In this document: positions 1 through 64,000 of the stretch, one piece after another
Numbering within the stretch: the stretch's first letter is position 1
Layout: every line of letters begins with the position of its first letter
Source of the DNA: Candidatus Oxydemutatoraceae bacterium
GTDB lineage: Bacteria; Pseudomonadota; Gammaproteobacteria; Poriferisulfidales; Oxydemutatoraceae
Length of the DNA stretch: 64,000 nucleotides
Direction: 5' to 3'
NCBI GenBank assembly: GCA_965220085.1
Contig: CBDCOZ010000003.1
Location: forward strand, 640,001 to 704,000
Program-made: the position numbers and the translations under genes
The notes under the pieces: generated by a model
Databases searched by the model: none
What the model saw: only the letters and a program-made list of their open reading frames with translations
What the model was told of the DNA's origin: nothing

Positions 1-549
1 GGTATCAAAGTTGAGAACCAGTCTGTTGTTTTCCTGATCGATGCGAATGCCTCTTTGCCGTATGCGCTCCTCGCGCATGCGCGTGGCGAGTTCGTCGCGG
101 TAACTTTGCAAGGCTTTGGACAGCACCGCCTGATTGTCCACCTCCAGCAGAAAATACACCCCGCCGCGCAAGTCCAAGCCGAGATGCATCGGGCTCGCAT
201 AGAGACTCTTCAGCCACTGCGGGGTGGCGGGCGCTAAGTTGAGGGCCGCGATATGGCGGTAATCCAGCGAGGATTTGATGATATCAACCGCTGTCAGTTG
301 ATCTTCGGTGTTGTGAAAACGCAACAGCAACTTGCCATCGATAGCGGCCGGCGGGGATTTGACTGCGATGCCGTCAGCGGACAGCAACGCGGTTATTTTC
401 TCGGCCGTGCCCGCCGCCACCGTACCCGACGCGTGCGATATTTGAATCGCGGGGTCTTCGGGGTAGATATTCGGCAGGGCATAGATGCCGGCGCCGATTA
501 AAATGACCGCCAACAGAAGGCACTTCCAACGCAAATAGTTGTTCGGCAT
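1..549 (-). CDS. secD: Protein translocase subunit SecD (5' part, runs off window)
   Basis: Manual translation from ATG 549: MPNNYLRWKCLLLAVILIGAGIYALPNIYPEDPAIQIS...LGLDLRGGVYFLLEVD, the SecD N-terminal motif; follows yajC. Not in the ORF track because it is truncated by the window. Confidence 0.95.
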   Translation of the reverse strand, partial: MPNNYLRWKCLLLAVILIGAGIYALPNIYPEDPAIQISHASGTVAAGTAEKITALLSADGIAVKSPPAAIDGKLLLRFHNTEDQLTAVDIIKSSLDYRHIAALNLAPATPQWLKSLYASPMHLGLDLRGGVYFLLEVDNQAVLSKALQSYRDELATRMREERIRQRGIRIDQENNRLVLNFDT

Positions 550-569
550 TTTCTTATCCGGCCAAGGGC

Positions 570-899
570 TTACTCACCGCTCAGCGTTCCTTTCGGCATC
601 ATCGCATTGACAGACTGCTTTTGCACTTTGATCTTCACATTGTTGTGCACTTCAATGTCGACAAAATTTTCCCCGACCGAAGCGATTCGTCCGAGTATCC
701 CGCCGACTGTCGTCACTTCGTCGCCGACTGTCAGCGACTCGATCAATTCCTTGTGAGACTTGTTGCGTTTGTTCTGCGGTCTGATGACTACGAAGTACAT
801 AATCAAAAAGAACACAGCAACCATGATGAGCAATTCAAAGCCGCCGCTGTTGGCGGGCGCTCCGCCCTGTGCCTGAGCCGTGTGTATAAGTGAATTCAT
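570..899 (-). CDS. yajC: Preprotein translocase subunit YajC
   Basis: TM helix then IRPQNKR...GDEVTTVGGILG; tgt-yajC-secD synteny. Confidence 0.95.
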   Translation of the reverse strand: MNSLIHTAQAQGGAPANSGGFELLIMVAVFFLIMYFVVIRPQNKRNKSHKELIESLTVGDEVTTVGGILGRIASVGENFVDIEVHNNVKIKVQKQSVNAMMPKGTLSGE

Positions 900-969
900 G
901 ATATATCTTGTGGTTTGTTACCTGCGAGCAAATAGTAAAGGGCTATTATCGCATAACTGCCCGCCGATT

Positions 970-3106
<2,137 letters not shown>

Positions 3107-3210
3107 CCGGGCAGTAGCGACGCACATGAGGGAGAAATTATATAGCAAGCCGAGACAAACTGATTAGCGATATAATAAGCCTTCGTTTAATCGTATTTTC
3201 CGAGAACTTA

Positions 3211-4011
3211 ATGAACGATACATCACGCACCGTTTCGGTTGTCGTACTGAACTGGAAACGCCCCGAGTTCCTGCAACAAGTCTCGTTGCCCTTGCTGCAA
3301 AAATGCGAGAGAGTGAAGGAGATCATCATCTCCCACGGCTTGGAAGCCACTTTCTTTGACTGCCCAAGCGAACACTGCAAAGTCATCAACCGCAAGGACT
3401 GGGAGGTGAACTCCGAATACGGGCTCGCCCGTCGTTTCGTCGCCGCCCAAGATGCGACCAATGACTGCATCCTGATGATGGACGACGACGTGGTGATATT
3501 TGACAAAACCGTCAACAAACTCTACGACCTTTTTCTGCGCGACCCGGAGATTCTGCACGGGGAATACGGCCGCAACCTCGATTGTAATTTCGCCTACAGC
3601 AATCGCGATGCTTTTGGCGAAGTCTCTTTCGTTTTGACAGGTCTGGTGGCGACATCGCAACACAGGTGTAATTTGTTTTTGGAGAACATGGGTTTGGTCG
3701 AAGATCTGGTGCGCAAGAATTCCGCGCCGCTATGGAACGGCGAAGACATTTTCCATGCCGCATTATCGCTGCGGGAAAGCGGGCGCTTAAATCGCGCCTA
3801 CAAATTCCCGATGGCGGGCATCCCCGCCTACTGGCCGCCGGACCCGTTTACCGTGGCCGCTAACGAACGGCACCTGATCTGGCGGCGGGAGTTCGCGCGC
3901 CATCTGGTAGACCTATTTGACTTGCGCGACTTGGTGCGGCGGATTCCGCCGCCCAAGTACGGGAACGGTTTCCCCGCCCATCTGGGCCGCATTTTTTCGC
4001 GCGGCTTATAA
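3211..4011 (+). CDS. GT-A fold glycosyltransferase, resembling family 64 (EXTL2-like)
   Basis: VVVLNWKR, ARRF..., ILMMDDD (DxD), WNGEDI resembling the GT64 NCEDI motif. Confidence 0.6.
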   Translation: MNDTSRTVSVVVLNWKRPEFLQQVSLPLLQKCERVKEIIISHGLEATFFDCPSEHCKVINRKDWEVNSEYGLARRFVAAQDATNDCILMMDDDVVIFDKTVNKLYDLFLRDPEILHGEYGRNLDCNFAYSNRDAFGEVSFVLTGLVATSQHRCNLFLENMGLVEDLVRKNSAPLWNGEDIFHAALSLRESGRLNRAYKFPMAGIPAYWPPDPFTVAANERHLIWRREFARHLVDLFDLRDLVRRIPPPKYGNGFPAHLGRIFSRGL

Positions 4012-4147
4012 AGGCAGTGGTGCTTGTTGCCGTCAAAGGAACGCCGCAACCCGCCGCTTTAGCCCGCTTGTGCCCGTTTTCTTGCAACATGCCGCCGCCG
4101 CCCGCAGAAACCGCCCGTTGCGCATTGCATGACGGAAGGCGGGCGCT

Positions 4148-5014
4148 GTGAACTTTCGCGCGACCGTCATTTCCTGCTTGCGCGCGCATATCGTCTTGGA
4201 AGACGGGCGGCGCAACCTGTATCGCGCCCGCCGTTCCAAGAACTCGGCGCTGGCGTGCGGCGACAAAGTGCTCTGTTCTGACGACGGCGAAGCGTGCCGA
4301 ATCATAGAGCAACTGCCGCGGCGAACACATTTGAGCAGACAGCGCCGGCAAGGGGGGCGACAGGACATCGCCGCGAATATTACCGCAGTCATCGTCGTGA
4401 CCGACTTGGCCGCCGGCATCAACACCTTCTTGACAGACAGTTATCTCGTCGCTTGTGTTGCCATCGGGGTCAAACCGATTCTGGTATTTAACAAGATCGA
4501 CATCGCGCCGGTCGCTCCCGCGCACGAGATAATATTTTCCGGTTATCGCGCCGCAGGCTGCCGCATCTTTGCCATCAGCGCAAAAACCGGCGCGCAAACG
4601 GATGTGTTGGCGCAATCGCTGTGCGACGAAACCGTCATCATGCTCGGCTTGTCGGGCGCCGGCAAAACCTCTCTGGCCAACTGCCTGATTCCCGGCCTCA
4701 ATGCCAGAGTCGCCGATGTTTCCGTCGCCGCCGGCGAAGGCAGGCATACGACCAGCGCGACCACTCTGTATCATCTGGCAAGCGGCGGGGCGCTGATAGA
4801 CTCGCCCGGAGTGCGCTCCTACGCCTGCCCCGTATCGTCGTTTCGCGAAGTGCAGGATGCATACTCCGAGTTCCGTCGTTATGCGCAAGACTGCGCCTTC
4901 GCCGATTGCCGCCACGACCGCGAGCCGCAGTGCGCGGTGCGCGCCGCGGTCAATAGCGGATTACTGGCGCCGTTTCGCTATCGGCACTATCTGGAGTTGA
5001 TTCAAAACATTTAA
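4148..5014 (+). CDS. rsgA: Ribosome small subunit-dependent GTPase A
   Basis: NKID, GLSGAGKTSL, GRHTT, DSPG, C-terminal CAFADCRH..EPQC. Confidence 0.95.
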   Translation: MNFRATVISCLRAHIVLEDGRRNLYRARRSKNSALACGDKVLCSDDGEACRIIEQLPRRTHLSRQRRQGGRQDIAANITAVIVVTDLAAGINTFLTDSYLVACVAIGVKPILVFNKIDIAPVAPAHEIIFSGYRAAGCRIFAISAKTGAQTDVLAQSLCDETVIMLGLSGAGKTSLANCLIPGLNARVADVSVAAGEGRHTTSATTLYHLASGGALIDSPGVRSYACPVSSFREVQDAYSEFRRYAQDCAFADCRHDREPQCAVRAAVNSGLLAPFRYRHYLELIQNI

Positions 5015-5075
5015 GCGGCGCTTCGCGCCGCCGCGGCGCTTCGCGCCGCCGCGGCGCCGCCCGCCGACGGGTTTG

Positions 5076-5909
5076 CTACTCGTCAAAGCGGTAGTTAAAG
5101 CGCTCTATCGTGCGCGGGAAGTATTGCTCAATCCGCTGTCTTGATTGCGGCGTATACAGCGGTCGGTAGTCCCTTACCGCCGCATCCCGCACCTTTGACT
5201 TGACCCTTTTCAGCGCGCCCAAATCCGGCAAGCCGATGCGTTCGCAGACCTGTTTAAACTCCGGCTCAAGGTTCTCGTAAGCGATATATTGGTCAAGAAC
5301 GGGTTCGCCCTCGTGGAAGTAAAAATCCTCCGACATTTCCAATATCATGGAATACACATCGCTCATCAGAGTCGCCTCCATCGCTTCCCGATGCCTTTCC
5401 GCCTTCGCTTTTTTGAGTATCTGAGAAACAGAGCGTCGTTCTTTCAGGAAGTGCCAGATGCGCGATGCGTAAAACACGCTCCACGGCTGGCGCAGCCACA
5501 AGCCCGCATAGTGTTTTGCGTTGTCCATGTTTTCATCGTACGGATTGACCCCTTTCATCTTGAAGAAATAGAACGACGCAAACCAATCCCACGGGTTTCT
5601 GACCACGGTGAACTTGAAATAACTATTCCATGTCTCCTCGCCGACTATGCGGATGATTTCGGAGATGGGCAGATGGCCTCTCATGGCGCAAAACACCGGA
5701 GACACCCGCTTGATCGCCGCGCCCCGATTGCGCAGCGCGGGGAAAGGCGTCTCGTCCCACGCCGGGTTATATTCCAGTTGCTTGCCGTCGTGGACGATGA
5801 GGTCATCGTCGTCGCCGAGCGCCCCGCTGAGTTTGAGCATAATGCTGGAGCCGGCGATTTTTCTTTGCCGCACAAAGATAAAGCGGTGTTTGTGGGAGAT
5901 GATAGTCAT
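5076..5909 (-). CDS. Sulfotransferase family 2 protein
   Basis: IISHKHRFIFV..RKIAGSSI (5'-PAPS loop), FKFTVVRNPWD..S (3'-PAPS motif), YENLE. Confidence 0.8.
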   Translation of the reverse strand: MTIISHKHRFIFVRQRKIAGSSIMLKLSGALGDDDDLIVHDGKQLEYNPAWDETPFPALRNRGAAIKRVSPVFCAMRGHLPISEIIRIVGEETWNSYFKFTVVRNPWDWFASFYFFKMKGVNPYDENMDNAKHYAGLWLRQPWSVFYASRIWHFLKERRSVSQILKKAKAERHREAMEATLMSDVYSMILEMSEDFYFHEGEPVLDQYIAYENLEPEFKQVCERIGLPDLGALKRVKSKVRDAAVRDYRPLYTPQSRQRIEQYFPRTIERFNYRFDE

Positions 5910-5912
5910 GTC

Positions 5913-6506
5913 TCAATAGGCTTGCCGGCTGTCAAACGCTCTGGACAGCGTGGACATATCTATGTACTCCAGTTCGCCGCCGACCGGCACCCCCTGCGCG
6001 ATCTGGCTGACCGCAACCCCGCGCTTGTGCGCCAGTTCGCGTATCACGTGGGCGGTGACATCCCCCTCGACCGTCGTGCTAGTCGCCAGAATCAACTCCG
6101 CGATCGTTTCTTGCGCGAGGATATCTTCCAACGAGTCAAGACCGATCTCTTGCGGCCCGATGTCATCCAGCGGCGACAGCTTGCCGTGCAAGACAAAGTA
6201 CAGGCCGCGATAATTGCCGATGCCCTCTATCGCCGCCAGATCGGCCGGGCTTTCCACGACGCAGCGCAACGACTTATCGCGTTCTTCGTCCGCGCAGATA
6301 GCGCACAACTCCTCTTCGGCAAACATGCGGCAACTCTTGCAGTTGCCGATTTTCTCCATCGCGGTGACAAGGTTTTCGCCGAGTTGTTCGCCGTTTTCGC
6401 GATTGCGCTCCAGCAGATAGTACGCATACCGCTGCGCGGTTTTTCTGCCGACGCCCGGCAAACAGGCAAAAGCCGCAATCAATTTTTCCAGCAAATCATC
6501 CCGCAT
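5913..6506 (-). CDS. recR: Recombination mediator RecR
   Basis: LPGVGRKTAQR, C4 Zn finger, Toprim VVE..D, GVPVGGELEY. Confidence 0.97.
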   Translation of the reverse strand: MRDDLLEKLIAAFACLPGVGRKTAQRYAYYLLERNRENGEQLGENLVTAMEKIGNCKSCRMFAEEELCAICADEERDKSLRCVVESPADLAAIEGIGNYRGLYFVLHGKLSPLDDIGPQEIGLDSLEDILAQETIAELILATSTTVEGDVTAHVIRELAHKRGVAVSQIAQGVPVGGELEYIDMSTLSRAFDSRQAY

Positions 6507-6509
6507 GGC

Positions 6510-8216
6510 CTAGTTTTCTGTCTTCGTCGGGCGCACCGAATCGGGCAGTGTGCTCGCATTAAATTCCTTTTTGATCAAGGCAACATCCGGGTCTTGGTCA
6601 AACGCGGCTTGCGCCTGATGTTGTTGTCTGGCTGCGTTCTGTTTTTGCAGTTGTGCCGGCGATGTCGTCTCGTCGGCGACCGTGAATTGCAAGTCTACCT
6701 CGGCGCCGACCGCCCGATTCAAGGCCTCGCGGATGGCTTGTCGGTTCTTGTCGGAGCAGAGTTCCGCGGTACTCTCATCCATCTGCAGTCGCGCCGCGGT
6801 CGGCGCATCGGCTATCAGCAACGCCTGATAACAGAGCCCGCGCAAGTGCCCGCTGAGCGCCATCTGTTCTATCAGTTTGCCCCAGCCTTCGGCGCCGTCG
6901 TAGTCGCGCAAGTCCGCGGCGGGTGTTGCGCCGCTTGTCGGCGCATCGGCGCTCGCCGTACCCGCTTCCGCTGCGGTTGCTTCCGCCTTCGGCGGCGTTG
7001 CTTGCGGCGCGGTTGTTTCCGCCTTCGGCGTCGTCGCTTGCGGCGCGGTTGTTTCCGCCTTCGGCGTCGTCGCTTGCCGCGGCTTGGCGGCGGGTGTGGC
7101 AGGGGCGGCGGCCTGTGCCGCCGGCGCGGATTGCAAGGGAATAAAGTTCATAATCCGCAAAAAGGTCATCTCAATGGCATTTTTATCGTCTCCGACCAAC
7201 GGCATATCTCGCTTGCCGCTCAACGCGGTTTGATAGGCGAGTTGTATGTCCTCCGCCGCCATCGCTTCGGCCAGAGCCTTGATATCGGCGGCGGCAAAAT
7301 GGGGCGACGGTTCGGCATCGGGCAAGGTCTGATGCAGCGCGATGCGGTGCAGCAGGTCGATAAAGTCCTTCAGCACGCCGCTAAAATCGGCCGCATTGCG
7401 GTAAAGTTCGTCGACGATTTGCAGCATGCCGGCGGCATCGCCTTGCGTTATGCGCTGCAATATCCGCACCGTGCTTTCGCGGTCGCTGAGTCCGAGCATC
7501 TCATACACGGCATCGGTCTTTAACGCGCCGTTGCCATAGGCGATGGCCTGATCGAGCAGGCTCAAAGCATCCCGCATACTGCCTTCGGCGGCGATGACGA
7601 TTTTGTCCGGCGCGCTGTCTTCGCAGGCGATGTCCTCGTCCTCTAGCAACTTGCGCAGATATTCCAGGATGGTCTGCTTGGGCAACCGCGTCAGGTTCAG
7701 TTGCAAGCAACGCGACAACACCGTCGCCGGTATCTTTTGCGGGTTGGTGGTTGCGAACAAGAATTTGATATGGTCGGGCGGCTCCTCAAGGGTCTTCAGC
7801 AGAGCGTTGAAACTGCTGACAGACAGCATATGCACTTCGTCGATCAGGTAGATTTTATAGCGCCCGCGGCTCGGCGCGTATTGCACATTGTCGAGTATCT
7901 CGCGCATATTCTCCACCCCGGTGCGGGAGGCGGCGTCTACTTCAATCAGATCGACGAAACGCCCGTCGTCTATCTCGCGACACGCGGCGCATTTGCCGCA
8001 CGGGTTTGCGGTCGGCCCGGTTTCGCAGTTTAAGCACCGCGCCAAGATCCGCGCGATGGTTGTTTTGCCGACGCCGCGGGTGCCGGCAAACAAGTATGCG
8101 TGATGCATGCGCGACAACTCAATGGCGTTGCTCAGGGTGCGGATCACATGTTCCTGCCCCGCCACTTCGGCAAAACTTCGCGGTCGCCATTTGCGCGCCA
8201 GTACTTTATAGCTCAC
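6510..8216 (-). CDS. dnaX: DNA polymerase III subunit gamma/tau
   Basis: SYKVLARKWRP, GTRGVGKTT, DEVHML, SRC. Confidence 0.97.
   Translation of the reverse strand: MSYKVLARKWRPRSFAEVAGQEHVIRTLSNAIELSRMHHAYLFAGTRGVGKTTIARILARCLNCETGPTANPCGKCAACREIDDGRFVDLIEVDAASRTGVENMREILDNVQYAPSRGRYKIYLIDEVHMLSVSSFNALLKTLEEPPDHIKFLFATTNPQKIPATVLSRCLQLNLTRLPKQTILEYLRKLLEDEDIACEDSAPDKIVIAAEGSMRDALSLLDQAIAYGNGALKTDAVYEMLGLSDRESTVRILQRITQGDAAGMLQIVDELYRNAADFSGVLKDFIDLLHRIALHQTLPDAEPSPHFAAADIKALAEAMAAEDIQLAYQTALSGKRDMPLVGDDKNAIEMTFLRIMNFIPLQSAPAAQAAAPATPAAKPRQATTPKAETTAPQATTPKAETTAPQATPPKAEATAAEAGTASADAPTSGATPAADLRDYDGAEGWGKLIEQMALSGHLRGLCYQALLIADAPTAARLQMDESTAELCSDKNRQAIREALNRAVGAEVDLQFTVADETTSPAQLQKQNAARQQHQAQAAFDQDPDVALIKKEFNASTLPDSVRPTKTEN
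6978..7077 (-). repeat. About 3 x 36-bp coding repeat (QATTPKAETTAP) in the DnaX linker
   Basis: Visible in both DNA and protein. Confidence 0.85.
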
Positions 8217-8594
8217 TGTTATCGTTTCAATTTGTTTTCGGGTTTCTTGCGCTAAGCGCGCCGCATCCTCGGCGCTGCCGGCGACCTGTGCGCCAATCGG
8301 GTTTGCAACGACCGGTCGCAGAGGCGCGCCCGCAAGAATCTGTCTATTATACTCAGCCTTTTATTTGCTTGCCAAAACGCGCTTATCATCGGGCAACCGA
8401 ATCATCGGCGCCCGGTGCGACTGTCAAGGTTCTGCACTGACGCTTACTGACGCTTGGGGAATTCCATGCCGCAACGATGCAAGCGGCAAAGGCGATGTCG
8501 CATCTATCTCACGCACGGCGATAGCGGACATCCTTCGTGTGCCGACTCCCGCGAGGAGCGTGTCGGCGGGCGCGAGTCTTGCGAGGAATCGCTC

Positions 8595-8966
8595 GCGCTA
8601 TCGCAACGGGCATTCAAGAAGGAGTGTGTCGTGCGAGCGTTGCGGGTTGCTTGCGCTATCGCAACGGGCCTTCAAGAAGGAGTGTGTCGTGCGAGTGTTG
8701 CGGGTTGCTTGCGTTATCGCAACGGGCCTTCAAGAAGGAGTGTGTCGTGCGAGCGTTGCGGGTTGCTTGCGCTATCGCAACGGGCATTCAAGAAGGAGTG
8801 TCGTGCGAGCGTTGCGGGTTGCTTGCGCTATCGCAACGGGCCTTCAAGAAGGAGTGTGTCGTGCGAGCGTTGCGGGTTGCTTGCGCTATCGCAACGGGCC
8901 TTCAAGAAGGAGTGTGTCGTGCGAGCGTTGCGGGTTGCTTGCGCTATCGCAACGGGCCTTCAAGAA
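8595..8966. repeat. Tandem array of six 58-bp units (one 56 bp), each carrying a copy of the LEGPLR-stop gene end
   Basis: gcgctatcgcaacggg starts at 8595, 8653, 8711, 8769, 8825, 8883 and 8941; the last is the real gene end. Confidence 0.95.
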
Positions 8967-10209
8967 AGAGGCGCAAGCGCAAGCTCAGGTGCTCCACCAG
9001 ATGTATGTTCATCGTGCGGGCTTCGGTGTTGCCGGTGCCATCATAGTTCACCATGTAGGTGAAACTGGCGAAGTTGGGGGCGGCGGCGGAGTCTTCCGGG
9101 GGATAATAGATGAGCTCTCCATTTCGTATTGAGTCCCCGTTTACAGTGAGGTTGTCTGCAATGGCTACTGATCCTCCCAGGAGAAATGTGCCCCTGCCCG
9201 ATGCTATGGTGGTGATTACGGGCACGCTTTTCAGAGCGCCGGTGGGATCGTTCGGGAACATAAAGTCGGATGGCTTGAACCTGTAGGGCGCGTCTGCGTC
9301 GGCGGTAATCGGCACACTCACCGAATTGGCTCTGGCGATGATGGCGCCTGTGGTGCACAGCGTGGGGGCATCGGCGTCGCCGCCCTCTTCGGTGCCTATG
9401 CCGTCGGTGAAACGGAGACAAACGCGGATGTATTGGCCGATATGTTCCCGCCCCGGTGTGAAGGCGTCGGCGGTGGCTCCGGCGATGTTTTCGTATGTGC
9501 CAGCCTGGGTGGCGGACTGTTGCCATTGCCAACTGCGTCTGTGGGTGGGGATGCCGTTGGGCTCGGTGATGCCGGCAGTGCCGGCAATCAGTTCCGCATC
9601 CTCGTTGTAGGCGACGCCCGATGCCGCCGTGACCGTCGGTGCGCCGGTGGCCGCCGTATTTGTGGACGGCACCAGATCTACGGTGATGGTGGCGGCGGGC
9701 CCTTCGCTGTTTGCCGTCCAGGTAAAGGTGGTATAGCCCGCCATGGGCATGTCAGCGCTACGGGGAAAATACTTTACGGTGCCAATGTCAGCAAGGGGTA
9801 TATTCGCAATCGTTCGGCCTACAACAGTGACACCGCGCGTCAACTCAAACTGTCCGTCGCTTTGGAGCACCCCCAACGAAGTCGAGGTTATGCTCCCTGT
9901 GGCATTGGCGGGGGCGGTCTCAAAGTGTACGCTGGTCAAGGTATTGGCATTGCCAAACGGAAAATCACCCGCCGAGAAAGTATAACTGAGGCCCGCCGGC
10001 ACATAGATGGTGTTGTTCTGCGCCACAGGCGCGCTTTGCGCTTGGGCTTGCGCACAGGCAACAAACAGCGCTGGCAACATCAGCAATCGGAGGCTGCGCC
10101 GTATCATCGTTGCCCGCCGATAGGGGGGGGGGGGGGGGGGGGGGGCTATATAAACAGTGGCGGAAGCGCCGGGGGTGCCAGGCTGGTGACGAATTATTTT
10201 GATGTTCAT
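8944..10209 (-). CDS. LEGPLR-family secreted protein 1 (cadherin-like/Ig-like repeats); poly-C23 in frame
   Basis: GGAGA RBS before ATG 10209; poly-Pro from G23 at 10123-10145; signal peptide ...LFVACAQAQA; ends LSLRLRLFLEGPLR. Confidence 0.85.
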   Translation of the reverse strand: MNIKIIRHQPGTPGASATVYIAPPPPPPPYRRATMIRRSLRLLMLPALFVACAQAQAQSAPVAQNNTIYVPAGLSYTFSAGDFPFGNANTLTSVHFETAPANATGSITSTSLGVLQSDGQFELTRGVTVVGRTIANIPLADIGTVKYFPRSADMPMAGYTTFTWTANSEGPAATITVDLVPSTNTAATGAPTVTAASGVAYNEDAELIAGTAGITEPNGIPTHRRSWQWQQSATQAGTYENIAGATADAFTPGREHIGQYIRVCLRFTDGIGTEEGGDADAPTLCTTGAIIARANSVSVPITADADAPYRFKPSDFMFPNDPTGALKSVPVITTIASGRGTFLLGGSVAIADNLTVNGDSIRNGELIYYPPEDSAAAPNFASFTYMVNYDGTGNTEARTMNIHLVEHLSLRLRLFLEGPLR

Positions 10210-10325
10210 GATAAATCTCCGTTGATTAGCAGACGAAATATGCAACTATGCAACCGATTGCCTGCCCATGATAAATCTCCGTTGGTTAGCAGATGAAATA
10301 TGCGACATGCAACCGATTGCCCGCC
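10207..10325. repeat. Two ~60-bp direct repeats covering the RBS/start region of LEGPLR gene 1
   Basis: catgataaatctccgttg...atgcaaccgattgcc occurs at 10207 and 10267. Confidence 0.85.
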
Positions 10326-10326
10326 T

Positions 10327-10354
10327 ATGATACACACTACAAAATAATTTGCAA
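10327..10354 (-). promoter_or_regulatory. Putative sigma70 promoter of LEGPLR gene 1
   Basis: TTGCAA-16bp-TATCAT on the minus strand, in the conserved caggcgcTTGCAA context. Confidence 0.55.
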
Positions 10355-10421
10355 GCGCCTGTATGATGCCATGACATATTGGAAACTTTGGGCAAATATT
10401 GTGAATAGAGGAGTATCGGAC

Positions 10422-11291
10422 TTAACCAAACAGCGCCGGTTTTTCTTTTTCGCCCTGGTCTGCGCGGATGCGGTATTGTCCGCTTTCCAGTCGCTCGCGG
10501 GCGAAAGCGTGATATTCGGGGACCACCTCAAATCCGACATAATCCCGCTTCGCCATTTTGCTGACCACCGCAACCTGACCCGAGCCCATGAATGGGTCCA
10601 GAACCAGATCGCCCGGGTCGCTGGCGTAGGCGAGGATTTTTTTCACCAGTTCGGCGGGCAGCTTGGTCGGGGTCTTTTTGTCGCCTGTCCAGTATTCCCG
10701 CTTGATGACCCACACATCCTCCAGGTCTGCGTAAAGCATACTGCCGCCGTTATCGCGCCGCGCGCCCGGCGCAAAGCGGCAGTGCGGATTGAATTTCCGC
10801 TTGCGGTCGTCCTTGCACAAAAACAGGCAATGGTAATGCGAAGTCACAAACCGGCGGCGGCAAAACACGCCGAATTGATACTTCCAAATGATGTGGTTCA
10901 CCGTGACGAATCCGCACTCGTCCGCGGCGACCAGAATGTCTTTCAGGTTGTTCCAGCCGGAGAAAACAAAGGCGCTGCCGGCGGGGCGCAACAGGCGAAA
11001 CGCCTCGCGCATCCAGGCGCGGGAAAAGTCCGCGTATTCCGCCGCCGGAATTTCGTTGTATCCCTCCAAGACGCGCCCGTCTGTCCGGTTGTAGTTGGTG
11101 CGCGCCGCCTTGAAGTCAATCGCAAACGGCGGGTCGGTCACAATCAGATCCACCGAATCCGGCGGCATCGCGACCATTCCCGCAACGCAGTCGCCGCAAA
11201 AAATCTCGTTGCGCGGAGCCTCGGTTGCCGCGTCCGTCTCGTTCGCTCCGGATGACCGAGCGACCGCTCCCGCATGATTCCGATCGTTCAT
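10422..11291 (-). CDS. Orphan beta-class N4/N6 DNA methyltransferase
   Basis: DLIVTDPPF precedes VLDPFMGSG; no adjacent endonuclease; start taken at MNDRNH. Confidence 0.88.
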   Translation of the reverse strand: MNDRNHAGAVARSSGANETDAATEAPRNEIFCGDCVAGMVAMPPDSVDLIVTDPPFAIDFKAARTNYNRTDGRVLEGYNEIPAAEYADFSRAWMREAFRLLRPAGSAFVFSGWNNLKDILVAADECGFVTVNHIIWKYQFGVFCRRRFVTSHYHCLFLCKDDRKRKFNPHCRFAPGARRDNGGSMLYADLEDVWVIKREYWTGDKKTPTKLPAELVKKILAYASDPGDLVLDPFMGSGQVAVVSKMAKRDYVGFEVVPEYHAFARERLESGQYRIRADQGEKEKPALFG

Positions 11292-11577
11292 GCCCGCATT
11301 ATACACGGCATCATCAAAGCAGAATGACCGCCGCCGGCGCAAGTTTTCCGGAACACGGAAGGGATGGAATGGCGTCGGTCGCTTATGCCGAAGGCGGCGT
11401 ATCATAAGAGCGTCCGTCACCCGGCAAAGCAGCGGGGCTGTGGCGCGGCGCATATCTCGGGGCGGCGTCCCGCGCTTGTCCGCGCTTGACAATCTGCAAA
11501 GAGGTAGTACTCTGAGCGGATATTCCTTTGCTATGAATGGTTTTAACCTGTTCAAACACACTATTCGCTAATAACCG

Positions 11578-12771
11578 ATGGCACAGACGAGTCGCGTAGT
11601 TTCCGGCATGCGCCCGACGGGGCATATCCACCTCGGGCATTATCACGGCGTGGTTAAAAACTGGGCCGAGTTGCAACTCGCCCACGAATGTTTCTTTTTT
11701 GTCGCCGATTGGCACGCGCTGACCACCCACTACGAAGACCCGGGCGAGATAGAAGAGCGTTCGTTGGATATGGTGATCGATTGGCTCGCGTGCGGCATCA
11801 ACCCCGGCACCGCGACCTTGTTTATTCAGTCGCAGGCGCCGGAACACGCCGAGTTGAGTTTGTTGCTTGGGATGATGACGCCGCTCGGCTGGCTGGAGCG
11901 GGTTCCGAGTTATAAGGATGCGCACGAAAACGCGCGCCTGCGCACCTTCGGTTTTCTCGGCTATCCGTTGTTGCAGACCGCGGATATCCTGATCTACGGC
12001 GGCGATATGGTGCCGGTCGGCGAAGACCAGGTCGCGCATGTCGAGTTGGCGCGCGAGATTGCCCGGCGCTTTAACCATCTCTATGGTCGGGAGCATAACT
12101 TCGCCGAGCGCGCGGAGGAGATTATCGATCGGCTCGGGCGCAAGGATGCCGCGCTGTATCGCGATCTGCGCAAGCGCTATCAGGAGAAGGGCGACAGCGA
12201 GGTGCGCGATATCGCCACCGCGTTGATCGAGTCGCAGCAGAATATTACGATCAGCGATAGCGAACGCTTGCGCGGTTATCTGGACGGCTTGTCGCGGACG
12301 GTGTTGCCGGAGCCGCAGGCTTTGTTGACGAAGGCGCCGCGCATTCCCGGCGTCGACGGGCAGAAGATGTCGAAGTCTTTGCAGAATACGATCGCGCTGC
12401 GCGATACCGAGGAGGAGATAGAACACAAGTTGCGGACGATGCCGACCGACCCGGCGCGGATTCGGCGTACCGACCCGGGCGACCCCGAAAAATGCCCGGT
12501 GTGGGAGTGGCACAAGGTCTATTCCGACGCCGAGCGGCGGGCGTGGGTGACGGAGGGCTGTCGCAGCGCCGGCATCGGTTGCATTGATTGCAAGAAGCCG
12601 CTGATTGAGGCGGTGCAGGCCGAAGTCGGGCCGATTTGTCGGCGCATAACCGAATTTGAAAACGACAAGGGCACGGTGAAGAAAATTATCGCCGAGGGCA
12701 ACGAGGCCGCCCGCGATGTCGCGCGCGATACGATGGATGAGGTGCGGCGGGTGATGAAACTGGCGCACTGA
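11578..12771 (+). CDS. trpS: Tryptophan--tRNA ligase
   Basis: SGMRPTGHIHLGH (HIGH), VPVGEDQ, KMSKS. Confidence 0.97.
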   Translation: MAQTSRVVSGMRPTGHIHLGHYHGVVKNWAELQLAHECFFFVADWHALTTHYEDPGEIEERSLDMVIDWLACGINPGTATLFIQSQAPEHAELSLLLGMMTPLGWLERVPSYKDAHENARLRTFGFLGYPLLQTADILIYGGDMVPVGEDQVAHVELAREIARRFNHLYGREHNFAERAEEIIDRLGRKDAALYRDLRKRYQEKGDSEVRDIATALIESQQNITISDSERLRGYLDGLSRTVLPEPQALLTKAPRIPGVDGQKMSKSLQNTIALRDTEEEIEHKLRTMPTDPARIRRTDPGDPEKCPVWEWHKVYSDAERRAWVTEGCRSAGIGCIDCKKPLIEAVQAEVGPICRRITEFENDKGTVKKIIAEGNEAARDVARDTMDEVRRVMKLAH

Positions 12772-12783
12772 GGGGAGGGCACA

Positions 12784-13605
12784 TTGGAAACGATACAAGA
12801 CACGACGACAGACACTGCGACAGACAGCGGCGCGCAAGCGTCGCCGCTGGCGGTCATCGACGGCGAGGTCATTCGCGAACTGCCGCAAAACCTCTATATC
12901 CCGCCCGATGCGTTGCGCGTCTTTCTCGATGCGTTTGAAGGCCCGCTCGACCTGTTGCTGTATTTGATACGCGCGCAGAATTTGGATATTTTGCGGCTGC
13001 CTATCGCCAAGATTACCGGGCAGTACATGCGCTATATTGAAATGATGGAGGAACTCAAGATTGAGTTGGCCGTCGAGTATATGCTGATGGCCGCGATCCT
13101 CGCCGAAATCAAGTCGCGCACGCTGTTGCCGAGCGCTGCGGAGGACGAGGAGGGCGAGGATGACCCGCGCGCCGAGTTGGTGCGCCGCCTGCTGGAATAC
13201 GAGCGTTTTAAGCAAGCGGCCGAGAATCTTGATACTATAGCGCGTGTCGGACGCGAACATTGCGAGTTTGAGATGGCGTGCGGCGGATTGGAAATCGCGC
13301 GCCCGTTGCCGGAGGTGCGGCTGGAAGATTTGATACGCGCGTTGCAGGAAGTGTTCGCGCGGGTGTCGGCCAGGCAGAATCACCGTGTCGCGCGCGAGCC
13401 TTTGCCGGTGCAAGATCGTATCGCGACGATACTGAGTCTGGTGCGGAGCGGGGAGCTGGTCGAGTTCCACAAGTGCTTTGCGGCGGAGGAGGGCAGCGCC
13501 GGTGTGATCGTCAGTTTTCTGGCCGTGCTTGATTTGCTGAAGGCGGGCATGGTGACGATGGCGCAGAGCGAAGCGTATGCTCCGATTTATTTGAGGTCTG
13601 TTTGA
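12784..13605 (+). CDS. scpA: Segregation and condensation protein A
   Basis: FEGPLDLLLYLI, DPRAELVRRLLEYE. Confidence 0.95.
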   Translation: METIQDTTTDTATDSGAQASPLAVIDGEVIRELPQNLYIPPDALRVFLDAFEGPLDLLLYLIRAQNLDILRLPIAKITGQYMRYIEMMEELKIELAVEYMLMAAILAEIKSRTLLPSAAEDEEGEDDPRAELVRRLLEYERFKQAAENLDTIARVGREHCEFEMACGGLEIARPLPEVRLEDLIRALQEVFARVSARQNHRVAREPLPVQDRIATILSLVRSGELVEFHKCFAAEEGSAGVIVSFLAVLDLLKAGMVTMAQSEAYAPIYLRSV

Positions 13606-14606
13606 TGGAGAAAAAAGAATTGATGCGTGTGATTGAGGCTTTGTTGATGGCGAGCAGCCGTCCGCTGAGCCCGAACGAGATGGGCAAGGTGATAGGCGAC
13701 GGACAAAAGCCTGTGCCGCGCAAGGTGTTGCTTGAGGCGCTGGCGGAGTTGGCGCGCGAGTGCGAAGGCAAGGCGTACGAACTGGTCGAGGTGGCGTCCG
13801 GCTACCGTTATCAGACGCGCGCGGAGTTTTCCGATTGGCTCGCTAAGTTGTGGGAACAAAAGCCGGCGCGTTATTCGCGGGCGGCGCTGGAGACTTTGGC
13901 TTTGATCGTCTATCGCCAGCCGGTGACCCGCGCTGTGATCGAAGACATACGGGGGGTCGCCGTCAGCACGAATATCATCCGCGGCTTTGAGGACCGGGGG
14001 TGGATTGAGGTGGTTGGCCATAAGGAGGTGCCGGGTCGCCCGGCGTTGTATGCCACGACCCGGGCTTTTTTGGATGATTTCAACCTGCGTTCGCTGGATG
14101 AGTTGCCGGAGTTGCCGCAACTGCGTTCGGCGTCGGAGGTGATGGCGGCGAATGCCGAGGAGCCGCTGCCGACAGAAGGGAGTGCGCCGCCGTCGGAAGA
14201 GAGTGCGCCGCCGACAGAAGAGAGTGCGCCGCCGTCGGAAGAGAGTGCGCCGCCGCCGGAAGGGAGTGCGCCGCCGTCGGAAGAGAGTGCGCCGCCGCCG
14301 GAAGAGAGTGCGCCGCCGACAGAAGAGAGTGCGCCGCCGTCGGAAGAGAGTGCGCCGCCGTCGGAAGAGAGTGCGCCGCCGTCGGAAGAGAGTGCGCCGC
14401 CGTCGGAAGAGAGTGCGCCGCCGCCGGAAGAGAGTGCGCCGCCGCCGGAAGAGAGTGCGCCGCCGACAGAAGAGAGTGCGCCGCCGACAGAAGAGAGTGC
14501 GCCGCCGACAGAAGAGAGTGCGCCGCCGACAGAAGAGAGTGCGCCGCCGCCGGAAGAGAGTGCGCCGCCGACAGAAGAGAGTGCGCCGCCGCCGCTGGCG
14601 AGTTGA
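13602..14606 (+). CDS. scpB: Segregation and condensation protein B with repetitive tail
   Basis: YSRAALETLALIVYRQPVTRA.IEDIRGV, PGRPALYATT. Confidence 0.95.
   Translation: MMEKKELMRVIEALLMASSRPLSPNEMGKVIGDGQKPVPRKVLLEALAELARECEGKAYELVEVASGYRYQTRAEFSDWLAKLWEQKPARYSRAALETLALIVYRQPVTRAVIEDIRGVAVSTNIIRGFEDRGWIEVVGHKEVPGRPALYATTRAFLDDFNLRSLDELPELPQLRSASEVMAANAEEPLPTEGSAPPSEESAPPTEESAPPSEESAPPPEGSAPPSEESAPPPEESAPPTEESAPPSEESAPPSEESAPPSEESAPPSEESAPPPEESAPPPEESAPPTEESAPPTEESAPPTEESAPPTEESAPPPEESAPPTEESAPPPLAS
14175..14594 (+). repeat. 20 x 21-bp coding tandem repeat, E(E/G)SAPP(S/T/P)
   Basis: gaagagagtgcgccgccg(tcg/aca/ccg) repeated; copies counted from the protein. Confidence 0.97.
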
Positions 14607-14626
14607 CATGCTGATAAGATGACAAG

Positions 14627-16477
14627 ATGAGTAGGTCTCCGCTAAACGAGCAGAATGGCAACCAGCCGATACCCGGCTCGGATATCATTATCCGCGCGCT
14701 TTCGGAGCTCGGGGTGGACACGATATTCGGTTATAGCGGCGGGGCGATACTGCCGACCTATGATGCCATCTTTCGCTACAACGAGGCGCACCGCGAGGCG
14801 GCGGGACGCGACAAGATCAATCTGATCGTACCGGCGAACGAACAGGGCGCGGGTTTCATGGCGGCGGGGTATGCCCGCGCCAGCGGCCGCCCGGGTATCG
14901 CGCTGGTGACATCCGGCCCGGGCGCGACTAATTCTGTGACGCCGGTGCGCGATTCGTATGCCGATTCGGCTCCGCTGATTTTGATCTGCGGGCAGGTGCC
15001 GCTGGCGGCGATGGGCACCGACGCTTTTCAGGAAGCGCCGATCATCAATATCATGTCGCCGTGCGCCAAGCATGTGTTTCTGGTCAAGGAAGCCGACAAG
15101 TTGGAGGCGACGATTCGCACCGCTTTTGAGATCGCTTTGAGCGGTCGCCCGGGGCCGGTTGTCATAGACATACCGAAAGATGTGCAAAACGACCAGTGTG
15201 CGTACCGCGGCAAGGGGGTGTTGACGTTGCCCGGTTATCGGCGGCGGCTGGAGCGCATCGCCGATAGCCGTTTGTCGGCACCGCACTGTGCCGAGTTCTT
15301 TGCCTTGCTCAAGCGCTCCCGTCGGCCGCTGGCCTATGTCGGCGGCGGCGTCATTCATGCCAACGCCGCCGATACGGTGCGCGCGTTTCTGCAACGCTAC
15401 CGCATACCCGTCGTGACGACGTTGATGGGCATCGGCGCGGTGGACACCGAGGATGCGCTGAGTTTGCATATGCTCGGCATGCACGGCACGGCGGCGGCGA
15501 ACTATGCGGTGGAAGATTGCGACTTTTTGCTTTCTATCGGCGCGCGGTTTGACGACCGCGTCGTCGGACGGCCCGATCTGTTCGCGCCGAATGCCAAGAC
15601 GATCGCCCACATTGACATAGACAGCGCCGAGATCGGCAAGGTGATGAACACGCAGTGGTCCCATCACGGCGATGCGAAGACCGCGCTGGCGGATCTGATG
15701 GCGAATGACGACGGCTTTGCGGGCGATTTTTCGCAGTGGGGCGAGCATGTCGCGCGGCTAAAGAAAAAGTATTGCCTCAACTACGACCGCGATAGCGATG
15801 AGATTCAGCCTTATTATGTGCTGGATTTGTTGAACGAATTGATCCAGGGCGAGGCGATCATTACAACCGGCGTGGGGCAACATCAGATGTGGGCGGCGCA
15901 ATATCTGGATTACAAACACCCGCGGTCGTGGCTGACATCGGGTTCTATGGGCACGATGGGGTTCGGTTTGCCGGGCGCTATCGGCGCGCAGTTTGCGCAC
16001 CCCGACAAGATGGTTTTTGATGTGGACGGCGACGGCAGCCTGCGGATGAATATCGGCGAGTTGGAGACGGTTACGACCTACGAGTTGCCGATCAAGATTT
16101 TGTTGCTGAATAATTACGGCGACGGGATGGTGCGGCAGTGGCAGAAGACGTTTTTTAAGAATCGGTTTTCGGGCAGCGACAAATCGCTGTTTCGCAAGGA
16201 TTTCATTCTCGCCGCGCAGGCGGACGGTTTCTCTTTTGCGCGGCGGGCGGAGAAAAAAGCCGAACTCAAAGCGGCTTTGCAAGACTTTGTGCGGGCTGAG
16301 GGGCCGGCTTTTCTGGAGGTGATTATCGATCAGGAGGCCGGGGTGTATCCGATGGTGAGCCCGGGCGCCGGTTATCAGCAGATGATTACGGGCGACTACA
16401 TCGCCAGCCGCGATGCCGCCGAGGCGGGCGATGACGAAGACTCCGCCGACCCGATTCGCAGCCCGAATATGTTTTGA
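14627..16477 (+). CDS. ilvB: Acetolactate synthase large subunit
   Basis: TSGPGATN, GTDAFQE, GVGQHQMWAAQ, GDGS ThDP motif. Confidence 0.93.
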   Translation: MSRSPLNEQNGNQPIPGSDIIIRALSELGVDTIFGYSGGAILPTYDAIFRYNEAHREAAGRDKINLIVPANEQGAGFMAAGYARASGRPGIALVTSGPGATNSVTPVRDSYADSAPLILICGQVPLAAMGTDAFQEAPIINIMSPCAKHVFLVKEADKLEATIRTAFEIALSGRPGPVVIDIPKDVQNDQCAYRGKGVLTLPGYRRRLERIADSRLSAPHCAEFFALLKRSRRPLAYVGGGVIHANAADTVRAFLQRYRIPVVTTLMGIGAVDTEDALSLHMLGMHGTAAANYAVEDCDFLLSIGARFDDRVVGRPDLFAPNAKTIAHIDIDSAEIGKVMNTQWSHHGDAKTALADLMANDDGFAGDFSQWGEHVARLKKKYCLNYDRDSDEIQPYYVLDLLNELIQGEAIITTGVGQHQMWAAQYLDYKHPRSWLTSGSMGTMGFGLPGAIGAQFAHPDKMVFDVDGDGSLRMNIGELETVTTYELPIKILLLNNYGDGMVRQWQKTFFKNRFSGSDKSLFRKDFILAAQADGFSFARRAEKKAELKAALQDFVRAEGPAFLEVIIDQEAGVYPMVSPGAGYQQMITGDYIASRDAAEAGDDEDSADPIRSPNMF

Positions 16478-16511
16478 TGGCTTCGGCGGCGCTTAACCCG
16501 GCGGATGGATC

Positions 16512-17681
16512 ATGAGGACGGGCAAGAAACTGTGGTCGTTTGCGTTCGTAGCCGTCGCGCTGGCGCTCGCGTACGGCTATTCCCTTCTGCATAATCAAGT
16601 GAGCATCCCGTTTCGGTTGACGCACGCCGATGTTCCTGCGCGCGCGAGTTTGCGCGAGTTGCGGGTGGCGGATGACTATCGGATAGAGTTCTTTATCCCG
16701 CCGGGGGAGCAGGGGATGGACAGCCCCAGGCAGATTGCGGTCGCGGATGACGGTTGGGTGTTTATCGGCTCCTACGGGGGGAAGGTGTATGCGGCGAGAG
16801 ACCGCGACGGCGACGGGCGCGCCGATGTGATTCGCACTATCGCGGACGGTCTCACTGTGCCGCACGGTGTCGCTTTTCACGCCGGCAGGCTCTACATCGG
16901 AACGGTATCGGCGATTTATGTGGTTGACGATGTGATGGCGCAACTGCGGCGGCATAAGACGACCGTTCCGCTGACCCCTTTGATCAAGGGCTTGCCCGAC
17001 AGCGCTTGGCACGGCACGCGTCATCTCAAGGTCGGGCCGGACAATCTTTTGTATGTGTCGCTCGGCACGCCTTGCAATGTGTGTGTGCCGCCGGATGAGG
17101 AGTTTGCCGCTGTGATACGCCGTTACGATTTGGACGGCAAGGGCGGCGAGGTCTACGCGCGCGGCATCCGCAATGCGGTCGGTTTTGACTGGCATCCCGG
17201 CAGCGGTGAGATGTGGTTTGCCGACAACGGGCGCGATTGGATGGGCGATGATCTGCCGAGCGACGAGTTGAATCGTGTTACGCGTTCGGGGCAACATTTC
17301 GGCTTTCCGTATTGCCATCAGGGCGATGTGCCCGACCCGCAATTCGGCAAACAACGGAAGTGCTCCGAGTTTGCCGCGCCGGCGTGGCTGACAGGCCCCC
17401 ATGTGGCTAATTTGGGCATGGCTTTTGATGCCGCCGGCAGGTATGCCTATGTCGCTTTGCACGGTTCGTGGAACCACAGTCAAAAGGTCGGCTATGCTGT
17501 GTATCGCGCGCGGATTGACAAAAACGAGGTGCGGGATTTCACGCCGTTTGTCGAAGGTTGGTTAACCGCAAACAAGGCGGTATTGGGGCGGCCTGTGGAT
17601 GTCGCTTTTACCGCCGATGGCGGGATGCTGATAACGGATGATTTTACCGATGCGGTATATCGCATCCGCAAGCGGCGTTGA
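16512..17681 (+). CDS. PQQ-dependent sugar/sorbosone dehydrogenase family protein
   Basis: ARGIRNAVGFDW, DNGRD, FGFPYC, HGSWN, GRPVDV; N-terminal TM/signal. Confidence 0.85.
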   Translation: MRTGKKLWSFAFVAVALALAYGYSLLHNQVSIPFRLTHADVPARASLRELRVADDYRIEFFIPPGEQGMDSPRQIAVADDGWVFIGSYGGKVYAARDRDGDGRADVIRTIADGLTVPHGVAFHAGRLYIGTVSAIYVVDDVMAQLRRHKTTVPLTPLIKGLPDSAWHGTRHLKVGPDNLLYVSLGTPCNVCVPPDEEFAAVIRRYDLDGKGGEVYARGIRNAVGFDWHPGSGEMWFADNGRDWMGDDLPSDELNRVTRSGQHFGFPYCHQGDVPDPQFGKQRKCSEFAAPAWLTGPHVANLGMAFDAAGRYAYVALHGSWNHSQKVGYAVYRARIDKNEVRDFTPFVEGWLTANKAVLGRPVDVAFTADGGMLITDDFTDAVYRIRKRR

Positions 17682-17696
17682 ACTGACACCGCCCGG

Positions 17697-18524
17697 TCAG
17701 GTTTTGTGGCGGCGGTATAGCTCCCTGCGCGGTATCCGGCTCAGTTTGGCGGTGATCTTGGCGGCGGTTGTCGGCGGCAGATACGCGCCGAGCACATGCA
17801 ACAACTCGTCGGCGGTGACGGTAATAGAATCCTTGGCTGTGTTGTTGTCGCCCGCAAGCAGCAGAACGAATTCGCCTTTATAGCGCAGTGTGTCTTGGTT
17901 CAGCCAAGCGATGATCTCGGCGATAGCGCCCCGCTTGACGGTTTCGTGGATTTTGGTCAGTTCTTTGCCGAGGCACATAGCGCGATCGGCGCCGAAACTC
18001 GCTTGCATATCCGCCAAGGCGTCGGCCAAGCGATGCGGCGCTTCAAAGAAGATCAATGTTCTGTCTTCCGCGCTCAATGTGCGCAGCCGCTTCAGTCGTT
18101 CGCTGGGACGCGCGGGCAGAAACCCTTCAAATACGAAACGGTCTCCGTCAAAGCCGCAACACGATAGCGCCGCGGGTATCGCGCAGGCGCCGGGCAGCGG
18201 GCTGACGCGAATGTCGTTGCGGTGCGCTTCGTTGACGAGTATCTTGCCGGCATCGCGAATCGCCGGTGTGCCGGCATCGCATATCAGCGCGATGGCGCTT
18301 CCCTCTTGCAGTTGTTTGATGATGCCCGCGCAGCGGTTTGCTTCGTTATGGCGGTGCAGGCTTTTTACCGCGGTCGTGATCGCGTGGTGTTGCAGCAACT
18401 GTCTGCTGGCGCGCGTATCCTCGCATAGGATAAGGTCGGCATCGCGCAACGCTTTGAGGGTTCGCAGGCTGATGTCGCCCAGATTGCCAATCGGGGTGGC
18501 GGCGATATATAGGGTTCCGCTCAT
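17697..18524 (-). CDS. rsmI: 16S rRNA C1402 2'-O-methyltransferase
   Basis: LYIAATPIGNLGDIS, CEDTR, DAGTP, ELTKIHE. Confidence 0.96.
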   Translation of the reverse strand: MSGTLYIAATPIGNLGDISLRTLKALRDADLILCEDTRASRQLLQHHAITTAVKSLHRHNEANRCAGIIKQLQEGSAIALICDAGTPAIRDAGKILVNEAHRNDIRVSPLPGACAIPAALSCCGFDGDRFVFEGFLPARPSERLKRLRTLSAEDRTLIFFEAPHRLADALADMQASFGADRAMCLGKELTKIHETVKRGAIAEIIAWLNQDTLRYKGEFVLLLAGDNNTAKDSITVTADELLHVLGAYLPPTTAAKITAKLSRIPRRELYRRHKT

Positions 18525-18580
18525 CGTTACCGTGCTGTGTAGTAAAATAGCCCGATTATACTCCGCCGCCACAAGAATGA

Positions 18581-20434
18581 ATGATATTCGTTGATGACAA
18601 CAAACTGCGACTCTATTTTTGCCATGCCGTTTTGGGCTTGGTGTTGTCGTTTTTGACCGGGTGCGCCGAGTTCAATCCGGATGATTTGACGCCGTTGCAG
18701 AAGATACGGATGGAATGGGCGTATGCGCAGGCAGACAGCTTGCTCGATGACGCGGAGTATACGAAAGCGGCCAAGATACTGGCGGATGCCGCGTGGGATT
18801 TGCCGTCGCCGCCGCGCGACCGCATGCAGATCAAGAGCGCGCAGATATTGGCCGAAGGTAATTTTTTGCTGAAGGCGTTTCAGCAACTGAAACGCGTCGA
18901 TGAGACGGCGCTGTCGCCGTCCGAGTTGCTGGAGAAGCGCATCCTTGACGCGCGTTTTTATCGCCAAGCCAATCGCCCCGAGAAGGTGTTGCAGAGTCTG
19001 CCGCCGGCAATCATTGGCGCCGAGGACAAGGAAGCGCAAATCCTCTCGTTTGCGATGCGCGCCGACGCCGCGCTTGCGACCCGCGATTATATCGGCAGCG
19101 TTGAGGCGCGGATACGATTAGACCCGCTGTTGAGCGATGACGAAGCGGATGAAAACATCACCGCTTTGTGGCATGCGTTGGTCGCCGAGAGCCCCGAAAA
19201 GATTGAAGACCGAATCCGCCGCGACGATGCCGGGCGCGCGCTCGACGCATGGCTTGAGTTGGCGCGCTTGGCGACGCCGCGGCAAGTGCGACGGGATGTG
19301 TTGGAGCGACGCTATGCGGACTGGAAAGAGCGCAATGCGTTTCTGAACTCGCCGGCATCGTTGCTGACCTTCCTGCGGCTGCGCTGGGATTATCTCGATT
19401 TCAATCCGCGGCGGGTCTCGTTGTTGCTGCCGTTGACCGGCGATTATGTGCGCGCCGGCAAAGTCATCCGCGACGGTTTTATGCGCGCGTATGACCAGGC
19501 CGAATCGCCGCCCGAGATAAAAATCTATAACACCGATCAGGCAAAGAGCATCACCGAGCTCTATCGCCAAGCGATCGCCGAAGGCACGGACTTGGTCATC
19601 GGGCCTTTGCTGAAAGCGAAAGTGGACGAACTGATCGCCGGCACCGAATTTAGCGTCCCGACAATCGTGTTGAACTATCACTCGCAAAAACATATCAAGC
19701 CGCGCGGCGAGTTGTTTCAATTCGGCTTGTTGCCCGAAGACGACGCGGCGCAGGTGGCGCAGAAGATGATAGAAAAGGGACATGTGTTCGGCATGGTTTT
19801 GGCGCCCGATAGCGAGTGGGGCGCGCGGATGGAGCGGGCGTTTGTCGAGGAGTATCAAAAGCAGGGCGGCGAGATACGCGACATCTTCCGCTACGATCCC
19901 AATTTTTCCGATTATTCCGCGTTTGTGCAGTCGGGGTTGCGGCTTGACGAGAGCCGTCGCCGCCACCGGCGGGCGGAAGAGACCGCCGAGCGCAAGTTGC
20001 GGTTTACGCCCCGCATCCGCGATGACATCACTGCGGCTGCGATGTTTTCAAACTACGAAAACGGCGTGTTGATCTATCCCTTGCTCAAGTTTCATTATGC
20101 CCATGATCTGTCGGTGTTCTCTACTTCGCATATCTATGAGCCGCAGAAAAGCAAACTGCTGCGCGAGTTGGACGGGATGGTCTACTGCGATATTCCGGCG
20201 GTGATAGACGGCATAGAGGAGACCTTTGAAAACAACAGCCATCTGCGCCTGTTTGCGTTGGGCGCGGATGCCTATCGCCTGAGCAGGCTGATTCGCCGGA
20301 TCGCTTTGGGCAATACCAGTTTTGACGGCATGACCGGGCGGATTACGCTGCACAGCAAGCGCCGCTTGTTTAGAAACCTTTCGTGGGCGCGGTTTGAGCG
20401 CGGCCAGCCCGTGAGCCTCGGGCGCGGCTGGTGA
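18581..20434 (+). CDS. lpoA: Penicillin-binding protein activator LpoA-like lipoprotein
   Basis: Lipobox LTGC, LLLPLTG, IGPLLK, RLFALGADAY; rsmI-lpoA-yraN-gmhA synteny. Confidence 0.88.
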   Translation: MIFVDDNKLRLYFCHAVLGLVLSFLTGCAEFNPDDLTPLQKIRMEWAYAQADSLLDDAEYTKAAKILADAAWDLPSPPRDRMQIKSAQILAEGNFLLKAFQQLKRVDETALSPSELLEKRILDARFYRQANRPEKVLQSLPPAIIGAEDKEAQILSFAMRADAALATRDYIGSVEARIRLDPLLSDDEADENITALWHALVAESPEKIEDRIRRDDAGRALDAWLELARLATPRQVRRDVLERRYADWKERNAFLNSPASLLTFLRLRWDYLDFNPRRVSLLLPLTGDYVRAGKVIRDGFMRAYDQAESPPEIKIYNTDQAKSITELYRQAIAEGTDLVIGPLLKAKVDELIAGTEFSVPTIVLNYHSQKHIKPRGELFQFGLLPEDDAAQVAQKMIEKGHVFGMVLAPDSEWGARMERAFVEEYQKQGGEIRDIFRYDPNFSDYSAFVQSGLRLDESRRRHRRAEETAERKLRFTPRIRDDITAAAMFSNYENGVLIYPLLKFHYAHDLSVFSTSHIYEPQKSKLLRELDGMVYCDIPAVIDGIEETFENNSHLRLFALGADAYRLSRLIRRIALGNTSFDGMTGRITLHSKRRLFRNLSWARFERGQPVSLGRGW

Positions 20435-20790
20435 AGGGCGCGCGCGTATCCGGTTCCGATGCGGAAGCTGTCGCCTTGCGCTACCTGCAAGGGCGCGGCC
20501 TGAAACTTATCGCGCGCAATTATGCGACCCGTTACGGCGAGATAGATTTGATCATGCGCGAGCGGGCGACGGCGGTGTTTGTCGAAGTCCGGATGCGCAA
20601 GCAGCGGGCGTTCGGCCACGCCGCGGAGACGATCGACCGGCACAAACGCAAGCGTCTGATCATGACCGCGGACAGTTGGATACAAGAGCATGAGTTCAAA
20701 GGCGATTGCCGTTTTGATGTGGTCGCGGTAGACGGCGGCGCCGCGCCGCGTTGGTTGCGCAACGCCTTTGAATACAATGGTGAGATATAA
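20431..20790 (+). CDS. yraN: YraN family protein (UPF0102)
   Basis: RNY..RYGEIDLIM, FVEVR, CRFDVV. Confidence 0.93.
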   Translation: MKGARVSGSDAEAVALRYLQGRGLKLIARNYATRYGEIDLIMRERATAVFVEVRMRKQRAFGHAAETIDRHKRKRLIMTADSWIQEHEFKGDCRFDVVAVDGGAAPRWLRNAFEYNGEI

Positions 20791-20811
20791 TCTCCGATTA
20801 GCGGATTTTGA

Positions 20812-21414
<603 letters not shown>

Positions 21415-21418
21415 AGCG

Positions 21419-22807
21419 GTGCCGGTTGCGGATACGGTCATCGATGCGTTGCGTTCTGTTTGTGATCGCGAGCGGGTGACGGATTCGGCGGCCGAATGCT
21501 GGGTCTATGGCAATGACAATAGCCAACTTCACGCGCCGCCCGATGCGGTCGTATTTCCGCAGAGTCATGACGAGGTGTTGCAGATCGTGCGCATTTGTCG
21601 CAAGCATCGTGTGCCGATTACCCCCAGAGGACGCGGCACCGGAACGACCGGCGCGGCGACCGCGCCTCTGGGCGGCGTGATGATTTCGTTTGAGAAAATG
21701 GATCGCATTCTGGAGTTGAACAGCGCTAATCGCACCCTGCGTGTGCAGCCGGGCGTAATCAACCGCGATGCGCAGACGTATTGCGAACCGCACGGTTTGT
21801 TTTGGCCGCCGGATCCCGGCAGTTCGGCGTATTGCAGTATCGGCGGCAACCTCGCTTGTAATTCCGCCGGGCCGCACACCTTGAAGTACGGCAGCACGCG
21901 CGACAATACGCTGCAAGTGAAGGCGGTCAGCGGCGCCGGCGAGACTTTGGTCTGCGGGGCGATAACGAGCAAGAGCGTGGTCGGGCTTGATCTGGCGCGC
22001 TTGTTGGTCGGCTCCGAGGGTATTCTCGCTGTGATTACCGAAGCCGTGCTCAAACTGAGCGTGATACCCGAGAAGCGGCTGGTGATGCGGGCAGATTTTG
22101 CGTCGGTGGCGCGCGCGGCCGATGCGATATGCGCGATCATGAGCCGCTCGCAGATGGTGTGCGCGTTGGAATTGATGGACGATGTGTGTGTCGGGCTGTT
22201 GCGCAAGCATTCAAGCCAGACTTTGTCGCCGCAGACACAGGCGGTCTTGATCGTTGAGATAGACGGCGGTCGTTGCGCCGCGGATGAGGCGGCGCAAGCG
22301 GTGCGACAGATTCTTGAAGACTACGATCCGGTCGCCGTGGCGGCGGCGGACGATGCGCAAAGCGCGGATGATCTGTGGGCGGCGCGCAAAGATTTGTCGC
22401 CGACACTGAGGAATCATAAGCCGCTCAAGATCAGCGAGGATGTCGTTGTTCCGGTATCGGAACTGACCGAGTTTGTCGCGGGGATACAAAAGGTTGCGGA
22501 TAGCTATCGGGTGTGCATCGCTAATTTCGGTCACGCCGGCAATGGCAATTTGCATGTCAATGTGTTGTACGATCGCGGACAGGAGGAGGCGGCGCAGAAG
22601 GCGATTGAGGACGTCTTCGCGCTGGCCATTGCCAAGCAGGGAAGCATTTCCGGAGAGCACGGCATCGGGCTGAACAAGTTGGATTTTGTTTCTTTGGAGA
22701 TCGAGCCCGCGACCCTCGCTTTGATGCATCAGATCAAGCGGGCGTTTGATCCGGACAATATCCTCAACGGCAACAAAACATTGCCGGAGCCGGCACCCGC
22801 CAGATGA
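21419..22807 (+). CDS. FAD-linked oxidase, GlcD / D-2-hydroxyacid dehydrogenase family
   Basis: PRGRGTG, PPDPGS...SIGGN, GHAGNGNLH, ISGEHGIG. Confidence 0.88.
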   Translation: MPVADTVIDALRSVCDRERVTDSAAECWVYGNDNSQLHAPPDAVVFPQSHDEVLQIVRICRKHRVPITPRGRGTGTTGAATAPLGGVMISFEKMDRILELNSANRTLRVQPGVINRDAQTYCEPHGLFWPPDPGSSAYCSIGGNLACNSAGPHTLKYGSTRDNTLQVKAVSGAGETLVCGAITSKSVVGLDLARLLVGSEGILAVITEAVLKLSVIPEKRLVMRADFASVARAADAICAIMSRSQMVCALELMDDVCVGLLRKHSSQTLSPQTQAVLIVEIDGGRCAADEAAQAVRQILEDYDPVAVAAADDAQSADDLWAARKDLSPTLRNHKPLKISEDVVVPVSELTEFVAGIQKVADSYRVCIANFGHAGNGNLHVNVLYDRGQEEAAQKAIEDVFALAIAKQGSISGEHGIGLNKLDFVSLEIEPATLALMHQIKRAFDPDNILNGNKTLPEPAPAR

Positions 22808-23126
22808 CCCGGTGGCTCAGGCACGGGAAGGAGTTGCGCAGGCGCGCTTGTTCGGTCAAATCTATGGTGGCAACGGCAACGCCAGATGACCCGGTGGCTC
22901 AGGCACGGGAAGGAGTTGCGCAGGCGCGCTTGTTCGGTCAAATCTATGGCGGCAACGGCAACGCCAGATGACCCGGTGGTTCAGGCACGGGAAGGAGTTG
23001 CGCAGACGCGTCTGTTCGGTCAAATCTATGGTGACAACGGCAAGCGCTAGATAACCCGGTGGCTCAGGCACGGGAAGGAGTTGCGCAGGCGCGCCTGTTC
23101 GGTCAAATCTATGGTGACAACGGCAA
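22802..23126. repeat. Three extra 82-83 bp copies of the carbon-nitrogen hydrolase 3' end
   Basis: Units start at 22802, 22884, 22966 and 23049; the last is the real gene end. Confidence 0.93.
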
Positions 23127-23895
23127 CCGCTTCGTTTTGATCTTCAAGTTGTTGTATCACCGTGCCCCAAGGATCGACCGCCATGCTGTGGCCGTAGGTC
23201 TTTTTGCCGTTGGCGTGGGTTCCGTTCTGTCCGGCGCCGAGCAACCAAGTTTGATTTTCAATGGCGCGGGCGCGTAACAACACCCGCCAGTGTGCCGCGC
23301 CGGTAAGAGCCGTGAAAGCCGACGGCAGGGAGACGACCTCGGCGCCCTGTTCGCTCATCAGACGGAACAATTCGGGGAAGCGCAGGTCATAGCAAACCGC
23401 CATCCCGAGTTTTGCGAACGGCGTCTCCGCAACGACAGGTCGGTGACCGGCGGCAAAGATTTTTGACTCGTGATAGCTGGCGGCGCCGTTTGGCAACTCC
23501 ACATCAAACAGATGGATTTTGTGATAGGCCGCCCGTTGCGCGCCGTTGTCGTCAAACAATATGGACGCAGCGGATACTTTGTTGTCGCTGCGCATATCGG
23601 ACGGCGTTGTCGGTATCGTGCCGGCGACTATCCAGACGCCGAGTTGTTGCGCGACTTGCGCTATGAAATCTTGAATGCGCCCGCCGCCGGCCTGTTCCGC
23701 AATGCCAAGCTGTTTGTCATCCGACGACCCCATGCATGCGAAGGTCTCCGGCAATACGACCAACTGCGCGCCTTGTTCGGCGGCGGATGTGATCAGCGTT
23801 TTGCCGCGGTTTAGGTTTGATTGCACGTCTTCCCCGGAGTTCATCTGTATCACCGCGCATTTGAACGGGGTTCGTTTTGTTGTCGAAGTAGTCAT
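23047..23895 (-). CDS. Carbon-nitrogen hydrolase (Nit1/YbeM-like amidase)
   Basis: Catalytic triad LPE, YHKIHLFD, VCYDLRFPE; RARAIENQ. Confidence 0.92.
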   Translation of the reverse strand: MTTSTTKRTPFKCAVIQMNSGEDVQSNLNRGKTLITSAAEQGAQLVVLPETFACMGSSDDKQLGIAEQAGGGRIQDFIAQVAQQLGVWIVAGTIPTTPSDMRSDNKVSAASILFDDNGAQRAAYHKIHLFDVELPNGAASYHESKIFAAGHRPVVAETPFAKLGMAVCYDLRFPELFRLMSEQGAEVVSLPSAFTALTGAAHWRVLLRARAIENQTWLLGAGQNGTHANGKKTYGHSMAVDPWGTVIQQLEDQNEAVAVVTIDLTEQARLRNSFPCLSHRVI

Positions 23896-23896
23896 C

Positions 23897-24724
23897 TTAT
23901 TCTCTCCATTGCATGATGCGGTTTGAAAAATGTTTGCAGAGCGCGCCTGTCTGTCCGTCGCCTATCGTCGTGTTATCGATCCGAGTCACCGGCACTATAT
24001 CCTTGGTGGAACTGGTCAGCCAAACTTCGTCCGCGGCAAAGAGCTCATCCTTTTTGACTTGGCGCTCAACACAGGCAACGTTCTCCCGCTCGGCTATCTC
24101 GATCACCGCCGCGCGGGTGATGCCGGGCAGGATGCGGCGGTTCAGAGCGGGTGTTGCAATCGCGTTGTCTTTGATAACAAACACCGTGCTCGCCGCACCC
24201 TCCGACACATATCCGTCGTTGGTGATGATGGCTTCGTAAGCGCCTTGTTCTTGCGCATCCTGTCGCATCAGGACGTTGGCGAGCAGATTGACAGATTTTA
24301 TATCGCAGCGTTGCCAGCGGGTATCTTCGGTCGTGATTGCCGCCACCCCCGACGGCGCTTGGGCTGCCGGTTCCATCCGCATCGTCATCATGAACACCGT
24401 CGGGGTCGTCGCAAGCGATGAGACGTGGTCGCGCGGAGCGACGCCGCGGGTGATTTGCAGGTAGATGGCGAGGGTGCGCAAGCCGGATTGTTCGATCAGC
24501 CGGTCGGTCAACTGCCGCCATTGTTCGGCGGTGTGCGGGTTGGCGATACGGATTTCTTGCAGGCTATAGTCGAGCCGCCGCAGGTGCGCTTCGTAACGGA
24601 ATATGCGCCCGCCGTATGCCGGCATCACTTCGTATACGCCGTCGCCAAAGAGAAACCCGCGGTCGAGCGGGTTGATATGACATTCGCTCAATTCGCAAAA
24701 TTCTCCGTTGAGGTATGCGATCAT
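23897..24724 (-). CDS. dat: D-amino acid aminotransferase (class IV PLP)
   Basis: DRGFLFGDGVYEV, RCDIKS, ILPGITR. Confidence 0.9.
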   Translation of the reverse strand: MIAYLNGEFCELSECHINPLDRGFLFGDGVYEVMPAYGGRIFRYEAHLRRLDYSLQEIRIANPHTAEQWRQLTDRLIEQSGLRTLAIYLQITRGVAPRDHVSSLATTPTVFMMTMRMEPAAQAPSGVAAITTEDTRWQRCDIKSVNLLANVLMRQDAQEQGAYEAIITNDGYVSEGAASTVFVIKDNAIATPALNRRILPGITRAAVIEIAERENVACVERQVKKDELFAADEVWLTSSTKDIVPVTRIDNTTIGDGQTGALCKHFSNRIMQWRE

Positions 24725-25851
24725 TGAAACAAGCGCAGGAAGCTGTCGCCGATGCGGGAAAATATTCCCCCCTCGGGGACATCTTGCAGGGATATCAGAG
24801 GGCGTTCGTCCAGCAGCTCGTCGGCGAGGAATACGCGCACCGTGCCGAGCGCGGTGTCTTTCTTCAGCGGCGCGTCCGCATTGCTGTCAATGGTGATTTC
24901 CGCTTTCAATTTGTTCTCGGAATTCTTCGGGAAGGCGACATAGATGTCTTCGGCGATTCCGAGTTGCGCGTGATCGGTCTCGCCGCCCCAGACGCGTATT
25001 TTTGCGAGTTCGTCTCCGGCTCTGAGCAAGCGTTTGCTGCGGTAGAAGCGGAAGCCGTAGCGCAGCAATTCCGCCGTATTGTTAAAGCGTCTCTTGTCGC
25101 TGTCGTCGCCCAGAATGACCGTGATCAGGCGCATGCCGTCTTGTTGCGCCGACGCGGCGAGACAGTAGCCGGCATTTTTGGTGTGGCCGGTTTTCAATCC
25201 GTCCACCCCGAGGTTGCGCCACAGCAGGCGGTTGCGGTTGCGTTGGGTGATGTTGTTGTAGGTATAGCCGCGCTCGGAATAGGTCCGATAGTGGCCGGGA
25301 AAATCCATAATCAGCGCCCGGCTCAGCAATGCCATATCGCGCGCGCTGGAAGCATGACCGTCCGCGGGCAAGCCGGTGGTGTTCTCAAAATGGGAATTTT
25401 TCATGCCGAGTCTTTGGGCTTGCACGTTCATCAGGTCGACAAAAGCGTCTTCGGAACCGGCGATGTGTTCGGCCAAGGCGATGCTGGCATCGTTGCCCGA
25501 TTGAATCACGATGCCGGAAATCAACACCGACAAAGGCACTTTTTTACCCGCTTCTACGAAGGTTCTGGAACCTTGCGCGCGCCATGCCTTGGCGCTGATG
25601 GTCACTTCGTCCTCTATGCCGACTATGCCTTCCGCTAACGCCTGATAGGCGACATAGGCGGTCATCAGTTTGGTCAGGCTCGCGGGTTCGTAACGGGCAT
25701 CCGCATCCTCTTCTGCCAGCGCTCGGCCGCTGTTGTAGTCCATGACGATATAGCTTTTGGCCGAGAGGTCGGGAGGGGGCGGCAGCCATTGATTGGCCGT
25801 TGCCGCCGACGGCACGAGCAAAGCCAGAACACAGAAAAGCCGTTTCATCAT
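24721..25851 (-). CDS. D-alanyl-D-alanine carboxypeptidase (PBP5/6, DacA/DacC type)
   Basis: PASLTK (SxxK), SGN, KTG. Confidence 0.93.
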   Translation of the reverse strand: MMKRLFCVLALLVPSAATANQWLPPPPDLSAKSYIVMDYNSGRALAEEDADARYEPASLTKLMTAYVAYQALAEGIVGIEDEVTISAKAWRAQGSRTFVEAGKKVPLSVLISGIVIQSGNDASIALAEHIAGSEDAFVDLMNVQAQRLGMKNSHFENTTGLPADGHASSARDMALLSRALIMDFPGHYRTYSERGYTYNNITQRNRNRLLWRNLGVDGLKTGHTKNAGYCLAASAQQDGMRLITVILGDDSDKRRFNNTAELLRYGFRFYRSKRLLRAGDELAKIRVWGGETDHAQLGIAEDIYVAFPKNSENKLKAEITIDSNADAPLKKDTALGTVRVFLADELLDERPLISLQDVPEGGIFSRIGDSFLRLFQ

Positions 25852-26663
25852 CGGTTCATCACCTTATAGCCGCGATAACCAAAACGGTCGAGAGCCGTCT
25901 TCGCTCGCTCCAGTTCCAGAGTGCGATGCAACGGCCCGATGCGCACCCGATGCAGGCTTTTTTGTTGGCGCGCATCGCGGGCGATAAATGCTTTCAGGTT
26001 TTTTGCTTTTAGTTTCTTTACCAGATCGTTCGCATAGGCCTTGCTGTTGTAGGCGGCGACCTGTATGTAAGCAATGTTTTGCGCGATCCGGTGTTGCTCG
26101 GCGGGGACTCTGATCACTTCCATGTTTACCGGCACGACGCCGGCGTCCACCATGTCAAGCGCTTTGGCGGCGGCGTAGGACAGATCAATGATTCGCTTGT
26201 GACGAAAAGGGCCGCGGTCGTTGACCCGCGCGATGACCTCGCGCCCGTTTTTCAGGTTGGTGACTTTGACATAAGAGGGCAACGGCAGGCTTTTGTGCGC
26301 CGCGGTCAATTTGTGCATGTCAAATGTTTCGCGGTTGGACGTCAGGCGGTTGTGGAATTTCTTTCCGTACCACGATGCCAGACCTTGTTCGCTGTGACCC
26401 ACGCGCGCCGGCTTTACTTCGTAGCGTTTGTTCTTGACGGTGTAAAACTGTTTGTTGCCGTAATCGGACAACTTTTCGGGTTTGACGACCGCCCGCTTTT
26501 TGATCGGCGGCGGGAGCGCCGACGAGGTGACGGCGGTATTGATATGAGCGATAGTGCGGTTGCTCGGAACATTGGCACAACCCGTCGCTAGCGCGGCGAG
26601 CAGGGGGGCCAGAACCCCCAAGCGCAACATCTTCAACTCTGTTTTTGACATGAGCGTTCGCAT
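25848..26663 (-). CDS. rlpA: Septal ring lytic transglycosylase RlpA
   Basis: Lipobox ATGC, ASWYG, TAAHKSLP, NDRGPF, IIDLS, C-terminal SPOR domain; start uncertain. Confidence 0.92.
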   Translation of the reverse strand: MRTLMSKTELKMLRLGVLAPLLAALATGCANVPSNRTIAHINTAVTSSALPPPIKKRAVVKPEKLSDYGNKQFYTVKNKRYEVKPARVGHSEQGLASWYGKKFHNRLTSNRETFDMHKLTAAHKSLPLPSYVKVTNLKNGREVIARVNDRGPFRHKRIIDLSYAAAKALDMVDAGVVPVNMEVIRVPAEQHRIAQNIAYIQVAAYNSKAYANDLVKKLKAKNLKAFIARDARQQKSLHRVRIGPLHRTLELERAKTALDRFGYRGYKVMNR

Positions 26664-26665
26664 CG

Positions 26666-27652
26666 CTAGTGACGGTTTCTTCTGATTTCGCGGCTCAACT
26701 GGTAAACCGCCATCGCGTAACGGCGGCTGTGGTTGTAGCGGCTGATGACATAGAAGTTGTGGTAGCCCGCCCATACGTCGATATGCCCCTCTTTTGCTTG
26801 CATTCCGATAAGCGAAAAAGTGTCCTCTTGCGGGCGGAAGTCGTGGCTTGTGATGCCGTAATGGCTGAGGTCTGTCAGGGATAACCACGGCGTCAGTTTT
26901 TTGTTGAGGAGTTTGTCAAGTTGCGCCCCTTCGAGGTCGACCCTTTCGGTAATCGGCGCATCGGGCGCCCAGCCGTGACGGGCGATGTAATTGGCGATGC
27001 TGCCCATGATATCGGCGGGGCTGTTCCACAGATCGCGCGCGCCGTCGTCGTCAAAGTCCACCGCATATGCGCGATAACTGCTGGAGATAAATTGTCCGAC
27101 TCCCATCGCTCCGCCGTGAGAGCCTTTGATCTTTTGACATTCAAAATTTTCCTCGCGGCACAATAGCAAGAACTGGGTCAACTCGCCGCGAAAGAAGTCG
27201 CTTCGCCGCGGATAATCAAACCCGAGTGTGACCAGCGTATCCAGTATCGGAAATTTGCCGGTAATCGTGCCGTAGAAGGTTTCCACCCCAATCAAGGAGA
27301 CGATGATTTCGGGCGGCACTTGGTAGTGTTCGGCTGCTTTTTTAATCAAGGCATCGTTTTTGTGCCAGAAGATGATGCCTTTGCTGATGCGCTCTGGGGT
27401 CAGAAAAATATCGCGATATTCGTGCCAGGGCTTGGCTTCCGCCGGTTTGTCCAGGGTTTTGATCGCCAGCGTTTGTTTGTTTGCGGCGCCGATAAGGCGT
27501 TCGATGGCGTCGCGCTCAAAGGCGTATTGCTCGACGATCTCGTCGATATAGGCGCGCACATCCGCGCGTTCCGCATAGTTGCCATCGGCGAGCGCAAACG
27601 GCGCGAAGGCGAGCGCATAGAGCAATAAGATATAAGTTTTCATGCCATTCAT
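26666..27652 (-). CDS. mltB: Lytic murein transglycosylase B
   Basis: IGVETFYG, GSHGGAMG..QF..SSY, DFDDDG, YNHS. Confidence 0.93.
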   Translation of the reverse strand: MNGMKTYILLLYALAFAPFALADGNYAERADVRAYIDEIVEQYAFERDAIERLIGAANKQTLAIKTLDKPAEAKPWHEYRDIFLTPERISKGIIFWHKNDALIKKAAEHYQVPPEIIVSLIGVETFYGTITGKFPILDTLVTLGFDYPRRSDFFRGELTQFLLLCREENFECQKIKGSHGGAMGVGQFISSSYRAYAVDFDDDGARDLWNSPADIMGSIANYIARHGWAPDAPITERVDLEGAQLDKLLNKKLTPWLSLTDLSHYGITSHDFRPQEDTFSLIGMQAKEGHIDVWAGYHNFYVISRYNHSRRYAMAVYQLSREIRRNRH

Positions 27653-28779
27653 CCCATCATCGGGCGGTGTTTCGCAATGGCGGCCAAGATGCCAAATGAT
27701 GCCAGCAGGGTCGCTGTCGCAGTGCCTCCGTAACTGAACAAGGGCAGGGTTAATCCGACCACGGGCAATAGCCCGCTGACCATTGCGATATTGACTATAA
27801 AGTATACCGCAAACGAGAAGGTGATGGTACCCGCAAGCAACCAGCAAAAATTATCCGAGGCGCGCATGGTGATGATGACACAGCGCGCACAGATGAGCAC
27901 ATACAGCAAGATCAATGCGCAGACACCCGCAAACCCCGTTTGTTCGGCGAAGGTGGAGAAAATAAAATCGGTCGAGTGTTCGGGGATAAAACCGAGTTGT
28001 ACCTGAGTGCCGTTGCCCCATCCTTTGCCCCACAGTCCGCCCGAGCCGATGGCAATTTTTGATTGGATGATGTGGTAGCCGGCGCCGAGCGGATCGTTTT
28101 CCGGATTGAGAAAAGCCAATGCGCGCAGGCGTTGGTAATCGTGCAGCGTATGCCATACCCACGGCGCCGAAGCGAAGAGCGCGACGAATGCGGAGCCGAT
28201 CCAATACCACGATATGCCGGCGAGGAAGAGCGCGAATGCGCCGCCGACGGCTATCAGCAGCGCGGTGCCGAGGTCCGGTTGCAACACGACCAGCGTCACG
28301 GGCAGCGCGATCAGCGTCATCGCCGCCGCCATGCGCAGCCCGCTGTTTTTGCTTTCGTACTGACCGGCGAGGATTGAACACACCATCAGCGGCGTTGTGA
28401 TCTTCAGAATCTCGGACGGTTGAAAGCGCACCAGCCAGATGTCCAGCCAGCGTTGCGCGCCTTTGCTGATTTCTCCGGCTGCCAGCACCAGCAATAGCAA
28501 AACCACTCCGACGAAGTACAGGATAGGCGACCAACGGCGGTAGCTTGTGATCGGAATCGCCGCCAGGACAAACATCAGGCCGAAGCCGATTGCGAGCCGA
28601 TTGGCGTGGCGCGCCAGTATTGCCTCGCCGTGTGCGCTCGCGCTGTAGATCGTCAGCAATCCGGTAATCGCTAACAGCAGTATCAGCACAAACATCGTCC
28701 GATCGACCGTGAGTCGTCGGATACCGTGCGGCAACGCGCCGTCAAACCTGTTTGCTTCACGGACTAACATCGCGCTCAT
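27649..28779 (-). CDS. rodA: Rod shape-determining protein RodA
   Basis: GAQRW, FQPSE, QPDLGT, GYHIIQS, PEHSTDFIF. Confidence 0.95.
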   Translation of the reverse strand: MSAMLVREANRFDGALPHGIRRLTVDRTMFVLILLLAITGLLTIYSASAHGEAILARHANRLAIGFGLMFVLAAIPITSYRRWSPILYFVGVVLLLLVLAAGEISKGAQRWLDIWLVRFQPSEILKITTPLMVCSILAGQYESKNSGLRMAAAMTLIALPVTLVVLQPDLGTALLIAVGGAFALFLAGISWYWIGSAFVALFASAPWVWHTLHDYQRLRALAFLNPENDPLGAGYHIIQSKIAIGSGGLWGKGWGNGTQVQLGFIPEHSTDFIFSTFAEQTGFAGVCALILLYVLICARCVIITMRASDNFCWLLAGTITFSFAVYFIVNIAMVSGLLPVVGLTLPLFSYGGTATATLLASFGILAAIAKHRPMMG

Positions 28780-30619
28780 CCGTCTGTGTGTTTGCCGCGA
28801 TGGGCGCTCGGGTTTCAAAGTAGGCGTCGAGTATTTCGCGGGCGATGGATGCGGCGATAGCGCCGCTGCCGGAATTTTCACTCAGCACCACCAACGCCAC
28901 TTCCGGCTCGTCTATCGGCGCAAAAGCTATAAACATGCCGTGATCGACCAAGTGTTTTTCTATCTCTTCTTGCTCCCGCTCGTCCTCCTCGTCCGCCATG
29001 GAGATCAACTGCATGGTGCCGGTTTTGCCGGCGATCGCGTAATCAAGACCCGCGTTTATCCTGTATGCGGTACCGTTCGGCTCGTGCACGACCCTGCGCA
29101 TTGCGTCTACCACATAGTCCCAATGCGCGTCGCTTGCTTGCACTTTTTCGGTGTGTCTGACGGGTTGCTCTTGCCATTCTTTGCCGTCATGGATGGCTTT
29201 GACCAGACGCGGCACCACGCCGCGCCCGCGATTGGCGATGGCGGATGTCGCAACCGCCATTTGTAGCGGGGTGGTCAGGGTATAGCCTTGTCCGATGCCG
29301 GTGATGATGGTTTCGGCGGGCAGCCACGGTTCCCCAAGCGTTTCGTTTTTCCATTCCGGTGTCGGCACCAAACCGGCCGGTTCGGAAGGCATGTCTATTC
29401 CGGTTTTTTGTCCGAGACCGAAGCGCCGCAGAGAGTGTGACAACATGTTGATGCCCATCTTGTGCGCGGTGTCGTAGAAGAATACGTCACAGGATTGGGT
29501 GATGGAATCGCTCAGGTTCACCCAGCCGTGTCCTTCTTTGCGCCAATCGCGATAATGGCGTTCGCTGCCTTCGAGGATGTAGTGGGGCCCGGCAAACATC
29601 CGGCGATTGCGGCTGACGACCTTCTGCTCCAGCGCGGCGAGCGCGATGATCGGTTTGATCGTGGAGCCCGGCGGGTACTGTCCCGATATGGCGCGATTAA
29701 AAAAGGGCTTGAGCCGATTAGAGCGCAATGCGCGATAGTCGTCGTTGGAAAAAGAGTAAGAAAACAAGTTAGGGTCAAAAGAAGGACGGCTGACCAGCGC
29801 GAGCACATCGCCGTTGCGAGAGTCCAGCATGACCACCGCGCCGCTGTATTCGCCGAGCGCATCAAACGCCGCTTGCTGTAATTCGCTGTCTGCCGCCAGC
29901 AAGAGATCATGACCGGGCAGAGCCTTGTATTCATCGACCGTGCGGATAGGGCGGCCTTTGGCATTGACTTCTATTTTGCGGAAGCCGATTTTGCCGTGCA
30001 ATGTTTCCTCGTAAGACTTTTCAATGCCGGTTTTGCCGATGTATTGTTGGGCGCGGTAGTTGCGATAGTCGATGCGCCGCATGTCTTGTTCGCTGAGCAA
30101 ACCGACATGTCCCGCCAGGTGCGAGAACAGGCCGTGATAGGGGTAGTACCGAACGACCCGTCCGGTTATTTCCACGCCGTCCAAGCGGTGCAGGCTGACC
30201 GCAAGTTTTGCCACCTCGGTATCGTTGAGATGGGCGCGGAGGACGACGCTCTGAAAATCGGCGGTTTTCTTTCGCTTGCGATGGAAGCGCTCTATGTCTT
30301 CCTCTTTGAGGCCGATGATGGAGCCAATTTGTTTGAGGGTCGCCGGCAAATCGTCGATCAGCGCGGGGGTCAGTTCCAAACTGTGCACGGTCTTGTTGAT
30401 CGCCAGCGGTTTTCCGTTGCGGTCGTATATCAGCCCGCGCGGCGCCGGCGCCGGAGCCAACTTGAAGCGGTTGCCTTCCGCCAGAGTGCGGTAGTAGTCG
30501 TGATTGACTATCTGCAGATCAAACAGATTGACAACGATCGCCGCGACGACCGCCAGCAGCACAGCGGTAACGATCGCCACACGGTTGGAGAACAAACGTT
30601 TTTGCAGGTATTTATCCAC
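28757..30619 (-). CDS. mrdA: Penicillin-binding protein 2
   Basis: RGLIYDRNG, PGSTIK, SCD, KTGT. Confidence 0.96.
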   Translation of the reverse strand: MDKYLQKRLFSNRVAIVTAVLLAVVAAIVVNLFDLQIVNHDYYRTLAEGNRFKLAPAPAPRGLIYDRNGKPLAINKTVHSLELTPALIDDLPATLKQIGSIIGLKEEDIERFHRKRKKTADFQSVVLRAHLNDTEVAKLAVSLHRLDGVEITGRVVRYYPYHGLFSHLAGHVGLLSEQDMRRIDYRNYRAQQYIGKTGIEKSYEETLHGKIGFRKIEVNAKGRPIRTVDEYKALPGHDLLLAADSELQQAAFDALGEYSGAVVMLDSRNGDVLALVSRPSFDPNLFSYSFSNDDYRALRSNRLKPFFNRAISGQYPPGSTIKPIIALAALEQKVVSRNRRMFAGPHYILEGSERHYRDWRKEGHGWVNLSDSITQSCDVFFYDTAHKMGINMLSHSLRRFGLGQKTGIDMPSEPAGLVPTPEWKNETLGEPWLPAETIITGIGQGYTLTTPLQMAVATSAIANRGRGVVPRLVKAIHDGKEWQEQPVRHTEKVQASDAHWDYVVDAMRRVVHEPNGTAYRINAGLDYAIAGKTGTMQLISMADEEDEREQEEIEKHLVDHGMFIAFAPIDEPEVALVVLSENSGSGAIAASIAREILDAYFETRAPIAANTQTDERDVSP

Positions 30620-30634
30620 GCAGTGGATTCGCGG

Positions 30635-31165
30635 CTATTGCCCCGAATAGCGGGCTATGCAATTGCGAATTTCGGCGCACGCTTTGTCTTTGCCGGTCCA
30701 ACCGACGACTTCGACCCATTTTTCCGGTTCCAGTTTTTTATAGTATTCAAAGAAGTACACAATTTGGGCGGTGAGATTCGCCGGCAGATCATCGATGGAC
30801 TCGACATCGTCATAACCGCTGTTCATTCCTTTCAGGGGCGCCGCGATCAGTTTGAGGTCGCGTCCGGACTCGTCTTTCATGTCCAACGCATCCAGCGGGC
30901 GGCAATGTATGACAGAGCCGGTCAGCAACGGAGTCGGCGTGATGACCAGAACGTCGACCGGGTCGCCGTCTTCGGACAGGGTCTTGGGTATGAAGCCGTA
31001 ATTAGCCGGATAATGCACCGGCGCATTGATAAAGCGGTCGACGAAGATCGAGTTGGTGTCTTTGTCGACCTCGTATTTGACCGGTTCCGAATGTGCCGGG
31101 ATTTCAATGATGGCGACTATTTCCGCGGGCGGATTTTTGCCGGCGCTTAGTTTGTCAATGTCCAC
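30635..31165 (-). CDS. ppa: Inorganic pyrophosphatase
   Basis: KYE, YPANYGF, DGDPVD. Confidence 0.96.
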   Translation of the reverse strand: MDIDKLSAGKNPPAEIVAIIEIPAHSEPVKYEVDKDTNSIFVDRFINAPVHYPANYGFIPKTLSEDGDPVDVLVITPTPLLTGSVIHCRPLDALDMKDESGRDLKLIAAPLKGMNSGYDDVESIDDLPANLTAQIVYFFEYYKKLEPEKWVEVVGWTGKDKACAEIRNCIARYSGQ

Positions 31166-31201
31166 TCGGTTATCCCGTTTGTGTTAATCGTCGCACAGCG
31201 G

Positions 31202-31528
31202 TCACGCCGATTGTTCGCTCGCGGCGCCGTCCACCATTTTTTGCAATTCGCCGTTTTGCAGCAACTCCATGATGATGTCGCAGCCGCCGACCAACTCGCC
31301 GGATATATACAGTTGCGGGAAAGTCGGCCAATCTGCGTACTGCGGAAGGGTTTGAAATACTTCCGGGTCAAGCAAGACATTGACATAAGCAAATTCGCGT
31401 CCGCACTGTTGCAGCGCCTGCGAGGCGCGGCTTGAGAAACCGCACTGCGGTAACTGCGGCGTACCCTTCATGTAGATGATGACGGGATTACTCGTAACTT
31501 GTTGTTTTATTTTGTTCAAGGCGTCCAA
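31202..31528 (-). CDS. grxD: Monothiol glutaredoxin Grx4
   Basis: MKGTP..PQCGFS, WPTFPQL, GGCD. Confidence 0.96.
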   Translation of the reverse strand: MDALNKIKQQVTSNPVIIYMKGTPQLPQCGFSSRASQALQQCGREFAYVNVLLDPEVFQTLPQYADWPTFPQLYISGELVGGCDIIMELLQNGELQKMVDGAASEQSA

Positions 31529-31626
31529 TGGTTCACCCTCCTTGTAGTAAATACAGGTTGTTTTGATTCTCTATAATTTAGCATAGTCGGCGATGCGAAC
31601 CAAATACCCCCTCTCCGCCGCAGGGC

Positions 31627-32276
31627 GCTCGCGCTGTCGTAGCGGCCTACCTCAAATGGGGTATGCTCGCTCCCTTGTGCGCACCCTGCAACGCTCCCCT
31701 CTTCGGTACGCCGACGGGGATGGCGCGAGAGGGGAGTGTGGTTTATCCCCCTCTCCAGCGAGCGAAGCTCGCTGACTCTCCCACGAGGGGAGAGTATTGC
31801 TTGCCACAAGGAAGCGTGTTGGCGCAAGTCTTGCGATGAGATTGCTCGCGCTGTCGTAGCGGCTTACCTCAAATGGGGTATGCTCGCTCCCTTGTGCGCA
31901 CCCTGCAACGCTCCCCTCTTCGGTACGCCGACGGGGATGGCGCGAGAGGGGAGTGTGGTTTATCCCCCTCTCCAGCGAGCGAAGCTCGCTGACTCTCCCA
32001 CGAGGGGAGAGTATTGCTTGCTACAAGGAAGCGTGTTGGCGCAAGTCTTGCGATGGGATTGCTCGGCTGTCGCAGCAGCCTACCTCAAATGGGGTATGCT
32101 CGCTCCCTTGTGCGCACCCTGCAACGCTCCCCTCTTCGGTACGCCTTCGGGGATGGTGCGAGAGAGGAGTGTGGTTTATCCCCCTCTCCAGCGAGCGAAG
32201 CTCGCTGACTCTCCCACAAGGGGAGAGTATTGCTTGCTACAAGGGAGCATGTTAGCGCAAGTCTTGCGATGGGATT
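31627..32276. repeat. Three tandem ~217-bp palindrome-rich (REP/MITE-like) units
   Basis: Units at 31627, 31844 and 32061; internal hairpins cagcgagcgaagctcgctg, ctctcccacgaggggagag, tacctcaaatggggta. Confidence 0.9.
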
Positions 32277-32283
32277 GCTCGCG

Positions 32284-32433
32284 CTATCGCAACGGGCCCT
32301 CCAAGAAGATGCGCAGCCGCAGGCGCATATCAAATCGATGGTCATGGCGGCGGGCGGAAGCCGCGCCGGCTTGAGTCCGACCATCGGCGCCGCCTTCAAT
32401 GGCAATACTCACTTGTGCGCGTGTGTTTGCCAT
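32284..32433 (-). pseudogene. 49-aa mini-ORF or relic ending RLRLRIFLEGPLR, coupled by TAATG to the large upstream gene
   Basis: MANTRAQ...FDMRLRLRIFLEGPLR*; another frame retains AAMTIDL, resembling the pre-terminal TMNIHL of paralogs. Confidence 0.6.
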
Positions 32434-35159
32434 TACCGCAGCGGCCCCTCCAAGAAGATGCGCAAGCGCAGGCGCAGGTCGCCCCCCAGATGGATGTTCA
32501 TGGTGGCGGGCGCGCTACTCTCCGTGCCATCGCTGACAGTGAATTTAAATGAGTCATAGTTTCGCCCCGCTTCCGCACCGTCCGCCGGGTAGTAAGCGAG
32601 CATGGAGATGTCGGACACAGACACCACGTTGTTTTTGCTCGAGCCGGATGTCAACAGCGCTTCGCCGCCTACCAACAAAGCGCCCTTGTCCGGCGCATCG
32701 GTGATGGTGATACCTTGCAGAGAGTCACCGGTGTCCTCGTCGGCAAACGGGAAGTCGCTCTTCTGAAATGCATGGGGCATCTCCTCGGTGGTCATGGTGG
32801 GCACGGACACTTCGCTGTCTTCGGTCATCGGCGCATCGTTGACATTGGCAACCCGCGCACCAGCGGAACAGAGCGGGCCCTCGTCGGTGTCTATGCCATC
32901 TTTAAATGTCAGGCAGACGCGGATGTATCTGCCCACCTGAGCTTGCCGCGGGGTGAAGGCGGCGGCGGCGGCTCCGGCGATGACGGCGTAGGCGCTGTCC
33001 GCCGGGGCGTTGCCGTTGGCGGGGGCGGCGGCAGATTCCCACTGCCACATCAGGGTTCTGCGGTCTATGCCGTTGCCATCGGTGATGTCGTCGACGGAGG
33101 CGGTCAATTCCGTGTCCTCGTCGTAGGCGGCGCCGGCAACCGCTGTCACCGTCGGCATGCCGGTTGCCGTTGATTGCATGGCCGACACCAGGGCTATGGT
33201 GATGACGGCCTCGTTGCTATCCTTCGCATCCGTGCCGGTTCGGACGCTGTACGTAAATCTGTCATAGTTCGCCGTGGGCGTGGTGGCATCCGCGGCAAGG
33301 ACATAGACCAACTCGATCCCTCCTTCTTCTCCGAGTTGCTCAAATTCTTCCCTTGTGAATGCTGCGGGAACGCTCGTTAAAGTTGCAGCAGTAGCGGTGG
33401 CGGGGCGGCGGAGAGACAGCGTACCGTTGTCAGGCAGACTGACTAATTGCATGTGAACCAAGGCATCCCCGTCCTCGTCGCTAAACGGAAAATCATCCGC
33501 CGAGAAATCATAACTGCGGCCCGCGGCCACGGGGATGGTATTGCCCGGCGCCACCGGCGCATCGGCGACATCGGCGGTCGTGATGGAGGCGGAATAGAGC
33601 GGACCCTCGCTCTCGCCCAGGCCATCGTCAAAGGTGATGCGGACGCGGGTATGCATGCCCACCTGGGCCTGGGTCAGGGCGAAGGCGGCATCGGTGGCCC
33701 CGGTTATGTTGGTCCAGGCGCTGCTTGTCGGCGGCGGGGCCGCGCCATCGACCGGGGCGGCTTGCTGCCACTGCCACCTGACTGTGCCCTCGTCTATGCC
33801 GTTGCGGTCAAATATTATAAAGTTCGTGCCGTCATCGTATGCGGCGGTCAGCACGGTGTGCTGGAGTTGGCTGGCGCCCGAGGGGGTGATGGCTGGCGCA
33901 CCGCCGGCGGGGACCTGGTTGGTGTCTGCCAGACGGATGTTCATGATGGCGGGGCCAGCGCTTACATTGGTTTCTATCTCTTCGCCATTGGCATCCACCC
34001 TAATATCGTCGCCATCGTCCTCCACCCAGAATCTGAACTGGGCGTAGAATGAACCTGTCAAATTATAGCGGTCGGTGACAGGCCTATAGCTGACCGTCGG
34101 ATAGTAGGTGAGGTCGCCAGCCTCAAGTTGCGCCACGGTTACGGTGGTCGGGAGGTTGTTGTCGTTCAGGGTTCCGGTGCCATCCAGAACTAAAGTGCCG
34201 GTGCCCTGGGCGTTGCCACTGTGCGGGCTGGGTATAACGATGTTCACCAACGCATCGCCATCGTCATCGGCGAAGCGAAAGTCGGATGGCTTGAAGACAT
34301 ATGGCTCGTCGGAAGTGGCGTCGGCGCGCACCGCAACACTGCTTCGCTGTGCCACCGGCGCATCGTTGGAGTTGACCACCAGCCCCTCGGTGGTGAGGCA
34401 GAAATTTTCCACGGTGCCAAAGTCATCCGTATAGGTGATACAGCAACGGATGCGATTGCCGACATGTTTCTGGTCGGGGGTAAAAGACAGGATTAGTCTG
34501 CTGGTTTCGGTGAATATCCCGTCGCCGCCATTATCGGCGCTCCAAATATATGTGGCATTGTGGAGACTACTCAAACCGTCGGCGTCGTTTATGCCCTCGG
34601 GTATCAGTCCTATGCCCATGCCCTCTACGAGTGCGCCGGTCAGCGCAGGGGCGCCTTCACCGGTTCCCATGGTAAACATGGGGTTGTCGGGCGGATTATT
34701 GAATCCGGTCACGGCATCGTCTATCCGATGGCATCTCGTCTCGGAATTGGGGGTGGCGGCCATATCCATGAACGTGGCGCAGACCTGCAGATACTTGCCC
34801 ACCTGATCCTGTCGCGGGGTTAAGGTGGCGGTGTTCGCGTTATTGGATCTGGTGGCGGTGATGTCGGTATAGGTGCCGCCGTTGGAGTCGGCCTGGCTCC
34901 ATTGCCAAGTGGCGACGAAGGGGTCTGGCAACCCATCGGTGTCGGCTATGTCGCCCTTGGATGCGGTGATGGCGATGTTCCTGTTGGGGGCGCTGAGCTC
35001 TCTGGCGTAGGATACGGCGGGCTCACCGGTGGCGTTCTGCGCCTGTGCCTGAGCGCAGACAGCGAGCATGGCGAGCACAAAAAGACCGCGCCCGATCATC
35101 GTTGCCCACCCGTATGTGCACAGGGGGGGGGGGGTAGCATTAAAAACTTGTTTATTCAT
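32433..35159 (-). CDS. LEGPLR-family secreted protein 2 (large; cadherin-like and disulfide-bonded repeats); poly-C12 in frame
   Basis: RBS GGAGAG before ATG 35159; G12 at 35123-35134; ...LAVCAQAQA; NDAP / DF.F.D.DGD motifs; ends LRLRLRIFLEGPLR. Confidence 0.88.
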   Translation of the reverse strand: MNKQVFNATPPPLCTYGWATMIGRGLFVLAMLAVCAQAQAQNATGEPAVSYARELSAPNRNIAITASKGDIADTDGLPDPFVATWQWSQADSNGGTYTDITATRSNNANTATLTPRQDQVGKYLQVCATFMDMAATPNSETRCHRIDDAVTGFNNPPDNPMFTMGTGEGAPALTGALVEGMGIGLIPEGINDADGLSSLHNATYIWSADNGGDGIFTETSRLILSFTPDQKHVGNRIRCCITYTDDFGTVENFCLTTEGLVVNSNDAPVAQRSSVAVRADATSDEPYVFKPSDFRFADDDGDALVNIVIPSPHSGNAQGTGTLVLDGTGTLNDNNLPTTVTVAQLEAGDLTYYPTVSYRPVTDRYNLTGSFYAQFRFWVEDDGDDIRVDANGEEIETNVSAGPAIMNIRLADTNQVPAGGAPAITPSGASQLQHTVLTAAYDDGTNFIIFDRNGIDEGTVRWQWQQAAPVDGAAPPPTSSAWTNITGATDAAFALTQAQVGMHTRVRITFDDGLGESEGPLYSASITTADVADAPVAPGNTIPVAAGRSYDFSADDFPFSDEDGDALVHMQLVSLPDNGTLSLRRPATATAATLTSVPAAFTREEFEQLGEEGGIELVYVLAADATTPTANYDRFTYSVRTGTDAKDSNEAVITIALVSAMQSTATGMPTVTAVAGAAYDEDTELTASVDDITDGNGIDRRTLMWQWESAAAPANGNAPADSAYAVIAGAAAAAFTPRQAQVGRYIRVCLTFKDGIDTDEGPLCSAGARVANVNDAPMTEDSEVSVPTMTTEEMPHAFQKSDFPFADEDTGDSLQGITITDAPDKGALLVGGEALLTSGSSKNNVVSVSDISMLAYYPADGAEAGRNYDSFKFTVSDGTESSAPATMNIHLGGDLRLRLRIFLEGPLR

Positions 35160-35408
35160 AGTATCTCTCCAAATGGCTTGTCTGGTGAATACGATTATGC
35201 CACGAGTGTTGGCACTCTTAGTGCTATGTACTCTATCACAAATCATAGTCTTCCTCCTGATGTTCGGTCTTGTCTAACAAATATAGTTATATCGATGAGT
35301 GCCGTACTCTTAGCATTTGTACTCTGCCACAAAGCGCAAGTTATCAAATTTCCATTCATGGGTAGCCTTCCGATAGGGTACTCTTATGTACTGCACTACG
35401 AGTATCGC

Positions 35409-35437
35409 ACTCTATCACAAGCGCGAGCCCTTTGCAA
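35409..35437 (-). promoter_or_regulatory. Putative promoter of LEGPLR gene 2
   Basis: caggcgcTTGCAA-17bp-TAGAGT. Confidence 0.5.
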
Positions 35438-36025
35438 GCGCCTGTTTGATGCCATGACATAGCGGACATTTGGGGCAAATATCGTGTGTGTCACAGGCGC
35501 TTGAAACATCGGCACATAGCGGGATGCGCGGCCTTGAAGCCTCTATCGGCGCAAGGGTTCCGGGGCTTGGTTCGTTATCCGTAGCAATGGCCGCAAGGTG
35601 GTACGTAGCCTTGAAACCCGTGCCGGAACGGGGCGTACGGTGCGCTATGACGGCGGGTCGCGCGCGCCCGGCGCATCTGATCGGGTGCGTCGGCAATCAG
35701 GCGCGCGCGGGCCGGCGAAGCCGCGCATGCCATGGCAACTGATATTTTTGCCCCGCGCATGCCGTGATGAGCGGCTGAGGCGGCAAGCGTCCATGCTGGC
35801 TTTTATGCCGCGTGTCTCCGATAATGTAAGGGCTTCAAGTTTTGGTCGCAAGACTCATGGTTGCCTCCTTTGTGGCGGAAGCAACTATTTTGTGGAAACC
35901 TCTGATGCCGTTGCCGATGTGTTGCTGTTGCGACAACTCGTGTTGAAGCCGGGAATCCGCAATGTTTCCGGCATGATTCAATATCTGTCTCAAGATGTAT
36001 GTAAATATCACGGCTTTATTCTGTT

Positions 36026-37195
36026 ATGCAAACGCCCCGATTGAAAACACCGCCGCCCGCTGAAGGCGGCGATTACAGACGCTCCGTCGCCGCGGGTCGG
36101 CAGTGGCATTGGCTTGCCGACGAGATAAAAAGCCGCGGGCGCGCGCTCGGTTTTGATGCGGTCGGCATTAGCGGGACGGATTTGGCTGCGGACGAAGCGC
36201 GTCTGCTGGAATGGCTTGCGCAGGGAATGCACGGCGATATGGAGTATATGCGGAAGCATGGCGCCAAGCGCAGCCGTCCGTCCGAGTTGATTGCGGGAAC
36301 GGTCAGCGTGATATCGGCGCGGATGAATTATCTGTCGGCGGCGGCGCGCGGTGCCAAGGCGACATTGCGCGCGCCGCAGAAGGCATACATCGCGCGCTAC
36401 GCGTTGGGCCGCGACTATCATCGTTTGATTCGCAAGCGCCTGCAAAAACTCGCCGACTATATCGAGAGTGTCACCGAGGGAGCGCAATGTCGCGCTTTTT
36501 GCGACAGCGCGCCGGTGTTGGAGAAACCGCTGTCACAAAAAGCGGGCATCGCGTGGATGGGCAAGCATACGGTCATGATCGATCGCAAAGCGGGGTCGTG
36601 GTTCTTTCTCGGCGAGCTCTATACCAACCTGCCGCTGCCGGCTTCAAGCGCCGACACAAGGGATTATTGCGGTAATTGTCGGCGTTGCCTTGACGTGTGT
36701 CCGACGCGGGCGATCGTATCGCCGTGGCGGTTGGATGCGAGAAAGTGCATCGCCTATCTGACGATCGAACACAAAGGGTCCATCCCGTTGCAACTGCGGC
36801 CTTTGATTGGCAATCGCATCTATGGCTGCGATGATTGCCAGATTTTCTGCCCGTGGAATCACCGCGTACAACACGCTCGCGAGCCGGATTTTAATCCGCG
36901 CCACGGAATGGATGACGCAGACTTGCTGGAGTTGTTTGCTTGGAGCAAATGGCAGTTTGAACGCCGCTTTGAAGGCTCGCCGATTCGCCGGCTCGGTTAT
37001 GAATGTTGGTTGCGCAATATTGCGGTGGCGATAGGCAACGCGCCCTATAGCGAGAAGCATGTCAGGGCCTTGGCGGCCCGCCGTTGTGATCCGTCGCCTC
37101 TGGTGGCCGAACATGTGCGTTGGGCTTTGCGCGAGCAACTCGGCAAATGCCGTCAATCGGGTCGCAATGACGGTCGCGGGCGGGCTTACTTGTAA
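36026..37195 (+). CDS. queG: Epoxyqueuosine reductase
   Basis: RYALGRDYH, DSAPVLEK, CGNCRRCLDVCPT, YGCDDCQ..CPWN. Confidence 0.95.
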   Translation: MQTPRLKTPPPAEGGDYRRSVAAGRQWHWLADEIKSRGRALGFDAVGISGTDLAADEARLLEWLAQGMHGDMEYMRKHGAKRSRPSELIAGTVSVISARMNYLSAAARGAKATLRAPQKAYIARYALGRDYHRLIRKRLQKLADYIESVTEGAQCRAFCDSAPVLEKPLSQKAGIAWMGKHTVMIDRKAGSWFFLGELYTNLPLPASSADTRDYCGNCRRCLDVCPTRAIVSPWRLDARKCIAYLTIEHKGSIPLQLRPLIGNRIYGCDDCQIFCPWNHRVQHAREPDFNPRHGMDDADLLELFAWSKWQFERRFEGSPIRRLGYECWLRNIAVAIGNAPYSEKHVRALAARRCDPSPLVAEHVRWALREQLGKCRQSGRNDGRGRAYL

Positions 37196-38715
37196 TAGCG
37201 GCCGATCAGCGCGTTCGTCGATGCGTCAAAAGCGGTTGTCTCCGCCTCCTCTTGCAAGGTCTTAAACAGCTCGGCGGAGAGCGCTTTGCCCGCCGCAACC
37301 CCCCATTGATCAAAGGGGTTTATATTCCAAATGACCGCGTTGCAAAAGACCTTGTGTTCGTAGAGCGCTATCAGCGCGCCGAGCGTCTCGGGGGTGAGTT
37401 CCCGCATCAGCAAGGCGGTGTTGGGGCGGTTGCCCGGCAGGTGTTTTTGCGGGTCGGGATCATCGCGCCCGTTCATGAGCAGGTGCGACTGCGCCAGAAA
37501 GTTGGCATACAGTTGTTCGCGGGCCTCGCCTTGTTGCGCGCTTGCGATAAAATCAATCGGTATGAATTGCGTGCCTTGATGCAACAGTTGCCCGAAGGAA
37601 TGCTGCCCCTCAAGCGCCATGCCTCCCCACACCACCGGCGCGGTCGAATAGTTCAGCGCTTCGCCGTCGCGGGAAACCCGTTTGCCGTTGCTTTCCATCT
37701 CCAGTTGCTGGAGATAGACAGGGAATAGTTCCAGTTGTCGTATGTAACTCAATACGGCGCGGCTCTGCGCGCCAAAAAAATTGCCATACCAGATATCTAA
37801 CAACGACAGGATGACCGGAATATTCTGTCGCAACGGTCTGCTGCAAAAGTGGTCGTCCATTTGTTTGGCGCCGGCGAGCAGAGCGGCAAAGGCATCCATG
37901 CCGGCGTGTATTGCGAAGGGCAGTCCGGCGGCGGAGCACAGCGAATAGCGTCCGCCTACCGTCGCCGGAATCAGAAAGCGGTTTTCCGCCAAGATACCCG
38001 ATCGAGCGACAGCCTCCGCGCTGCCGGATATTGCGATGAAGTGTTGGGCGACACTTTGCGGCGCGCCGCCGACCCATTCTCTGGCATAGCGCGCATTGGC
38101 CTTTGATTCCCAACTGGAAAAGCTTTTGGAGGTGACGACGAACAGGGTCCGCTCGGGGTCCAAATGCGCCAATAAGTCCTGCAATTCGTTGCCGCCGACA
38201 GCGGCGACAAAATGCACCCGCACCCGGCTGTCCCCGGTTGCGATGGCGCGACAGGCCATCGCGCAACCGATATGTGATCCGCCGATGCCGATGCAGACCA
38301 CATCGCGTATCGGCTTGCCGCTGTGCCCGAGTTTTTCGCCGGCGCGCAATGTCCGGCTGAGTTGCCGCAGCCGTGACAAAGTGTCTCTGTGTTGCGCCGT
38401 CGCCGGTTGGCTGCGCATCTGCGTATGGGTGGCGCCGCGTTGTTCGCTGGCATTGACTTTTTCGCCGCCGAATAATTTATGCCGCCACGCTTCCAGCCCG
38501 GCTTGCTCCGCCAGCGCGATCAAAAGATCCATGGTTTCGTCCAGCGCTCTGTTTTTTGAATAGTCGACGAGCAGACCGCAGTCTTGGATAACGAATTTTT
38601 TCGCTCTGGCGGGATCTGCGGCAAACATGGCGCGCATGTGCAAGGACGAAACCGAGCGGTAATGCTTGCGCAAAGCATCTGTGCGCGGGGAATTCAAAGC
38701 GGGAATGTTTTGCAT
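37186..38715 (-). CDS. pgi: Glucose-6-phosphate isomerase
   Basis: IGIGGS, VGGRYS, QQLEMESNGK, INPFDQWGV. Confidence 0.95.
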   Translation of the reverse strand: MQNIPALNSPRTDALRKHYRSVSSLHMRAMFAADPARAKKFVIQDCGLLVDYSKNRALDETMDLLIALAEQAGLEAWRHKLFGGEKVNASEQRGATHTQMRSQPATAQHRDTLSRLRQLSRTLRAGEKLGHSGKPIRDVVCIGIGGSHIGCAMACRAIATGDSRVRVHFVAAVGGNELQDLLAHLDPERTLFVVTSKSFSSWESKANARYAREWVGGAPQSVAQHFIAISGSAEAVARSGILAENRFLIPATVGGRYSLCSAAGLPFAIHAGMDAFAALLAGAKQMDDHFCSRPLRQNIPVILSLLDIWYGNFFGAQSRAVLSYIRQLELFPVYLQQLEMESNGKRVSRDGEALNYSTAPVVWGGMALEGQHSFGQLLHQGTQFIPIDFIASAQQGEAREQLYANFLAQSHLLMNGRDDPDPQKHLPGNRPNTALLMRELTPETLGALIALYEHKVFCNAVIWNINPFDQWGVAAGKALSAELFKTLQEEAETTAFDASTNALIGRYYK

Positions 38716-38877
38716 ACAAATATAATACCCTAAGCAAGGCAAATAGACATTGTTTCGGCGTTATCATCCCTTTGCAACGCAACGATAGTCGGTCGCAAGG
38801 CGGCGGGTGTTTTGCAAGAGCAAAACAAGATTTGGTAAAATGAGCAGTTAGTCATAAGAACTTGAACTGATAACAAA

Positions 38878-41688
38878 ATGAAACATACCGACGCCAGGGC
38901 GGACAAACGCCTCCGCACCCGTGTCAAACTACTCGGCAAACTACTCGGCAATGTCATCCGCGAGCAGGGCGGCGAAGAGGCTTTTCGCACCGTCGAATTT
39001 CTCCGCCGCGGGTTTGTCGCCTTGAGCAAAAACAACGACGACAGGCAACGCCGTCGCTTGGCAGAGTTTATTGCGCGCATGGATACGGGCACGACCGAGA
39101 CGGTTGTGCGGGCTTTTTCGACCTATTTCAATCTGATCAATGTCGCGGAAGAAATTGCGCAACACGGTCGCGCGGATCAGGCGCACCAAGACAACTCCAT
39201 ATTTGTCGATGTGAAATCGTTCAAAGCCGTTTTGCAGTCTTTCAAAAGCGCTCAGTTGAAAGCATCGCAGGTGCAATTATTGTTTAACCAGCTTTGCTAT
39301 ATGCCGGTGTTTACCGCGCACCCGACCGAAGCGAGACGGCGCACGACGATGCAGCTCACAGGGCGGATTCTGAGCATGTTGAACCGCTTGGAGCGCACGA
39401 ACAAGGCCGACGAGAAGCGGGACATATCGGAAGCGCTTCAGTGCCTGATACAAGTATTGTGGAAGACCGATGAGATGCGTCTGAGCAAGCCGACTGTGGA
39501 AGCCGAAGTGGTGAACGGGCTGTATTATTTCACCAACTCCTTGTTTGAGTCGGTGCCGAAGACCTACCGCGATCTGGAAGAAGCCGCGAACGAAGTATAC
39601 CCCGATGAGGATATACATGTGCCCGGATTTATCCGCTTCGGTTCGTGGATCGGCGGCGATCGCGATGGCAACCCGCACGTTGTCGCAAAGGTCACCCGCA
39701 AGACAGTCCGCTTACAGAGCGAGGTGGTGTTGAGCGAATACATCAGACGCCTTGACGTGTTGATCGGCGAATTGACTTATTCCGGCAGTTTTGTCGCCCC
39801 GTCCGAAAACTTCATCCTGTTACAAGAAAAAGACCGCGAGTTGGCGCGCTTTGCGTTTTCTGACAAGCCGATCGATTTCATCAAAGAGCCTTACCGCAGA
39901 AAGTTGGCGGTGATGCGCTTTCGGTTGCAGATCACATTGGATTTGAACAACGGTCGGATGCGGGCGCGGACGCAACAATATGCGTACAAGCGCGCGCATG
40001 AATTCCTTGACGAATTGCGGGTGATAGACGAATCTTTGCGCAGCCACGGGGATGCGCGCATCGCCGACGGCAATTTGCGCGACTTGATCCGGCTGGTCGA
40101 AACGTTCGGCTTTCATTTGATGCAGTTGGATATGCGCGAAGAATCCGGGCGGCACGCGATGGCCGTGACCGAGATTATGCGACAGTGGGCGGAGGGAGAC
40201 TACGCGGCGATGTCTCCCGAGCAACGCGCCGAGCTTCTGACGCGCAAGTTGCAAGACGACGCATTGCCGGCGCTGAATGTTCCCGATTTGAGCAAAGATG
40301 CTCGGCGCGTGTTGTCGGTCTTTGATTGTGTCAGCGAGTTGCGCGAGACCTACGGCGCCGAGGCGATCGGCAACTATGTGATTTCAATGACGCACCACCC
40401 GAGCGACATATTGGAAGTCATGTTGCTTGGCAAATTGGCCGGATTGCTCGGCAAAAAGGAAGACGGCGATGTTTTTTGCAATTTGCATATATCGCCTCTG
40501 TTTGAAACGATAGACGACTTGAACCGGATCAGCGCCACCCTCGATTGCCTGTTTTCCAACCGCACCTATGACGATTTTCTCAAGGCTTCGGGCGGCTGGC
40601 AGGAAGTGATGCTGGGGTATTCCGACTCGTGCAAGGACGGCGGCATTCTGTCCTCGACTTGGGGGTTGTATCTGGCGCAAAAAAGCATCATGAGTTTGGT
40701 CGTCAAATACAATGTGTCGTGTCGTCTGTTCCACGGCCGCGGCGGCACGATTGGGCGCGGCGGCGGGCCGACCTATCGTTCCATCGCTTCGCAACCCCCC
40801 GGCACGGTGAACGGTCAGATAAAGATCACCGAGCAAGGCGAAGTGCTGTCGCTGAAATATAACAACAGTCAAACGGCGGTTTATGAATTGTCCACCGCCA
40901 TCGCCGGTTTGTTGTGGTCGAGTCAGCACTATATGTTGCGCGACCGTTTTGATTTGAAAGAGCGACCGAAAGACGACAGCGAATACTTGGAGGTCATGAA
41001 GCGGCTGACCGCGGTGGGCGAACGGACATACCGTCAATTGATAGATGACACCGACGGCATTCTTGACTATTTTTATGAAGCGACGCCGATCAATGAGATC
41101 GGCATGATGAATATCGGGTCGCGCCCGTCGCACCGTCGCCGCAGCGATCGCTCGCGGACTTCGATTCGCGCGATTCCTTGGGTATTTAGCTGGTCTTTGT
41201 CGCGGCATACGTTGCCGGCGTGGTTTGGGCTCGGCAGCGCGTTGCAAGAGTATGTTGAAAATGAGGACGGCAAAGGGATGGCGGGGCTGCGCGAGATGTA
41301 TGCCAACTGGTCGTTTTTCCATAACTTGATCGAGAACACACAGCTGGCTTTGGCGAAGGCCAATATGAATACGGCGAAAGAATACGCCGGTTTGTGTCAG
41401 GACGCGGACAAGGCGCGTGAGATTTTTTCGATCATAGAGGACGAATATGCCAAGACCGTCAAATACGTTCTTGCCGTCAGCGGTTGCGAACGCTTGTTGG
41501 AGCACGAGGAGCCGCAGATGTTGTCGTTGCAACGGCGCGCGCCGTACCTTGACCCGCTCAATTATATTCAAGTGAACCTCTTGAAAAGGCAACGCGAAGG
41601 GACAGCGGACAACGATGCGGACGGTTCGTTGCCGTGCATACTGCGAACGATCAGCGCGTTATCGCTCGGCATGCGCAATACCGGTTAG
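38878..41688 (+). CDS. ppc: Phosphoenolpyruvate carboxylase
   Basis: VFTAHPTE, GGDRDGNP, MLGYSDSCKDGG, FHGRGG, RAIPW, C-terminal MRNTG. Confidence 0.98.
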   Translation: MKHTDARADKRLRTRVKLLGKLLGNVIREQGGEEAFRTVEFLRRGFVALSKNNDDRQRRRLAEFIARMDTGTTETVVRAFSTYFNLINVAEEIAQHGRADQAHQDNSIFVDVKSFKAVLQSFKSAQLKASQVQLLFNQLCYMPVFTAHPTEARRRTTMQLTGRILSMLNRLERTNKADEKRDISEALQCLIQVLWKTDEMRLSKPTVEAEVVNGLYYFTNSLFESVPKTYRDLEEAANEVYPDEDIHVPGFIRFGSWIGGDRDGNPHVVAKVTRKTVRLQSEVVLSEYIRRLDVLIGELTYSGSFVAPSENFILLQEKDRELARFAFSDKPIDFIKEPYRRKLAVMRFRLQITLDLNNGRMRARTQQYAYKRAHEFLDELRVIDESLRSHGDARIADGNLRDLIRLVETFGFHLMQLDMREESGRHAMAVTEIMRQWAEGDYAAMSPEQRAELLTRKLQDDALPALNVPDLSKDARRVLSVFDCVSELRETYGAEAIGNYVISMTHHPSDILEVMLLGKLAGLLGKKEDGDVFCNLHISPLFETIDDLNRISATLDCLFSNRTYDDFLKASGGWQEVMLGYSDSCKDGGILSSTWGLYLAQKSIMSLVVKYNVSCRLFHGRGGTIGRGGGPTYRSIASQPPGTVNGQIKITEQGEVLSLKYNNSQTAVYELSTAIAGLLWSSQHYMLRDRFDLKERPKDDSEYLEVMKRLTAVGERTYRQLIDDTDGILDYFYEATPINEIGMMNIGSRPSHRRRSDRSRTSIRAIPWVFSWSLSRHTLPAWFGLGSALQEYVENEDGKGMAGLREMYANWSFFHNLIENTQLALAKANMNTAKEYAGLCQDADKAREIFSIIEDEYAKTVKYVLAVSGCERLLEHEEPQMLSLQRRAPYLDPLNYIQVNLLKRQREGTADNDADGSLPCILRTISALSLGMRNTG

Positions 41689-41733
41689 GCGCAAGCCGCG
41701 CCCGGCGCTCCGGATGACGGCGACCGCAATCTG

Positions 41734-42123
41734 CTAGGCAATCTTTGACGCTTGCAACGTGATTTTGTTTGCGCTGCGGGTGATTTTATTGTCGTCGTCC
41801 AGATAGAGCAAAGTCGGCTTGTGCAGGCGGGCGGCGGCGGCATCAAGCCGGACATAGGCGCATATGATCACCTGATCATGAACACTCGCTTTGTGTGCGG
41901 CGGCGCCGAGCAATGATATGACGCCCGAATGGGCCTCCGCTGCCAGCGCATAGGTCGTAAAGCGCTCGCCGTTGCTGATGTTGTAGATGTCCAACTGTTC
42001 GTATTCAAGAATGCCGGCATGCGTCAATAGGCGTTTGTCGATCGCGCACGAGCCCTCATAAGTCGGCTTCGTGTGCGTAATCCGCGCGGCATGCAACTTG
42101 GCCTTGAGAAGCGTTAATTCCAT
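41734..42123 (-). CDS. panD: Aspartate 1-decarboxylase
   Basis: KLH.A, YEGSCAID cleavage site, NGERFTTY. Confidence 0.95.
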   Translation of the reverse strand: MELTLLKAKLHAARITHTKPTYEGSCAIDKRLLTHAGILEYEQLDIYNISNGERFTTYALAAEAHSGVISLLGAAAHKASVHDQVIICAYVRLDAAAARLHKPTLLYLDDDNKITRSANKITLQASKIA

Positions 42124-42502
42124 GCGCCATAGGGTATCTTTTTATTGCTTAATTGCAAGCCTTCGGTTGATGCCATGACATTATCGGACGCCTGGGGCAG
42201 ATATTGCGGGTGTCATAGGCGCTAGCCTCAGTCCGTAGCATGCTCCCTTCGCGGGGGCATGAAACCATGACAGGTAGCCTATCCGACGAGCATTCAATGT
42301 CCGCATGTCGGTCGGCAACAGACCCTCCTCAAACTCCGCAAACAGTTTGTGGAACACAAACAACTGAGTTATTTGTGCTCTCATATCGTTTGTGCCTCTT
42401 ATTACCGTGCCTCATTAAATGTTGTTTGTGTGCATACTCCCTGCCCTGTTTCATCCTCTCGCGCCTCATCACGCTCCTCTTCTCCGCCGCAGGGTATTCG
42501 CG

Positions 42503-43373
42503 CTACCGCAACGGGCCTTCTAAGAAGAGACGCAAGCGCAAGCGCACATCGGAAGACACCAGGTTGATGGTCATGGTATGTTGTGCGCTGGATGCCGTGC
42601 CATCGCCATCGCCGACGGTGAATCTGAAGCTGGCAAAGTTGGCGGCGGGGGTGGTGTTGGCCGGGGGATGATACCTGAGGGTGCTGATGACATCCCGGCT
42701 GAGGGAGGTGCCGTCGGTGACCGCCACCTGGGAGCTGCCGCTGGCTCTGGTCAGGGTGCCCTTGCCCGATGCTATGGTTTCAACTATGGTTACGCTGGCC
42801 AGGTCGCTGGTCTCCTCGTCCATGAATGGGAAGTCATCGGCCATGAAAATATATGGATTTTCCGCGGTTGCGGCGGAGGACACATTCACAGAGGCATCGT
42901 CGCTGGTGGGCGCATCATTGACAGCGACCACAGCGGTGGCTATCTGCAGGCATCGATTGTCCGTATTGCCGGCGCTGTCGAGAGTGTCCGCGCAGACCCG
43001 CAGATACTTGCCCACATTGGCCTGCAACGGCGTGAAAGTGCCACCGGCGTGAGCGTAAGTGTAGGTGCCGCCATTGGCGTCGGCCTGAAACCATCTCCAA
43101 GATGTGACGTGGACGTCGGTGGTTGGCGTACTGTCAGGGTCCTCAATGGTGCCCTTGTTGGCGGTGATGGGGGAGTCCTCAGTGGGGACGTTTATGCCGC
43201 TGGCGTAGGTGACGGCGGGTTCCCCGGTGGCGTTGCCCTGCGCCTGCGCTTGAGTGCAGACAACAAACAGCACTGGCAACATCAGCGAGCAGAGGCTACG
43301 CCGAGTTAGTCTTGCCCGCCCATTAGGGGGGGGGGGGGGGGGGGGGGGTAGTATTAAAAGTATTTTGGTTCAT
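42503..43373 (-). CDS. LEGPLR-family secreted protein 3; frameshifted at poly-C23 (phase OFF as assembled)
   Basis: ATG 43373 gives MNQNTFNTTP7 then TAA; one C fewer continues ...RRSLCSLMLPVLFVVCTQAQA into ORF 42503-43282, ending VRLRLRLFLEGPLR. Confidence 0.82.
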
Positions 43374-43665
43374 GTTATTTTGTCGGATCATAATCTTACT
43401 CCAAATAAATGTAGTTGTGCGGTATATGTACACAAGCTAATGAGGCACAAACAATACTCAATTGTTTGTGCCTTCTTGATGAGGCACAAACGGTATAAGA
43501 GCACAAACAACTCAGTTGTTTGTGTGTCCTTAGATTGTTGTTTGTGTGTTTTTAATCTAATTGTCTGTGGTTTCTGCAAATTGTTTGCACTCCATCACTG
43601 TTTGCGCTCCACAAACTGTTTGTGGATTGTTTAATGTTACACCATACCATAAATTCAGTCATTCA

Positions 43666-43920
43666 CAAGTTTAATCGTTGCTCTCCTCCTCATGAATTTC
43701 GTTGCACCATATGGATTTCGTTGCACTATACCGCAAGTGCGGTCATTTGCAAGTTTAATCGTTGCTCTCCTCCTCATGAATTTCGTTGCACCATATGGAT
43801 TTCGTTGCACTATACCACAAGTGCGGTCATTTGCAAGTTTAATCGTTGCTCTCCTCCTCATGAATTTCGTTGCACCATATGGATTTCGTTGCACTATACC
43901 ACAAGTGCGGTCATTTGCAA
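43666..43920. repeat. Three tandem 84-bp units, each with a TTGCAA-16-TATAGT promoter on the minus strand
   Basis: Units at 43666, 43750 and 43834. Confidence 0.92.
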
Positions 43921-44085
43921 GCGCTTTTTTATCAAGCCTCAACGACTGCCTCCGGCGACCGGTTGCGTCGTCGTTGCGAGGTGTCGCTATTGCCTGTTGG
44001 CTTTTGTTGAAGCCGGCAATCCGGAATGTTTCTGGCATTATGCAGCCTTCGGTTGCAATCGCAGCAGAGGCGGTATAATGGGCGA

Positions 44086-44745
44086 ATGCGCGTAATACTT
44101 ATATTTGCCTTGCTTGTATCTCCGTCCTTTGCCGACAAGGATGTCCCGCATCCGGTGACCGAAAGAGGGGCAGGCCGCTTTCAATTGCCGCCCGATATCA
44201 GCGCTTTCTCGGATGACCGGTTGCTCGCTATCAAAGAAGAGTATTTGGGACATCTGCAACGTTACCAGAAACTGGAAACCGATAAGGAGGCGCGTCAGGA
44301 GTTGTTTGAGGCTCTGCGTATGTATAACGAGGAACGCGCTAAAATTTCCGCAGTGATTCCGCAGTTAATCAAGGCGTATCAAGTCGATCGGGAGTACGCC
44401 GACAAGATGCGCGCCTATGCCGAACGCTTTGCGCAGATACACGACGAATACCACGATCAGGTGCGCAAACTGTCCGACTACAAATCCTATGATTTCAGGT
44501 TGGGCATTACGTATATATCGTTCCTGAAGATGTTAGAGGAATCTCCGGACCTTTACGGCAAGTTGCGGCGCGATATGGATGATGAGAAGTCTGTAATCGG
44601 GGGGTATGTCAAGCGTCTTGAAGCGGCATCCCAAGCGGTTGCGAGTGTGAGCGGTCAAATTGAAGAGATTCATGTCATACGAGAACTTGAAGTCGCGCTG
44701 AAAAGGGTGGAAGAAGAATTGCTGGCGCGAATTGCCGACGATTGA
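44086..44745 (+). CDS. Hypothetical secreted alpha-helical protein
   Basis: Signal peptide MRVILIFALLVSPSFA; charged helical composition. Confidence 0.7.
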   Translation: MRVILIFALLVSPSFADKDVPHPVTERGAGRFQLPPDISAFSDDRLLAIKEEYLGHLQRYQKLETDKEARQELFEALRMYNEERAKISAVIPQLIKAYQVDREYADKMRAYAERFAQIHDEYHDQVRKLSDYKSYDFRLGITYISFLKMLEESPDLYGKLRRDMDDEKSVIGGYVKRLEAASQAVASVSGQIEEIHVIRELEVALKRVEEELLARIADD

Positions 44746-45636
44746 TCAAGGTTCTTTCGCGCCGGCGCCGGTCTGTGTTGTCAGCTTTCTTGCGATATCA
44801 AAGACGGCATCCGCATCGAGCGCCCGATCATTGTCATCAAACAGCGCCTTGATACAGGCGCGCTGTAACTTGAGCTTCAAGGCTCCGATTCCAAGGCCGC
44901 CAAAAACCATCTTGCCATCGCGCGGCGTCGCATAGTCGCTCGCCTCTATGCCTTCAAACCCGGTCGGCGGACGGGTATTCACATCGGCGATTGCCCGGAG
45001 TTTTGCGAGCGCGCTCCACTGCGAACGGCTCGCCAGCCGGACGCCGGTCTTGCCCGTAGCGACCGCCATATCGGCCTCTTGCAACGCGCTTTGCGTTTGC
45101 TCGTCGTCGCCGCATTCAATCGGCGTCGGTCGCGTTCCGAACTCTGCGGCAATGGAATCACACGCCTTGCGCGCGCGCGCAAGCGTGCGCGAACTCAGCA
45201 GGACATTCTGCGCGCCGCGCTTTAGCATCATGACGGCGGCCCGCTGGCCGACCGGGCCGGTGCCGGCCAACACCACGGCGGTTTTGCCTTTGACCGGAAA
45301 ATGCGCATCGAGCAGAGCGACGGCGGCGGCGGCGGTGGTGTTGCAACCGTTGCTGTCCAACATGACAGAGACGCGAAAGTTGGCAAAAAAGCGACTCCGC
45401 ACGGCTTTGAATAATTTCTGTCCGCTGTCAAGGTCGCTGCCGCCGACAAATATCGCGGTATTCTTTTTGTGCTTCGCCGCGCGGGTATACATCGCGCCTT
45501 CGGTTAACGCCGCGCAGTTGTCTTCGTTGATTCCGGCATACTGGATCAGATGATCGGCGCCGCCGTCATAAGCAACGACCGCGTCAAACGAGCTAGGGAT
45601 AGAATCGGTATCAAAATGTAGCAGCAGTTTTTTCAT
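44746..45636 (-). CDS. mtdA: NAD(P)-dependent methylene-H4MPT/H4F dehydrogenase, MtdA-type
   Basis: KKLLLHFDTD..PS.FD.VV.YDGGADH, LDSNG.NTTAAA, VVLAGTGPVG, GIGALKLKL match MtdA as I recall it. Confidence 0.88.
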   Translation of the reverse strand: MKKLLLHFDTDSIPSSFDAVVAYDGGADHLIQYAGINEDNCAALTEGAMYTRAAKHKKNTAIFVGGSDLDSGQKLFKAVRSRFFANFRVSVMLDSNGCNTTAAAAVALLDAHFPVKGKTAVVLAGTGPVGQRAAVMMLKRGAQNVLLSSRTLARARKACDSIAAEFGTRPTPIECGDDEQTQSALQEADMAVATGKTGVRLASRSQWSALAKLRAIADVNTRPPTGFEGIEASDYATPRDGKMVFGGLGIGALKLKLQRACIKALFDDNDRALDADAVFDIARKLTTQTGAGAKEP

Positions 45637-45655
45637 TTGTATTACTTACAGGGTG

Positions 45656-45739
45656 TGCCGAGAAGAGGACTTGAACCTCCACGGGGTTGCCCCCACTGGC
45701 ACCTGAAGCCAGCGCGTCTGCCAATTCCGCCACCTCGGC
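45656..45739 (-). tRNA. tRNA-Leu(CAG)
   Basis: GCCGAGGTGGCGGAATTGGCAGACGCGCTGGCTTCAGGTGCCAG...GTTCAAGTCCTCTTCTCGGCA; long variable arm; CCA not encoded. Confidence 0.95.
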
Positions 45740-45786
45740 AATAGTTATTCAGTGTAGAATGGCTTGCTGAAAGGGCACAATAGTAT

Positions 45787-47946
45787 ATGATGCCCGTTTT
45801 ATGTCAAATGCGTTTTTCCCACACAAACCAACCGCGACGGACGACAGCCCGCATACCGACACGACAAGAAATCTATGATGCGCTGTGCGATAGCGCGTCC
45901 GCGCCGTTGCGGTTTGAGCGGATATTGAAGCTCTTCGGCTTGAAAAGTCCGGCTTCCCGTCACGCCTTGCTGAACCGTCTCAATGCCATGTTGCGCAGCG
46001 GCGAGATCACCTGCGCCGATGCCCGCTACGGCCCGGCGCCCGATTGCCACAGCCAATCTATCGAGGGGATTGTGACGCGCAAGGACGGCAAATTATTTCT
46101 GCGCTCCGATGCCGAAGACATTCCGTTGCCGCAGCGTCTTGCGCGGCGGCTCTTTGTCAATGACAAGATCCGTTTGCGTTTGGTCGGCGCGGACAAAGCA
46201 TCGTTGCGCCCGGTTGCGGCGGAAGTGTCCGAGCGCAGCCACGAGATAATCGGAGTGTTTCGCGCGCGCGACAGCGTCGTTGTTTCGCTGCAAGACGACA
46301 CGCCGATACGCGTTGACAAAAAGGCCGCCCAAGGCATCGCCGACGGCGCGACGGTGGCGGCAAAATTATCGCCGCCGACGTTTCTTGGCGAAGAGTTGGC
46401 GGCGGCATCGGTCGCGGTGCGCAAGCAAACGAATATTGCGGCGCTTGAGATAGATTTGGCAATACGCAACTTTGGTTTGCCCGAGCGCTGGCCGGATGCG
46501 GCGCTGCGCGAGAGCGAGACCATCGCCGACAAAGTGCGCCGCAAACCGTCCAAAGTCCGGCGTGATCTGCGCGACAAATGCTTTGTGACGATAGACGGCG
46601 AGGATGCCAAGGATTTTGATGACGCGATTTTGGTCGAACATACGGACGGCAAGACCTATCTGTCGGTTGCGATTGCCGATGTCGCGTCCTATGTCGCGCC
46701 GGGCAGCGCCTTGGACAAGGAAGCGTACCTGCGAGGGAATTCGATTTATTTTCCGGGCAAGGTGATTCCTATGTTGCCGCCGATGTTGTCCGACGGCTTG
46801 TGTTCCTTGCGCCCGGGCGAAGATCGGCTTGCCATGGTGTGCGCGATGTGCCTGTCATCGGACGGCGAACTGGGCGACTATCGGATTTTCCCGGCGGTAA
46901 TTCGTTCGCATGCGCGGCTGACATACGGGAATGTCGCGGCCTTTCTGGCCAGGAAAGGGGCATTGCGCGATGCCCCTCGCGGTGTGGCGACGATGCTGCG
47001 CAACGCCTATAAACTTTGGCAAGTTCTGCATCGGGCGCGGCGCCGGCGCGGCGCGCTCGATCTGGATGTGCCGAGCGCATACGTTGCGTTCGATGCCCAA
47101 GGCGGGTTTCGCTCGGCCGAGCCGCTCGTGCGCAACGATGCGCACCGCATGATCGAAGAGTTCATGATTTGCGCGAATGTGGCGGCCGCCCGTTTTTTGT
47201 CACAGCACAAAGCCGCGTATCTGCGCCGCGTACATCAGGGTTTGAAGGAAGACGGCTTGGATAGTCTGAATGACTTTTTGCGCGATCTAAAGCTGCGGGC
47301 GAAGGACGAGACGCCTTCCGATATCGCCGCATTGTTGAACGAAGCGGAAACGCACCAACACAAGCAACTGATACATCTGGTTATCCTGCGCTTGCTCGCC
47401 CGCGCCGTCTATGCGCCGCTCGATAGCGGACATTTTGGTCTGGCGCTGGAGAAATATGCGCATTTTACTTCGCCGATCCGTCGCTACCCCGACCTGCTGG
47501 CGCATCGCGCGATTCATGCCGCGTTGGGTTTGCCGGCGGGACAAAAGCACGGCGACAAGAGTTTGACCGACATCGGAATCCATTGTTCGGAAACAGAAAA
47601 GCGCGCCGACGATGCGACCAGAGACATCGACCGTTGCTTTAAGTGCCATCTCTTGCAGAAACATGTCGGAAGTGTTTTCAACGCATGCGCGCAGGGCATA
47701 ACCGATTTCGGCATGTTTATGGAAATCGAAGGGATGTATGTTGACGGCTTGCTGCATATAAGCAAGCTCGGCGATGACTATTACCATTATGATTCCCGTT
47801 CCCAATCGTTGCGAGGGGAGCGCAACGGCGCGGTCTATCGTTTGGGATCACGGATGAAAGTGCGCATTGTCCGGGTGGACCCCGCTAAGCGGGAAGTGGA
47901 CATAGTGCCCGCGAATCAGAGCGCCCGGCGCGGGAGAAAGCGCTAG
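45787..47946 (+). CDS. rnr: Ribonuclease R
   Basis: TIDGEDAKDFDDA, IEEFMI.AN, HFTSPIRRYPDL, C-terminal S1 domain. Confidence 0.95.
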   Translation: MMPVLCQMRFSHTNQPRRTTARIPTRQEIYDALCDSASAPLRFERILKLFGLKSPASRHALLNRLNAMLRSGEITCADARYGPAPDCHSQSIEGIVTRKDGKLFLRSDAEDIPLPQRLARRLFVNDKIRLRLVGADKASLRPVAAEVSERSHEIIGVFRARDSVVVSLQDDTPIRVDKKAAQGIADGATVAAKLSPPTFLGEELAAASVAVRKQTNIAALEIDLAIRNFGLPERWPDAALRESETIADKVRRKPSKVRRDLRDKCFVTIDGEDAKDFDDAILVEHTDGKTYLSVAIADVASYVAPGSALDKEAYLRGNSIYFPGKVIPMLPPMLSDGLCSLRPGEDRLAMVCAMCLSSDGELGDYRIFPAVIRSHARLTYGNVAAFLARKGALRDAPRGVATMLRNAYKLWQVLHRARRRRGALDLDVPSAYVAFDAQGGFRSAEPLVRNDAHRMIEEFMICANVAAARFLSQHKAAYLRRVHQGLKEDGLDSLNDFLRDLKLRAKDETPSDIAALLNEAETHQHKQLIHLVILRLLARAVYAPLDSGHFGLALEKYAHFTSPIRRYPDLLAHRAIHAALGLPAGQKHGDKSLTDIGIHCSETEKRADDATRDIDRCFKCHLLQKHVGSVFNACAQGITDFGMFMEIEGMYVDGLLHISKLGDDYYHYDSRSQSLRGERNGAVYRLGSRMKVRIVRVDPAKREVDIVPANQSARRGRKR

Positions 47947-48168
47947 TTCATATCCGTTGTTTTCTTTGGGCATAAAACCGAAGGCGAATCATGCCAGAAA
48001 CATTGCGGGTTGCCGGCTTCAAGCCGCAATAGCAAGCCATCGCCGCCGATAGCCAAGATTTCCATATAAATAGCCGCTTCCGCCGCAAAAGAGGCGGCTA
48101 TCAGTGATAAGGCCAAAGCGCGAAGCCTTGCCCTGTGTGCCCAATATGTCACGGCATCCTACAGGCGC

Positions 48169-48196
48169 TTGCAAATAACTTGCACTGTGGTATAGT
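48169..48196 (+). promoter_or_regulatory. Putative promoter of the LEGPLR array
   Basis: TTGCAA-16bp-TATAGT with extended -10 (TG). Confidence 0.6.
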
Positions 48197-48339
48197 GCGG
48201 TTTAGAAAGGATGGTCGGAGACGCTGGCGCTGTTTTTCTTGCAAAAGGCTTGCGCTTTGCAGCAGACTGCGGCATACGGTGCTAAGAGCACCGACGTATA
48301 ACTTGTATTTACCGGAGATAAACCATGAGGAGTAATAGC

Positions 48340-49528
48340 ATGAATCGACAGACTTCTAATACTTCCCCCTCAAGCAGGCGGAAGATCTTGCATTTGCAGG
48401 CATGTAGTGCGAAGCAAAAAACGTTAATACTACCCCCCCCCCCCCCCCCGCTATGTAAATAAGGGGATTGCGGGCGTTTCGCCGTCTCGCCTCTTCACCC
48501 GTTTTTTATCACCCGCATATCGCAACCCGCCATCCGCCGTAGCGCGGCTGCGTTGCCCGGCTGTGCCCGGTCTGCGGCTTTCGCTATGGCGGCGATTTGT
48601 GGCGCTCTTTGCGCCCGCACGGGCGGCGGCGCCGACCGACGGGGTTGCATCAAGAACTGCCATGCATTGCCTGCTGGCATTGTCCCTGGCATTGGGCGCA
48701 ACCTGCGCCTCGGCCCAGACAAGCGGCATCCCCGCCGCCCAGGATATCAGCATTGATGCCGAGGTTTGGGGTAGTTCCTACGAGTTTGCTCTCAACGACT
48801 TTGCCTTCAAAAATGCGGATGGCAGCCCCACCACCAGAAGTGATTTCGTCGTGGAAATAGCCACTTTGCCTGACCGTGGCATATTGGTTAAAAGAAGCGG
48901 GCGGGTTATTCGCATCAATCAGGTGCAGAGTGCGATCCACCCTTCCGACTTAAGGGGAGGCGAGTCTTTGCAATTACTCTGGGTGCCTCCCTCTGATGTC
49001 ATTTCCGAAACCCCCGGCTATACCAGTTTCACTTATCGCGGCTACAGTTTCAGGGATCCCAGCACCTACAGTTCGCATGGCACCGTCACCATCAATATGG
49101 TGGCGCTTCGCGAAGCGCAACAAATCGCCGATGGTGCGCCCACGGTGACGGGTAGCACGGGCATTTCATATGATGTCAATGCGCCGCTGACGGCTTCCAT
49201 CTATGGCGTGACTGATCGCAACGGCATTGATACAAGCACCCTGGGCTGGAAGTGGCAACAGGCCGATGCGCCCGTCAGCGGTGTTCCCGCAGACAGCGCC
49301 TACATTGACATAGCGGGCACCATGACAACGGGCGGCCTCACCTCCGCCTTCACGCCGCGCGCCGCCCATGTCGGCAAATACATTCGCGTATGCGCCTCCT
49401 TCAAGGACCAGCACCCCATGCCGGAATCCGAGGAGCAATGCACCATCGGTCTTCCTGTGGAAGGTGCGTCGTCCGGCGCAAGTTTGCGTTTGCGTCTGCG
49501 TCTCTTTCTGGAAGGGCCGTTGCGGTAA
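48340..49528 (+). CDS. LEGPLR-family secreted protein 4; frameshifted at poly-C17 (phase OFF)
   Basis: ATG 48340 after GAGGAG; C17 at 48433-48449 leads to TAA at 48460; 16 C would read RYVNKG...RFLSP... into ORF 48563-49528. Confidence 0.82.
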
Positions 49529-50631
49529 TGGAAACTTCACATAGGAGATATTTAAAAATGTTTGCAGTACTTACATCCATGCATCGCCTTGCGGGCATAG
49601 CGAGCGCTTCGCCGCATAAGCTTGCCGGTCGCTTTTTATCGCCCGCACATAGCAACCCGCCATCCGCAAAGCGGTGCGTGTCGGCTGTGCGCGGGTTGTC
49701 GCTGTGGTTGCGGTCTGTTGCGGTGCGGAAGGCAGGCGCCGGCGGCGCCGTAGCTGGATGCGCCATGCATTGCCTGCTGGCATTGTCCCTGGCGTTGGGC
49801 GCAACCTGCGCCTCGGCCCAGACAAGCGGCATCCCCGCCGCTCAGGATATCAGCATTGATGTCCCTGTTGGGAACCTTACCTACATCTTTCAGGAAAACG
49901 ACTTTGCCTTCAAAGATGCGGATGGCAGCACTGCCACCAGAAGCGAATTCGGCGTGGAACTCATCACTTTGCCTGACCGCGGCATATTGATTAGAAGAAA
50001 CGGAGGATTAATCCGCATCGATGGGACGAGACTCTTCGCTCCCACCTTTGACGCCGATTCTGGCAACAATCTGTTCTGGGTGCCTCCCTCTGATGCCATT
50101 TCTGCCGCCCCCGGCTATGCCAGTTTTGCTTATCGCGGCGTCGCTTTCAGCGATGTCAACGCCATAAGTTCGCATGGCACCGTCACCATCAATCTGGTCA
50201 TAGACGAAACCTCGCAGGTAGCCGCCACCGGTGTGCCCGCGGTGACGGGCGGCACGGGCGCTTCATATGGAATCAATGCGCCGCTGACGGCTTCCATCTA
50301 TGGCGTGGCTGATGACAATGGCATTGATACAAGCACCCTGAGCTGGAGGTGGGAAGAAGCCGATATCCCCGCCACCGGCACCTCTGTAGCCCGTGAGGAT
50401 GCCTACGGCGATATAGCGGGTGCCGCGACAACGGGCGGCATCACCTCCGGCTTCACGCCGCGCGCCGCCCATGTAGGCAAATACATTCGCGTATGCGCCT
50501 CCTTCAAGGACCAGCACCCCACGCCGAAAGACGAGAAGCGATGCAACGTCGGCGTTCCTGTGGTCAATCCGTCGTCCGGCTCAAGTCTGCGTTTGCGCCT
50601 GCGTCTCTTTCTGGAAGGGCCGTTGCGGTAA
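49528..50631 (+). CDS. LEGPLR-family secreted protein 5 (paralog of protein 4), coupled by TAATG
   Basis: METSHRR leader, ...ATCASAQ signal cleavage, ends LRLRLRLFLEGPLR. Confidence 0.85.
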   Translation: METSHRRYLKMFAVLTSMHRLAGIASASPHKLAGRFLSPAHSNPPSAKRCVSAVRGLSLWLRSVAVRKAGAGGAVAGCAMHCLLALSLALGATCASAQTSGIPAAQDISIDVPVGNLTYIFQENDFAFKDADGSTATRSEFGVELITLPDRGILIRRNGGLIRIDGTRLFAPTFDADSGNNLFWVPPSDAISAAPGYASFAYRGVAFSDVNAISSHGTVTINLVIDETSQVAATGVPAVTGGTGASYGINAPLTASIYGVADDNGIDTSTLSWRWEEADIPATGTSVAREDAYGDIAGAATTGGITSGFTPRAAHVGKYIRVCASFKDQHPTPKDEKRCNVGVPVVNPSSGSSLRLRLRLFLEGPLR

Positions 50632-50674
50632 TGGGAAACACACTTTATGTACAAACCACATCGGGAGTCATACT

Positions 50675-51418
50675 ATGAATAGACAAATTTCTAATACTGC
50701 CCCGCATTGGCGGGCAACACTCACCCGGCTTAGCCTCCGGTCGCCGATTGCGTCTTCACGCGGGGCGTCTGATTTAAGTTCGCATCATCTTAAAATTGCG
50801 GGAGGGATTTGCGCGGCGATGATGCTCGCTTGCGCATTCGCCGCGAACAGCGTGTCAGCGCAAACTTGTCCGCAGGGACAGGAAAATGTTCGCGGAACTT
50901 GCCGCAATGTTTGCGCCGACGGAGAAATGCGAATCACTTCCACAGTGTCGGGTTTCGAATTTAACACCGGTTGCTTTCCCGATGCGGAGATTGCCATTGT
51001 GGATGACTGCAGGGATGCGGGATGGGGGGACGGCACCGGCGACGGAGTCGGAATATTTTTTTCACTGGGGCTGTTGGGTTGCCAAATTCCGTCCGAGCTT
51101 TATGCCAGCACATCCTCGCGAGCAGACAGCCTCTGCTACATCCGAGGGGGCGCGCCATTATGCGCAGACATGTACGGCGCTCCGCCGGCTTTTCCGAAAG
51201 CCGCGGAACACCCCGATGTCACAGTAGGGTCCAATGCTTTCTTTGTGGCAAATTGCGACCGCAACGGGAATGTCCCCGGCGGTTATCCGCCGGACCGCAA
51301 CTTGAACGGCGAAACCGAATGCAGTTGCAATCCGGGTTCGCACTTCGGCGAATATCCGAACTGCGCTCCGGGCCCGCGTTTGCGTCTGCGTCTCTTTCTG
51401 GAAGGGCCGTTGCGGTAA
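50675..51418 (+). CDS. LEGPLR-family secreted protein 6, cysteine-rich body
   Basis: RBS GGAG; extended leader, ...AANSVSAQ; many Cys; ends PRLRLRLFLEGPLR. Confidence 0.82.
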   Translation: MNRQISNTAPHWRATLTRLSLRSPIASSRGASDLSSHHLKIAGGICAAMMLACAFAANSVSAQTCPQGQENVRGTCRNVCADGEMRITSTVSGFEFNTGCFPDAEIAIVDDCRDAGWGDGTGDGVGIFFSLGLLGCQIPSELYASTSSRADSLCYIRGGAPLCADMYGAPPAFPKAAEHPDVTVGSNAFFVANCDRNGNVPGGYPPDRNLNGETECSCNPGSHFGEYPNCAPGPRLRLRLFLEGPLR

Positions 51419-52584
51419 TGGAAACTTCACATAGGAGATATTTAAAAATGTTTACAGCACTTACATCCATGCGCCGCCTTGCGGGCATAGCGGGCGCTTC
51501 GCCGCATAGGCTTGCCGGCCGCTTTTTATCACCGACACATCGCGACTCGCCATCCGTCGTAGCGCGGTTGCATCGCCCGGCTGTGGTCTGGCTGTTGCTT
51601 CCGCTGGCGCTGCTGTCCGCTCTGGCCTCCCCCGCGTTCGCGCAGTCGCTCAGCTTTGCATTTGATCTGAGTGATCGGGTAACGGTCACAGGCCGGACCA
51701 TAAGCTGGCAGTTGCCCGCAGTTCGGCAGAGCGGCGCCTACGCCTATGCGCTCGCACCCGCAACCCTGCCCGCAGGGATGACATTCTCCGCCGCCACCCG
51801 GCAAATTACGGGCACAGTCACAGCCGCCATGGCCAAAACGGAGTACACATACACCGCCACCAACGCAGACGGCGGCTCGGTGAGCGGGACTTTCGCCATT
51901 GAAGTGTTTCAGGGGCCCACATGGGAAGCCAGAGTTGGCTTCTCCCTCGCCACAACACTAGCCACTCTGGCAGTAGCTCAGGACTTGGGGGGCGATAATC
52001 AAATTTGGCTGGCGGGCGAGGCTTTGCCTGGCATGTCGATCAACCCCGTTGGCGGCACCATACCATATGCCTATACGCTATCGCCCGCGACCCTGCCCGC
52101 CGGTGTGACCGGCGCAATAAACCCTCAAATTACTGACTGGTTTCAGTTTTCCGGAACACCGACAGAAGCCATGCCCACCACCACCTACACGCTGACGGCG
52201 ACGGATTCGGCCAGCCCTCCGGTGTCCGTCGATTACACCTTCACCATCACGGTGGAAGCCGATACCGCGCCCGATTTTGGCGATGCATCGGTGGGCACCC
52301 GTATTTGGCCGCCCGGCACGACCGCAACGCTGGTATTGCCCGCAGCCACCGGCGGCAATGGCGCCATCACCTATGCGATCACTCCGAATCTGCCCGACGG
52401 CCTCGCCTTTGATGCCGACACCCGCACCATCAGCGGCGCACCCTCAACCGCTACGGCCGTCGCCGAATACACCCTCACCGCCACCGACGACGAAGGCGAC
52501 ACGGGCACGCTGACCTTCGGCATAGACGCGATGCACCCCATGCGCTTGCGTCTGCGCCTCTTCTTAGAAGGCCCGTTGCGGTAG
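51418..52584 (+). CDS. LEGPLR-family secreted protein 7 with three putative-Ig (He_PIG-like) repeats
   Basis: TAATG start; LPAGMTFSAATRQITGT, LPDGLAFDADTRTISGAP; ends MRLRLRLFLEGPLR. Confidence 0.87.
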   Translation: METSHRRYLKMFTALTSMRRLAGIAGASPHRLAGRFLSPTHRDSPSVVARLHRPAVVWLLLPLALLSALASPAFAQSLSFAFDLSDRVTVTGRTISWQLPAVRQSGAYAYALAPATLPAGMTFSAATRQITGTVTAAMAKTEYTYTATNADGGSVSGTFAIEVFQGPTWEARVGFSLATTLATLAVAQDLGGDNQIWLAGEALPGMSINPVGGTIPYAYTLSPATLPAGVTGAINPQITDWFQFSGTPTEAMPTTTYTLTATDSASPPVSVDYTFTITVEADTAPDFGDASVGTRIWPPGTTATLVLPAATGGNGAITYAITPNLPDGLAFDADTRTISGAPSTATAVAEYTLTATDDEGDTGTLTFGIDAMHPMRLRLRLFLEGPLR

Positions 52585-52657
52585 CGCGAATCGCCGCCGG
52601 CGGCGAACATGATATTTGCCCCGCGCGTCCGATAGGTCACGGCAATCCTACAGGCGC

Positions 52658-52685
52658 TTGCAAATGATTTGCACTGTGGTATAGT
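52658..52685 (+). promoter_or_regulatory. Putative promoter, second module of the array
   Basis: TTGCAA-16bp-TATAGT in near-identical context to 48169. Confidence 0.6.
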
Positions 52686-52895
52686 GCGGTTCAGAAAGGA
52701 TGGTCGGAGACGCCAGCGCTGTTTTTCTTGCAAAAGGCTTGCGCTTTAGCAGATTACAGCACTAAGAGTACCGACATTAAATAATCCGCAAACAGTTTGT
52801 GGAGCGCAAACAATACTCAATTGTTTGCGGCTTCTTAAATTGTTTGTGTACATAATGATTGTATTTACCGGAGGTAAACCATGAGGAGTAATAGC

Positions 52896-54889
52896 ATGAA
52901 CCGACAAACTTCTGATACTTCCCCCTCTAGCAGGCGGAAGCGATCGCATTTTCGAGCATATATCTTGAAATACAAAACCTTTAATACCCCCCCCCCCCCC
53001 CCCCTCCTCCTGTAGCCACTGAACAGCGGTTCAGTTGCCGCAGCCTTCGGTCGCTGACCATCCTCACTTTGTTTGCGTTGTGCGCTCAGGCACAGGCGGC
53101 CACGCCAGTGCCCAAGGACAGTAGCATAGATGTGTATATATCTGCCACCGCCACCAACCCGTACACTTTCAAGGCCGGTGATTTCCCGTTTGAAGATGCC
53201 GATGGCGATGCTCTTTCAAGCATCAGCATAGAGACCCTGCCCGATAAGGGTACCCTGCGGGTGGGCGAATCAGATGCCACCCAGTTCCAGCAAGTGACCG
53301 CCGCCGCCATCCCCACCATCACCTGGCGCCCCGCATTGAATCAGTCCGCAGGCAACAACCACACCAGCTTCACATTTGGCGTACACACCAGGGGCAGAAG
53401 CATAATGACCGGCACCGTCACCATCAACCTCATATATGTGAATTCTCCCGCCACCGGCGCCATTATCATTCTGGACACAGGCGGCTTTGCCCTGACCGAC
53501 ACCCACGCACCGGACGAACACGAGGCTCTGGCCGCCCGCGCGGACTCCATAACCGATGCCGACGGCTTGAATGTCAACCTGACCTCAAGCCAGCGATGGC
53601 AATGGAGCGCGGATGACGCGGGCAACGGCGTATTCGCCGCCATCGCCGGAGCCACCATGAGCACCTTCACCCCCCGGGCCGGGCATACGGGCAATGCCCT
53701 GCAGGTCTGCTACAGCTTCACCGATGACCGCGGCGGCATGGAGCAGGTGTGCGCCACCACTCAGCCAGTCGCCGATGTGAACAGCGCTCCGGTGGCCATA
53801 GACAACACCGTATCCGTGCCCTGGACCGCCACCGAGAATGCCCAATTCTCCATGAACCTGAACCACTTCACCTTTGAGGATGCCGACCATCATGGCCTGC
53901 ACAGCCTCATCATAACCGCGCTGCCATCAAGGGGCACTCTTACCTTCGCCGGCGTCACTGTGAGATCTTCATTTCTGCCTTCCCAACTAAGCAGATCCGG
54001 TCTCGTTGCGGGCCGCCTCGCATACTATCCGGCGCCAAATGTGGCTCAACAGGCCGCCGCAGGGTACGACAGCTTCACCTTTCAAGTGGTCGACAATGGC
54101 CCCGGCGCAGAAGCCAGCAGCGCATCCGCCACCCTGACCATAGATCTGGTGGCCCCGGCAATGCAGATGCCAGCCACTGGCATGCCCAGCATCATCGGAG
54201 TTCTGGACCCGGTCACCGGCGGCTATCAGGAAGGCCAAATTTTGGCCTCTAACACAGTTGGAATAGACGACCCCAACGGCATAAACCAGCAGACCCTGAC
54301 AAGGGAATGGCAGGTATCTGCCACCGAGAACGGACCCTGGACCCAGGAATCAAGCAGCTTATTGCTGCTGGAACAAAAGCATGTGGGCGGGTATGTGCGC
54401 TTGTGCATCAGCTTTGATGACCTGCACCCCGCCCCCAACAGAGAGGGGCCTTTGTGCACCATGGCTTTCCCCGTTGCCAACCTCGGCGACCAGCCAATAC
54501 CGCAAGACCGCACCATCCAGGTGCGATTGGATGCCAGCATGGCAAGCCCCTACAGATTCACCGCAGCCGACTTCCCATTCGAGGATGAGGATAACGACGG
54601 CCTTGCAAGCATCACCCTGGAATCAATCCCTGCCGTCGGCACGTTGCGCGTGGGCGATGCCGCCGCCGTCGTCGGGCAGGTTGTGGATGTCGACGACATC
54701 CCCGCCATTAACTATTACCCGGAGCCCGGTCAAGCCTCCGCTGAGGGCTACGCCTCTTTCAGATTCAGGTTAACCGACGACAGCAACGACGGCGGGCGCA
54801 GTGACAGCTTAGGGGCTGGCACCATCACCATAAATCTGGGGGGGCTTACCTTGCGCTTGCGCCTCTTCCTGGAAGGGCCGTTGCGGTAA
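52896..54889 (+). CDS. LEGPLR-family secreted protein 8 (cadherin-like repeats); frameshifted at poly-C18 (phase OFF)
   Basis: ATG 52896; C18 at 52987-53004 leads to TAG at 53013; 19 or 16 C would read ...CRSLRSLTILTLFALCAQAQA into ORF 53069-54889. Confidence 0.82.
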
Positions 54890-54932
54890 TGCGAAACGCA
54901 CTTTATGCACAAACCATATCAGGAGTAGAACT

Positions 54933-55056
54933 ATGAACAGACAAATTTTTGATACGCGCCCGCGCAGTCTTGTAAGTAAGGGGATTGACTGGCGACCGGC
55001 AATGACCCGGTTTAGCCTCCAGTCGCCGATTGCGTCTTCATGCAGGATGTCTCATT
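54933..55056 (+). pseudogene. Leader-only relic paralogous to the 5' end of gene 50675
   Basis: MNRQIFDT...WRPAMTRFSLQSPIASS vs MNRQISNT..WRATLTRLSLRSPIASS; interrupted by a copy of the rnr 3' end and upstream module. Confidence 0.7.
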
Positions 55057-55292
55057 CGCGGGAGAAGGCGCTAGTTTGTATCCGTTGTTTTCTTTGGGCA
55101 CAAAACCGAAGGCGAATCATGCCGGAAACATTGCGGATTGCCGGCTTCAAGCCGCAATATCAGCGGCGCCGGCAGCAACGATTTCCATATAAATAGCCGC
55201 TTTCGCCGCAAAAGAGGCGGCTATCGGTGATAAGGCCAAAGCGCGAAGCCTTGCGCCGTATGTCCCATATGTCATGGCGATTCTACAGGCGC

Positions 55293-55320
55293 TTGCAAAT
55301 GATTTGCACTGTGGTATAGT
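55293..55320 (+). promoter_or_regulatory. Putative promoter, third module of the array
   Basis: TTGCAA-16bp-TATAGT. Confidence 0.6.
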
Positions 55321-55586
55321 GCGGTTCAGAAAGGATGGTCGGAGACGCCAGTGCTGTTTTTCTTGCAAAAGGCTTGCACTTTAGCAGACTACGGCATACG
55401 GCTAAGAGTACCGACATTAAATAATCCGCAAACAGTTTGTGGAGCGCAAACAGTGATGGAACGCAAACAATTTGAGGAACCACAAACAATAGTATTGTTT
55501 GTGCTCTTATATCGTTTGTGCCTCTAAATACTGTTTGTGTACATAATGATTGCATTTACCGGAGATAAACCATGAGGAGTAATAGC

Positions 55587-56787
55587 ATGAACCGACAAAA
55601 TTTTAATACTGCCTCCTTTAACAGGAGGAAGCGATCGCATTTTCGAGCATATATCTTGAAATACAAAACCTTTAATACCCCCCCCCCCCCCCCCCCGCTA
55701 TGTAAATAAGGGGGTTGCCAGCGTTTCGCTGTATCGCCTTCTCACCCGTTTTTTATCACCGACACATCGCGACTTGCCATCCGTCGGAGCACGGTTGCAT
55801 CGTCTGGCCGCGGCCGGGCTGCCGGTTGCGCTATTGTTGCTGTCTGTTGCGGCCTCCCCCGCGCTCGCGCAGAGCAGCTTTGATGGCAGCCTACCGGATC
55901 GGAGGTCTGCCACAAATGTTAGCGTATTCTGGACTCTCCCCAAAGCTCTTCCGGAAGGCGCCTACACCTATGCGCTTGCGCCCGCCACCCTGCCTGCGGG
56001 CCTGACATTCTCGGCCTCCACCCGGCGAATCACGGGTACGACCACAGCCGCCATGGCCGAAACGGAGTACACATACACCGCCACCGCCGCAGACGGCGGC
56101 ACACTGAGCGGGACTTTCACCATTGAAGTATTGCGGGGGCCCACATGGCTTCTGGGCGCCAGGTTCTCTACTCTGATGTCTACCCAGGAGTTGGGGGGCG
56201 ATAATCAGATTTGGCTGGCGGGCGAGGCTTTGCCGGGTTCTTATGAAATCTTCCCCAGTGGCGGCGTTAGGCCCTACACCTATACCCTGTCACCCGCGAC
56301 CCTGCCTGCCGGTGTGACCGGCGCAAGCAACGATCTTGGCTTTTTTGAGTTTTCCGGAACACCGACAGAAGCCATGCCCACCACCACTTATACGCTGACG
56401 GCGACGGATTCGGCCAGCCCCCCGGTGTCCGCCGCATACACTTTCACCATCACGGTGGAAGCCGATACCGCGCCCGATTTTGGCGATGCATCGGTCGGCA
56501 CCCGTATTTGGCCGCCCGGCACGACCGCAACGCTGGTATTGCCCGCAGCCACCGGCGGCAATGGCACCCTCACCTATGCGATCACTCCGGATCTGCCCGA
56601 CGGCCTCGCCTTTGATGCCGACACCCGCACCATCAGCGGCGCACCCTCAACCGCTACGGCCGTCGCCGAATACACCCTCACCGCCACCGACGACGAAGGC
56701 GACACGGGCACGCTGACCTTCGGCATAGACGCGATGCACCCCATGCGCTTGCGTCTGCGCCTCTTCTTAGAAGGCCCGTTGCGGTAG
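55587..56787 (+). CDS. LEGPLR-family secreted protein 9 (He_PIG-like, paralog of protein 7); frameshifted at poly-C19 (phase OFF)
   Basis: ATG 55587; C19 at 55678-55696 leads to TAA; 18 C would read RYVNKG...RFLSPTHRDLPS into ORF 55774-56787. Confidence 0.82.
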
Positions 56788-56983
56788 CGCGAATCGCCGC
56801 CGGCGGCGAACATGATATTTGCCCCGCGCGTCCGATAGGTCACGGCATCCTGCGGAAGGTATGCATTCCGTATGGTAGTATTAGCCCTGTCACGGGCTGT
56901 TTTCGGCTTTCTGATAAAAGTCTTCGCGTGATGATGCGGGTCAAGCCGATGGTAATACATTCAAAGTTGAACATATCTTTTTC

Positions 56984-58303
56984 ATGGACGATAGCTTAAA
57001 GTTAGGCGCTTCTAAGCGCTATCCGCGCTTGCATCGCTACTCCGGTTGCGATCAGGGACTCAATCCGAACGATGTGTGCCCCGAGGCATTCGGGGTCATC
57101 AAGCGATTGCAAGAGGCCGGTTATTCGAGCTATATCGTCGGCGGCGGCGTGCGCGATATGTTGCTCGGCAGGGAGCCGAAAGACTTTGACATCGCCACCG
57201 CGGCGCGGCCCAAGCAAGTGCGGCGATTGTTTTCAAATTCGCGATTGATCGGGCGGCGTTTCAAACTGGCGCACATCTATTCCGGCAATACGGTTACCGA
57301 GGTGGCGACATTTCGCCGCGGCGTCGGCGATGCCGATGACATCGGCGATAGGCAAGCGCATCGGGTCACTTCCGGCGGGCGTATCGTCAGAGACAATGTG
57401 TACGGCTCTATCGAGGAGGATGCTGTGCGTCGCGATTTCACTGTTAATTCCATGTATTACGACCCGTGCTCGGACAAATTGATGTGCCACGAACAGGCGC
57501 TGAAGGATATACGCAATCGCTGCTTGCGCCTGATCGGCGAACCCGAGAAGCGGTATCGCGAAGACCCGGTGCGCATGTTGCGCGCCTTGCGCTTTTCGGC
57601 AAAACTCGGATTTAACCTTGAGGGGGCGGTGGGAAAAGGCATTACCGCGCAGCGCAAGTTGCTCTATGATGTGTCTGCGGCGCGGTTGTTTGATGAGGTC
57701 GTCAAGCTGTTTCACAGCGGCAGCGCCGAGAAGAGTTACCGGCTGTTGCGCCGCTATGATCTGCTTGAGATATTGTTTCCGTTGACCGTGGCTTCTTTCA
57801 AAGACAAAGAAATGGGCGCCCGTTACGAGCGTTTTCTGCAACAGATGTTTGTCAATACCGATGCCAGGATTGAGAAGGACTTGCCGGTGACGCCCGGGTT
57901 TATCATTTCCGGCCTGTGGTGGCTGCCGGTGCGGCACAGGTTGCGGCAGGCGGTTGCCGAAGGCGCTACGTCGCATAATGGCTTGGTGTGGGCGATACGC
58001 GATGTCGTCGCGCAATCGCATTATCGGGTATCGGTGCCGATGCGTTTGCGCGCGGTGGCGCGCGATATTTTGACGCTGCTCCCCCAGTTTGAAAAGTTTC
58101 AAAAAAAGTGCGTTTATCGGACGCTGGAGCATCCTCGCTTCCGCGCCGCATACGATATGTTTTGTCTGCTGGCACAGAGCGGGCTTGCGGATGTCCGTGC
58201 CGGCGAGTGGTGGACAGAGATACAAACCCTTGACGCGGATGCGCGGGAAGAGATGATCGAGCGGCGCGCGCAACGCAAGAAAAAGAGGCGCAAAGGGTCA
58301 TGA
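56984..58303 (+). CDS. pcnB: Poly(A) polymerase I
   Basis: VGGGVRD, PKDFDIAT, LIGRRF.LAH, RRDFTVN, EDPVRMLRA. Confidence 0.96.
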   Translation: MDDSLKLGASKRYPRLHRYSGCDQGLNPNDVCPEAFGVIKRLQEAGYSSYIVGGGVRDMLLGREPKDFDIATAARPKQVRRLFSNSRLIGRRFKLAHIYSGNTVTEVATFRRGVGDADDIGDRQAHRVTSGGRIVRDNVYGSIEEDAVRRDFTVNSMYYDPCSDKLMCHEQALKDIRNRCLRLIGEPEKRYREDPVRMLRALRFSAKLGFNLEGAVGKGITAQRKLLYDVSAARLFDEVVKLFHSGSAEKSYRLLRRYDLLEILFPLTVASFKDKEMGARYERFLQQMFVNTDARIEKDLPVTPGFIISGLWWLPVRHRLRQAVAEGATSHNGLVWAIRDVVAQSHYRVSVPMRLRAVARDILTLLPQFEKFQKKCVYRTLEHPRFRAAYDMFCLLAQSGLADVRAGEWWTEIQTLDADAREEMIERRAQRKKKRRKGS

Positions 58304-58803
58304 CAAAGACGACGGTTTGCGCCGCCATCGCCTTGGGCGCGAATTTGGGCGATGCGGAAAAGACGCTTGATTGCGCGGTCAAGCAACTTGCGCAACTTGA
58401 GGGCTCGGAATTGATAGCGTGTTCCGGCACATACCACAGCCGCCCTCTCGACCTGTCCGATCAACCCGACTATGCGAACAAGGTCGCATTGATTGAGACC
58501 TCGCAAGCGCCGCATCGTTTGCTTGATGCGTTACAAGCCATAGAAGCGCAACACGGGCGTGTTCGGGACGCGCATTGGGGCGCGAGAACCCTTGATCTGG
58601 ACTTGATTACGTACGGGGATACCACGATGAACGATGACAGGCTGACGATTCCGCACCCGTGCGCTCACCGGCGGTCTTTTGTGCTGGAGCCGTTGGCCGA
58701 GATTGCTCCCGACATGGTAATCCCCGGCCGCGGCAGCGCGGCGATGCTGCTGGAAACAGCGAAGGACAACCTCATATATCGGAGGCCCGCCGATGGCGGA
58801 TGA
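58300..58803 (+). CDS. folK: 2-amino-4-hydroxy-6-hydroxymethyldihydropteridine diphosphokinase
   Basis: IALGANLG, WGARTLDLDL, IPHP...R.FVL.PL. Confidence 0.95.
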   Translation: MTKTTVCAAIALGANLGDAEKTLDCAVKQLAQLEGSELIACSGTYHSRPLDLSDQPDYANKVALIETSQAPHRLLDALQAIEAQHGRVRDAHWGARTLDLDLITYGDTTMNDDRLTIPHPCAHRRSFVLEPLAEIAPDMVIPGRGSAAMLLETAKDNLIYRRPADGG

Positions 58804-59458
58804 GCAAAAACCCGATTTTCGTTATATTGCGATAGAGGGCCCGATCGGGGTCGGCAAAAGCAGTTTGGCACAACGGCTGGCGCAAGACTATAAGGCGCGT
58901 CTGATTCTTGAGCGGGTCGATGACAATCCGTTCCTTGAGCCTTTTTATGCCGGCAGAAAGAGCGTGGCGCTGCCGACGCAGTTGCATTTTTTATTGTCGC
59001 GCGTGCAGCAACTCAAGACCCTGAGTCAAGAGGATTTATTTTCGTCCATGAATATCAGTGATTTCGTGATAGAAAAAGACCGTCTGTTTGCTTCCCTGAC
59101 TTTGGATCAACAGCAGTTTGATCTGTATCAGATGCTCTACGAATCGCTGGTCGGGAATTATGTCAAACCGGATTTGATCGTGTATTTGCAAGCGCCGGTC
59201 GAAGTTTTGATCAAGCGGATATTAAAACGCGGACGGCATTTTGAGAGAGAAATAGAAGAGGGCTATTTGCAGAGTTTGAGCGCGGCATATAGCGATTTTT
59301 TCTACCACTATGACGAGCAGCCGCTGCTGATTATCAATGTCGGCGATATTGATTTTGTTGAGAATGAAATAGAATATCGCAACTTGAAGCGGGCGATTTT
59401 ATCGACCAACGGCGGCAAAAAATATTACAATCCGTTGAAAACCGGCATAAGTTTATAG
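58793..59458 (+). CDS. Deoxynucleoside kinase
   Basis: IEGPIGVGKSS, NPFL..FY, PDL.VYL. Confidence 0.92.
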   Translation: MADEQKPDFRYIAIEGPIGVGKSSLAQRLAQDYKARLILERVDDNPFLEPFYAGRKSVALPTQLHFLLSRVQQLKTLSQEDLFSSMNISDFVIEKDRLFASLTLDQQQFDLYQMLYESLVGNYVKPDLIVYLQAPVEVLIKRILKRGRHFEREIEEGYLQSLSAAYSDFFYHYDEQPLLIINVGDIDFVENEIEYRNLKRAILSTNGGKKYYNPLKTGISL

Positions 59459-59468
59459 TGTTAGAGCG

Positions 59469-60263
59469 ATGAAGAATTCCGATGATGCGGTAACGCTGCC
59501 CGCGCTGTTTGAGATGAAGCAAGCGGGCGAACCGATCGTATGTTTGACCGCATACGATGCTTCCTTTGCGCGGCTGATGGACAAAGCCTCGGCGGATGTC
59601 ATTCTGGTCGGCGATTCGCTGGGGATGGTTGTGCAGGGCCATGACTCGACCAATTTTGTTTCGGTGAGCGATATTATTTATCACTGCCGCTGTGTCAGAC
59701 GGGCGACCAAGCGCGCTTACCTGATCGCAGATATGCCGTTTATGAGTATCAGCACGCCGGGGCAAGCGCTGTATAACGCGCGCCGGATAATGCAAGAAGG
59801 CGGCGCCAAGATGGTCAAGGTAGAGGTCGATCAGAAAGCGCTCGGAATCATTCGGGCGCTAAGCGACCGCTCGGTTCCGGTGTGCGCGCATATCGGTTTG
59901 TTGCCGCAACAGGAATACCAAAAAGGCGATATGGGCATCCGCGGCAAGACACACGCCGCCGCCGCCGCCTTGCTTGCTCATGCGCAGCAATGCGCGGAAC
60001 ACGGCGCCGACATACTCCTGATGGAATGTATTTCCGCCGATCTGGCGCGGCAAATTACGCAGACGCTCTCGGTGCCCGTTATCGGTATCGGGTGCGGGCC
60101 CGATTGCGACGGGCAGATACTGGTGATGCACGACGTCATCGGCGCCAGCAAACAATGCCCTCACTTTGCCCATAATTTTTTGCGCGCGGCCTCCTCGCTG
60201 GAAGAGGCATTCGCCGACTACATTGCTGCGGTCAGAACCAAACAATTTCCGCCAAGCGGCTAA
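59469..60263 (+). CDS. panB: 3-methyl-2-oxobutanoate hydroxymethyltransferase
   Basis: LTAYD, LVGDSLGM, DMPF, IGIG.G..CDGQILV. Confidence 0.96.
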   Translation: MKNSDDAVTLPALFEMKQAGEPIVCLTAYDASFARLMDKASADVILVGDSLGMVVQGHDSTNFVSVSDIIYHCRCVRRATKRAYLIADMPFMSISTPGQALYNARRIMQEGGAKMVKVEVDQKALGIIRALSDRSVPVCAHIGLLPQQEYQKGDMGIRGKTHAAAAALLAHAQQCAEHGADILLMECISADLARQITQTLSVPVIGIGCGPDCDGQILVMHDVIGASKQCPHFAHNFLRAASSLEEAFADYIAAVRTKQFPPSG

Positions 60264-60314
60264 AGCGGTCTGTTTCCCCGGCGATTACGATATGTCAAAG
60301 CGCTCTCAAAAGCT

Positions 60315-61157
60315 ATGATGCATGTGGCAAAAACAGTTGCCGAAGCGCAAGCGCTGACGGCCCCATGGCGAGCCGACGATCGGCGCATTGCTTTTATACC
60401 GACGATGGGCAATCTGCATCCGGGGCATATCAGTCTGGTTGAGATCGCAAAAAAAACGGCCGACAAGGTTGTCGTCGCCATATTTATAAACCCCCGTCAA
60501 TTTGATAACGAAGAAGATTTCATCGCCTATCCCAAGACCGAAAGCGAAGATTTGAAAGCGTTGCGGGCGGTCGCTACCGACATGGTATTTATGCCGTCCG
60601 TGGAAGAAGTCTATCCGCCGGGGGGGGGTGAGATCGTCAGCGCCGGCGCGCTGGGAAAAGAATTATGCGGGAAGTTTCGCCCGGGACACTTTGACGGCAT
60701 GGCGACGGTCGTCGTGCGTCTGTTTGATATCGTGCGGCCGCATGTTACGGTTTTTGGCCGCAAGGATTATCAGCAGTTATGCATCGTGAAGCAGCTTGTC
60801 AAAGACCGCGGATACGATATCGAGGTCGCGGAAGCGCCGACCGTTCGTACGCCGCAGGGGCTTGCGATGAGTTCCAGAAACAGCCGCATGACACCGGCTC
60901 AGATACAACGGGCGTCTGTTCTGTGCCAGACATTGCAAACTATCGCGGCAGGCATCCGTGGCGGCGACGCTATTGCCTCATTGATTGAACAAGCGACGGG
61001 CGCGTTGGAAAAGAGCGGCTTTCGCCCCGAATACATCGAAGTCAGGGATGCCGATACATTGTCGCCCGTCGCGACAACGGCGGCGCGGCCGCTTATCATT
61101 CTTGCCGCCGCCTGGTTGGGAAAAGCAAGGCTGATAGATAACTTACTAGCGGAGTAA
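60315..61157 (+). CDS. panC: Pantoate--beta-alanine ligase
   Basis: PTMGNLHPGH, RPGHF.G, FG.KDYQQ, GLAMSSRN, RLIDN. Confidence 0.96.
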   Translation: MMHVAKTVAEAQALTAPWRADDRRIAFIPTMGNLHPGHISLVEIAKKTADKVVVAIFINPRQFDNEEDFIAYPKTESEDLKALRAVATDMVFMPSVEEVYPPGGGEIVSAGALGKELCGKFRPGHFDGMATVVVRLFDIVRPHVTVFGRKDYQQLCIVKQLVKDRGYDIEVAEAPTVRTPQGLAMSSRNSRMTPAQIQRASVLCQTLQTIAAGIRGGDAIASLIEQATGALEKSGFRPEYIEVRDADTLSPVATTAARPLIILAAAWLGKARLIDNLLAE

Positions 61158-61406
61158 GTGGATACTCTGTCATCGCTGTATCAAGCCATTGAGTCCTTCG
61201 GGATACATCGCGGCGGCTGGCTGTTTGTCGCGATATTGTCGGTGATACCGGCGCTCGTCAGCGGCAACATGTTTGTTTTGTGTTTGTCCGAAGTCTTAAA
61301 CCGCAACGTGTCTTTGCAGGCGGCGCGGAAGCCTTTGCTGGCCAATTTTGCCGTGGCGCTTGTCAGTGCGTCGGTTATCGCTATCGCAACATATATGTGC
61401 TTGTAG
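61158..61406 (+). CDS. Small hypothetical membrane protein
   Basis: GTG after GGAG; two hydrophobic segments. Confidence 0.5.
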   Translation: MDTLSSLYQAIESFGIHRGGWLFVAILSVIPALVSGNMFVLCLSEVLNRNVSLQAARKPLLANFAVALVSASVIAIATYMCL

Positions 61407-61743
61407 GAGCGGCGCTCGTCAGCGGCAACATGTTTGTTTTGTGTTTGTCCGAAGTCTTAAACCGCAACGTGTCTTTGCAGGCGGCGCGGAAGCCTTTGCT
61501 GGCCAATTTTGCCGTGGCGCTTGTCAGTGCGTCGGTTATCGCTATCGCAACATATATGTGCTTGTAGGAGCGGCGCTCGTTAGCGGCAACATGTTTGTTT
61601 TGTGTTTGTCCGAAGTCTTAAACCGCAACGTGTCTTTGCAGGCGGCGCGGAAGCCTTTGCTGGCCAATTTTGCCGTGGCGCTTGTCAGTGCGTCGGTTAT
61701 CGCTATCGCAACATATATGTGCTTGTAGGAGCGGCGCTCGTCA
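61251..61743. repeat. Three tandem 161-bp copies of the small gene's 3' part
   Basis: Units at 61251, 61412 and 61573, almost identical. Confidence 0.93.
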
Positions 61744-61802
61744 AACGGTTTGTTGCTCCGAATCAGCCGGAGCACTTTATAATGGGGCGTATCAACCGCT
61801 AT

Positions 61803-61875
61803 GCCGGAGTAGCACAATCGGTAGTGCAGCGCATTTGTAATGCGAAGGTTGGGGGTTCAATTCCTCTCTCCGGCA
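61803..61875 (+). tRNA. tRNA-Thr(TGT)
   Basis: GCCGGAGTAGCACAATCGGTAGTGCAGCGCATTTGTAATGCGAAGGTTGGGGGTTCAATTCCTCTCTCCGGCA. Confidence 0.95.
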
Positions 61876-61903
61876 CCGTCTGTTGCGGCAAGACAAATGC
61901 AAA

Positions 61904-62252
61904 AGGTGAGTCGGTCTGTAAGCCGGGTTCTGTCGCGGACGATCATTCATCTGGGATCTGCGTCTCCGCAAACCTCAAGCAGTCTACCCGGAGGCATAAC
62001 ACGGACCATGTTTGCGTATAACGCGCGCCTCTCTATTTAACCTTGCTCCGGACGGGGTTTGCCATGCCGTTGGTGTCTCCACCAACGCGGTGCGCTCTTA
62101 CCGCACCTTTTCACCCTTGCCCTGAAAGTCAGGGCGGTATATTTTCTGTTGCACTTTCCATAGACTCGCGTCTTCCGGGAGTTACCCGGCGTCCTTGTCC
62201 TGAGGAGCCCGGACTTTCCTCCGCAATATGCGGCGATCGCCCGACCGACTCC
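61904..62252 (-). ncRNA. rnpB: RNase P RNA (type A)
   Basis: Minus strand reads GAGTCGGTCGGGCGATCGC...GAGGAAAGTCCGGGCTC...ACAGAACCCGGCTTACAGACCGACTC. Confidence 0.96.
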
Positions 62253-62579
62253 CTGTCAGGATAACACATCGATGTTTGAAGCGGGTTTTGGCGGCTTGTG
62301 CCCGACTCCATCCGGCAACAATGAAAGTTGTAAAGGCGCTGCTCAACCGCTATTTTCATGTAGCCATTGACGTATTGCTTTGCCGAGTTGCTCGGCGATG
62401 CGGGCGCACAATTCCGCGCAGGGCACTCGCGCTATCGCCAATGTCTTGTCCGCCCCGAAAGCACACCCATCCGCATAACGCCGACAGCCGAAGTTGTGAC
62501 AGACACCGTCATAGCCGCGCTGTAACATCGCCTGTGCGCCGTGCCATGCGGACGCACAACCCCGCGCAGGGCACTCGCG

Positions 62580-62927
62580 CTATCGCAACGGGCCTTTCAG
62601 GAAGAGGCGCAAGCGCAGAGGAGCGCTCTCAAACTCTTCACGGGCATGCGTGCCAAACGAGGCGCAAGCACAAGCGCAGGGGAGCGCTCCCATACGAGTG
62701 CGGGCGGAAAGTTTTGCAGTAGTTTTCTCCCTCGCCGCATCGTCCTTCGCTTGTGGCTCGGACTCTGCGACTCCCGCGACGGGAGCGTCATGACAGCGCT
62801 CGCACAAACGCTTCTGCGCAGAAAAATCACGCGGTGATTTCGTGCTGTCAGACCGTTCGTCAGGTGATTCATGCCACCTGTCTAATAAGTTGAGCAGATC
62901 CCCTGAATGAGTGTTATTGTCCGGCAA
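62580..62927 (-). pseudogene. Degenerate LEGPLR-family remnant ending LRLRLFLKGPLR
   Basis: E>K variant of the motif; a second, out-of-frame degenerate LRLCLRL copy near 62655-62682; no signal peptide. Confidence 0.55.
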
Positions 62928-62977
62928 AAGGTCATTTGACTACAGCCTTAAATTAATATTATTATACAAATGGAGAT

Positions 62978-63202
62978 ATGATTATGAAAAAATCTAAAAC
63001 CCTAAAAGTGGGAGAGGTTCCGCAGGTTACTTATGAATCCGTCAAGGGCTTGACCGACGCAGGCTTTGACGAACAGCAAGCACACGCGATTGCCAACGAG
63101 CAATTGATACTGTTGCGCAAATACATGGACACTCTGGTAACGAAAGGCGAATTTGCCGAGTTCAGGTTAGAAACCCAAAAAGAATGGGAATTATGTATTT
63201 AA
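62978..63202 (+). pseudogene. DUF1640/CCDC90-like coiled-coil protein, probably truncated by the IS end
   Basis: L.DAGFDEQQA.AI and LVTK pattern; last codons overlap the putative IS terminus. Confidence 0.5.
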
Positions 63203-63215
63203 CTTGACAGAGGTA

Positions 63216-63374
63216 TTATTTCTCAATAATTGTGGGTTTGCCTTGACGGTCTACCCGCATGACAAACTTACGGTTTAAGTCTGCTTTTGTCGGTATCGGG
63301 CAATCTTTATCCTTCGGCGGTTTCCCTGCTTTAAGTAGTGCCGTAGCCGCTCTGTCTAAGTCTTTCTGTTTCAT
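63216..63374 (-). CDS. 52-aa basic passenger ORF
   Basis: MKQKDLDRAATALLKAGKPPKDKDCPIPTKADLNRKFVMRVDRQGKPTIIEK. Confidence 0.45.
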   Translation of the reverse strand: MKQKDLDRAATALLKAGKPPKDKDCPIPTKADLNRKFVMRVDRQGKPTIIEK

Positions 63375-63525
63375 ATTTGCATATCTGACTGATTAGATGT
63401 GTCATGCTCTACATTGTCTATTTCATACTCAAAGGAAGGATAGCACCACCGATAAATCTATTTCAAAGGAACCCTTTTTGAATTATCTACCTTCACCGAA
63501 ACTGTAGTTATGCTGTGGGTGGTTT

Positions 63526-64000
63526 TCATCCTGTCAATTCCTTATAAGTAATCTGCTTGCCGTGCATACCGGCAAACAAACTGTTTAATCTGTCTTGGGT
63601 ATCTATCTCACAATTGCCATCGTTAAGACGGAAGGAAAACTCATTGACATAAGCCCTGCAATGCTTCTTACTCCAGTTGTGATACACACCGCTAAAACCT
63701 CTCTTGAGTACAGCCCATACGGATTCTATGCCGTTAGTGTGCGCCATACCATTTACATATTCCTTCGCAGAATGATTAACCGCATAGTGGCGATTGGCAA
63801 CACCATTGTATGAGGGGTTTTCATCAGTAAAAAGGGTAGAACCCTTGCGGACATTTTTATGTACGGCGGTCTGTAGTGTTTCCTTTGTAGTGTTCTCTAC
63901 TGGCATGGCCTTTACTCTGCCTTTACGCTCTCGCATACCCAGTATAGCAGTCTTGCCAGCACCACCGCGACCCGCCCGCTTTTTCTTGTTGGGATGGCGG
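63526..64000 (-). CDS. IS1595/ISXO2-like DDE transposase (3' part)
   Basis: GRG..GK..ILG.RER, TDE..SY, VNHS, HTNGIESVW..LKR, Y.NEF.FR.N. Confidence 0.92.
   Translation of the reverse strand, partial: RHPNKKKRAGRGGAGKTAILGMRERKGRVKAMPVENTTKETLQTAVHKNVRKGSTLFTDENPSYNGVANRHYAVNHSAKEYVNGMAHTNGIESVWAVLKRGFSGVYHNWSKKHCRAYVNEFSFRLNDGNCEIDTQDRLNSLFAGMHGKQITYKELTG

Follow-up and report, generated by a model that had tools for sequence, protein, structure and literature searches.

Completion of a protein fold in trans has known parallels. Chaperone-usher pili (Pap, Fim, Caf1) rely on donor-strand complementation and exchange, and the type V pili of Bacteroidia on strand exchange. SpyTag/SpyCatcher, made from the split CnaB2 domain, and split GFP with its strand 11 are laboratory constructs, the former sealed by an isopeptide bond. 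The CTDs of the T9SS are complete domains of ~70-100 residues borne by the cargo itself. Here we describe a short C-terminal tag that most likely plugs each of the many secreted proteins that carry it into a shared adaptor.

The host is a small symbiont-type bacterium, a gammaproteobacterium. A preliminary description of the window, the whole 64,000-nucleotide stretch analysed here, had reported 11 ORFs with a common C-terminal tag, and a six-frame scan returns exactly the same 11 ends, all stopping at LRLR(L/I)FL(E/K)GPLR (Table 1). Nine of them carry the E-type termini LRLRLFLEGPLR or LRLRIFLEGPLR, and the ORF at 62580 carries the K variant, LFLKGPLR. The tag occupies the C-terminal 12-14 residues, in which hydrophobic residues and Arg alternate before FLEGPLR, and has neither a TM helix nor a basic tail; the stop codon always falls exactly two residues past G-P/A. 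The common tag is confirmed as real and is far larger in extent than first described: among ORFs of at least 100 aa, the only ones counted, the whole 2.49 Mb genome holds 190 that are tagged. Its recurrence is not chance, since a 24-nt degenerate pattern has 214 matches in the genome and its reversed control has 0. No sorting model in Pfam or NCBIfam matches it, so within these searches the earlier placement of the tag outside the described sorting domains holds.

The bodies in front of the tag had been called cadherin-like, He_PIG-like and Cys-rich, and the same families were assigned to the window genes; Pfam places those ending at 54889 and 32433 together in Cadherin_3/Big_9/Cadherin_4. The bodies do differ in family within the window, as claimed, but genome-wide single-linkage BLAST clustering puts 161 of 190 in a single group of modular, mosaic proteins (16 further clusters exist), so that common descent accounts for much of the sharing of the tag. 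A signal peptide was flagged in 146 of the 190 by a crude regular expression and by-eye judgement only, and many of the unflagged ORFs display, by eye, the same hydrophobic leader. The ORFs at 32284 and 62580 are short remnants lacking a leader, as the preliminary description implied. Poly-C tracts at the 5' ends of ~82 tagged genes suggest that these genes may undergo phase variation.

Table 1. Tagged ORFs, poly-C tracts and tandem repeats in the window (minus-strand ORFs end at the first coordinate given, plus-strand ORFs at the second)
Feature	Coordinates	Strand	Details
Tagged gene, 433-aa ORF, cadherin/Ig-like body	8944..10245	-	tag codons 8947-8982, stop 8944-8946
5' poly-C tract in gene 8944..10245	10123-10145	-	upstream ATG in frame
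Tagged gene, 937 aa, Cadherin_3/Big_9/Cadherin_4	32433..35246	-	tag 32436-32471 (LRLRIFLEGPLR)
12-nt C-run in gene 32433..35246	35123-35134	-	in frame
76-aa (stop-to-stop) remnant ORF, duplicated 3' end with tag	32284..32514	-	tag 32287-32322; just downstream of gene 32433..35246
Tagged gene, 288 aa stop-to-stop	42503..43369	-	tag 42506-42541; in-frame ATG at 43282
23-nt poly-C in gene 42503..43369	43326-43348	-	puts upstream ATG leader out of frame
Tagged gene, 366 aa stop-to-stop	48428..49528	+	tag 49490-49525
17-nt poly-C in gene 48428..49528	48433-48449	+	upstream ATG leader out of frame
Tagged gene, 357 aa, no Pfam family	49558..50631	+	tag 50593-50628
Tagged gene, 247 aa, Cys-rich body, no family	50675..51418	+	tag 51380-51415
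Tagged gene, three He_PIG Ig domains	51448..52584	+	tag 52546-52581
Tagged gene, 634 aa stop-to-stop, Big_9/cadherin-like domains	52985..54889	+	tag 54851-54886
18-nt poly-C in gene 52985..54889	52987-53004	+	upstream leader out of frame
Tagged gene, 375 aa stop-to-stop, He_PIG	55660..56787	+	tag 56749-56784
19-nt poly-C in gene 55660..56787	55678-55696	+	upstream leader out of frame
119-aa remnant ORF, no leader, K-variant tag	62580..62939	-	tag 62583-62618; adjoins RNase P RNA gene
58-nt tandem repeat, 6.6 copies	8591..8970	.	tag 3' half, stop codon and ~39 nt of downstream sequence
217-nt tandem repeat, 3.1 copies	31627..32289	.	directly downstream of tagged remnant at 32284

Codon comparisons demonstrate, at the level of sequence, that the tag is under selection as a peptide. 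Just 11 different 12-aa peptides are encoded by the 163 distinct 36-nt versions found in the 190 ORFs; entropy over the last 12 codons is ~0 at second positions and 0.2-1.4 bits at third positions, and pairwise codon differences over the last 9 codons comprise 66,065 synonymous versus 8,433 non-synonymous changes. The synonymous variation noticed in the window is real and recurs genome-wide. Variation in the stop codon also stands, although only TAA and TAG had been seen and all three are used (TAG 117, TAA 49, TGA 24). Other genera keep the tag, ending in FLEGPLR, FLEGPFR, FLEGALE or FLEGALQ, with different codons and different downstream DNA.

These counts bear on the reading that the tag is a functionless stump of a truncated domain, its 36 nt kept alike by gene conversion or duplication among the members of a single multigene family. 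The single mosaic family that holds most bodies would suit such an origin, as would the tandem repeats of the tag's 3' half and the duplicated 3' ends, and the ~12 nt past the stop codon are semi-conserved in this genome, which shows that DNA-level spread contributes. Gene conversion, however, would level third positions instead of leaving them variable beside nearly invariant second positions; the peptide persists across genera whose codons and flanks differ, the position of the stop is fixed, and a strand-less acceptor is retained. We consider a stump very unlikely. It has also to be asked whether the conserved 3' end and 5' leader are mainly DNA homology arms for cassette recombination that shuffles surface-protein bodies. 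Conserved gene ends around mosaic middles, 3' tandem repeats, orphan 3' fragments and poly-C contingency tracts, which suggest a variable surface repertoire, all fit this reading, but the tag is conserved much more strongly as a peptide than as DNA, a 36-nt stretch so rich in synonymous differences is a poor substrate for recombination, and the matching acceptor is left unexplained. It is to us the least probable of the alternatives, although homology-arm recombination could occur as a secondary effect beside the main explanation.

The acceptor is identified by an unannotated C-terminal domain, a β-sandwich followed by a dockerin, for which a search with the acceptor family finds 1049 relatives at E<=1e-3. 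The tag had been likened to a first strand ending in FLEGP and an aromatic residue, and single-chain relatives do open the domain with just such a basic-hydrophobic strand, ~40-50 residues ahead of a DWVLVELR motif. All 190 tagged C-termini align to the domain profile and end at position 52, the P of FLEGP, with scores that the shortness of the match keeps low (median 4.3 bits). All 52 stand-alone acceptors align as well, their mature N-termini lying from about position 56-59 and their signal peptides filling the strand-1 columns. Profile alignment thus shows tag and acceptor as adjacent, non-overlapping parts of one domain. This genome (G000) encodes the domain body exactly once and nowhere in fused form; the single copy is a 322-aa secreted protein encoded outside the window (G000:C3:469169-470137), whose mature N-terminus begins where the tag stops. 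Of the two alternatives offered earlier, docking by strand complementation in a split domain is the one supported, its missing remainder being one separate secreted protein that starts in the profile where the tags end.

Comparison of related genomes shows unsplit, adjacent-split and dispersed-split forms, as read from their gene sequences, all within one bacterial family. In G001 the domain is fused; of its 30 matches there, the majority lie at the ends of giant ORFs, which reach 17,496 aa in length. In G015, G017 and G002 (Ca. Porisulfidus), an acceptor gene that has a start and a signal peptide of its own comes after each giant tagged gene, with a gap of 30 nt between the two in G015. G000 combines ~190 tags with a single unlinked acceptor. 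No tags were found with the tag pattern in G006 and G010, despite three tandem acceptors apparently lacking strand 1, and G018 has 16 tags and no acceptor match in an assembly that is 85% complete and in 260 contigs.

Structure prediction is consistent with this division. Co-folding of tag and acceptor gives ipSAE values of 0.83, 0.84 and 0.82, and the best of 3 controls gives 0.00; the mark applied is reached by 58 of the 80 solved complexes and by 2 of the 110 mismatched pairs used for calibration, counts that hold only roughly here because the prediction used alignments of our own. The runs share at least 87% of contacts, with partner pLDDT of at least 71, and the partner interface is residues 94-110 of a 110-residue fragment, that is, the tag plus 5 residues. 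The tag is predicted to sit inside the acceptor sandwich, where it contacts strands 139-141, 172-177, 192-199 and 212-221 and the mature N-terminus, 32-36. Such a score for two halves of a domain that is unsplit in relatives may mirror an intact fold learned by the model, not binding in the cell. The single-chain model has a pLDDT of 85.6, with strand 1 in a block at pLDDT 96. Its best Foldseek matches in the PDB are type II X-module-dockerin dyads (4u3s_B, E=0.014, probability 0.96; 2b59_B, TM 0.38), nothing in the PDB being found at E<=0.001. By sequence, the domain profile matches the solved dockerins 2vn5_B (3.3e-4) and 2b59_B (3.6e-4), and Pfam finds Dockerin_1 in 4 and Cohesin in 5 of 43 single-chain members.

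It is also conceivable that the partners of the tag strand are other tagged proteins or another envelope β-protein (BamA, a porin edge), giving self-assembly or outer-membrane tethering, and that the acceptor has an unrelated role. The strand is amphipathic and alternating, and a gene ratio of 190:1 is demanding for a one-to-one adaptor. The tag's terminal residue, however, is Arg, whereas that of the BAM β-signal is aromatic; the register runs on continuously into the acceptor, the two genes adjoin in relatives, and the complex score falls to 0.00 once an unrelated protein replaces the acceptor. We regard this pairing as highly improbable.

The acceptor gene lies directly upstream (11 nt) of a gene for a 1369-aa GlyGly-CTERM protein and a rhombosortase gene, and adjoins type II secretion genes, with GspK and GspL ~5 kb upstream and a GspD-type secretin at C3:454279. 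The unit of acceptor, large GlyGly-CTERM protein and rhombosortase is kept in G000 and G011 (rhombosortase scores of 93.7 bits, against a cut-off of 84, and 127 bits, respectively), and the acceptor and GlyGly-CTERM pair also in G015, G016 and G017. The 1369-aa protein belongs to no Pfam family, and its N-terminal part has neither detectable homologues nor a successful fold prediction (pLDDT 33.5). No Pfam cohesin in the genome exceeds the cut-off, one match remaining sub-threshold at 14.4 bits.

Type II secretion bears on the possibility that the tag is a linear sorting signal for an outer-membrane translocon or processing enzyme (T9SS-, exosortase- or sortase-like), its likeness to strand 1 being merely historical. 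The tag is proteome-wide, strictly C-terminal and on Sec-exported proteins, type II secretion genes are present, and little is understood of substrate recognition by that system. Yet the tag lacks the TM helix and basic tail of such signals, the acceptor begins in the profile exactly where the tag ends, tagged and acceptor genes are neighbours in G015, G017 and G002, and the complex prediction passed against its controls. A sorting signal is in our judgement unlikely. The preliminary description's other alternative, a dedicated outer-membrane transporter reading the tag, gained no support: a genome search found no autotransporter, usher, exosortase or sortase.

We propose instead, as the probable explanation, docking in trans by strand complementation: the tag would be the detached strand 1 that completes the acceptor. 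Some 190 adhesin-like proteins would keep strand 1 as a C-terminal tag, with the rest of the domain made once and separately. The Sec-exported acceptor would offer an incomplete β-sandwich, into which the cargo tag would insert after export, rebuilding the domain. Gene order suggests that the loaded acceptor may fix the cargo to the cell surface through its dockerin-like tail, the likeliest anchor being the 1369-aa GlyGly-CTERM protein, processed by the adjacent rhombosortase, and that passage across the outer membrane may use the neighbouring type II secretion system. This anchoring half of the model is weak, and one acceptor gene for ~190 tagged genes poses an awkward stoichiometry problem for docking in trans. 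The earlier idea of docking into a shared surface anchor is supported as to docking and a shared partner, but the acceptor itself resembles a soluble, secreted adaptor that ends in a dockerin-like tail, linked to an anchor only by gene order.

The proposed system and the pili are alike in having an Ig-like β-sandwich that is short of one strand and is completed in trans, in the periplasm or at the surface, by a short amphipathic strand. Whereas in pili the incomplete subunit is a pilin, the strand comes from a chaperone or the next pilin and a polymer is assembled at an usher, here the C-termini of ~190 cargo proteins, unrelated or mosaic, carry the strand, one adaptor common to them all is the incomplete partner, the genome search found no usher, and the missing strand is the first, not the last. 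The C-terminal Ig-like module followed by a two-repeat calcium-type dockerin recalls the cellulosomal type II cohesin/X-module-dockerin arrangement (2b59, 4u3s). These dyads are the best matches in both fold and sequence, though weak ones (Foldseek E=0.014, TM 0.33-0.38; profile E ~3e-4, in the dockerin part only); the host here, however, is a Gram-negative gammaproteobacterium, the Pfam search identified no cohesin partner, and the X-like module is divided between two genes.

With GlyGly-CTERM/rhombosortase, PEP-CTERM/exosortase and LPXTG/sortase the tag shares a short signature at the extreme C-terminus of many secreted proteins per genome and a partner gene found through co-occurrence and adjacency, and a genuine rhombosortase and GlyGly-CTERM protein adjoin the acceptor. 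Unlike those signals, it does not have the tripartite structure of signature, TM segment and basic residues, and it implies no protease or transpeptidase; its partner is a predicted structural half-domain and not an enzyme. T9SS CTDs likewise mark many secreted or surface proteins with a C-terminal β-sandwich module, but in Bacteroidota, whereas the cargo here keeps just 12 residues and belongs to a gammaproteobacterium. A parallel in design is offered by the engineered split tags, in which a strand of ~12-13 residues serves as a universal tag by docking onto the separately supplied remainder of a domain. Those tags, however, were made in the laboratory, and no isopeptide bond like that of SpyTag is indicated here.

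The 12-residue C-terminal tag carried by secreted, adhesin-like proteins, LRLR(L/I)FL(E/K)GPLR followed directly by a stop codon, is present at all 11 ORF ends for which it was claimed in the preliminary description (11/11 coordinates recovered in a six-frame scan of the window). Nine of these ORFs are full genes, as had been stated, and the other two, ending at 32284 and 62580, are short remnants, the latter with the E-to-K variant. The window (C3:640001-704000, C3 being a contig) is a small sample of the tagged genes in its genome, which comprises 2,492,841 bases in 3 contigs. Over the whole genome, the last seven tag residues plus stop give 221 six-frame matches, and 190 of these belong to ORFs that measure 100 aa or more from stop to stop, including five giants of 6,024 to 15,193 aa. 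A degenerate 24-nt tag pattern gives 214 matches versus 0 for its reversed control. The 190 ORFs sum to 488,667 nt, or 19.6% of the genome, which is an upper bound since they were summed stop to stop; tagged adhesin-like genes, some 190 of them, thus make up about a fifth of the genome.

Selection on the tag is at the peptide level. The 36-nt tag exists in 163 distinct versions among the 190 ORFs, yet these encode 11 distinct peptides, among them LRLRLFLEGPLR (131 copies) and its I (29) and V (21) variants. The synonymous variation that had been noticed inside the tag is found both around the window ORF ends, where such differences are many, and genome-wide. Codon entropy is close to 0 at second positions and 0.2-1.4 bits at third positions; pairwise differences over the last nine codons are synonymous in 66,065 cases versus non-synonymous in 8,433; and all three stop codons are in use. 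Two alternatives place the cause in the DNA instead, with the tag being either a functionless stump kept by gene conversion or a recombination arm. About 12 nt 3' of the stop are also semi-conserved genome-wide, which may reflect shared ancestry of the 3' ends, and the 3' end of tagged genes is also present as tandem repeats or orphan copies, so DNA-level spread does contribute to the tag; it cannot account for the codon pattern. The consensus of the post-stop sequence is roughly CGCGAG, then C or T, then AACCC, and it can pair with the last tag codons as a short hairpin with the stop codon in its loop. Readthrough or frameshifting beyond the stop was rejected, as the three downstream frames have no common continuation; the use of three stop codons also opposes readthrough, as do the start codons and signal peptides that the acceptors described below possess.

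We propose that the tag is the first strand of a domain whose remainder is a separate secreted protein. The main lead to this comes from relatives of the genus Ca. Porisulfidus (G015, G017 and G002), which have only one or two strict tags each, on giants of about 3,500 aa. Lying 3' of each tagged giant is a gene for a 265-276-aa protein, the acceptor, which has a start codon and signal peptide of its own; in G015 the gap is 30 nt. These acceptors share the motifs DPYC, DWVL.ELR and HRNH and have a dockerin-like end. The window's genome encodes exactly one homologue, of 322 aa. Apart from a sub-threshold Dockerin_1 match, Pfam and NCBIfam gave no family that covers the acceptors, and a search of 1.84 billion representative proteins gave 1049 relatives at E<=1e-3; cluster names looked up for four of them were absent. 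Many of these relatives form the C-terminus of large secreted proteins whose other modules are of the peptidase, CARDB, cohesin or lectin type. When the whole domain resides in one chain, its first strand is basic-hydrophobic and closes with FLEGP and an aromatic residue, some 40-50 residues ahead of DWVLVELR. The FLEGP-type first strand of a surface-protein domain, to which the preliminary description had likened the tag, is indeed seen in these single-chain relatives.

A domain profile built from 43 single-chain members places both products in one register. All 190 tagged C-termini align to it with the P of FLEGP at position 52; so short a match gives weak individual scores (median 4.3 bits). 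All 52 stand-alone acceptors align as well, and their signal peptides occupy the expected place of strand 1. Cargo ends at about position 54 and mature acceptors begin at about 56-59, and therefore the two are adjacent, non-overlapping pieces of one domain. Both tag and acceptor proteins have leaders for Sec export (read by eye), and the two co-occur in genomes, as would a split strand-1 tag/acceptor system. The split-domain reading put forward earlier is supported by the register in one profile, by adjacency in relatives and by complex prediction; computational support for it is good, and we think it probable that tag and acceptor form a split domain.

Structure prediction points the same way. 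The model of a single-chain member (pLDDT 85.6) places strand 1 inside a block at pLDDT 96. Its top Foldseek matches in the PDB, all above E=0.001, come from cellulosomal scaffoldins (E=0.014, probability 0.96, TM 0.33-0.38); they are type II X-module-dockerin dyads, in which an Ig-like X module is packed on a dockerin and which bind type II cohesin. At the sequence level, the last ~70 positions of the family profile (A2) match solved dockerins (3.3e-4 and 3.6e-4), and the acceptor profile (A3) does so at 0.014. Pfam Dockerin PF00404 denotes two calcium-binding loop-helix repeats scoring above the Pfam cut-off; against it, the Porisulfidus acceptor P0001 reaches E=0.017 and 15.8 bits, below the cut-off of 22.9, and the acceptor of the window's genome has no Pfam match. 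Single-chain relatives contain Dockerin_1 in 4/43 cases (best 3.5e-6) and Cohesin in 5/43.

When the mature acceptor was modeled with the last 110 residues of one window gene, the complexes scored 0.83, 0.84 and 0.82, and the best of three controls 0.00; because the halves come from a domain that is intact elsewhere, a passing score expresses likeness to that domain and is no proof of binding in the cell. In the benchmark, this score was reached by 58/80 solved complexes and 2/110 mismatched pairs. Contacts agreed between runs to at least 87%, and partner pLDDT was at least 71. The partner interface comprises residues 94-110, that is, the tag, which lies on acceptor strands 139-141, 172-177, 192-199 and 212-221 and contacts the acceptor's first mature residues, as continuity of the chain would demand. 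Acceptor pLDDT was 63-65 with the tag versus 50-52 with unrelated partners.

Acceptor-family matches occur in 16/61 genomes searched (the window's own genome, G000, counted), and 16/16 are inside this bacterial family. G000 belongs to a genus separate from Porisulfidus in the same family (kinship table), and the housekeeping genes of the window look gammaproteobacterial. Porisulfidus is described in passages of PMC9123188 and PMC12988363 as a sponge-associated gammaproteobacterial genus and an outgroup to SUP05. The domain is unsplit in G001 (e.g. L033), where most of its 30 matches end giant ORFs (up to 17,496 aa) with their own strand 1, which makes this relative useful for comparison with the split states. 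Porisulfidus genomes display the adjacent-split state, and in G000, with its one acceptor and ~190 tags, the parts are dispersed. Fused, adjacent-split and dispersed-split forms thus all occur within one family, as an evolutionary series.

A looser tag pattern applied to 19 family genomes found tags in 12 (G000, 215; G016, 27; G018, 16; G011, 12; G015, 8; G003, G007 and G017, 7 each; G012, 5; G002, 4; G005 and G013, 1 each), with reversed controls at 0 everywhere except 1 in G012; the endings FLEGALE, FLEGALQ and FLEGPFR are genus-specific. Tag and acceptor co-occur in G000, G002, G003, G007, G011, G012, G015, G016 and G017, and G005 and G013 pair an acceptor with a weaker, single tag match. 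There are three exceptions. G018, 85% complete in 260 contigs, has tags and no acceptor match; G006 (L029) and G010 (L027) have three tandem stand-alone acceptor-like genes and no tag by the pattern used. The acceptor-like genes of G006 and G010 each apparently begin directly after strand 1, and these two genomes have many GlyGly-CTERM-type ends in place of tags. The strict pattern retrieved 4 loci from public collections, three of them in Ca. Porisulfidus MAG records; the fourth, on a Thermoanaerobaculia contig, is a chance match in an off-frame, high-GC helicase-like region.

The neighborhood of the acceptor gene suggests how a rebuilt domain might be anchored. The gspK and gspL genes end ~3-5 kb upstream of it, and a gene for a GspD-type secretin is 15 kb away. 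Beginning 11 nt 3' of it is the gene for a 1369-aa protein with a C-terminal Gly run, hydrophobic stretch and Arg-rich tail (read by eye), followed by a rhombosortase gene (93.7 bits, cut-off 84). G011 has the same unit of acceptor, large GlyGly-CTERM protein and rhombosortase (127 bits), and G015, G016 and G017 have the acceptor/GlyGly-CTERM pair, judged from coordinates. Based on this context, tagged proteins and acceptor would meet following Sec export, the dockerin tail of the rebuilt domain would tie the cargo to the rhombosortase-processed protein, and the parts would cross the outer membrane by type II secretion. We regard this anchoring route as plausible, at somewhat less than an even chance. 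No cohesin partner was identified: Pfam Cohesin has one match in the genome, at 14.4 bits and under the cut-off. Homologue searches with the N-terminal part of the 1369-aa protein found only itself and one weak family match. ESM Atlas scores for this protein (0.82-0.87) fall below the 0.9 lead threshold, and the cluster at rank 10, with Cohesin on 13% of its members, is a lead only; an AlphaFold2 model of residues 45-330, made without an alignment, had pLDDT 33.5 and was set aside. The interval that separates the acceptor from the type II secretion genes contains a repeated gene unit (see table), in which a gene for a small coiled-coil membrane protein and a rhodanese-like gene are joined by a fragment that duplicates the preceding gene's 3' end; a rhodanese-like gene 5' of the acceptor also occurs in G007 and G011.

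Many tagged genes further appear to be switchable. In 82/190 tagged ORFs genome-wide, the 5' leader contains a run of 9 to 28 C, placed after a short, conserved start peptide and ahead of the signal-peptide core. Relative to the upstream ATG, 19 of the 82 genes are in frame, 59 are out of frame and 4 are without an ATG, counts that inherit the error-prone homopolymer lengths of assemblies. The pattern resembles phase variation by strand slippage in a very large contingency repertoire. The stretch is reproduced in Logan contigs of run X1; they possibly come from the same sample, so they add no independent support. Raw Hi-C reads of X3 cover nothing but the poly-C tracts and themselves consist of poly-C; they are most likely artefacts and therefore uninformative on variation in tract length. 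The mature N-terminus of several giant tagged ORFs has an acidic, calcium-loop-like DYD.DDDGLIEI followed by a LEQLNA.R.DLDGDG-type stretch, a possible second module for docking, opposite the tag.

Poly-C tracts, repeats and neighboring features (window positions unless prefixed C3)
Feature	Position	Copies	Remark
Poly-C tract	10123-10145		minus-strand gene
Poly-C tract	35123-35134		minus-strand gene
Poly-C tract	43326-43348		minus-strand gene
Poly-C tract	48433-48449		plus-strand gene
Poly-C tract	52987-53004		plus-strand gene
Poly-C tract	55678-55696		plus-strand gene
Tandem repeat, 58-nt unit	8591-8970	6.6	directly 3' of tagged gene; unit is 3' half of tag, stop codon and flank
Tandem repeat, 21-nt unit	14164-14591	20.4	
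Tandem repeat, 82-nt unit	22798-23127	4	
Tandem repeat	31627-32289		directly 3' of tagged gene
Tandem repeat, 84-nt unit	43636-43921	3.4	
Tandem repeat, 161-nt unit	61249-61743	3.1	99% identical
tRNA gene	61803-61875		beside 161-nt repeat
RNase P RNA gene	61903-62252		322.6 bits; beside 161-nt repeat; tagged remnant at 62580 just past it
Repeated gene unit	C3:466033-468440		5' of acceptor gene
Acceptor gene	C3:469169-470137		
Gene for 1369-aa protein	C3:470148-474257		
Whole ~50-aa terminal segments including tag	C3:513720-514187		tandemly repeated; an example from elsewhere in the genome
Giant ORFs with N-terminal acidic motif	C3:1770458, C3:1323205, C3:1082670		ORF ends; examples

As a tentative account of the whole, ~190 adhesin-like proteins, each with a 12-residue plug, might compete for one secreted socket, whose dockerin tail would bind a rhombosortase-processed scaffold after type II secretion, with poly-C switching of many of the genes. 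Such a display could be seen, equally tentatively, as the 'adhesin cellulosome' of a Gram-negative symbiont built on a split X-dockerin, with a new class of sorting signal that acts by fragment complementation instead of by a translocon or sortase. Docking by strand complementation, if that is what the tag does, would embody a new principle of bacterial protein sorting and anchoring, in which a proteome-wide C-terminal signal is read by the missing rest of its own domain instead of by an enzyme or a translocon. It would also explain how a 2.5 Mb symbiont-type genome accommodates ~190 surface proteins, each spending 12 residues versus a domain of roughly 200-250. The system would open a first route to the function of a C-terminal domain that is widespread (1049 relatives) but unannotated, being without a model in Pfam or NCBIfam. 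It would also connect adhesin display with rhombosortase and type II secretion, and offer protein engineering a natural, genetically compact peptide tag/catcher pair. Docking can be tested directly, since a synthetic peptide and a single recombinant protein suffice.

The remaining alternative is that the tag is a direct signal for a translocon or enzyme. The contention that it lies outside described sorting models is borne out by the 8/11 window tagged ORFs that were compared with Pfam (E<=0.1) and NCBIfam (E<=1), which give body domains only (Cadherin_3, Big_9, Cadherin_4, He_PIG and a weak tandem-95 repeat), with no NCBIfam match for PEP-CTERM or another sorting model, and exosortase, sortase, usher and autotransporter families have no match in the genome. 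We consider this alternative, the stump, the recombination arms and pairing with other partners unlikely even when taken jointly. PEP-CTERM proteins end in a PEP motif, TM helix and basic cluster and are accompanied by an exosortase gene, whereas the tag stops 2 residues past G-P with no hydrophobic helix, and exosortase PF09721 has no match in the genome at E<=0.001. The Gly-rich motif, TM helix and Arg-rich tail that GlyGly-CTERM proteins present to rhombosortase are absent from tagged proteins and present in the acceptor's 1369-aa neighbor. Tagged proteins likewise lack the LPXTG-like motif that precedes a TM helix and basic tail in sortase substrates, and sortase PF04203 has no match in the genome. 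A T9SS CTD is a complete beta-sandwich of about 70-100 aa on the cargo, found by family models, whereas the conserved stretch here is only 12-14 aa with no Pfam or NCBIfam CTD match. The BAM beta-signal is the C-terminal strand of an outer-membrane barrel, and its last residue is aromatic; the last tag residue is instead Arg in 190/190, and the bodies are Ig/cadherin-like rather than barrels.

A full-text literature search found no relevant paper on the tag, the domain motifs, donor-strand/dockerin/symbiont combinations or Thioglobaceae/sponge/adhesin, and neither the searchable literature nor Pfam or NCBIfam yielded a description of the tag/acceptor system. In mechanism, donor-strand complementation in pili comes nearest to it. 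Chaperone-usher systems combine an usher, a PapD-like chaperone and pilins that lack their last strand; here usher PF00577 has no match in the genome, and the acceptor lacks its first strand instead. The nearest fold analogue of tag plus acceptor domain is the X-dockerin dyad. As a sorting or docking principle, the tag stands apart from known C-terminal signals.

Follow-up and report, generated by a model that had tools for sequence, protein, structure and literature searches.

The window analyzed here, a 64,000-nt stretch of DNA, raises the question of why several genes of one family carry a long run of cytosines near their 5′ ends, and whether these runs act as ON/OFF switches. A scan of the whole window recovered exactly six C/G homopolymers of at least 12 nt, at the same positions and with the same lengths (23, 12, 23, 17, 18, and 19 nt, in window order) as in a preliminary description of this DNA, which had proposed phase variation with slipped-strand mispairing as its cause. 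The coding strand carries C in all six (G23, G12, G23, C17, C18, and C19 as plus-strand letters); random sequence of the same composition would be expected to hold 0.03 runs of at least 12 nt and 6.5e-5 runs of at least 17 nt per window. The runner-up is a G9 run at 60620-60628, in frame inside a gene that we take, from its translation read by eye, to be a pantoate-beta-alanine ligase, in agreement with the earlier statement that no housekeeping gene in the window has a run this long.

Poly-C Tracts in the Window

Translation placed every tract between an upstream, SD-preceded ATG and the signal-peptide core, in six genes ending in ...RLRLFLEGPLR (Table 1; at locus 1, an SD-like GGAG lies 7 nt 5′ of the ATG). 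In loci 1 and 2, the leader ATG, a poly-proline stretch, and the signal peptide share one reading frame (ON). Each of the other four is off by one base (OFF): their leader ORFs end 0, 3, 3, and 3 codons past the tract, and in the shifted frame nothing interrupts reading as far as the family stop, with a sequence similar to the leaders of paralogs (NGRARLTRRSL..., RYVNKGIAG...). The two ON and four OFF assignments made previously were upheld in every statement. The call for any single locus is provisional, as it rests on homopolymer lengths from a metagenome assembly that was probably built from long reads, and soft, since tracts of 12-28 nt may be miscalled in such an assembly. Two tract-less family genes begin with an ATG that overlaps the stop of the preceding gene, so that the influence of a tract may extend beyond its own gene.

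Table 1. Coordinates of tracts, reading frames, and promoter-like elements in the window.
Feature	Coordinates	Strand	Description
Locus 1, whole ORF, ON	8944..10209	-	Leader ATG (MNIKIIRHQ...) through tract to ...LRLRLFLEGPLR stop; 421 aa (translation)
Locus 1, poly-C	10123..10145	-	23 nt, in frame, read as Pro (scan and translation)
Locus 2, ORF, ON	32433..35159	-	MNKQVFNAT-PPP... to ...FLEGPLR stop; 908 aa; cadherin-like and Big_9 domains
Locus 2, poly-C	35123..35134	-	12 nt, in frame (scan and translation)
Locus 3, body frame	42503..43324	-	NGRARLTRRSLCSLMLPVLFVVCTQAQAQ... to FLEGPLR stop; open from tract onward
Locus 3, leader ORF	43323..43391	-	MIRQNNMNQNTFNTT-P8-stop; TAA directly 3′ of tract; second in-frame ATG at 43373
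Locus 3, poly-C, OFF	43326..43348	-	23 nt; frames join at 22 or 25
Promoter-like element, locus 3	43725..43920	-	Three copies in 84-nt tandem repeat, upstream of locus 3
Promoter-like element, locus 4	48169..48196	+	TTGCAA-N16-TATAGT (TG-extended), 237 nt 5′ of tract 4
Locus 4, leader ORF	48340..48462	+	40 codons; MNRQTSNT, relic interrupted C run, second leader copy without ATG, tract, LCK-stop
Locus 4, poly-C, OFF	48433..48449	+	17 nt; frames join at 16 or 19
Locus 4, body frame	48449..49528	+	RYVNKGIAG..., ~70-residue extension, signal peptide MHCLLALSLALGATCASAQ, then FLEGPLR stop
Tract-less family gene	49528..50631	+	ATG overlaps locus 4 stop (TAATG)
Family gene, fixed collapsed tract	50675..51418	+	MNRQISNTAP-HWRATLTRLSL...; leader and body continuous
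Tract-less family gene	51418..52584	+	He_PIG domains; ATG overlaps stop of gene at 50675 (TAATG)
Promoter-like element, locus 5	52658..52685	+	TTGCAA-N16-TATAGT, upstream of tract 5
Locus 5, leader ORF	52896..53015	+	39 codons; MNRQTSDT..., relic tract, ...KTFNT-P5-LLL-stop
Locus 5, poly-C, OFF	52987..53004	+	18 nt; frames join at 19 or 16
Locus 5, body frame	53006..54889	+	PPVATEQRFSCRSLRSLTILTLFALCAQAQA... to FLEGPLR stop; Big_9
Truncated family leader fragment	54933..55196	+	MNRQIFDTRPRSLVSKGI...; likely pseudogene
Promoter-like element, locus 6	55293..55320	+	TTGCAA-N16-TATAGT, upstream of tract 6
Locus 6, leader ORF	55587..55709	+	40 codons; SD AGGAG 8 nt 5′ of ATG
Locus 6, poly-C, OFF	55678..55696	+	19 nt; frames join at 18
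Locus 6, body frame	55696..56787	+	RYVNKGVASV..., signal peptide ...LLLLSVAASPALAQ, three He_PIG Ig domains, FLEGPLR stop

Genome-Wide Distribution of the Tracts

In the genome as a whole, 86 C/G runs reach 10-28 nt, with a mean of 19; those of at least 12 nt number 83 against 0.8 expected, and no A/T run exceeds 9 nt. Of the 86, 81 lead into an uninterrupted ORF with the family tail, C being the coding-strand base without exception, and in these loci the tract comprises 11-28 C. The extent given in the preliminary description was correct for the six loci of the window but too narrow for a system of 81 loci genome-wide, with long tracts in related genera too. An SD-like motif lies 5′ of the chosen leader ATG in 71 of the 81 loci. 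By frame, 22 are ON, 37 need -1, and 22 need +1, a distribution that does not differ significantly from uniform (chi-square p = 0.06). The -1 state is in excess (37 vs 22), a point against the slipped-strand reading.

In all 59 OFF loci, the body frame is open through to the tail (bodies of 161-979 aa), and the leader ORF ends at a median of 4 codons past the tract. Only two recent paralog pairs have both flanks 95-99% identical, and their tracts differ in length (C13 vs C19 and C18 vs C15), the one indirect indication here that tract length changes. Tail-bearing frames that lack a long tract number 139, including 32 fragments shorter than 150 aa. Metagenome and protein searches for a second strain found none, and the one set of raw reads did not cover this organism.

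These counts bear on two alternatives. If the tracts were real but their assembled lengths wrong, most or all of the genes could be in frame and fixed in cells; homopolymers of 12-28 nt are difficult for every sequencing platform, and the sole independent data are Logan contigs, probably from the source sample, which mask variants and break at tracts. Such an artefact, however, would need miscalls at 59 of 81 loci in a consensus of ~27x word depth, and one Logan contig, whose run is probably that of the source sample, spans the tract at locus 5 with exactly 18 C. Tracts this long would be hypermutable even if every call were wrong, and we regard wrong lengths as a quite improbable explanation. 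Mutational decay, in which a lineage-specific expansion of C runs inactivates a bloated family and the OFF genes are young pseudogenes, seems to us similarly improbable. The 32 short fragments and the truncated leader in the window are compatible with it, as are the relatives, in which some tracts also sit at apparently intergenic sites (10 of 31 sampled have no downstream frame of 100 aa). Decay is nevertheless hard to reconcile with uninterrupted bodies reaching the conserved tail in every OFF locus, with rapid stops in the OFF frames, and with a single, precise tract position at which a frameshift would be cleanly reversible and the mature protein unaffected.

Translation of the Leader

For comparison with the long-tract loci, we used the 107 family members of at least 150 aa without a long tract, 37 of which carry the leader motif (consensus M-N/K-R/K-Q-x-F-N-T). 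A single open frame spans leader and body in 35 of these 37 collapsed-tract paralogs (binomial p = 6e-15 against 1/3), as compared with just 22 of the 81 long-tract loci (Fisher p = 2e-12). Furthermore, in 49 of the 81 loci the body frame runs from tract to hydrophobic core without an ATG, GTG, or TTG, which leaves the upstream ATG as the only start from which the signal peptide can be made; in the window, locus 5 lacks all three codons over this interval. As judged from these sequences, the tract is within a translated N-terminal leader, where a change in length would shift the frame, and the frame is scrambled only where the tract is long, with OFF bodies that are intact.

Against a strict switch, a body-frame ATG is retained past the tract at 24 of the 81 loci, among them three of the six in the window (10123, 35123, and 48433, in the last just before the hydrophobic core), where the OFF state may consequently be leaky. 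At locus 1, this ATG (MIRRSL...) is 5 codons past the tract; at locus 3, the sole ATG past the tract sits inside the hydrophobic core. One OFF frame of loci 1 and 2 would end at a TGA overlapping the body-frame ATG (ATGA), and, given these overlaps and the ATGs at 24 loci, some switches may only modulate expression.

A switch could also act on transcription, with tract length setting promoter spacing, as in Bordetella fim and Neisseria porA/opc, or setting the length of a separate, terminator-controlling leader peptide, as in Streptococcus gallolyticus pil1. A TTTAAT just 5′ of the tract looks like a -10 hexamer, and the leader in OFF loci is formally a separate small ORF. However, an SD and ATG are located upstream of the tract, and an exact promoter-like element lies on the coding strand, 168-509 nt 5′ of the tract, at 27 of the 86 tracts (32 copies across the genome) and never on the opposite strand at tracts. 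The in-frame fusion of leader and body in the fixed paralogs also argues against such control, and no predicted terminator-like site directly follows tracts 43326, 48433, 52987, or 55678; the nearest to the first is a weak 5-pair stem ~40 nt past it (43287-43271, minus strand), and the nearest to the last (55809-55830) is >110 nt past it. A promoter-spacer switch, in which the tract would separate the promoter hexamers or else separate the -10 from an activator site, was rejected on the position of the tract downstream of SD and ATG and 168-509 nt from the promoter-like element, and a leader-peptide/terminator attenuator was rejected on the fusion and on the four scanned tracts. We consider a transcription-level switch of either kind highly improbable.

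Proteins Encoded by the Family

The translations contain, past the tract, a Sec-type signal peptide comprising an n-region, a hydrophobic core, and an AQA motif. The passengers are 35-54% identical to autotransporter passengers, and 6 of 13 non-self homologues elsewhere carry the beta-barrel domain PF03797. No match to PF03797 was obtained among the window proteins or in the whole genome (99% completeness); instead of a beta-barrel, the family proteins end in a 14-residue RLRLRLFLEGPLR tail. Assignment to the type Va (classical) autotransporters was rejected for this family, which shares with them an N-terminal Sec signal peptide and a repetitive passenger domain but is without the C-terminal 12-stranded beta-barrel translocator (PF03797).

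Proposed Mechanism

We consider it likely that the poly-C tracts in the translated 5′ ends of these secreted Ig/cadherin-like surface-protein genes are hypermutable and constitute a slipped-strand ON/OFF contingency system, probably of a known kind and unusual in scale and tract length. Transcription would probably start at the conserved promoter-like element 168-509 nt upstream, and the ribosome would initiate at the SD-preceded ATG, translating a short conserved leader and then the C run as poly-proline. With an in-frame run length, reading would continue into the basic n-region, the hydrophobic core, and the AQA cleavage site. Slipped-strand mispairing at replication that added or removed one C would shift the body away from the leader's frame; the leader ORF would then terminate a few codons on, and the exported protein would not be made until a further slip restored the frame. 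Because the poly-proline stretch would lie within the cleaved presequence, the mature protein would be unaltered by tract length. With 81 switchable genes, a different stochastic subset of the family would be displayed by each cell lineage.

Three structural premises of the slipped-strand reading offered previously stand, namely a tract in a translated leader, frames scrambled only at long tracts, and intact OFF bodies; slippage itself, its reversal, display at the surface, and any benefit are inferred. To our knowledge, high slippage rates have been seen for homopolymers this long in all bacteria examined. A point against the reading is that this genome has intact MutS and MutL, unlike Campylobacter and Helicobacter; Neisseria also retains both. 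According to the available parts of the reports, NalP, AusI, and NanH3 are switched by poly-C tracts in 5′ coding regions (PMC5472700; 10.1101/2020.09.16.300947).

Alternatively, the frame could be corrected without heritable change: RNA polymerase or the ribosome would slip on the C run and yield a mixture of frames whatever the DNA length, making the tract an expression dimmer rather than a heritable switch, possibly together with slippage of the DNA. The tracts (mean 19 nt) are far longer than switching at the DNA level needs, the frames are not significantly different from random, and intact OFF genes could also be explained by continuous low expression; in insect endosymbionts, transcriptional slippage at poly-A tracts rescues frameshifted genes. 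On the other hand, known transcriptional slippage occurs mainly at A/T runs, and rC:dG hybrids are stable. Frame correction also explains the in-frame collapsed tracts no better than slipped-strand switching does, and we judge it unlikely.

Relatives and Known Phase-Variable Systems

Of 29 genomes from two related families, 26 contain long poly-C tracts, vs 0 of 11 from two other families, and the relatives have 8-45 tracts of at least 12 nt. These lie at the 5′ ends of genes for a DNA methylase with HNH, a sulfotransferase (ATG then C70), and FN3/Ig secreted proteins, which are classical contingency-gene classes.

About a dozen opa paralogs of Neisseria carry CTCTT repeats where the signal peptide is encoded. 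Both systems are multigene surface-protein families with a separate repeat in the presequence-coding part of every paralog, and with independent translational ON/OFF states, combinatorial display, and removal of the repeat product with the signal peptide (these last three predicted here). The opa pentamer is located in the hydrophobic core, whereas our tracts are homopolymers (11-28 C) in an added leader, upstream of the n-region; the ~12 opa loci compare with 81 here, in an uncultured non-pathogen whose switching is putative.

The phasome tracts of Campylobacter jejuni, Helicobacter, and N. meningitidis are typically 8-15 nt. Reports on them include PMC8355987, PMC2823697, and PMC5084427, with 115 candidate genes in the title of the last. 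Those phasomes are similar in combining many poly-G/C loci with a small genome and are likewise enriched in surface and modification genes, but they are spread over unrelated genes, whereas 81 of the 86 tracts here belong to one family, with a common leader cassette and a mean of 19 nt. N. meningitidis NalP and AusI have coding-region poly-C, and AutA/AutB have AAGC repeats immediately after the start codon (PMC5472700). These slippage tracts are likewise near the gene 5′ end, and the passenger domains of our family are homologous to autotransporter ones, but the Neisseria autotransporters are single genes with a beta-barrel, in contrast to a large family without one. The Gardnerella sialidase gene nanH3, in the available part of its report, has a poly-C of 8-14 adjoining the signal-peptide coding region, with length varying within cultures (10.1101/2020.09.16.300947). 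It shares with our family a poly-C at the signal-peptide boundary and a signal peptide that annotators miss when out of frame; by that account, it differs as one gene with a shorter tract, placed after the signal peptide rather than before it, and with variation shown by experiment.

Biological Implications

More tentatively, and with some doubt, two families of uncultured gammaproteobacteria could share a lineage-wide capacity to maintain ultra-long poly-C (11-28 nt in this genome and, after an ATG in a relative, up to 70 nt) for contingency in general, deployed in this genome as a portable cassette over 81 barrel-less, autotransporter-derived adhesin paralogs. The parts of the cassette may be the promoter-like element, a 5′ UTR rich in hairpins, SD-ATG-MNRQxFNT, and the tract itself. 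If true, we know of no larger phasome within a single family; its surface states would nominally number 2^81. Two further layers are possible: the poly-proline product could make in-frame expression graded and EF-P-dependent, and the TAATG stop/start overlaps could let one tract gate neighboring tract-less genes.

Phase-variable surface repertoires have been seen mainly as a device of host-adapted pathogens. The bacterium is probably host-associated, a guess from the single coded organism label shared by the runs that contain it, one of them a Hi-C library; in its 2.5-Mb genome, adhesin-like proteins that appear individually switchable account for ~3% of genes. Most family genes will be mis-annotated by gene callers, with loss of the signal peptide, and will be given arbitrary frames by MAG pipelines. 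The tracts are ~2x the length of those in well-studied systems, which raises the question of what prevents their collapse with MutS and MutL present. Provided that the tracts do vary, this clade would be using stochastic changes of the cell surface as a general strategy.

Poly-C Tracts in the Window and Across the Genome

A homopolymer scan of the window recovers six C/G runs of at least 12 nt, at exactly the positions given in the preliminary description, and on the coding strand of the respective gene each of the six is a run of C. The longest C/G run after these is a G9 (60620-60628), which lies in frame within a gene whose product we take, from its translation alone, to resemble pantoate-beta-alanine ligase. 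At this base composition, chance would supply 0.03 runs of at least 12 nt, and 6.5e-5 runs of at least 17 nt, per window. The loci are named here by the start of their tracts, and all belong to the LEGPLR family of secreted, Ig/cadherin-like, adhesin-like proteins. A locus is termed ON when leader and body share one frame, and OFF when the tract length puts the body out of frame.

The frames previously proposed for the six loci all hold in three-frame translations and coordinate checks, with the ON/OFF call at any single locus being provisional. Loci 10123 and 35123 are open from a Shine-Dalgarno (SD)-preceded ATG, via a poly-Pro stretch and a signal peptide, to the stop after ...RLRLFLEGPLR. 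At loci 43326, 48433, 52987, and 55678 there is a one-base frame offset, which would be restored by 22, 16, 19 (or 16), and 18 C's, respectively. The leader ORF of these loci stops 0, 3, 3, and 3 codons past the tract, and in all four the other frame is open as far as the family stop.

The genome to which the window belongs (2.49-Mb, 3 contigs, 99% complete) carries 86 C/G runs, 10-28 nt in length (mean 19.1, median 19), and in a genome-wide homopolymer scan no run of A or T exceeded 9. Run lengths are bimodally distributed, with almost none between 9 and 12. Most of the runs (81/86) head an uninterrupted frame on the C strand with the end ...RLR[LIV]FLEG[PS]LR. With the closest ATG that follows an SD taken as the start, 22 of these 81 loci are in frame; the frame would be restored by one C fewer in 37 and by one C more in 22 (chi-square p = 0.06 vs uniform frames). 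Among the OFF loci the one-C-fewer state is the commoner, an excess that could come from slippage bias, selection, or assembler bias. In total, the genome has ~220 frames that terminate in the family tail (RLRLRLFLEGPLR), including 139 without a long tract. This C-terminal tail matches no model in the family library (NCBIfam), and full-text literature on LEGPLR returned nothing relevant to it. The GC skew of contig C3 turns at ~0.1 and ~1.25 Mb; a replication strand bias was considered and rejected, as a hand count of ~40 co-directional vs 28 head-on tracts gives no clear rule.

Organization of the Putative Switch Loci

Upstream sequence of ~350-450 nt is common to three plus-strand loci (48433, 52987, and 55678), and this block opens with a promoter-like element (TTGCAA-N16-TATAGT) whose -10 is TG-extended. 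The genome has 32 copies of the element, which is found 168-509 nt 5' of 27 of the 86 tracts, every time on the coding strand, and may be the promoter of the LEGPLR family. This distance argues against a promoter-spacer switch, and no terminator-like site was found directly 3' of the tracts scanned, as might be sought for a leader-peptide/terminator attenuator; either of these transcriptional explanations is unlikely. Upstream of locus 43326, the element is present in each copy of an 84-nt tandem repeat (43636-43921; 3.4 copies, 95% matching).

The promoter-like element is followed by a region dense in short CAAACA...TGTTTG inverted repeats, and then by the SD (AGGAG), the ATG, and a short leader (consensus M-N/K-R/K-Q-x-F-N-T, with the end ...TTTAATACT(A)), directly 3' of which is the C run. 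At 55427-55503, between the element and the SD, the sequence is packed with repeats of 17-18 nt and with perfect hairpins (CACAAACA...TGTTTGTG type), and a similar repeat- and hairpin-filled region occurs on the minus strand at 43400-43620. Loci 48433, 52987, and 55678 each carry two tandem copies of the leader module. Behind the first copy (MNRQTSNT) stands a relic tract, in the form of a short C run with interruptions, and the second leader end and live tract are found ~70 nt past it. The second copy at locus 48433 is without its ATG. Because of this duplication, the translated leader of the three loci is 39-40 codons long.

On the 3' side of the tract are a basic n-region (e.g., NGRARLTRRSL), a hydrophobic core, and an AQAQA-type cleavage motif, with a conserved extension of ~40-70 residues (RYVNKGIAG...FLSP...) before the core in loci 48433 and 55678, which form one subfamily. 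The mature parts contain He_PIG, Big_9, and cadherin-like Ig domains. Coordinates for these features, along with two genes from related genomes, are listed in the table.

Positions of tracts, promoter-like elements, and leader modules in the window, and of two tract-bearing genes in relatives
Feature	Position	Strand	Remark
G23 on + strand	10123-10145	C on coding strand	homopolymer scan
G12 on + strand	35123-35134	C on coding strand	homopolymer scan
G23 on + strand	43326-43348	C on coding strand	homopolymer scan
C17 on + strand	48433-48449	C on coding strand	homopolymer scan
C18 on + strand	52987-53004	C on coding strand	homopolymer scan
C19 on + strand	55678-55696	C on coding strand	homopolymer scan
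Promoter-like element	48169-48196	+	upstream of locus 48433
Promoter-like element	52658-52685	+	upstream of locus 52987
Promoter-like element	55293-55320	+	upstream of locus 55678
Promoter-like element, three copies	43725-43920	-	inside 84-nt tandem repeat upstream of locus 43326
Duplicated leader modules	48340-48432, 52896-52986, 55587-55677	+	loci 48433, 52987, 55678
Sulfotransferase-family gene	L114, G008:C1:1320196-1323208		relative's genome; 70-nt C run directly 3' of ATG
DNA methylase fused to HNH domain	L092, G019:C1:9129-12141		relative's genome; C16 after ATG-GTG

Other family sequences lie among the tract loci. At two points, 49526-49530 and 51416-51420, adjacent family genes overlap through a TAATG that joins the stop of the first to the ATG of the second, and both overlaps are followed by an identical 30-nt stretch with a second SD and ATG. 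This arrangement suggests that the tract-less genes at 49528-50631 and 51418-52584 are translationally coupled to their upstream neighbors. A truncated family leader (MNRQIFDTRPRSLVSKGI...) without a body is found at 54933-55196, and was probably left behind by recombination or decay between loci 52987 and 55678.

Translation of the Leader

Of 107 tail-bearing frames that are at least 150 aa in length and lack a long tract, 37 show the leader motif close to the 5' end, and in 35 of these 37 the leader and body share an open frame (p = 6e-15 vs a one-in-three expectation), in comparison with 22/81 in frame among loci with long tracts (Fisher p = 2e-12). Of the two that do not share a frame, one is probably a frameshifted copy and the other matches the motif by chance. 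An example from the window is the gene at 50675-51418 (MNRQISNTAP-HWRATLTRLSL...), whose tract is reduced to four C's. The fusion of leader to body in such fixed paralogs further argues against the promoter-spacer and attenuator explanations. Additionally, 49 of the 81 tract loci, including locus 52987, lack any body-frame ATG, GTG, or TTG from the tract to the hydrophobic core. Because of these shared frames and absent start codons, the leader is taken to be part of the preprotein, its frame being randomised only at long tracts.

Translation from a start downstream of the tracts, which the preliminary description names as contrary to its reading, has no start codon available ahead of the core at those 49 loci and has a potential start at 24/81, where a body-frame ATG is retained. 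This ATG is apparently the ancestral start, and homologous autotransporters of other assemblies begin at the same point (e.g., MRRRVLWPLALL...). Within the window, it is present at loci 10123 and 35123, both of which are now ON, and at locus 48433, where it lies just before the core. At loci 10123 and 35123, one alternative frame would stop at a TGA overlapping the body-frame ATG (ATGA). Given this overlap and the retained ATGs, some of the switches may be leaky.

State of the OFF Genes and Tract Length

In every one of the 59 OFF loci the body is open, for 161-979 aa, to the conserved tail, while elsewhere in the genome the family includes many fragments, which favors a recent or reversible inactivation rather than decay. 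Plain decay, miscalled tract lengths, and transcriptional or ribosomal slippage (by which every gene would be partly expressed) together are given about a quarter of the probability. In a gapped comparison, identity of 95-99% across both 150-nt flanks is seen in just two paralog pairs, and both differ in tract length (C13 vs C19; C18 vs C15), which is the only evidence here for tract instability and is indirect. The structural part of the phase-switch interpretation, namely a tract within a translated leader and intact OFF bodies, is well supported, and the change of tract length is its presumed part.

Three sequencing runs of one study, none of them RNA, were compared with 35001-55000. Sets X1 and X2 are Logan contigs, a format in which minor variants are not kept, and one contig of X1 (probably the source of the assembly) spans 52987-53004 with 18 C's. 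The comparison showed no indels, which speaks neither for nor against length variation. Raw Hi-C reads of the same study (X3) have zero depth on 35001-55000, except for low-complexity poly-C reads at two tracts. Illumina reads from this set that are almost all C pile on tracts 48433 and 52987, and the false joints between the two are a mapping artefact that read-based work on these loci should guard against. Metagenome contigs scanned for exact matches to the leader plus C12 yielded three loci, none of which matches this genome (blastn) and none of which has an open frame past the tract. Matches in the protein search were limited to paralogs of this genome and homologues of at most 56% identity from other assemblies. 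The closest foreign homologues of the LEGPLR family are full autotransporters. C/G runs of 7-9 nt lie within open frames in 65/112 and 7/14 cases, vs 243/300 random positions; as a gauge of homopolymer accuracy this comparison is confounded by the family leaders and was set aside.

Tracts in Relatives and Descent of the Family

A run of 12 C's occurs in 15/18 genomes of the same family and 11/11 of a second family in the order, and in 0/10 and 0/1 genomes (~1 Mb) of two other families. Five relatives have 8, 12, 13, 15, and 45 tracts of at least 12 nt, vs 83 here. Among 31 distinct tracts sampled in those five, 16 have an ATG within 45 nt reading into the tract (abutting it in 6 of the 16), and 14 combine an ATG of this kind with a frame of at least 100 aa downstream. 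The genes downstream include an N6/N4 DNA methylase that carries an HNH domain, a sulfotransferase whose ATG leads into C70, and FN3-rich as well as Ig/cadherin-like secreted proteins. Methylases, sulfotransferases, and FN3/Ig secreted proteins are classical contingency-gene classes, and the methylase-HNH gene of G019 is a candidate phase-variable methyltransferase.

The autotransporter barrel (PF03797) is present in 6 of 13 non-self homologues (P0005-P0017), and was not detected in the whole of this genome. The LEGPLR family descends from autotransporter passengers; membership in the type Va autotransporters themselves was ruled out, as there is no barrel. MutS, MutL, and EF-P are present and intact in the genome.

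Comparison with Known Phase-Variable Systems

The way of working proposed here from sequence is the same as that of translational slipped-strand phase variation, for which the opa family is one of the closest parallels. NalP, AusI, AutA, and AutB of N. meningitidis are close parallels as well (PMC5472700). So is nanH3 of Gardnerella, in which a poly-C tract of 8-14 next to the region for the signal peptide was shown to vary within cultures (10.1101/2020.09.16.300947). The LEGPLR system differs from these parallels in having 81 paralogs within one family, a mean tract length of 19, and a shared leader cassette with the tract before the signal peptide; its host, moreover, is uncultured and no known pathogen. 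With the tract placed ahead of the signal peptide, only the cleaved poly-Pro stretch would change. Among the papers listed from the library searched, none dealt with the LEGPLR tail or with switching at poly-C tracts in symbionts of this sort. The slipped-strand type of switch is already known, and what is unusual in this probable example is its scale.

Follow-up and report, generated by a model that had tools for sequence, protein, structure and literature searches.

How does a row of neighbouring paralogs come to join two kinds of leader with two kinds of body in every possible combination, and does the arrangement reflect exchange between genes or some other history? The locus lies in a window of 64,000 nt, the whole stretch of DNA analysed here, and had been described in an earlier note as a six-gene array.

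Leaders and bodies form a mosaic

Six whole genes are indeed present, accompanied by a truncated seventh leader at 54933-55056 that the earlier note had missed. Every gene of the array is on the + strand. The locus, between the RNase R and poly(A) polymerase genes, appears to be organized as three transcription units (g1-g4; g5 and the remnant; g7), and the promoter-like site TTGCAA-16-TATAGT is found only ahead of g1, g5, and g7. Rfam gave no match over 47000-57500. The features are as follows.

47929-48302, +: g1 upstream module, beginning within the final 18 nt of the RNase R gene
48169-48196, +: g1 promoter-like site TTGCAA-16-TATAGT, within the g1 upstream module
48340-48432, +: g1 head, a 31-codon leader ahead of the poly-C
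48433-48449, +: g1 poly-C, 17 C within the coding leader, out of frame with the body
48449-49528, +: g1 body frame, with post-tract leader RYVNKG..RFLSP, signal peptide, body X (two Ig-like domains), and end tag; RFLSP motif at 48500-48513
49484-49525, +: g1 end tag, 14 residues
49486-49666, +: tract apparently exchanged between g2 and g4, equivalent to 51376-51556 (92.8%), its first 78 nt identical
49528-50631, +: g2, with second leader type, body X, and end tag; RFLSP motif at 49630-49643
50631-50678, +: relay reading frame of 15 codons between g2 and g3
50675-51418, +: g3, with a common-class leader whose C-run is only CCCC, a cysteine-rich body, and end tag
51418-52584, +: g4, with second-type leader, body Y (He_PIG repeats), and end tag; RFLSP motif at 51520-51533
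52145-52649, +: probable recent conversion or duplication tract common to g4 and g7, counterpart in the 56346-56851 region
52658-52685, +: g5 promoter-like site TTGCAA-16-TATAGT
52896-54889, +: g5, with a 30-codon head, poly-C, unrelated post-tract leader, five Ig-like domains, and end tag
52987-53004, +: g5 poly-C, 18 C, out of frame
54889-54936, +: second relay frame
54933-55056, +: truncated g3-like leader, joined to a copy of the g1 upstream module
55057-55586, +: g7 upstream module, a copy of 47929-48295 plus a part resembling the g5 upstream region
55293-55320, +: g7 promoter-like site
55587-56787, +: g7, a three-part chimera of g5-like head, g1-like post-tract leader, and g4-like body Y and tail; RFLSP motif at 55747-55760
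55678-55696, +: g7 poly-C, 19 C, out of frame

The g1 head has an additional in-frame ATG at 48325, and is 87.7% alike to the head of a paralogous array on contig C1.

Self-BLASTN of 47800-57000 agrees with the claim that two leader types and two bodies occur in all four combinations. g1 matches g7 over the leader (48303-48587 / 55550-55834, 79.7%) and g2 over the body (48500-49534 / 49630-50637, 76.8%), while g4 matches g2 over the leader (49486-49666 / 51376-51556, 92.8%) and g7 over the body (51494-52649 / 55721-56851, 83.6%). Each leader type is therefore paired with body X (g1, g2) and with body Y (g4, g7). Beyond the parts in common, identity in sliding windows falls to 30-45%. Body Y is He_PIG (Pfam E 4.7e-26 and 2.4e-28) and the g5 body has a Big_9 match, while Pfam searches of body X and of the cysteine-rich g3 body gave no match. 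Foldseek with a g2 model found nothing beyond generic matches to tandem Ig-like folds, at low TM-scores. The second leader type has two matches genome-wide, g2 and g4.

The switch from leader to body had been placed at the shared RFLSP sequence. The motif is present in all four genes, as claimed, but the switch is a zone and not a single point. The joint is a block of about 110 nt around CGYTTTTTATCRCC, common to both body types; CGYTTTTTATCRCC matches four times in the window (48500, 49630, 51520, and 55747) and in none of 100 shuffles. The likeness of g1 and g7 continues about 70 nt beyond the motif, and that of g4 and g7 begins about 25 nt ahead of it. The three-part composition proposed for g7 is likewise borne out by the identities. 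Ahead of its poly-C, g7 is 92.2% identical to g5 over 128 nt, versus 78-82% for g1; after it, g7 is 89% identical to g1 over 64 nt, and g5 has no match there.

Bodies had also been said to move between phase-variable and translationally coupled positions. Body Y does occupy both kinds of position, internal in g4 and behind a head in g7, while the coupling is read from TAATG overlaps, which join the g2 start to the g1 stop and the g4 start to the g3 end. The ATG of the relay frame at 50631-50678 overlaps the g2 stop in the same way, and its stop overlaps the g3 ATG (ATGA). Internal genes, which have no tract, may thus be translated through a stop-start overlap or through the 15-codon relay; g2 and g4 each have an alternative start, an ATG 31 nt downstream with AGGAG ahead (at 49559 in g2).

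Poly-C tracts as probable switch and joint

Runs of 17, 18, and 19 C sit behind 30-31 leader codons in g1, g5, and g7. Genome-wide there are 90 poly-C tracts of 9-28 nt. Of the 83 heads scored, 22 have the tract in frame and 61 do not, counts that would be blurred by any errors in the assembled homopolymer lengths. As assembled, none of the three array heads is in frame; loss of a single C would join the g1 head and body frames, and in g1 and g7 both OFF frames meet a stop within 14 nt past the tract. A 5' repeat within coding sequence and mixed frame states among heads both point to phase variation by frame shift. We would expect the tracts to slip in living cells, and an OFF head may exert polarity across its operon.

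The same tracts had been proposed as joints, and the genome-wide pairing of their flanks supports this. With the flanks of 89 tracts clustered by average linkage, 41 upstream and 30 downstream clusters occur in 67 combinations, between the minimum possible of 41 and the 81.7 +/- 2.1 of random pairing. At the tract itself, 33 + 33 pairs resemble each other on a single side and 10 on both, although part of this one-sided likeness could reflect functional constraint on the short upstream leader and not exchange. At 40 nt to either side of the tract, one-sided versus two-sided likeness is 15 versus 29 and 19 versus 44. These counts suggest that, throughout the genome, the poly-C tract is also the main point of module exchange.

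Recombination and its alternatives

That recombination at short joints reassorts the modules is supported by the leader tree, AU tests, and identical tracts. In a tree of the 81-nt leader core from all 19 leaders of the class (81 columns only), g2 with body X and g4 with body Y are sisters (100/100), and the three Y genes need three label changes. Congruent leader and body trees would have spoken against reassortment; AU tests reject grouping the leaders of Y genes (p 1.7e-5) and of X genes (p 1.6e-4). Nine body-X paralogs, put through a PHI-like permutation test, gave p 0.0015, with 48% of site pairs incompatible among 111 informative sites. Perfect identity extends over 78 nt in g2/g4 and over 262 nt in g4/g7 and ends sharply, against likeness of 45-90% among paralogs elsewhere. 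The longer tract, at 52388-52649, reaches 65 nt beyond the g4 stop codon, and the 49486-49666 tract runs from the preceding gene's tag through the second-type leader to just beyond the RFLSP motif. Synonymous divergence varies by segment from 0.14 to 0.54. Exact direct repeats of at least 100 nt take in 125 intervals that lie within small family genes or next to them.

The g1 upstream module recurs at 55057-55415 (self-BLASTN, 88.9% over 368 nt), and the g7 upstream region carries a copy of the final 18 nt of the RNase R gene, abutting the truncated leader. Both the copy and the remnant look like traces of segmental duplication. The paralogous array on C1 runs X, X, X', Cys-rich, X, Y; because it keeps this order with ordinary leaders, the second leader type is taken to be derived. 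The exchanged leaders are 6-20% divergent, and most exchange events are therefore old.

We consider it probable that the mosaic arose by repeated homologous recombination among same-orientation paralogs of a phase-variable family of secreted proteins. The family would consist of lineage-specific exported Ig-like or cadherin-like proteins, each unit having the same promoter and a head gene with a long poly-C in its leader coding sequence, where slippage would toggle head translation on and off. Unequal crossing-over and gene conversion would act inside the array and genome-wide, with crossovers falling in blocks common to all copies: the poly-C, the RFLSP leader core, the signal peptide, conserved stretches of the domains, and the end tag. 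One body could in this way have left its internal place in g4 for a head position with a switch in g7, and one leader could have been copied from g2 to g4 or from g4 to g2. The joints are zones of shared sequence and not sites, as expected for general homologous recombination. The genome encodes both RecA and MutS, and the exchange may well depend on RecA.

A mosaic of this kind could in principle be produced by misassembly of near-identical repeats, and the family is highly repetitive. However, single contigs built by another assembler cross the joints of g4 (51424-52174) and g7 (55684-56377) and show no difference from the assembly, nor does a Logan contig across g5 (52975-54879). Their agreement does not count as independent support, since they were probably derived from the sample that gave the assembly. 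Around the joints the four genes are 6-25% different, which allows reads to be placed, and comparable mosaics are seen at 19 leaders and 89 tracts. We regard misassembly as highly improbable. Equally hard to credit is a history with no exchange, in which a single ancestor kept its leaders while the bodies diverged past recognition. Body X does evolve fast (dN/dS about 1), but body Y is He_PIG and body X a different domain pair, each leader type is found with both, and leaders that are 93% alike precede unrelated bodies in g2 and g4. The AU tests contradict it as well.

Alternative joints met in the contig run were rejected, having sides of 18-29 nt derived from paralogs elsewhere in the genome; in one contig joint, the sequence linking 55696 to 50709 is the one found directly behind the tract at C3:1715643. 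The Hi-C run, the sole set of raw reads, contributed 1998 reads, which fell at C-runs in 3 of 30 bins; 1960 of them fit only partly.

Programmed shuffling by a dedicated recombinase acting at RFLSP or the poly-C, of the Mycoplasma vsa, vsp, and vpma type, would account for a short motif common to the joints and for a promoter on three heads only, and the genome does encode three tyrosine recombinases. All three are distant from the array, however, and two are of Xer size; the linked recombinase that the earlier note suggested looking for was not found in the window, and a genome search returned no serine recombinases. All genes are on a single strand with no notable inverted repeats (the best pairs, 16-47 nt and 72-100% complementary, lie in promoter regions and terminator palindromes). 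The ends of likeness vary between pairs by up to about 100 nt, and the swapped parts have diverged by 6-20%. This origin is very unlikely. As for a DGR target, the window contains no reverse transcriptase, and the two RT genes of the genome are at C1:170091 and C3:1925765. The alternative we take most seriously, though still an outside candidate, is template switching guided by the tract, in which replication stalled at one C-run resumes on another in any register and flanking homology is unneeded. It would explain why the discordance has its peak precisely at the tract and is equal on the two sides, why a seven-member upstream cluster including g1, g5, and g7 pairs with at least three downstream clusters, and why g5 and g7 are 92% alike until the tract and unrelated beyond. 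Tracts of 9-28 C nevertheless suffice as ordinary short homology, and the RFLSP zone, domain interiors, and tag are joints without a homopolymer. Homologous recombination among the paralogs is the reading we prefer.

Family scale, end tag, and known systems

Reading frames that end in the tag number 219 and occupy 19.7% of the 2.49-Mb genome; the small paralogs among them number about 170. The ...LFLEGPLR tag was absent from every other genome searched, and a literature search for its letters gave no match. It had been listed among the recombination joints. It does lie inside one exchanged tract (49486-49563), and only that one; mainly it is conserved as protein, with a dN/dS of 0.03 and its variation at third codon positions. 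This pattern argues that the end is kept by protein-level selection and not chiefly as a DNA joint. The tail matched no NCBIfam model for sortase, exosortase, rhombosortase, or similar signals, and direct reading finds no hydrophobic helix in it. Pfam found no C-terminal barrel in the six proteins, and a PF03797 search of the genome returned no matches at E up to 0.001. The proteins are presumably exported to the cell surface.

More tentatively, and with the odds against it, the poly-C tracts might do two jobs, as slippage switches and as register-free joints able to link any of about 40 heads to any of about 30 leader-and-body types. A single tract would then control an entire, changeable group of secreted Ig-like proteins, since heads stand at the front of operon-like arrays. 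Every one of these proteins would be addressed by the 14-residue tag, which would have replaced an autotransporter barrel. A combinatorial system of surface variation with such a scale and design would be undescribed in any symbiont or pathogen.

To our knowledge, mosaic adhesin families with phase variation have been described mainly in a small number of human pathogens, where they range from a handful of genes to some dozens. The bacterium studied here, a deep-branching and uncultured gammaproteobacterium obtained from a host-associated sample, gives 19.7% of 2.49 Mb to such genes, with 83 tract-bearing heads. Autotransporter passengers that have no barrels and have gained a short tag also pose a concrete question of protein export. 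The classical (type Va) autotransporters P0142 and P0100, two proteins of other origin, have passengers 50-60% identical to family members and similar signal peptides; they end in a PF03797 beta-barrel, whereas here the 14-residue tag directly follows the last passenger domain.

Judged by its differing segment histories and tracts of near-identity, the array appears to be a mosaic paralog family of the Opa/Bab kind. As outlined in PMC5483490, babA, babB, and babC of Helicobacter pylori undergo RecA-dependent intragenomic recombination that fuses the 5' part of a paralog with the body of a different one, and a repeat tract may ride on the 5' part so that the chimera becomes phase-variable; the array would share these traits. 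The bab tract is CT and the array tract poly-C, and the bab genes are three paralogs against about 170 small ones here. The bab products are outer-membrane barrels, while the proteins here are secreted, Ig-like, and end-tagged. Unlike bab, the genes here form operon-like arrays in which internal positions have no tract. The Neisseria opa genes, in the account of PMC3960869, share a frame-switching repeat tract in the leader-peptide coding sequence and a diversity mostly derived from recombination among paralogs of the same isolate. They are 3-11 scattered single genes with a pentamer repeat, in contrast to 83 heads that carry long homopolymers. Exchange here involves entire leaders and entire bodies of unrelated folds, and the tract is its principal point. 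Mycoplasma vsa, vsp, and vpma share one expression head used with alternative bodies at a conserved near-5' site, the head being the promoter, to which vsa adds the first part of the coding sequence, as PMC2268961 describes it. There an adjacent tyrosine recombinase makes site-specific inversions between oppositely oriented genes, whereas the genes here run in one direction with no linked recombinase. Relative to these known systems, what is new is the scale, the tract as joint, and the end tag.

Anatomy of the array

The window spans G000:C3:640001-704000 in genome coordinates. The genes under study form a same-strand block flanked by the genes for RNase R (45787-47946) and poly(A) polymerase (56984-58303). 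All array genes share the C-terminal end ...LRLRLFLEGPLR; the 14-residue end tag closes in LEGPLR. Three of them, termed heads, carry a poly-C tract within the leader. Body X consists of two Ig-like domains and body Y of He_PIG repeats.

Genes of the array (window positions, all on the same strand)
48340-49528, g1: head with C17, then a post-tract leader; body X
49528-50631, g2: second leader type (METSHRR type); body X
50675-51418, g3: common leader class, C-run decayed to CCCC; cysteine-rich body
51418-52584, g4: second leader type; body Y
52896-54889, g5: head with C18; five Ig-like domains
54933-55056, remnant: truncated leader without a body
55587-56787, g7: head with C19; body Y

A promoter-like site, TTGCAA-16-TATAGT with TG before the second hexamer, occurs only at 48169, 52658 and 55293, upstream of g1, g5 and g7, which suggests three transcription units. 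The same search gave a fourth match, different from the other three, inside g1. Upstream of g5 (52770-52860) and g7 (55410-55545) are palindromic repeats of the form CAAACA...TGTTTG, which recur ahead of further operons of the family and may be regulator sites. Relay frames of 15 codons are found at 50631-50678 and 54889-54936, each with an ATG overlapping the stop of the preceding gene (TAATG) and a stop overlapping the ATG of the next (ATGA). This exact form is present at 7 of the family's 27 TAATG junctions.

In Pfam, body Y is assigned to He_PIG and g5 matches Big_9, while body X and g3 match no Pfam family and all NCBIfam models score below cut-off. An AlphaFold model of g2 (23 aligned relatives, mean pLDDT 76) shows two beta-sandwich domains predicted with confidence, whereas its leader is disordered, with residues 1-65 below pLDDT 50. 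Foldseek with this model returned generic tandem Ig-like folds, nothing more specific.

Reassortment of leaders and bodies

The earlier note had described that two leader types are each joined to two body types, and self-BLASTN with sliding identity bears this out. The leaders of g1 and g7 are 79.7% identical over 286 nt and those of g2 and g4 92.8% over 181 nt; body X is common to g1 and g2 (76.8%), body Y to g4 and g7 (83.6%), and cross pairs fall to background identity outside a shared block. The RFLSP motif placed at the switch is indeed shared, with four copies in the window and none in 100 shuffles. Its role as the switch point stands only in part: the shared block is there, but because the ends of likeness vary from pair to pair, the joint extends over roughly 110 nt around the motif, a zone and not a point. 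The proposed chimerism of g7 at the poly-C also holds, the gene being g5-like before the tract (92.2%, 128 nt) and g1-like after it (89%, 64 nt).

Congruence of leader and body trees, which would have spoken against shuffling, is rejected. All 19 genomic leaders of the class were compared over an 81-nt core, with body-type labels assigned before tree building. The resulting tree makes g2 (X) the sister of g4 (Y), supported at 100/100, and places each of the three Y genes separately; holding Y together gives an AU p of 1.7e-5, and holding X together 1.6e-4. A PHI-like permutation test on nine body-X paralogs (111 informative sites) gave p 0.0015.

Footprints of exchange are visible along the array. 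The g2/g4 tract is identical over 49486-49563, comprising the preceding gene's tag and the leader start; 13 mismatches follow up to 49666, and beyond this the alignment collapses. For g4/g7 the tract is identical over 52388-52649, which takes in 65 nt past the stop codon; counted from 52145, the likeness is 95.5%. The region upstream of g7 repeats the final 18 nt of the RNase R gene together with all that lies behind it, and adjoins the truncated leader; this is the mark left by a segmental duplication. An unequal crossover within the shared block would join a g1-type leader to a g4-type body, as in g7. The second leader type is confined genome-wide to g2 and g4. Since contig C1 carries a paralogous array (X, X, X', Cys-rich, X, Y) whose leaders are ordinary, this type is derived and was copied inside the present array.

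The poly-C tract and the tag family

C or G runs of 9-28 number 90 in the genome. Of these, 83 follow an ATG leader and precede a long frame; six are without such a leader and one without a long frame. Among the 83 heads, 61 are out of frame and 22 in frame, that is, joined to the body across the tract; the in-frame share is near the one-third expected of free-running switches, bearing in mind that assemblies can misstate the length of homopolymers. In the window, besides the array's own tracts, three long G-runs belong to minus-strand family heads (10123-10145, 35123-35134 and 43326-43348), two in frame and one out. At 48450-48463 and 55697-55710, just past the tract, TAA occurs within 14 nt in both OFF frames (overlapping stops, TATGTAAATAAGG), and a wrong-frame head would therefore terminate at once. 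This stop motif is common to leaders of the RFLSP class.

The flanks of 89 tracts fall into 41 upstream and 30 downstream clusters, which form 67 combinations, against a minimum possible of 41 and 81.7 +/- 2.1 under random pairing. Likeness on one side of the tract only is found in 33 + 33 pairs, versus 10 alike on both sides. The corresponding figures are 0 + 15 versus 29 at -40 nt, 16 + 3 versus 44 at +40 nt and 39 + 2 versus 10 at +80 nt, the last being a one-sided drop into variable sequence. One-sided pairs thus peak at the tract itself, where they divide evenly between the two sides, and these counts suggest that the tract is the family's main reassortment point.

Tag-ending reading frames number 219 genome-wide, 185 of them of at least 150 codons. 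The family occupies 491,283 nt (19.7% of the genome), with 170 small members (median 436 residues), 15 giants, the largest of 15,193 residues, and arrays of up to 12 genes. Around G000:C3:735206 (contig C3 of this genome), an RFLSP-class leader is stacked ahead of a common-class leader in a single gene; leader modules are therefore chainable.

Codon analysis differs by segment. The tag (for example 49484-49525, 50587-50628 and 52540-52581) has a dN/dS of 0.03-0.04 and varies genome-wide at third codon positions. The signal peptide of body X stands at 0.11 and the leader at 0.58-0.76, with equal variation at all three codon positions in the leader core. For the two domains of body X (48671-49484, 49766-50587 and C1 paralogs) the values are 1.05 and 1.17, which beside 0.03 in the tag fit either diversifying or relaxed selection where the protein is exposed. 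These differences argue that the tag is a functional peptide, that the leader is weakly constrained and that the bodies evolve like surface antigens.

Relatives, mechanism and known parallels

The tag DNA pattern occurs 183 times in this genome; it was absent from all 30 relatives searched, 18 from its own family and 12 from the wider order, and from the species and metagenome collections searched. For the RNase R protein, the top hits outside this genome reach 44% identity and come from uncultured gammaproteobacterial genomes. A search with g2 gave 25 homologs, 24 of them from this genome. The sole foreign one, P0007 from another assembly, is 86% like a C1-array gene over body X, but two He_PIG repeats take the place that the tag has in this genome; domains have thus also been reshuffled between relatives. 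Of the 12,882 proteins that a family profile matched (E up to 0.001), most are giant repeat proteins, and among the best 150 (146 new proteins) all nine that end in the tag are from this genome. Two foreign proteins, P0142 and P0100, share 50-60% identity with the family over the passenger and then carry a PF03797 autotransporter barrel. That barrel has no match in this genome, where the tag sits at the position at which linker and barrel would begin.

Two reverse transcriptase genes are present (G000:C1:170091-170651 and G000:C3:1925765-1926349). The former lies about 3.6 kb behind a tag-bearing frame of 2039 residues, and a diversity-generating retroelement at C1 is therefore possible.

The earlier note had proposed a search for a linked recombinase; the window holds no recombinase gene. 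The genome has three tyrosine recombinases, all outside the window, and no serine recombinase; RecA and MutS are present. Because the array genes all have one orientation, no inverted repeats of note were found, the window lacks a recombinase and RecA is present, general homologous recombination fits, and not a dedicated switch of the type described for mycoplasma loci (PMC2268961). Among known systems the bab chimeras of Helicobacter pylori come nearest, and the opa genes are near too. In bab, a 5' part with a repeat tract is transferred onto another body (PMC5483490); in opa, the repeat lies within the leader-peptide coding sequence and diversity arises mainly via recombination inside one isolate (PMC3960869).
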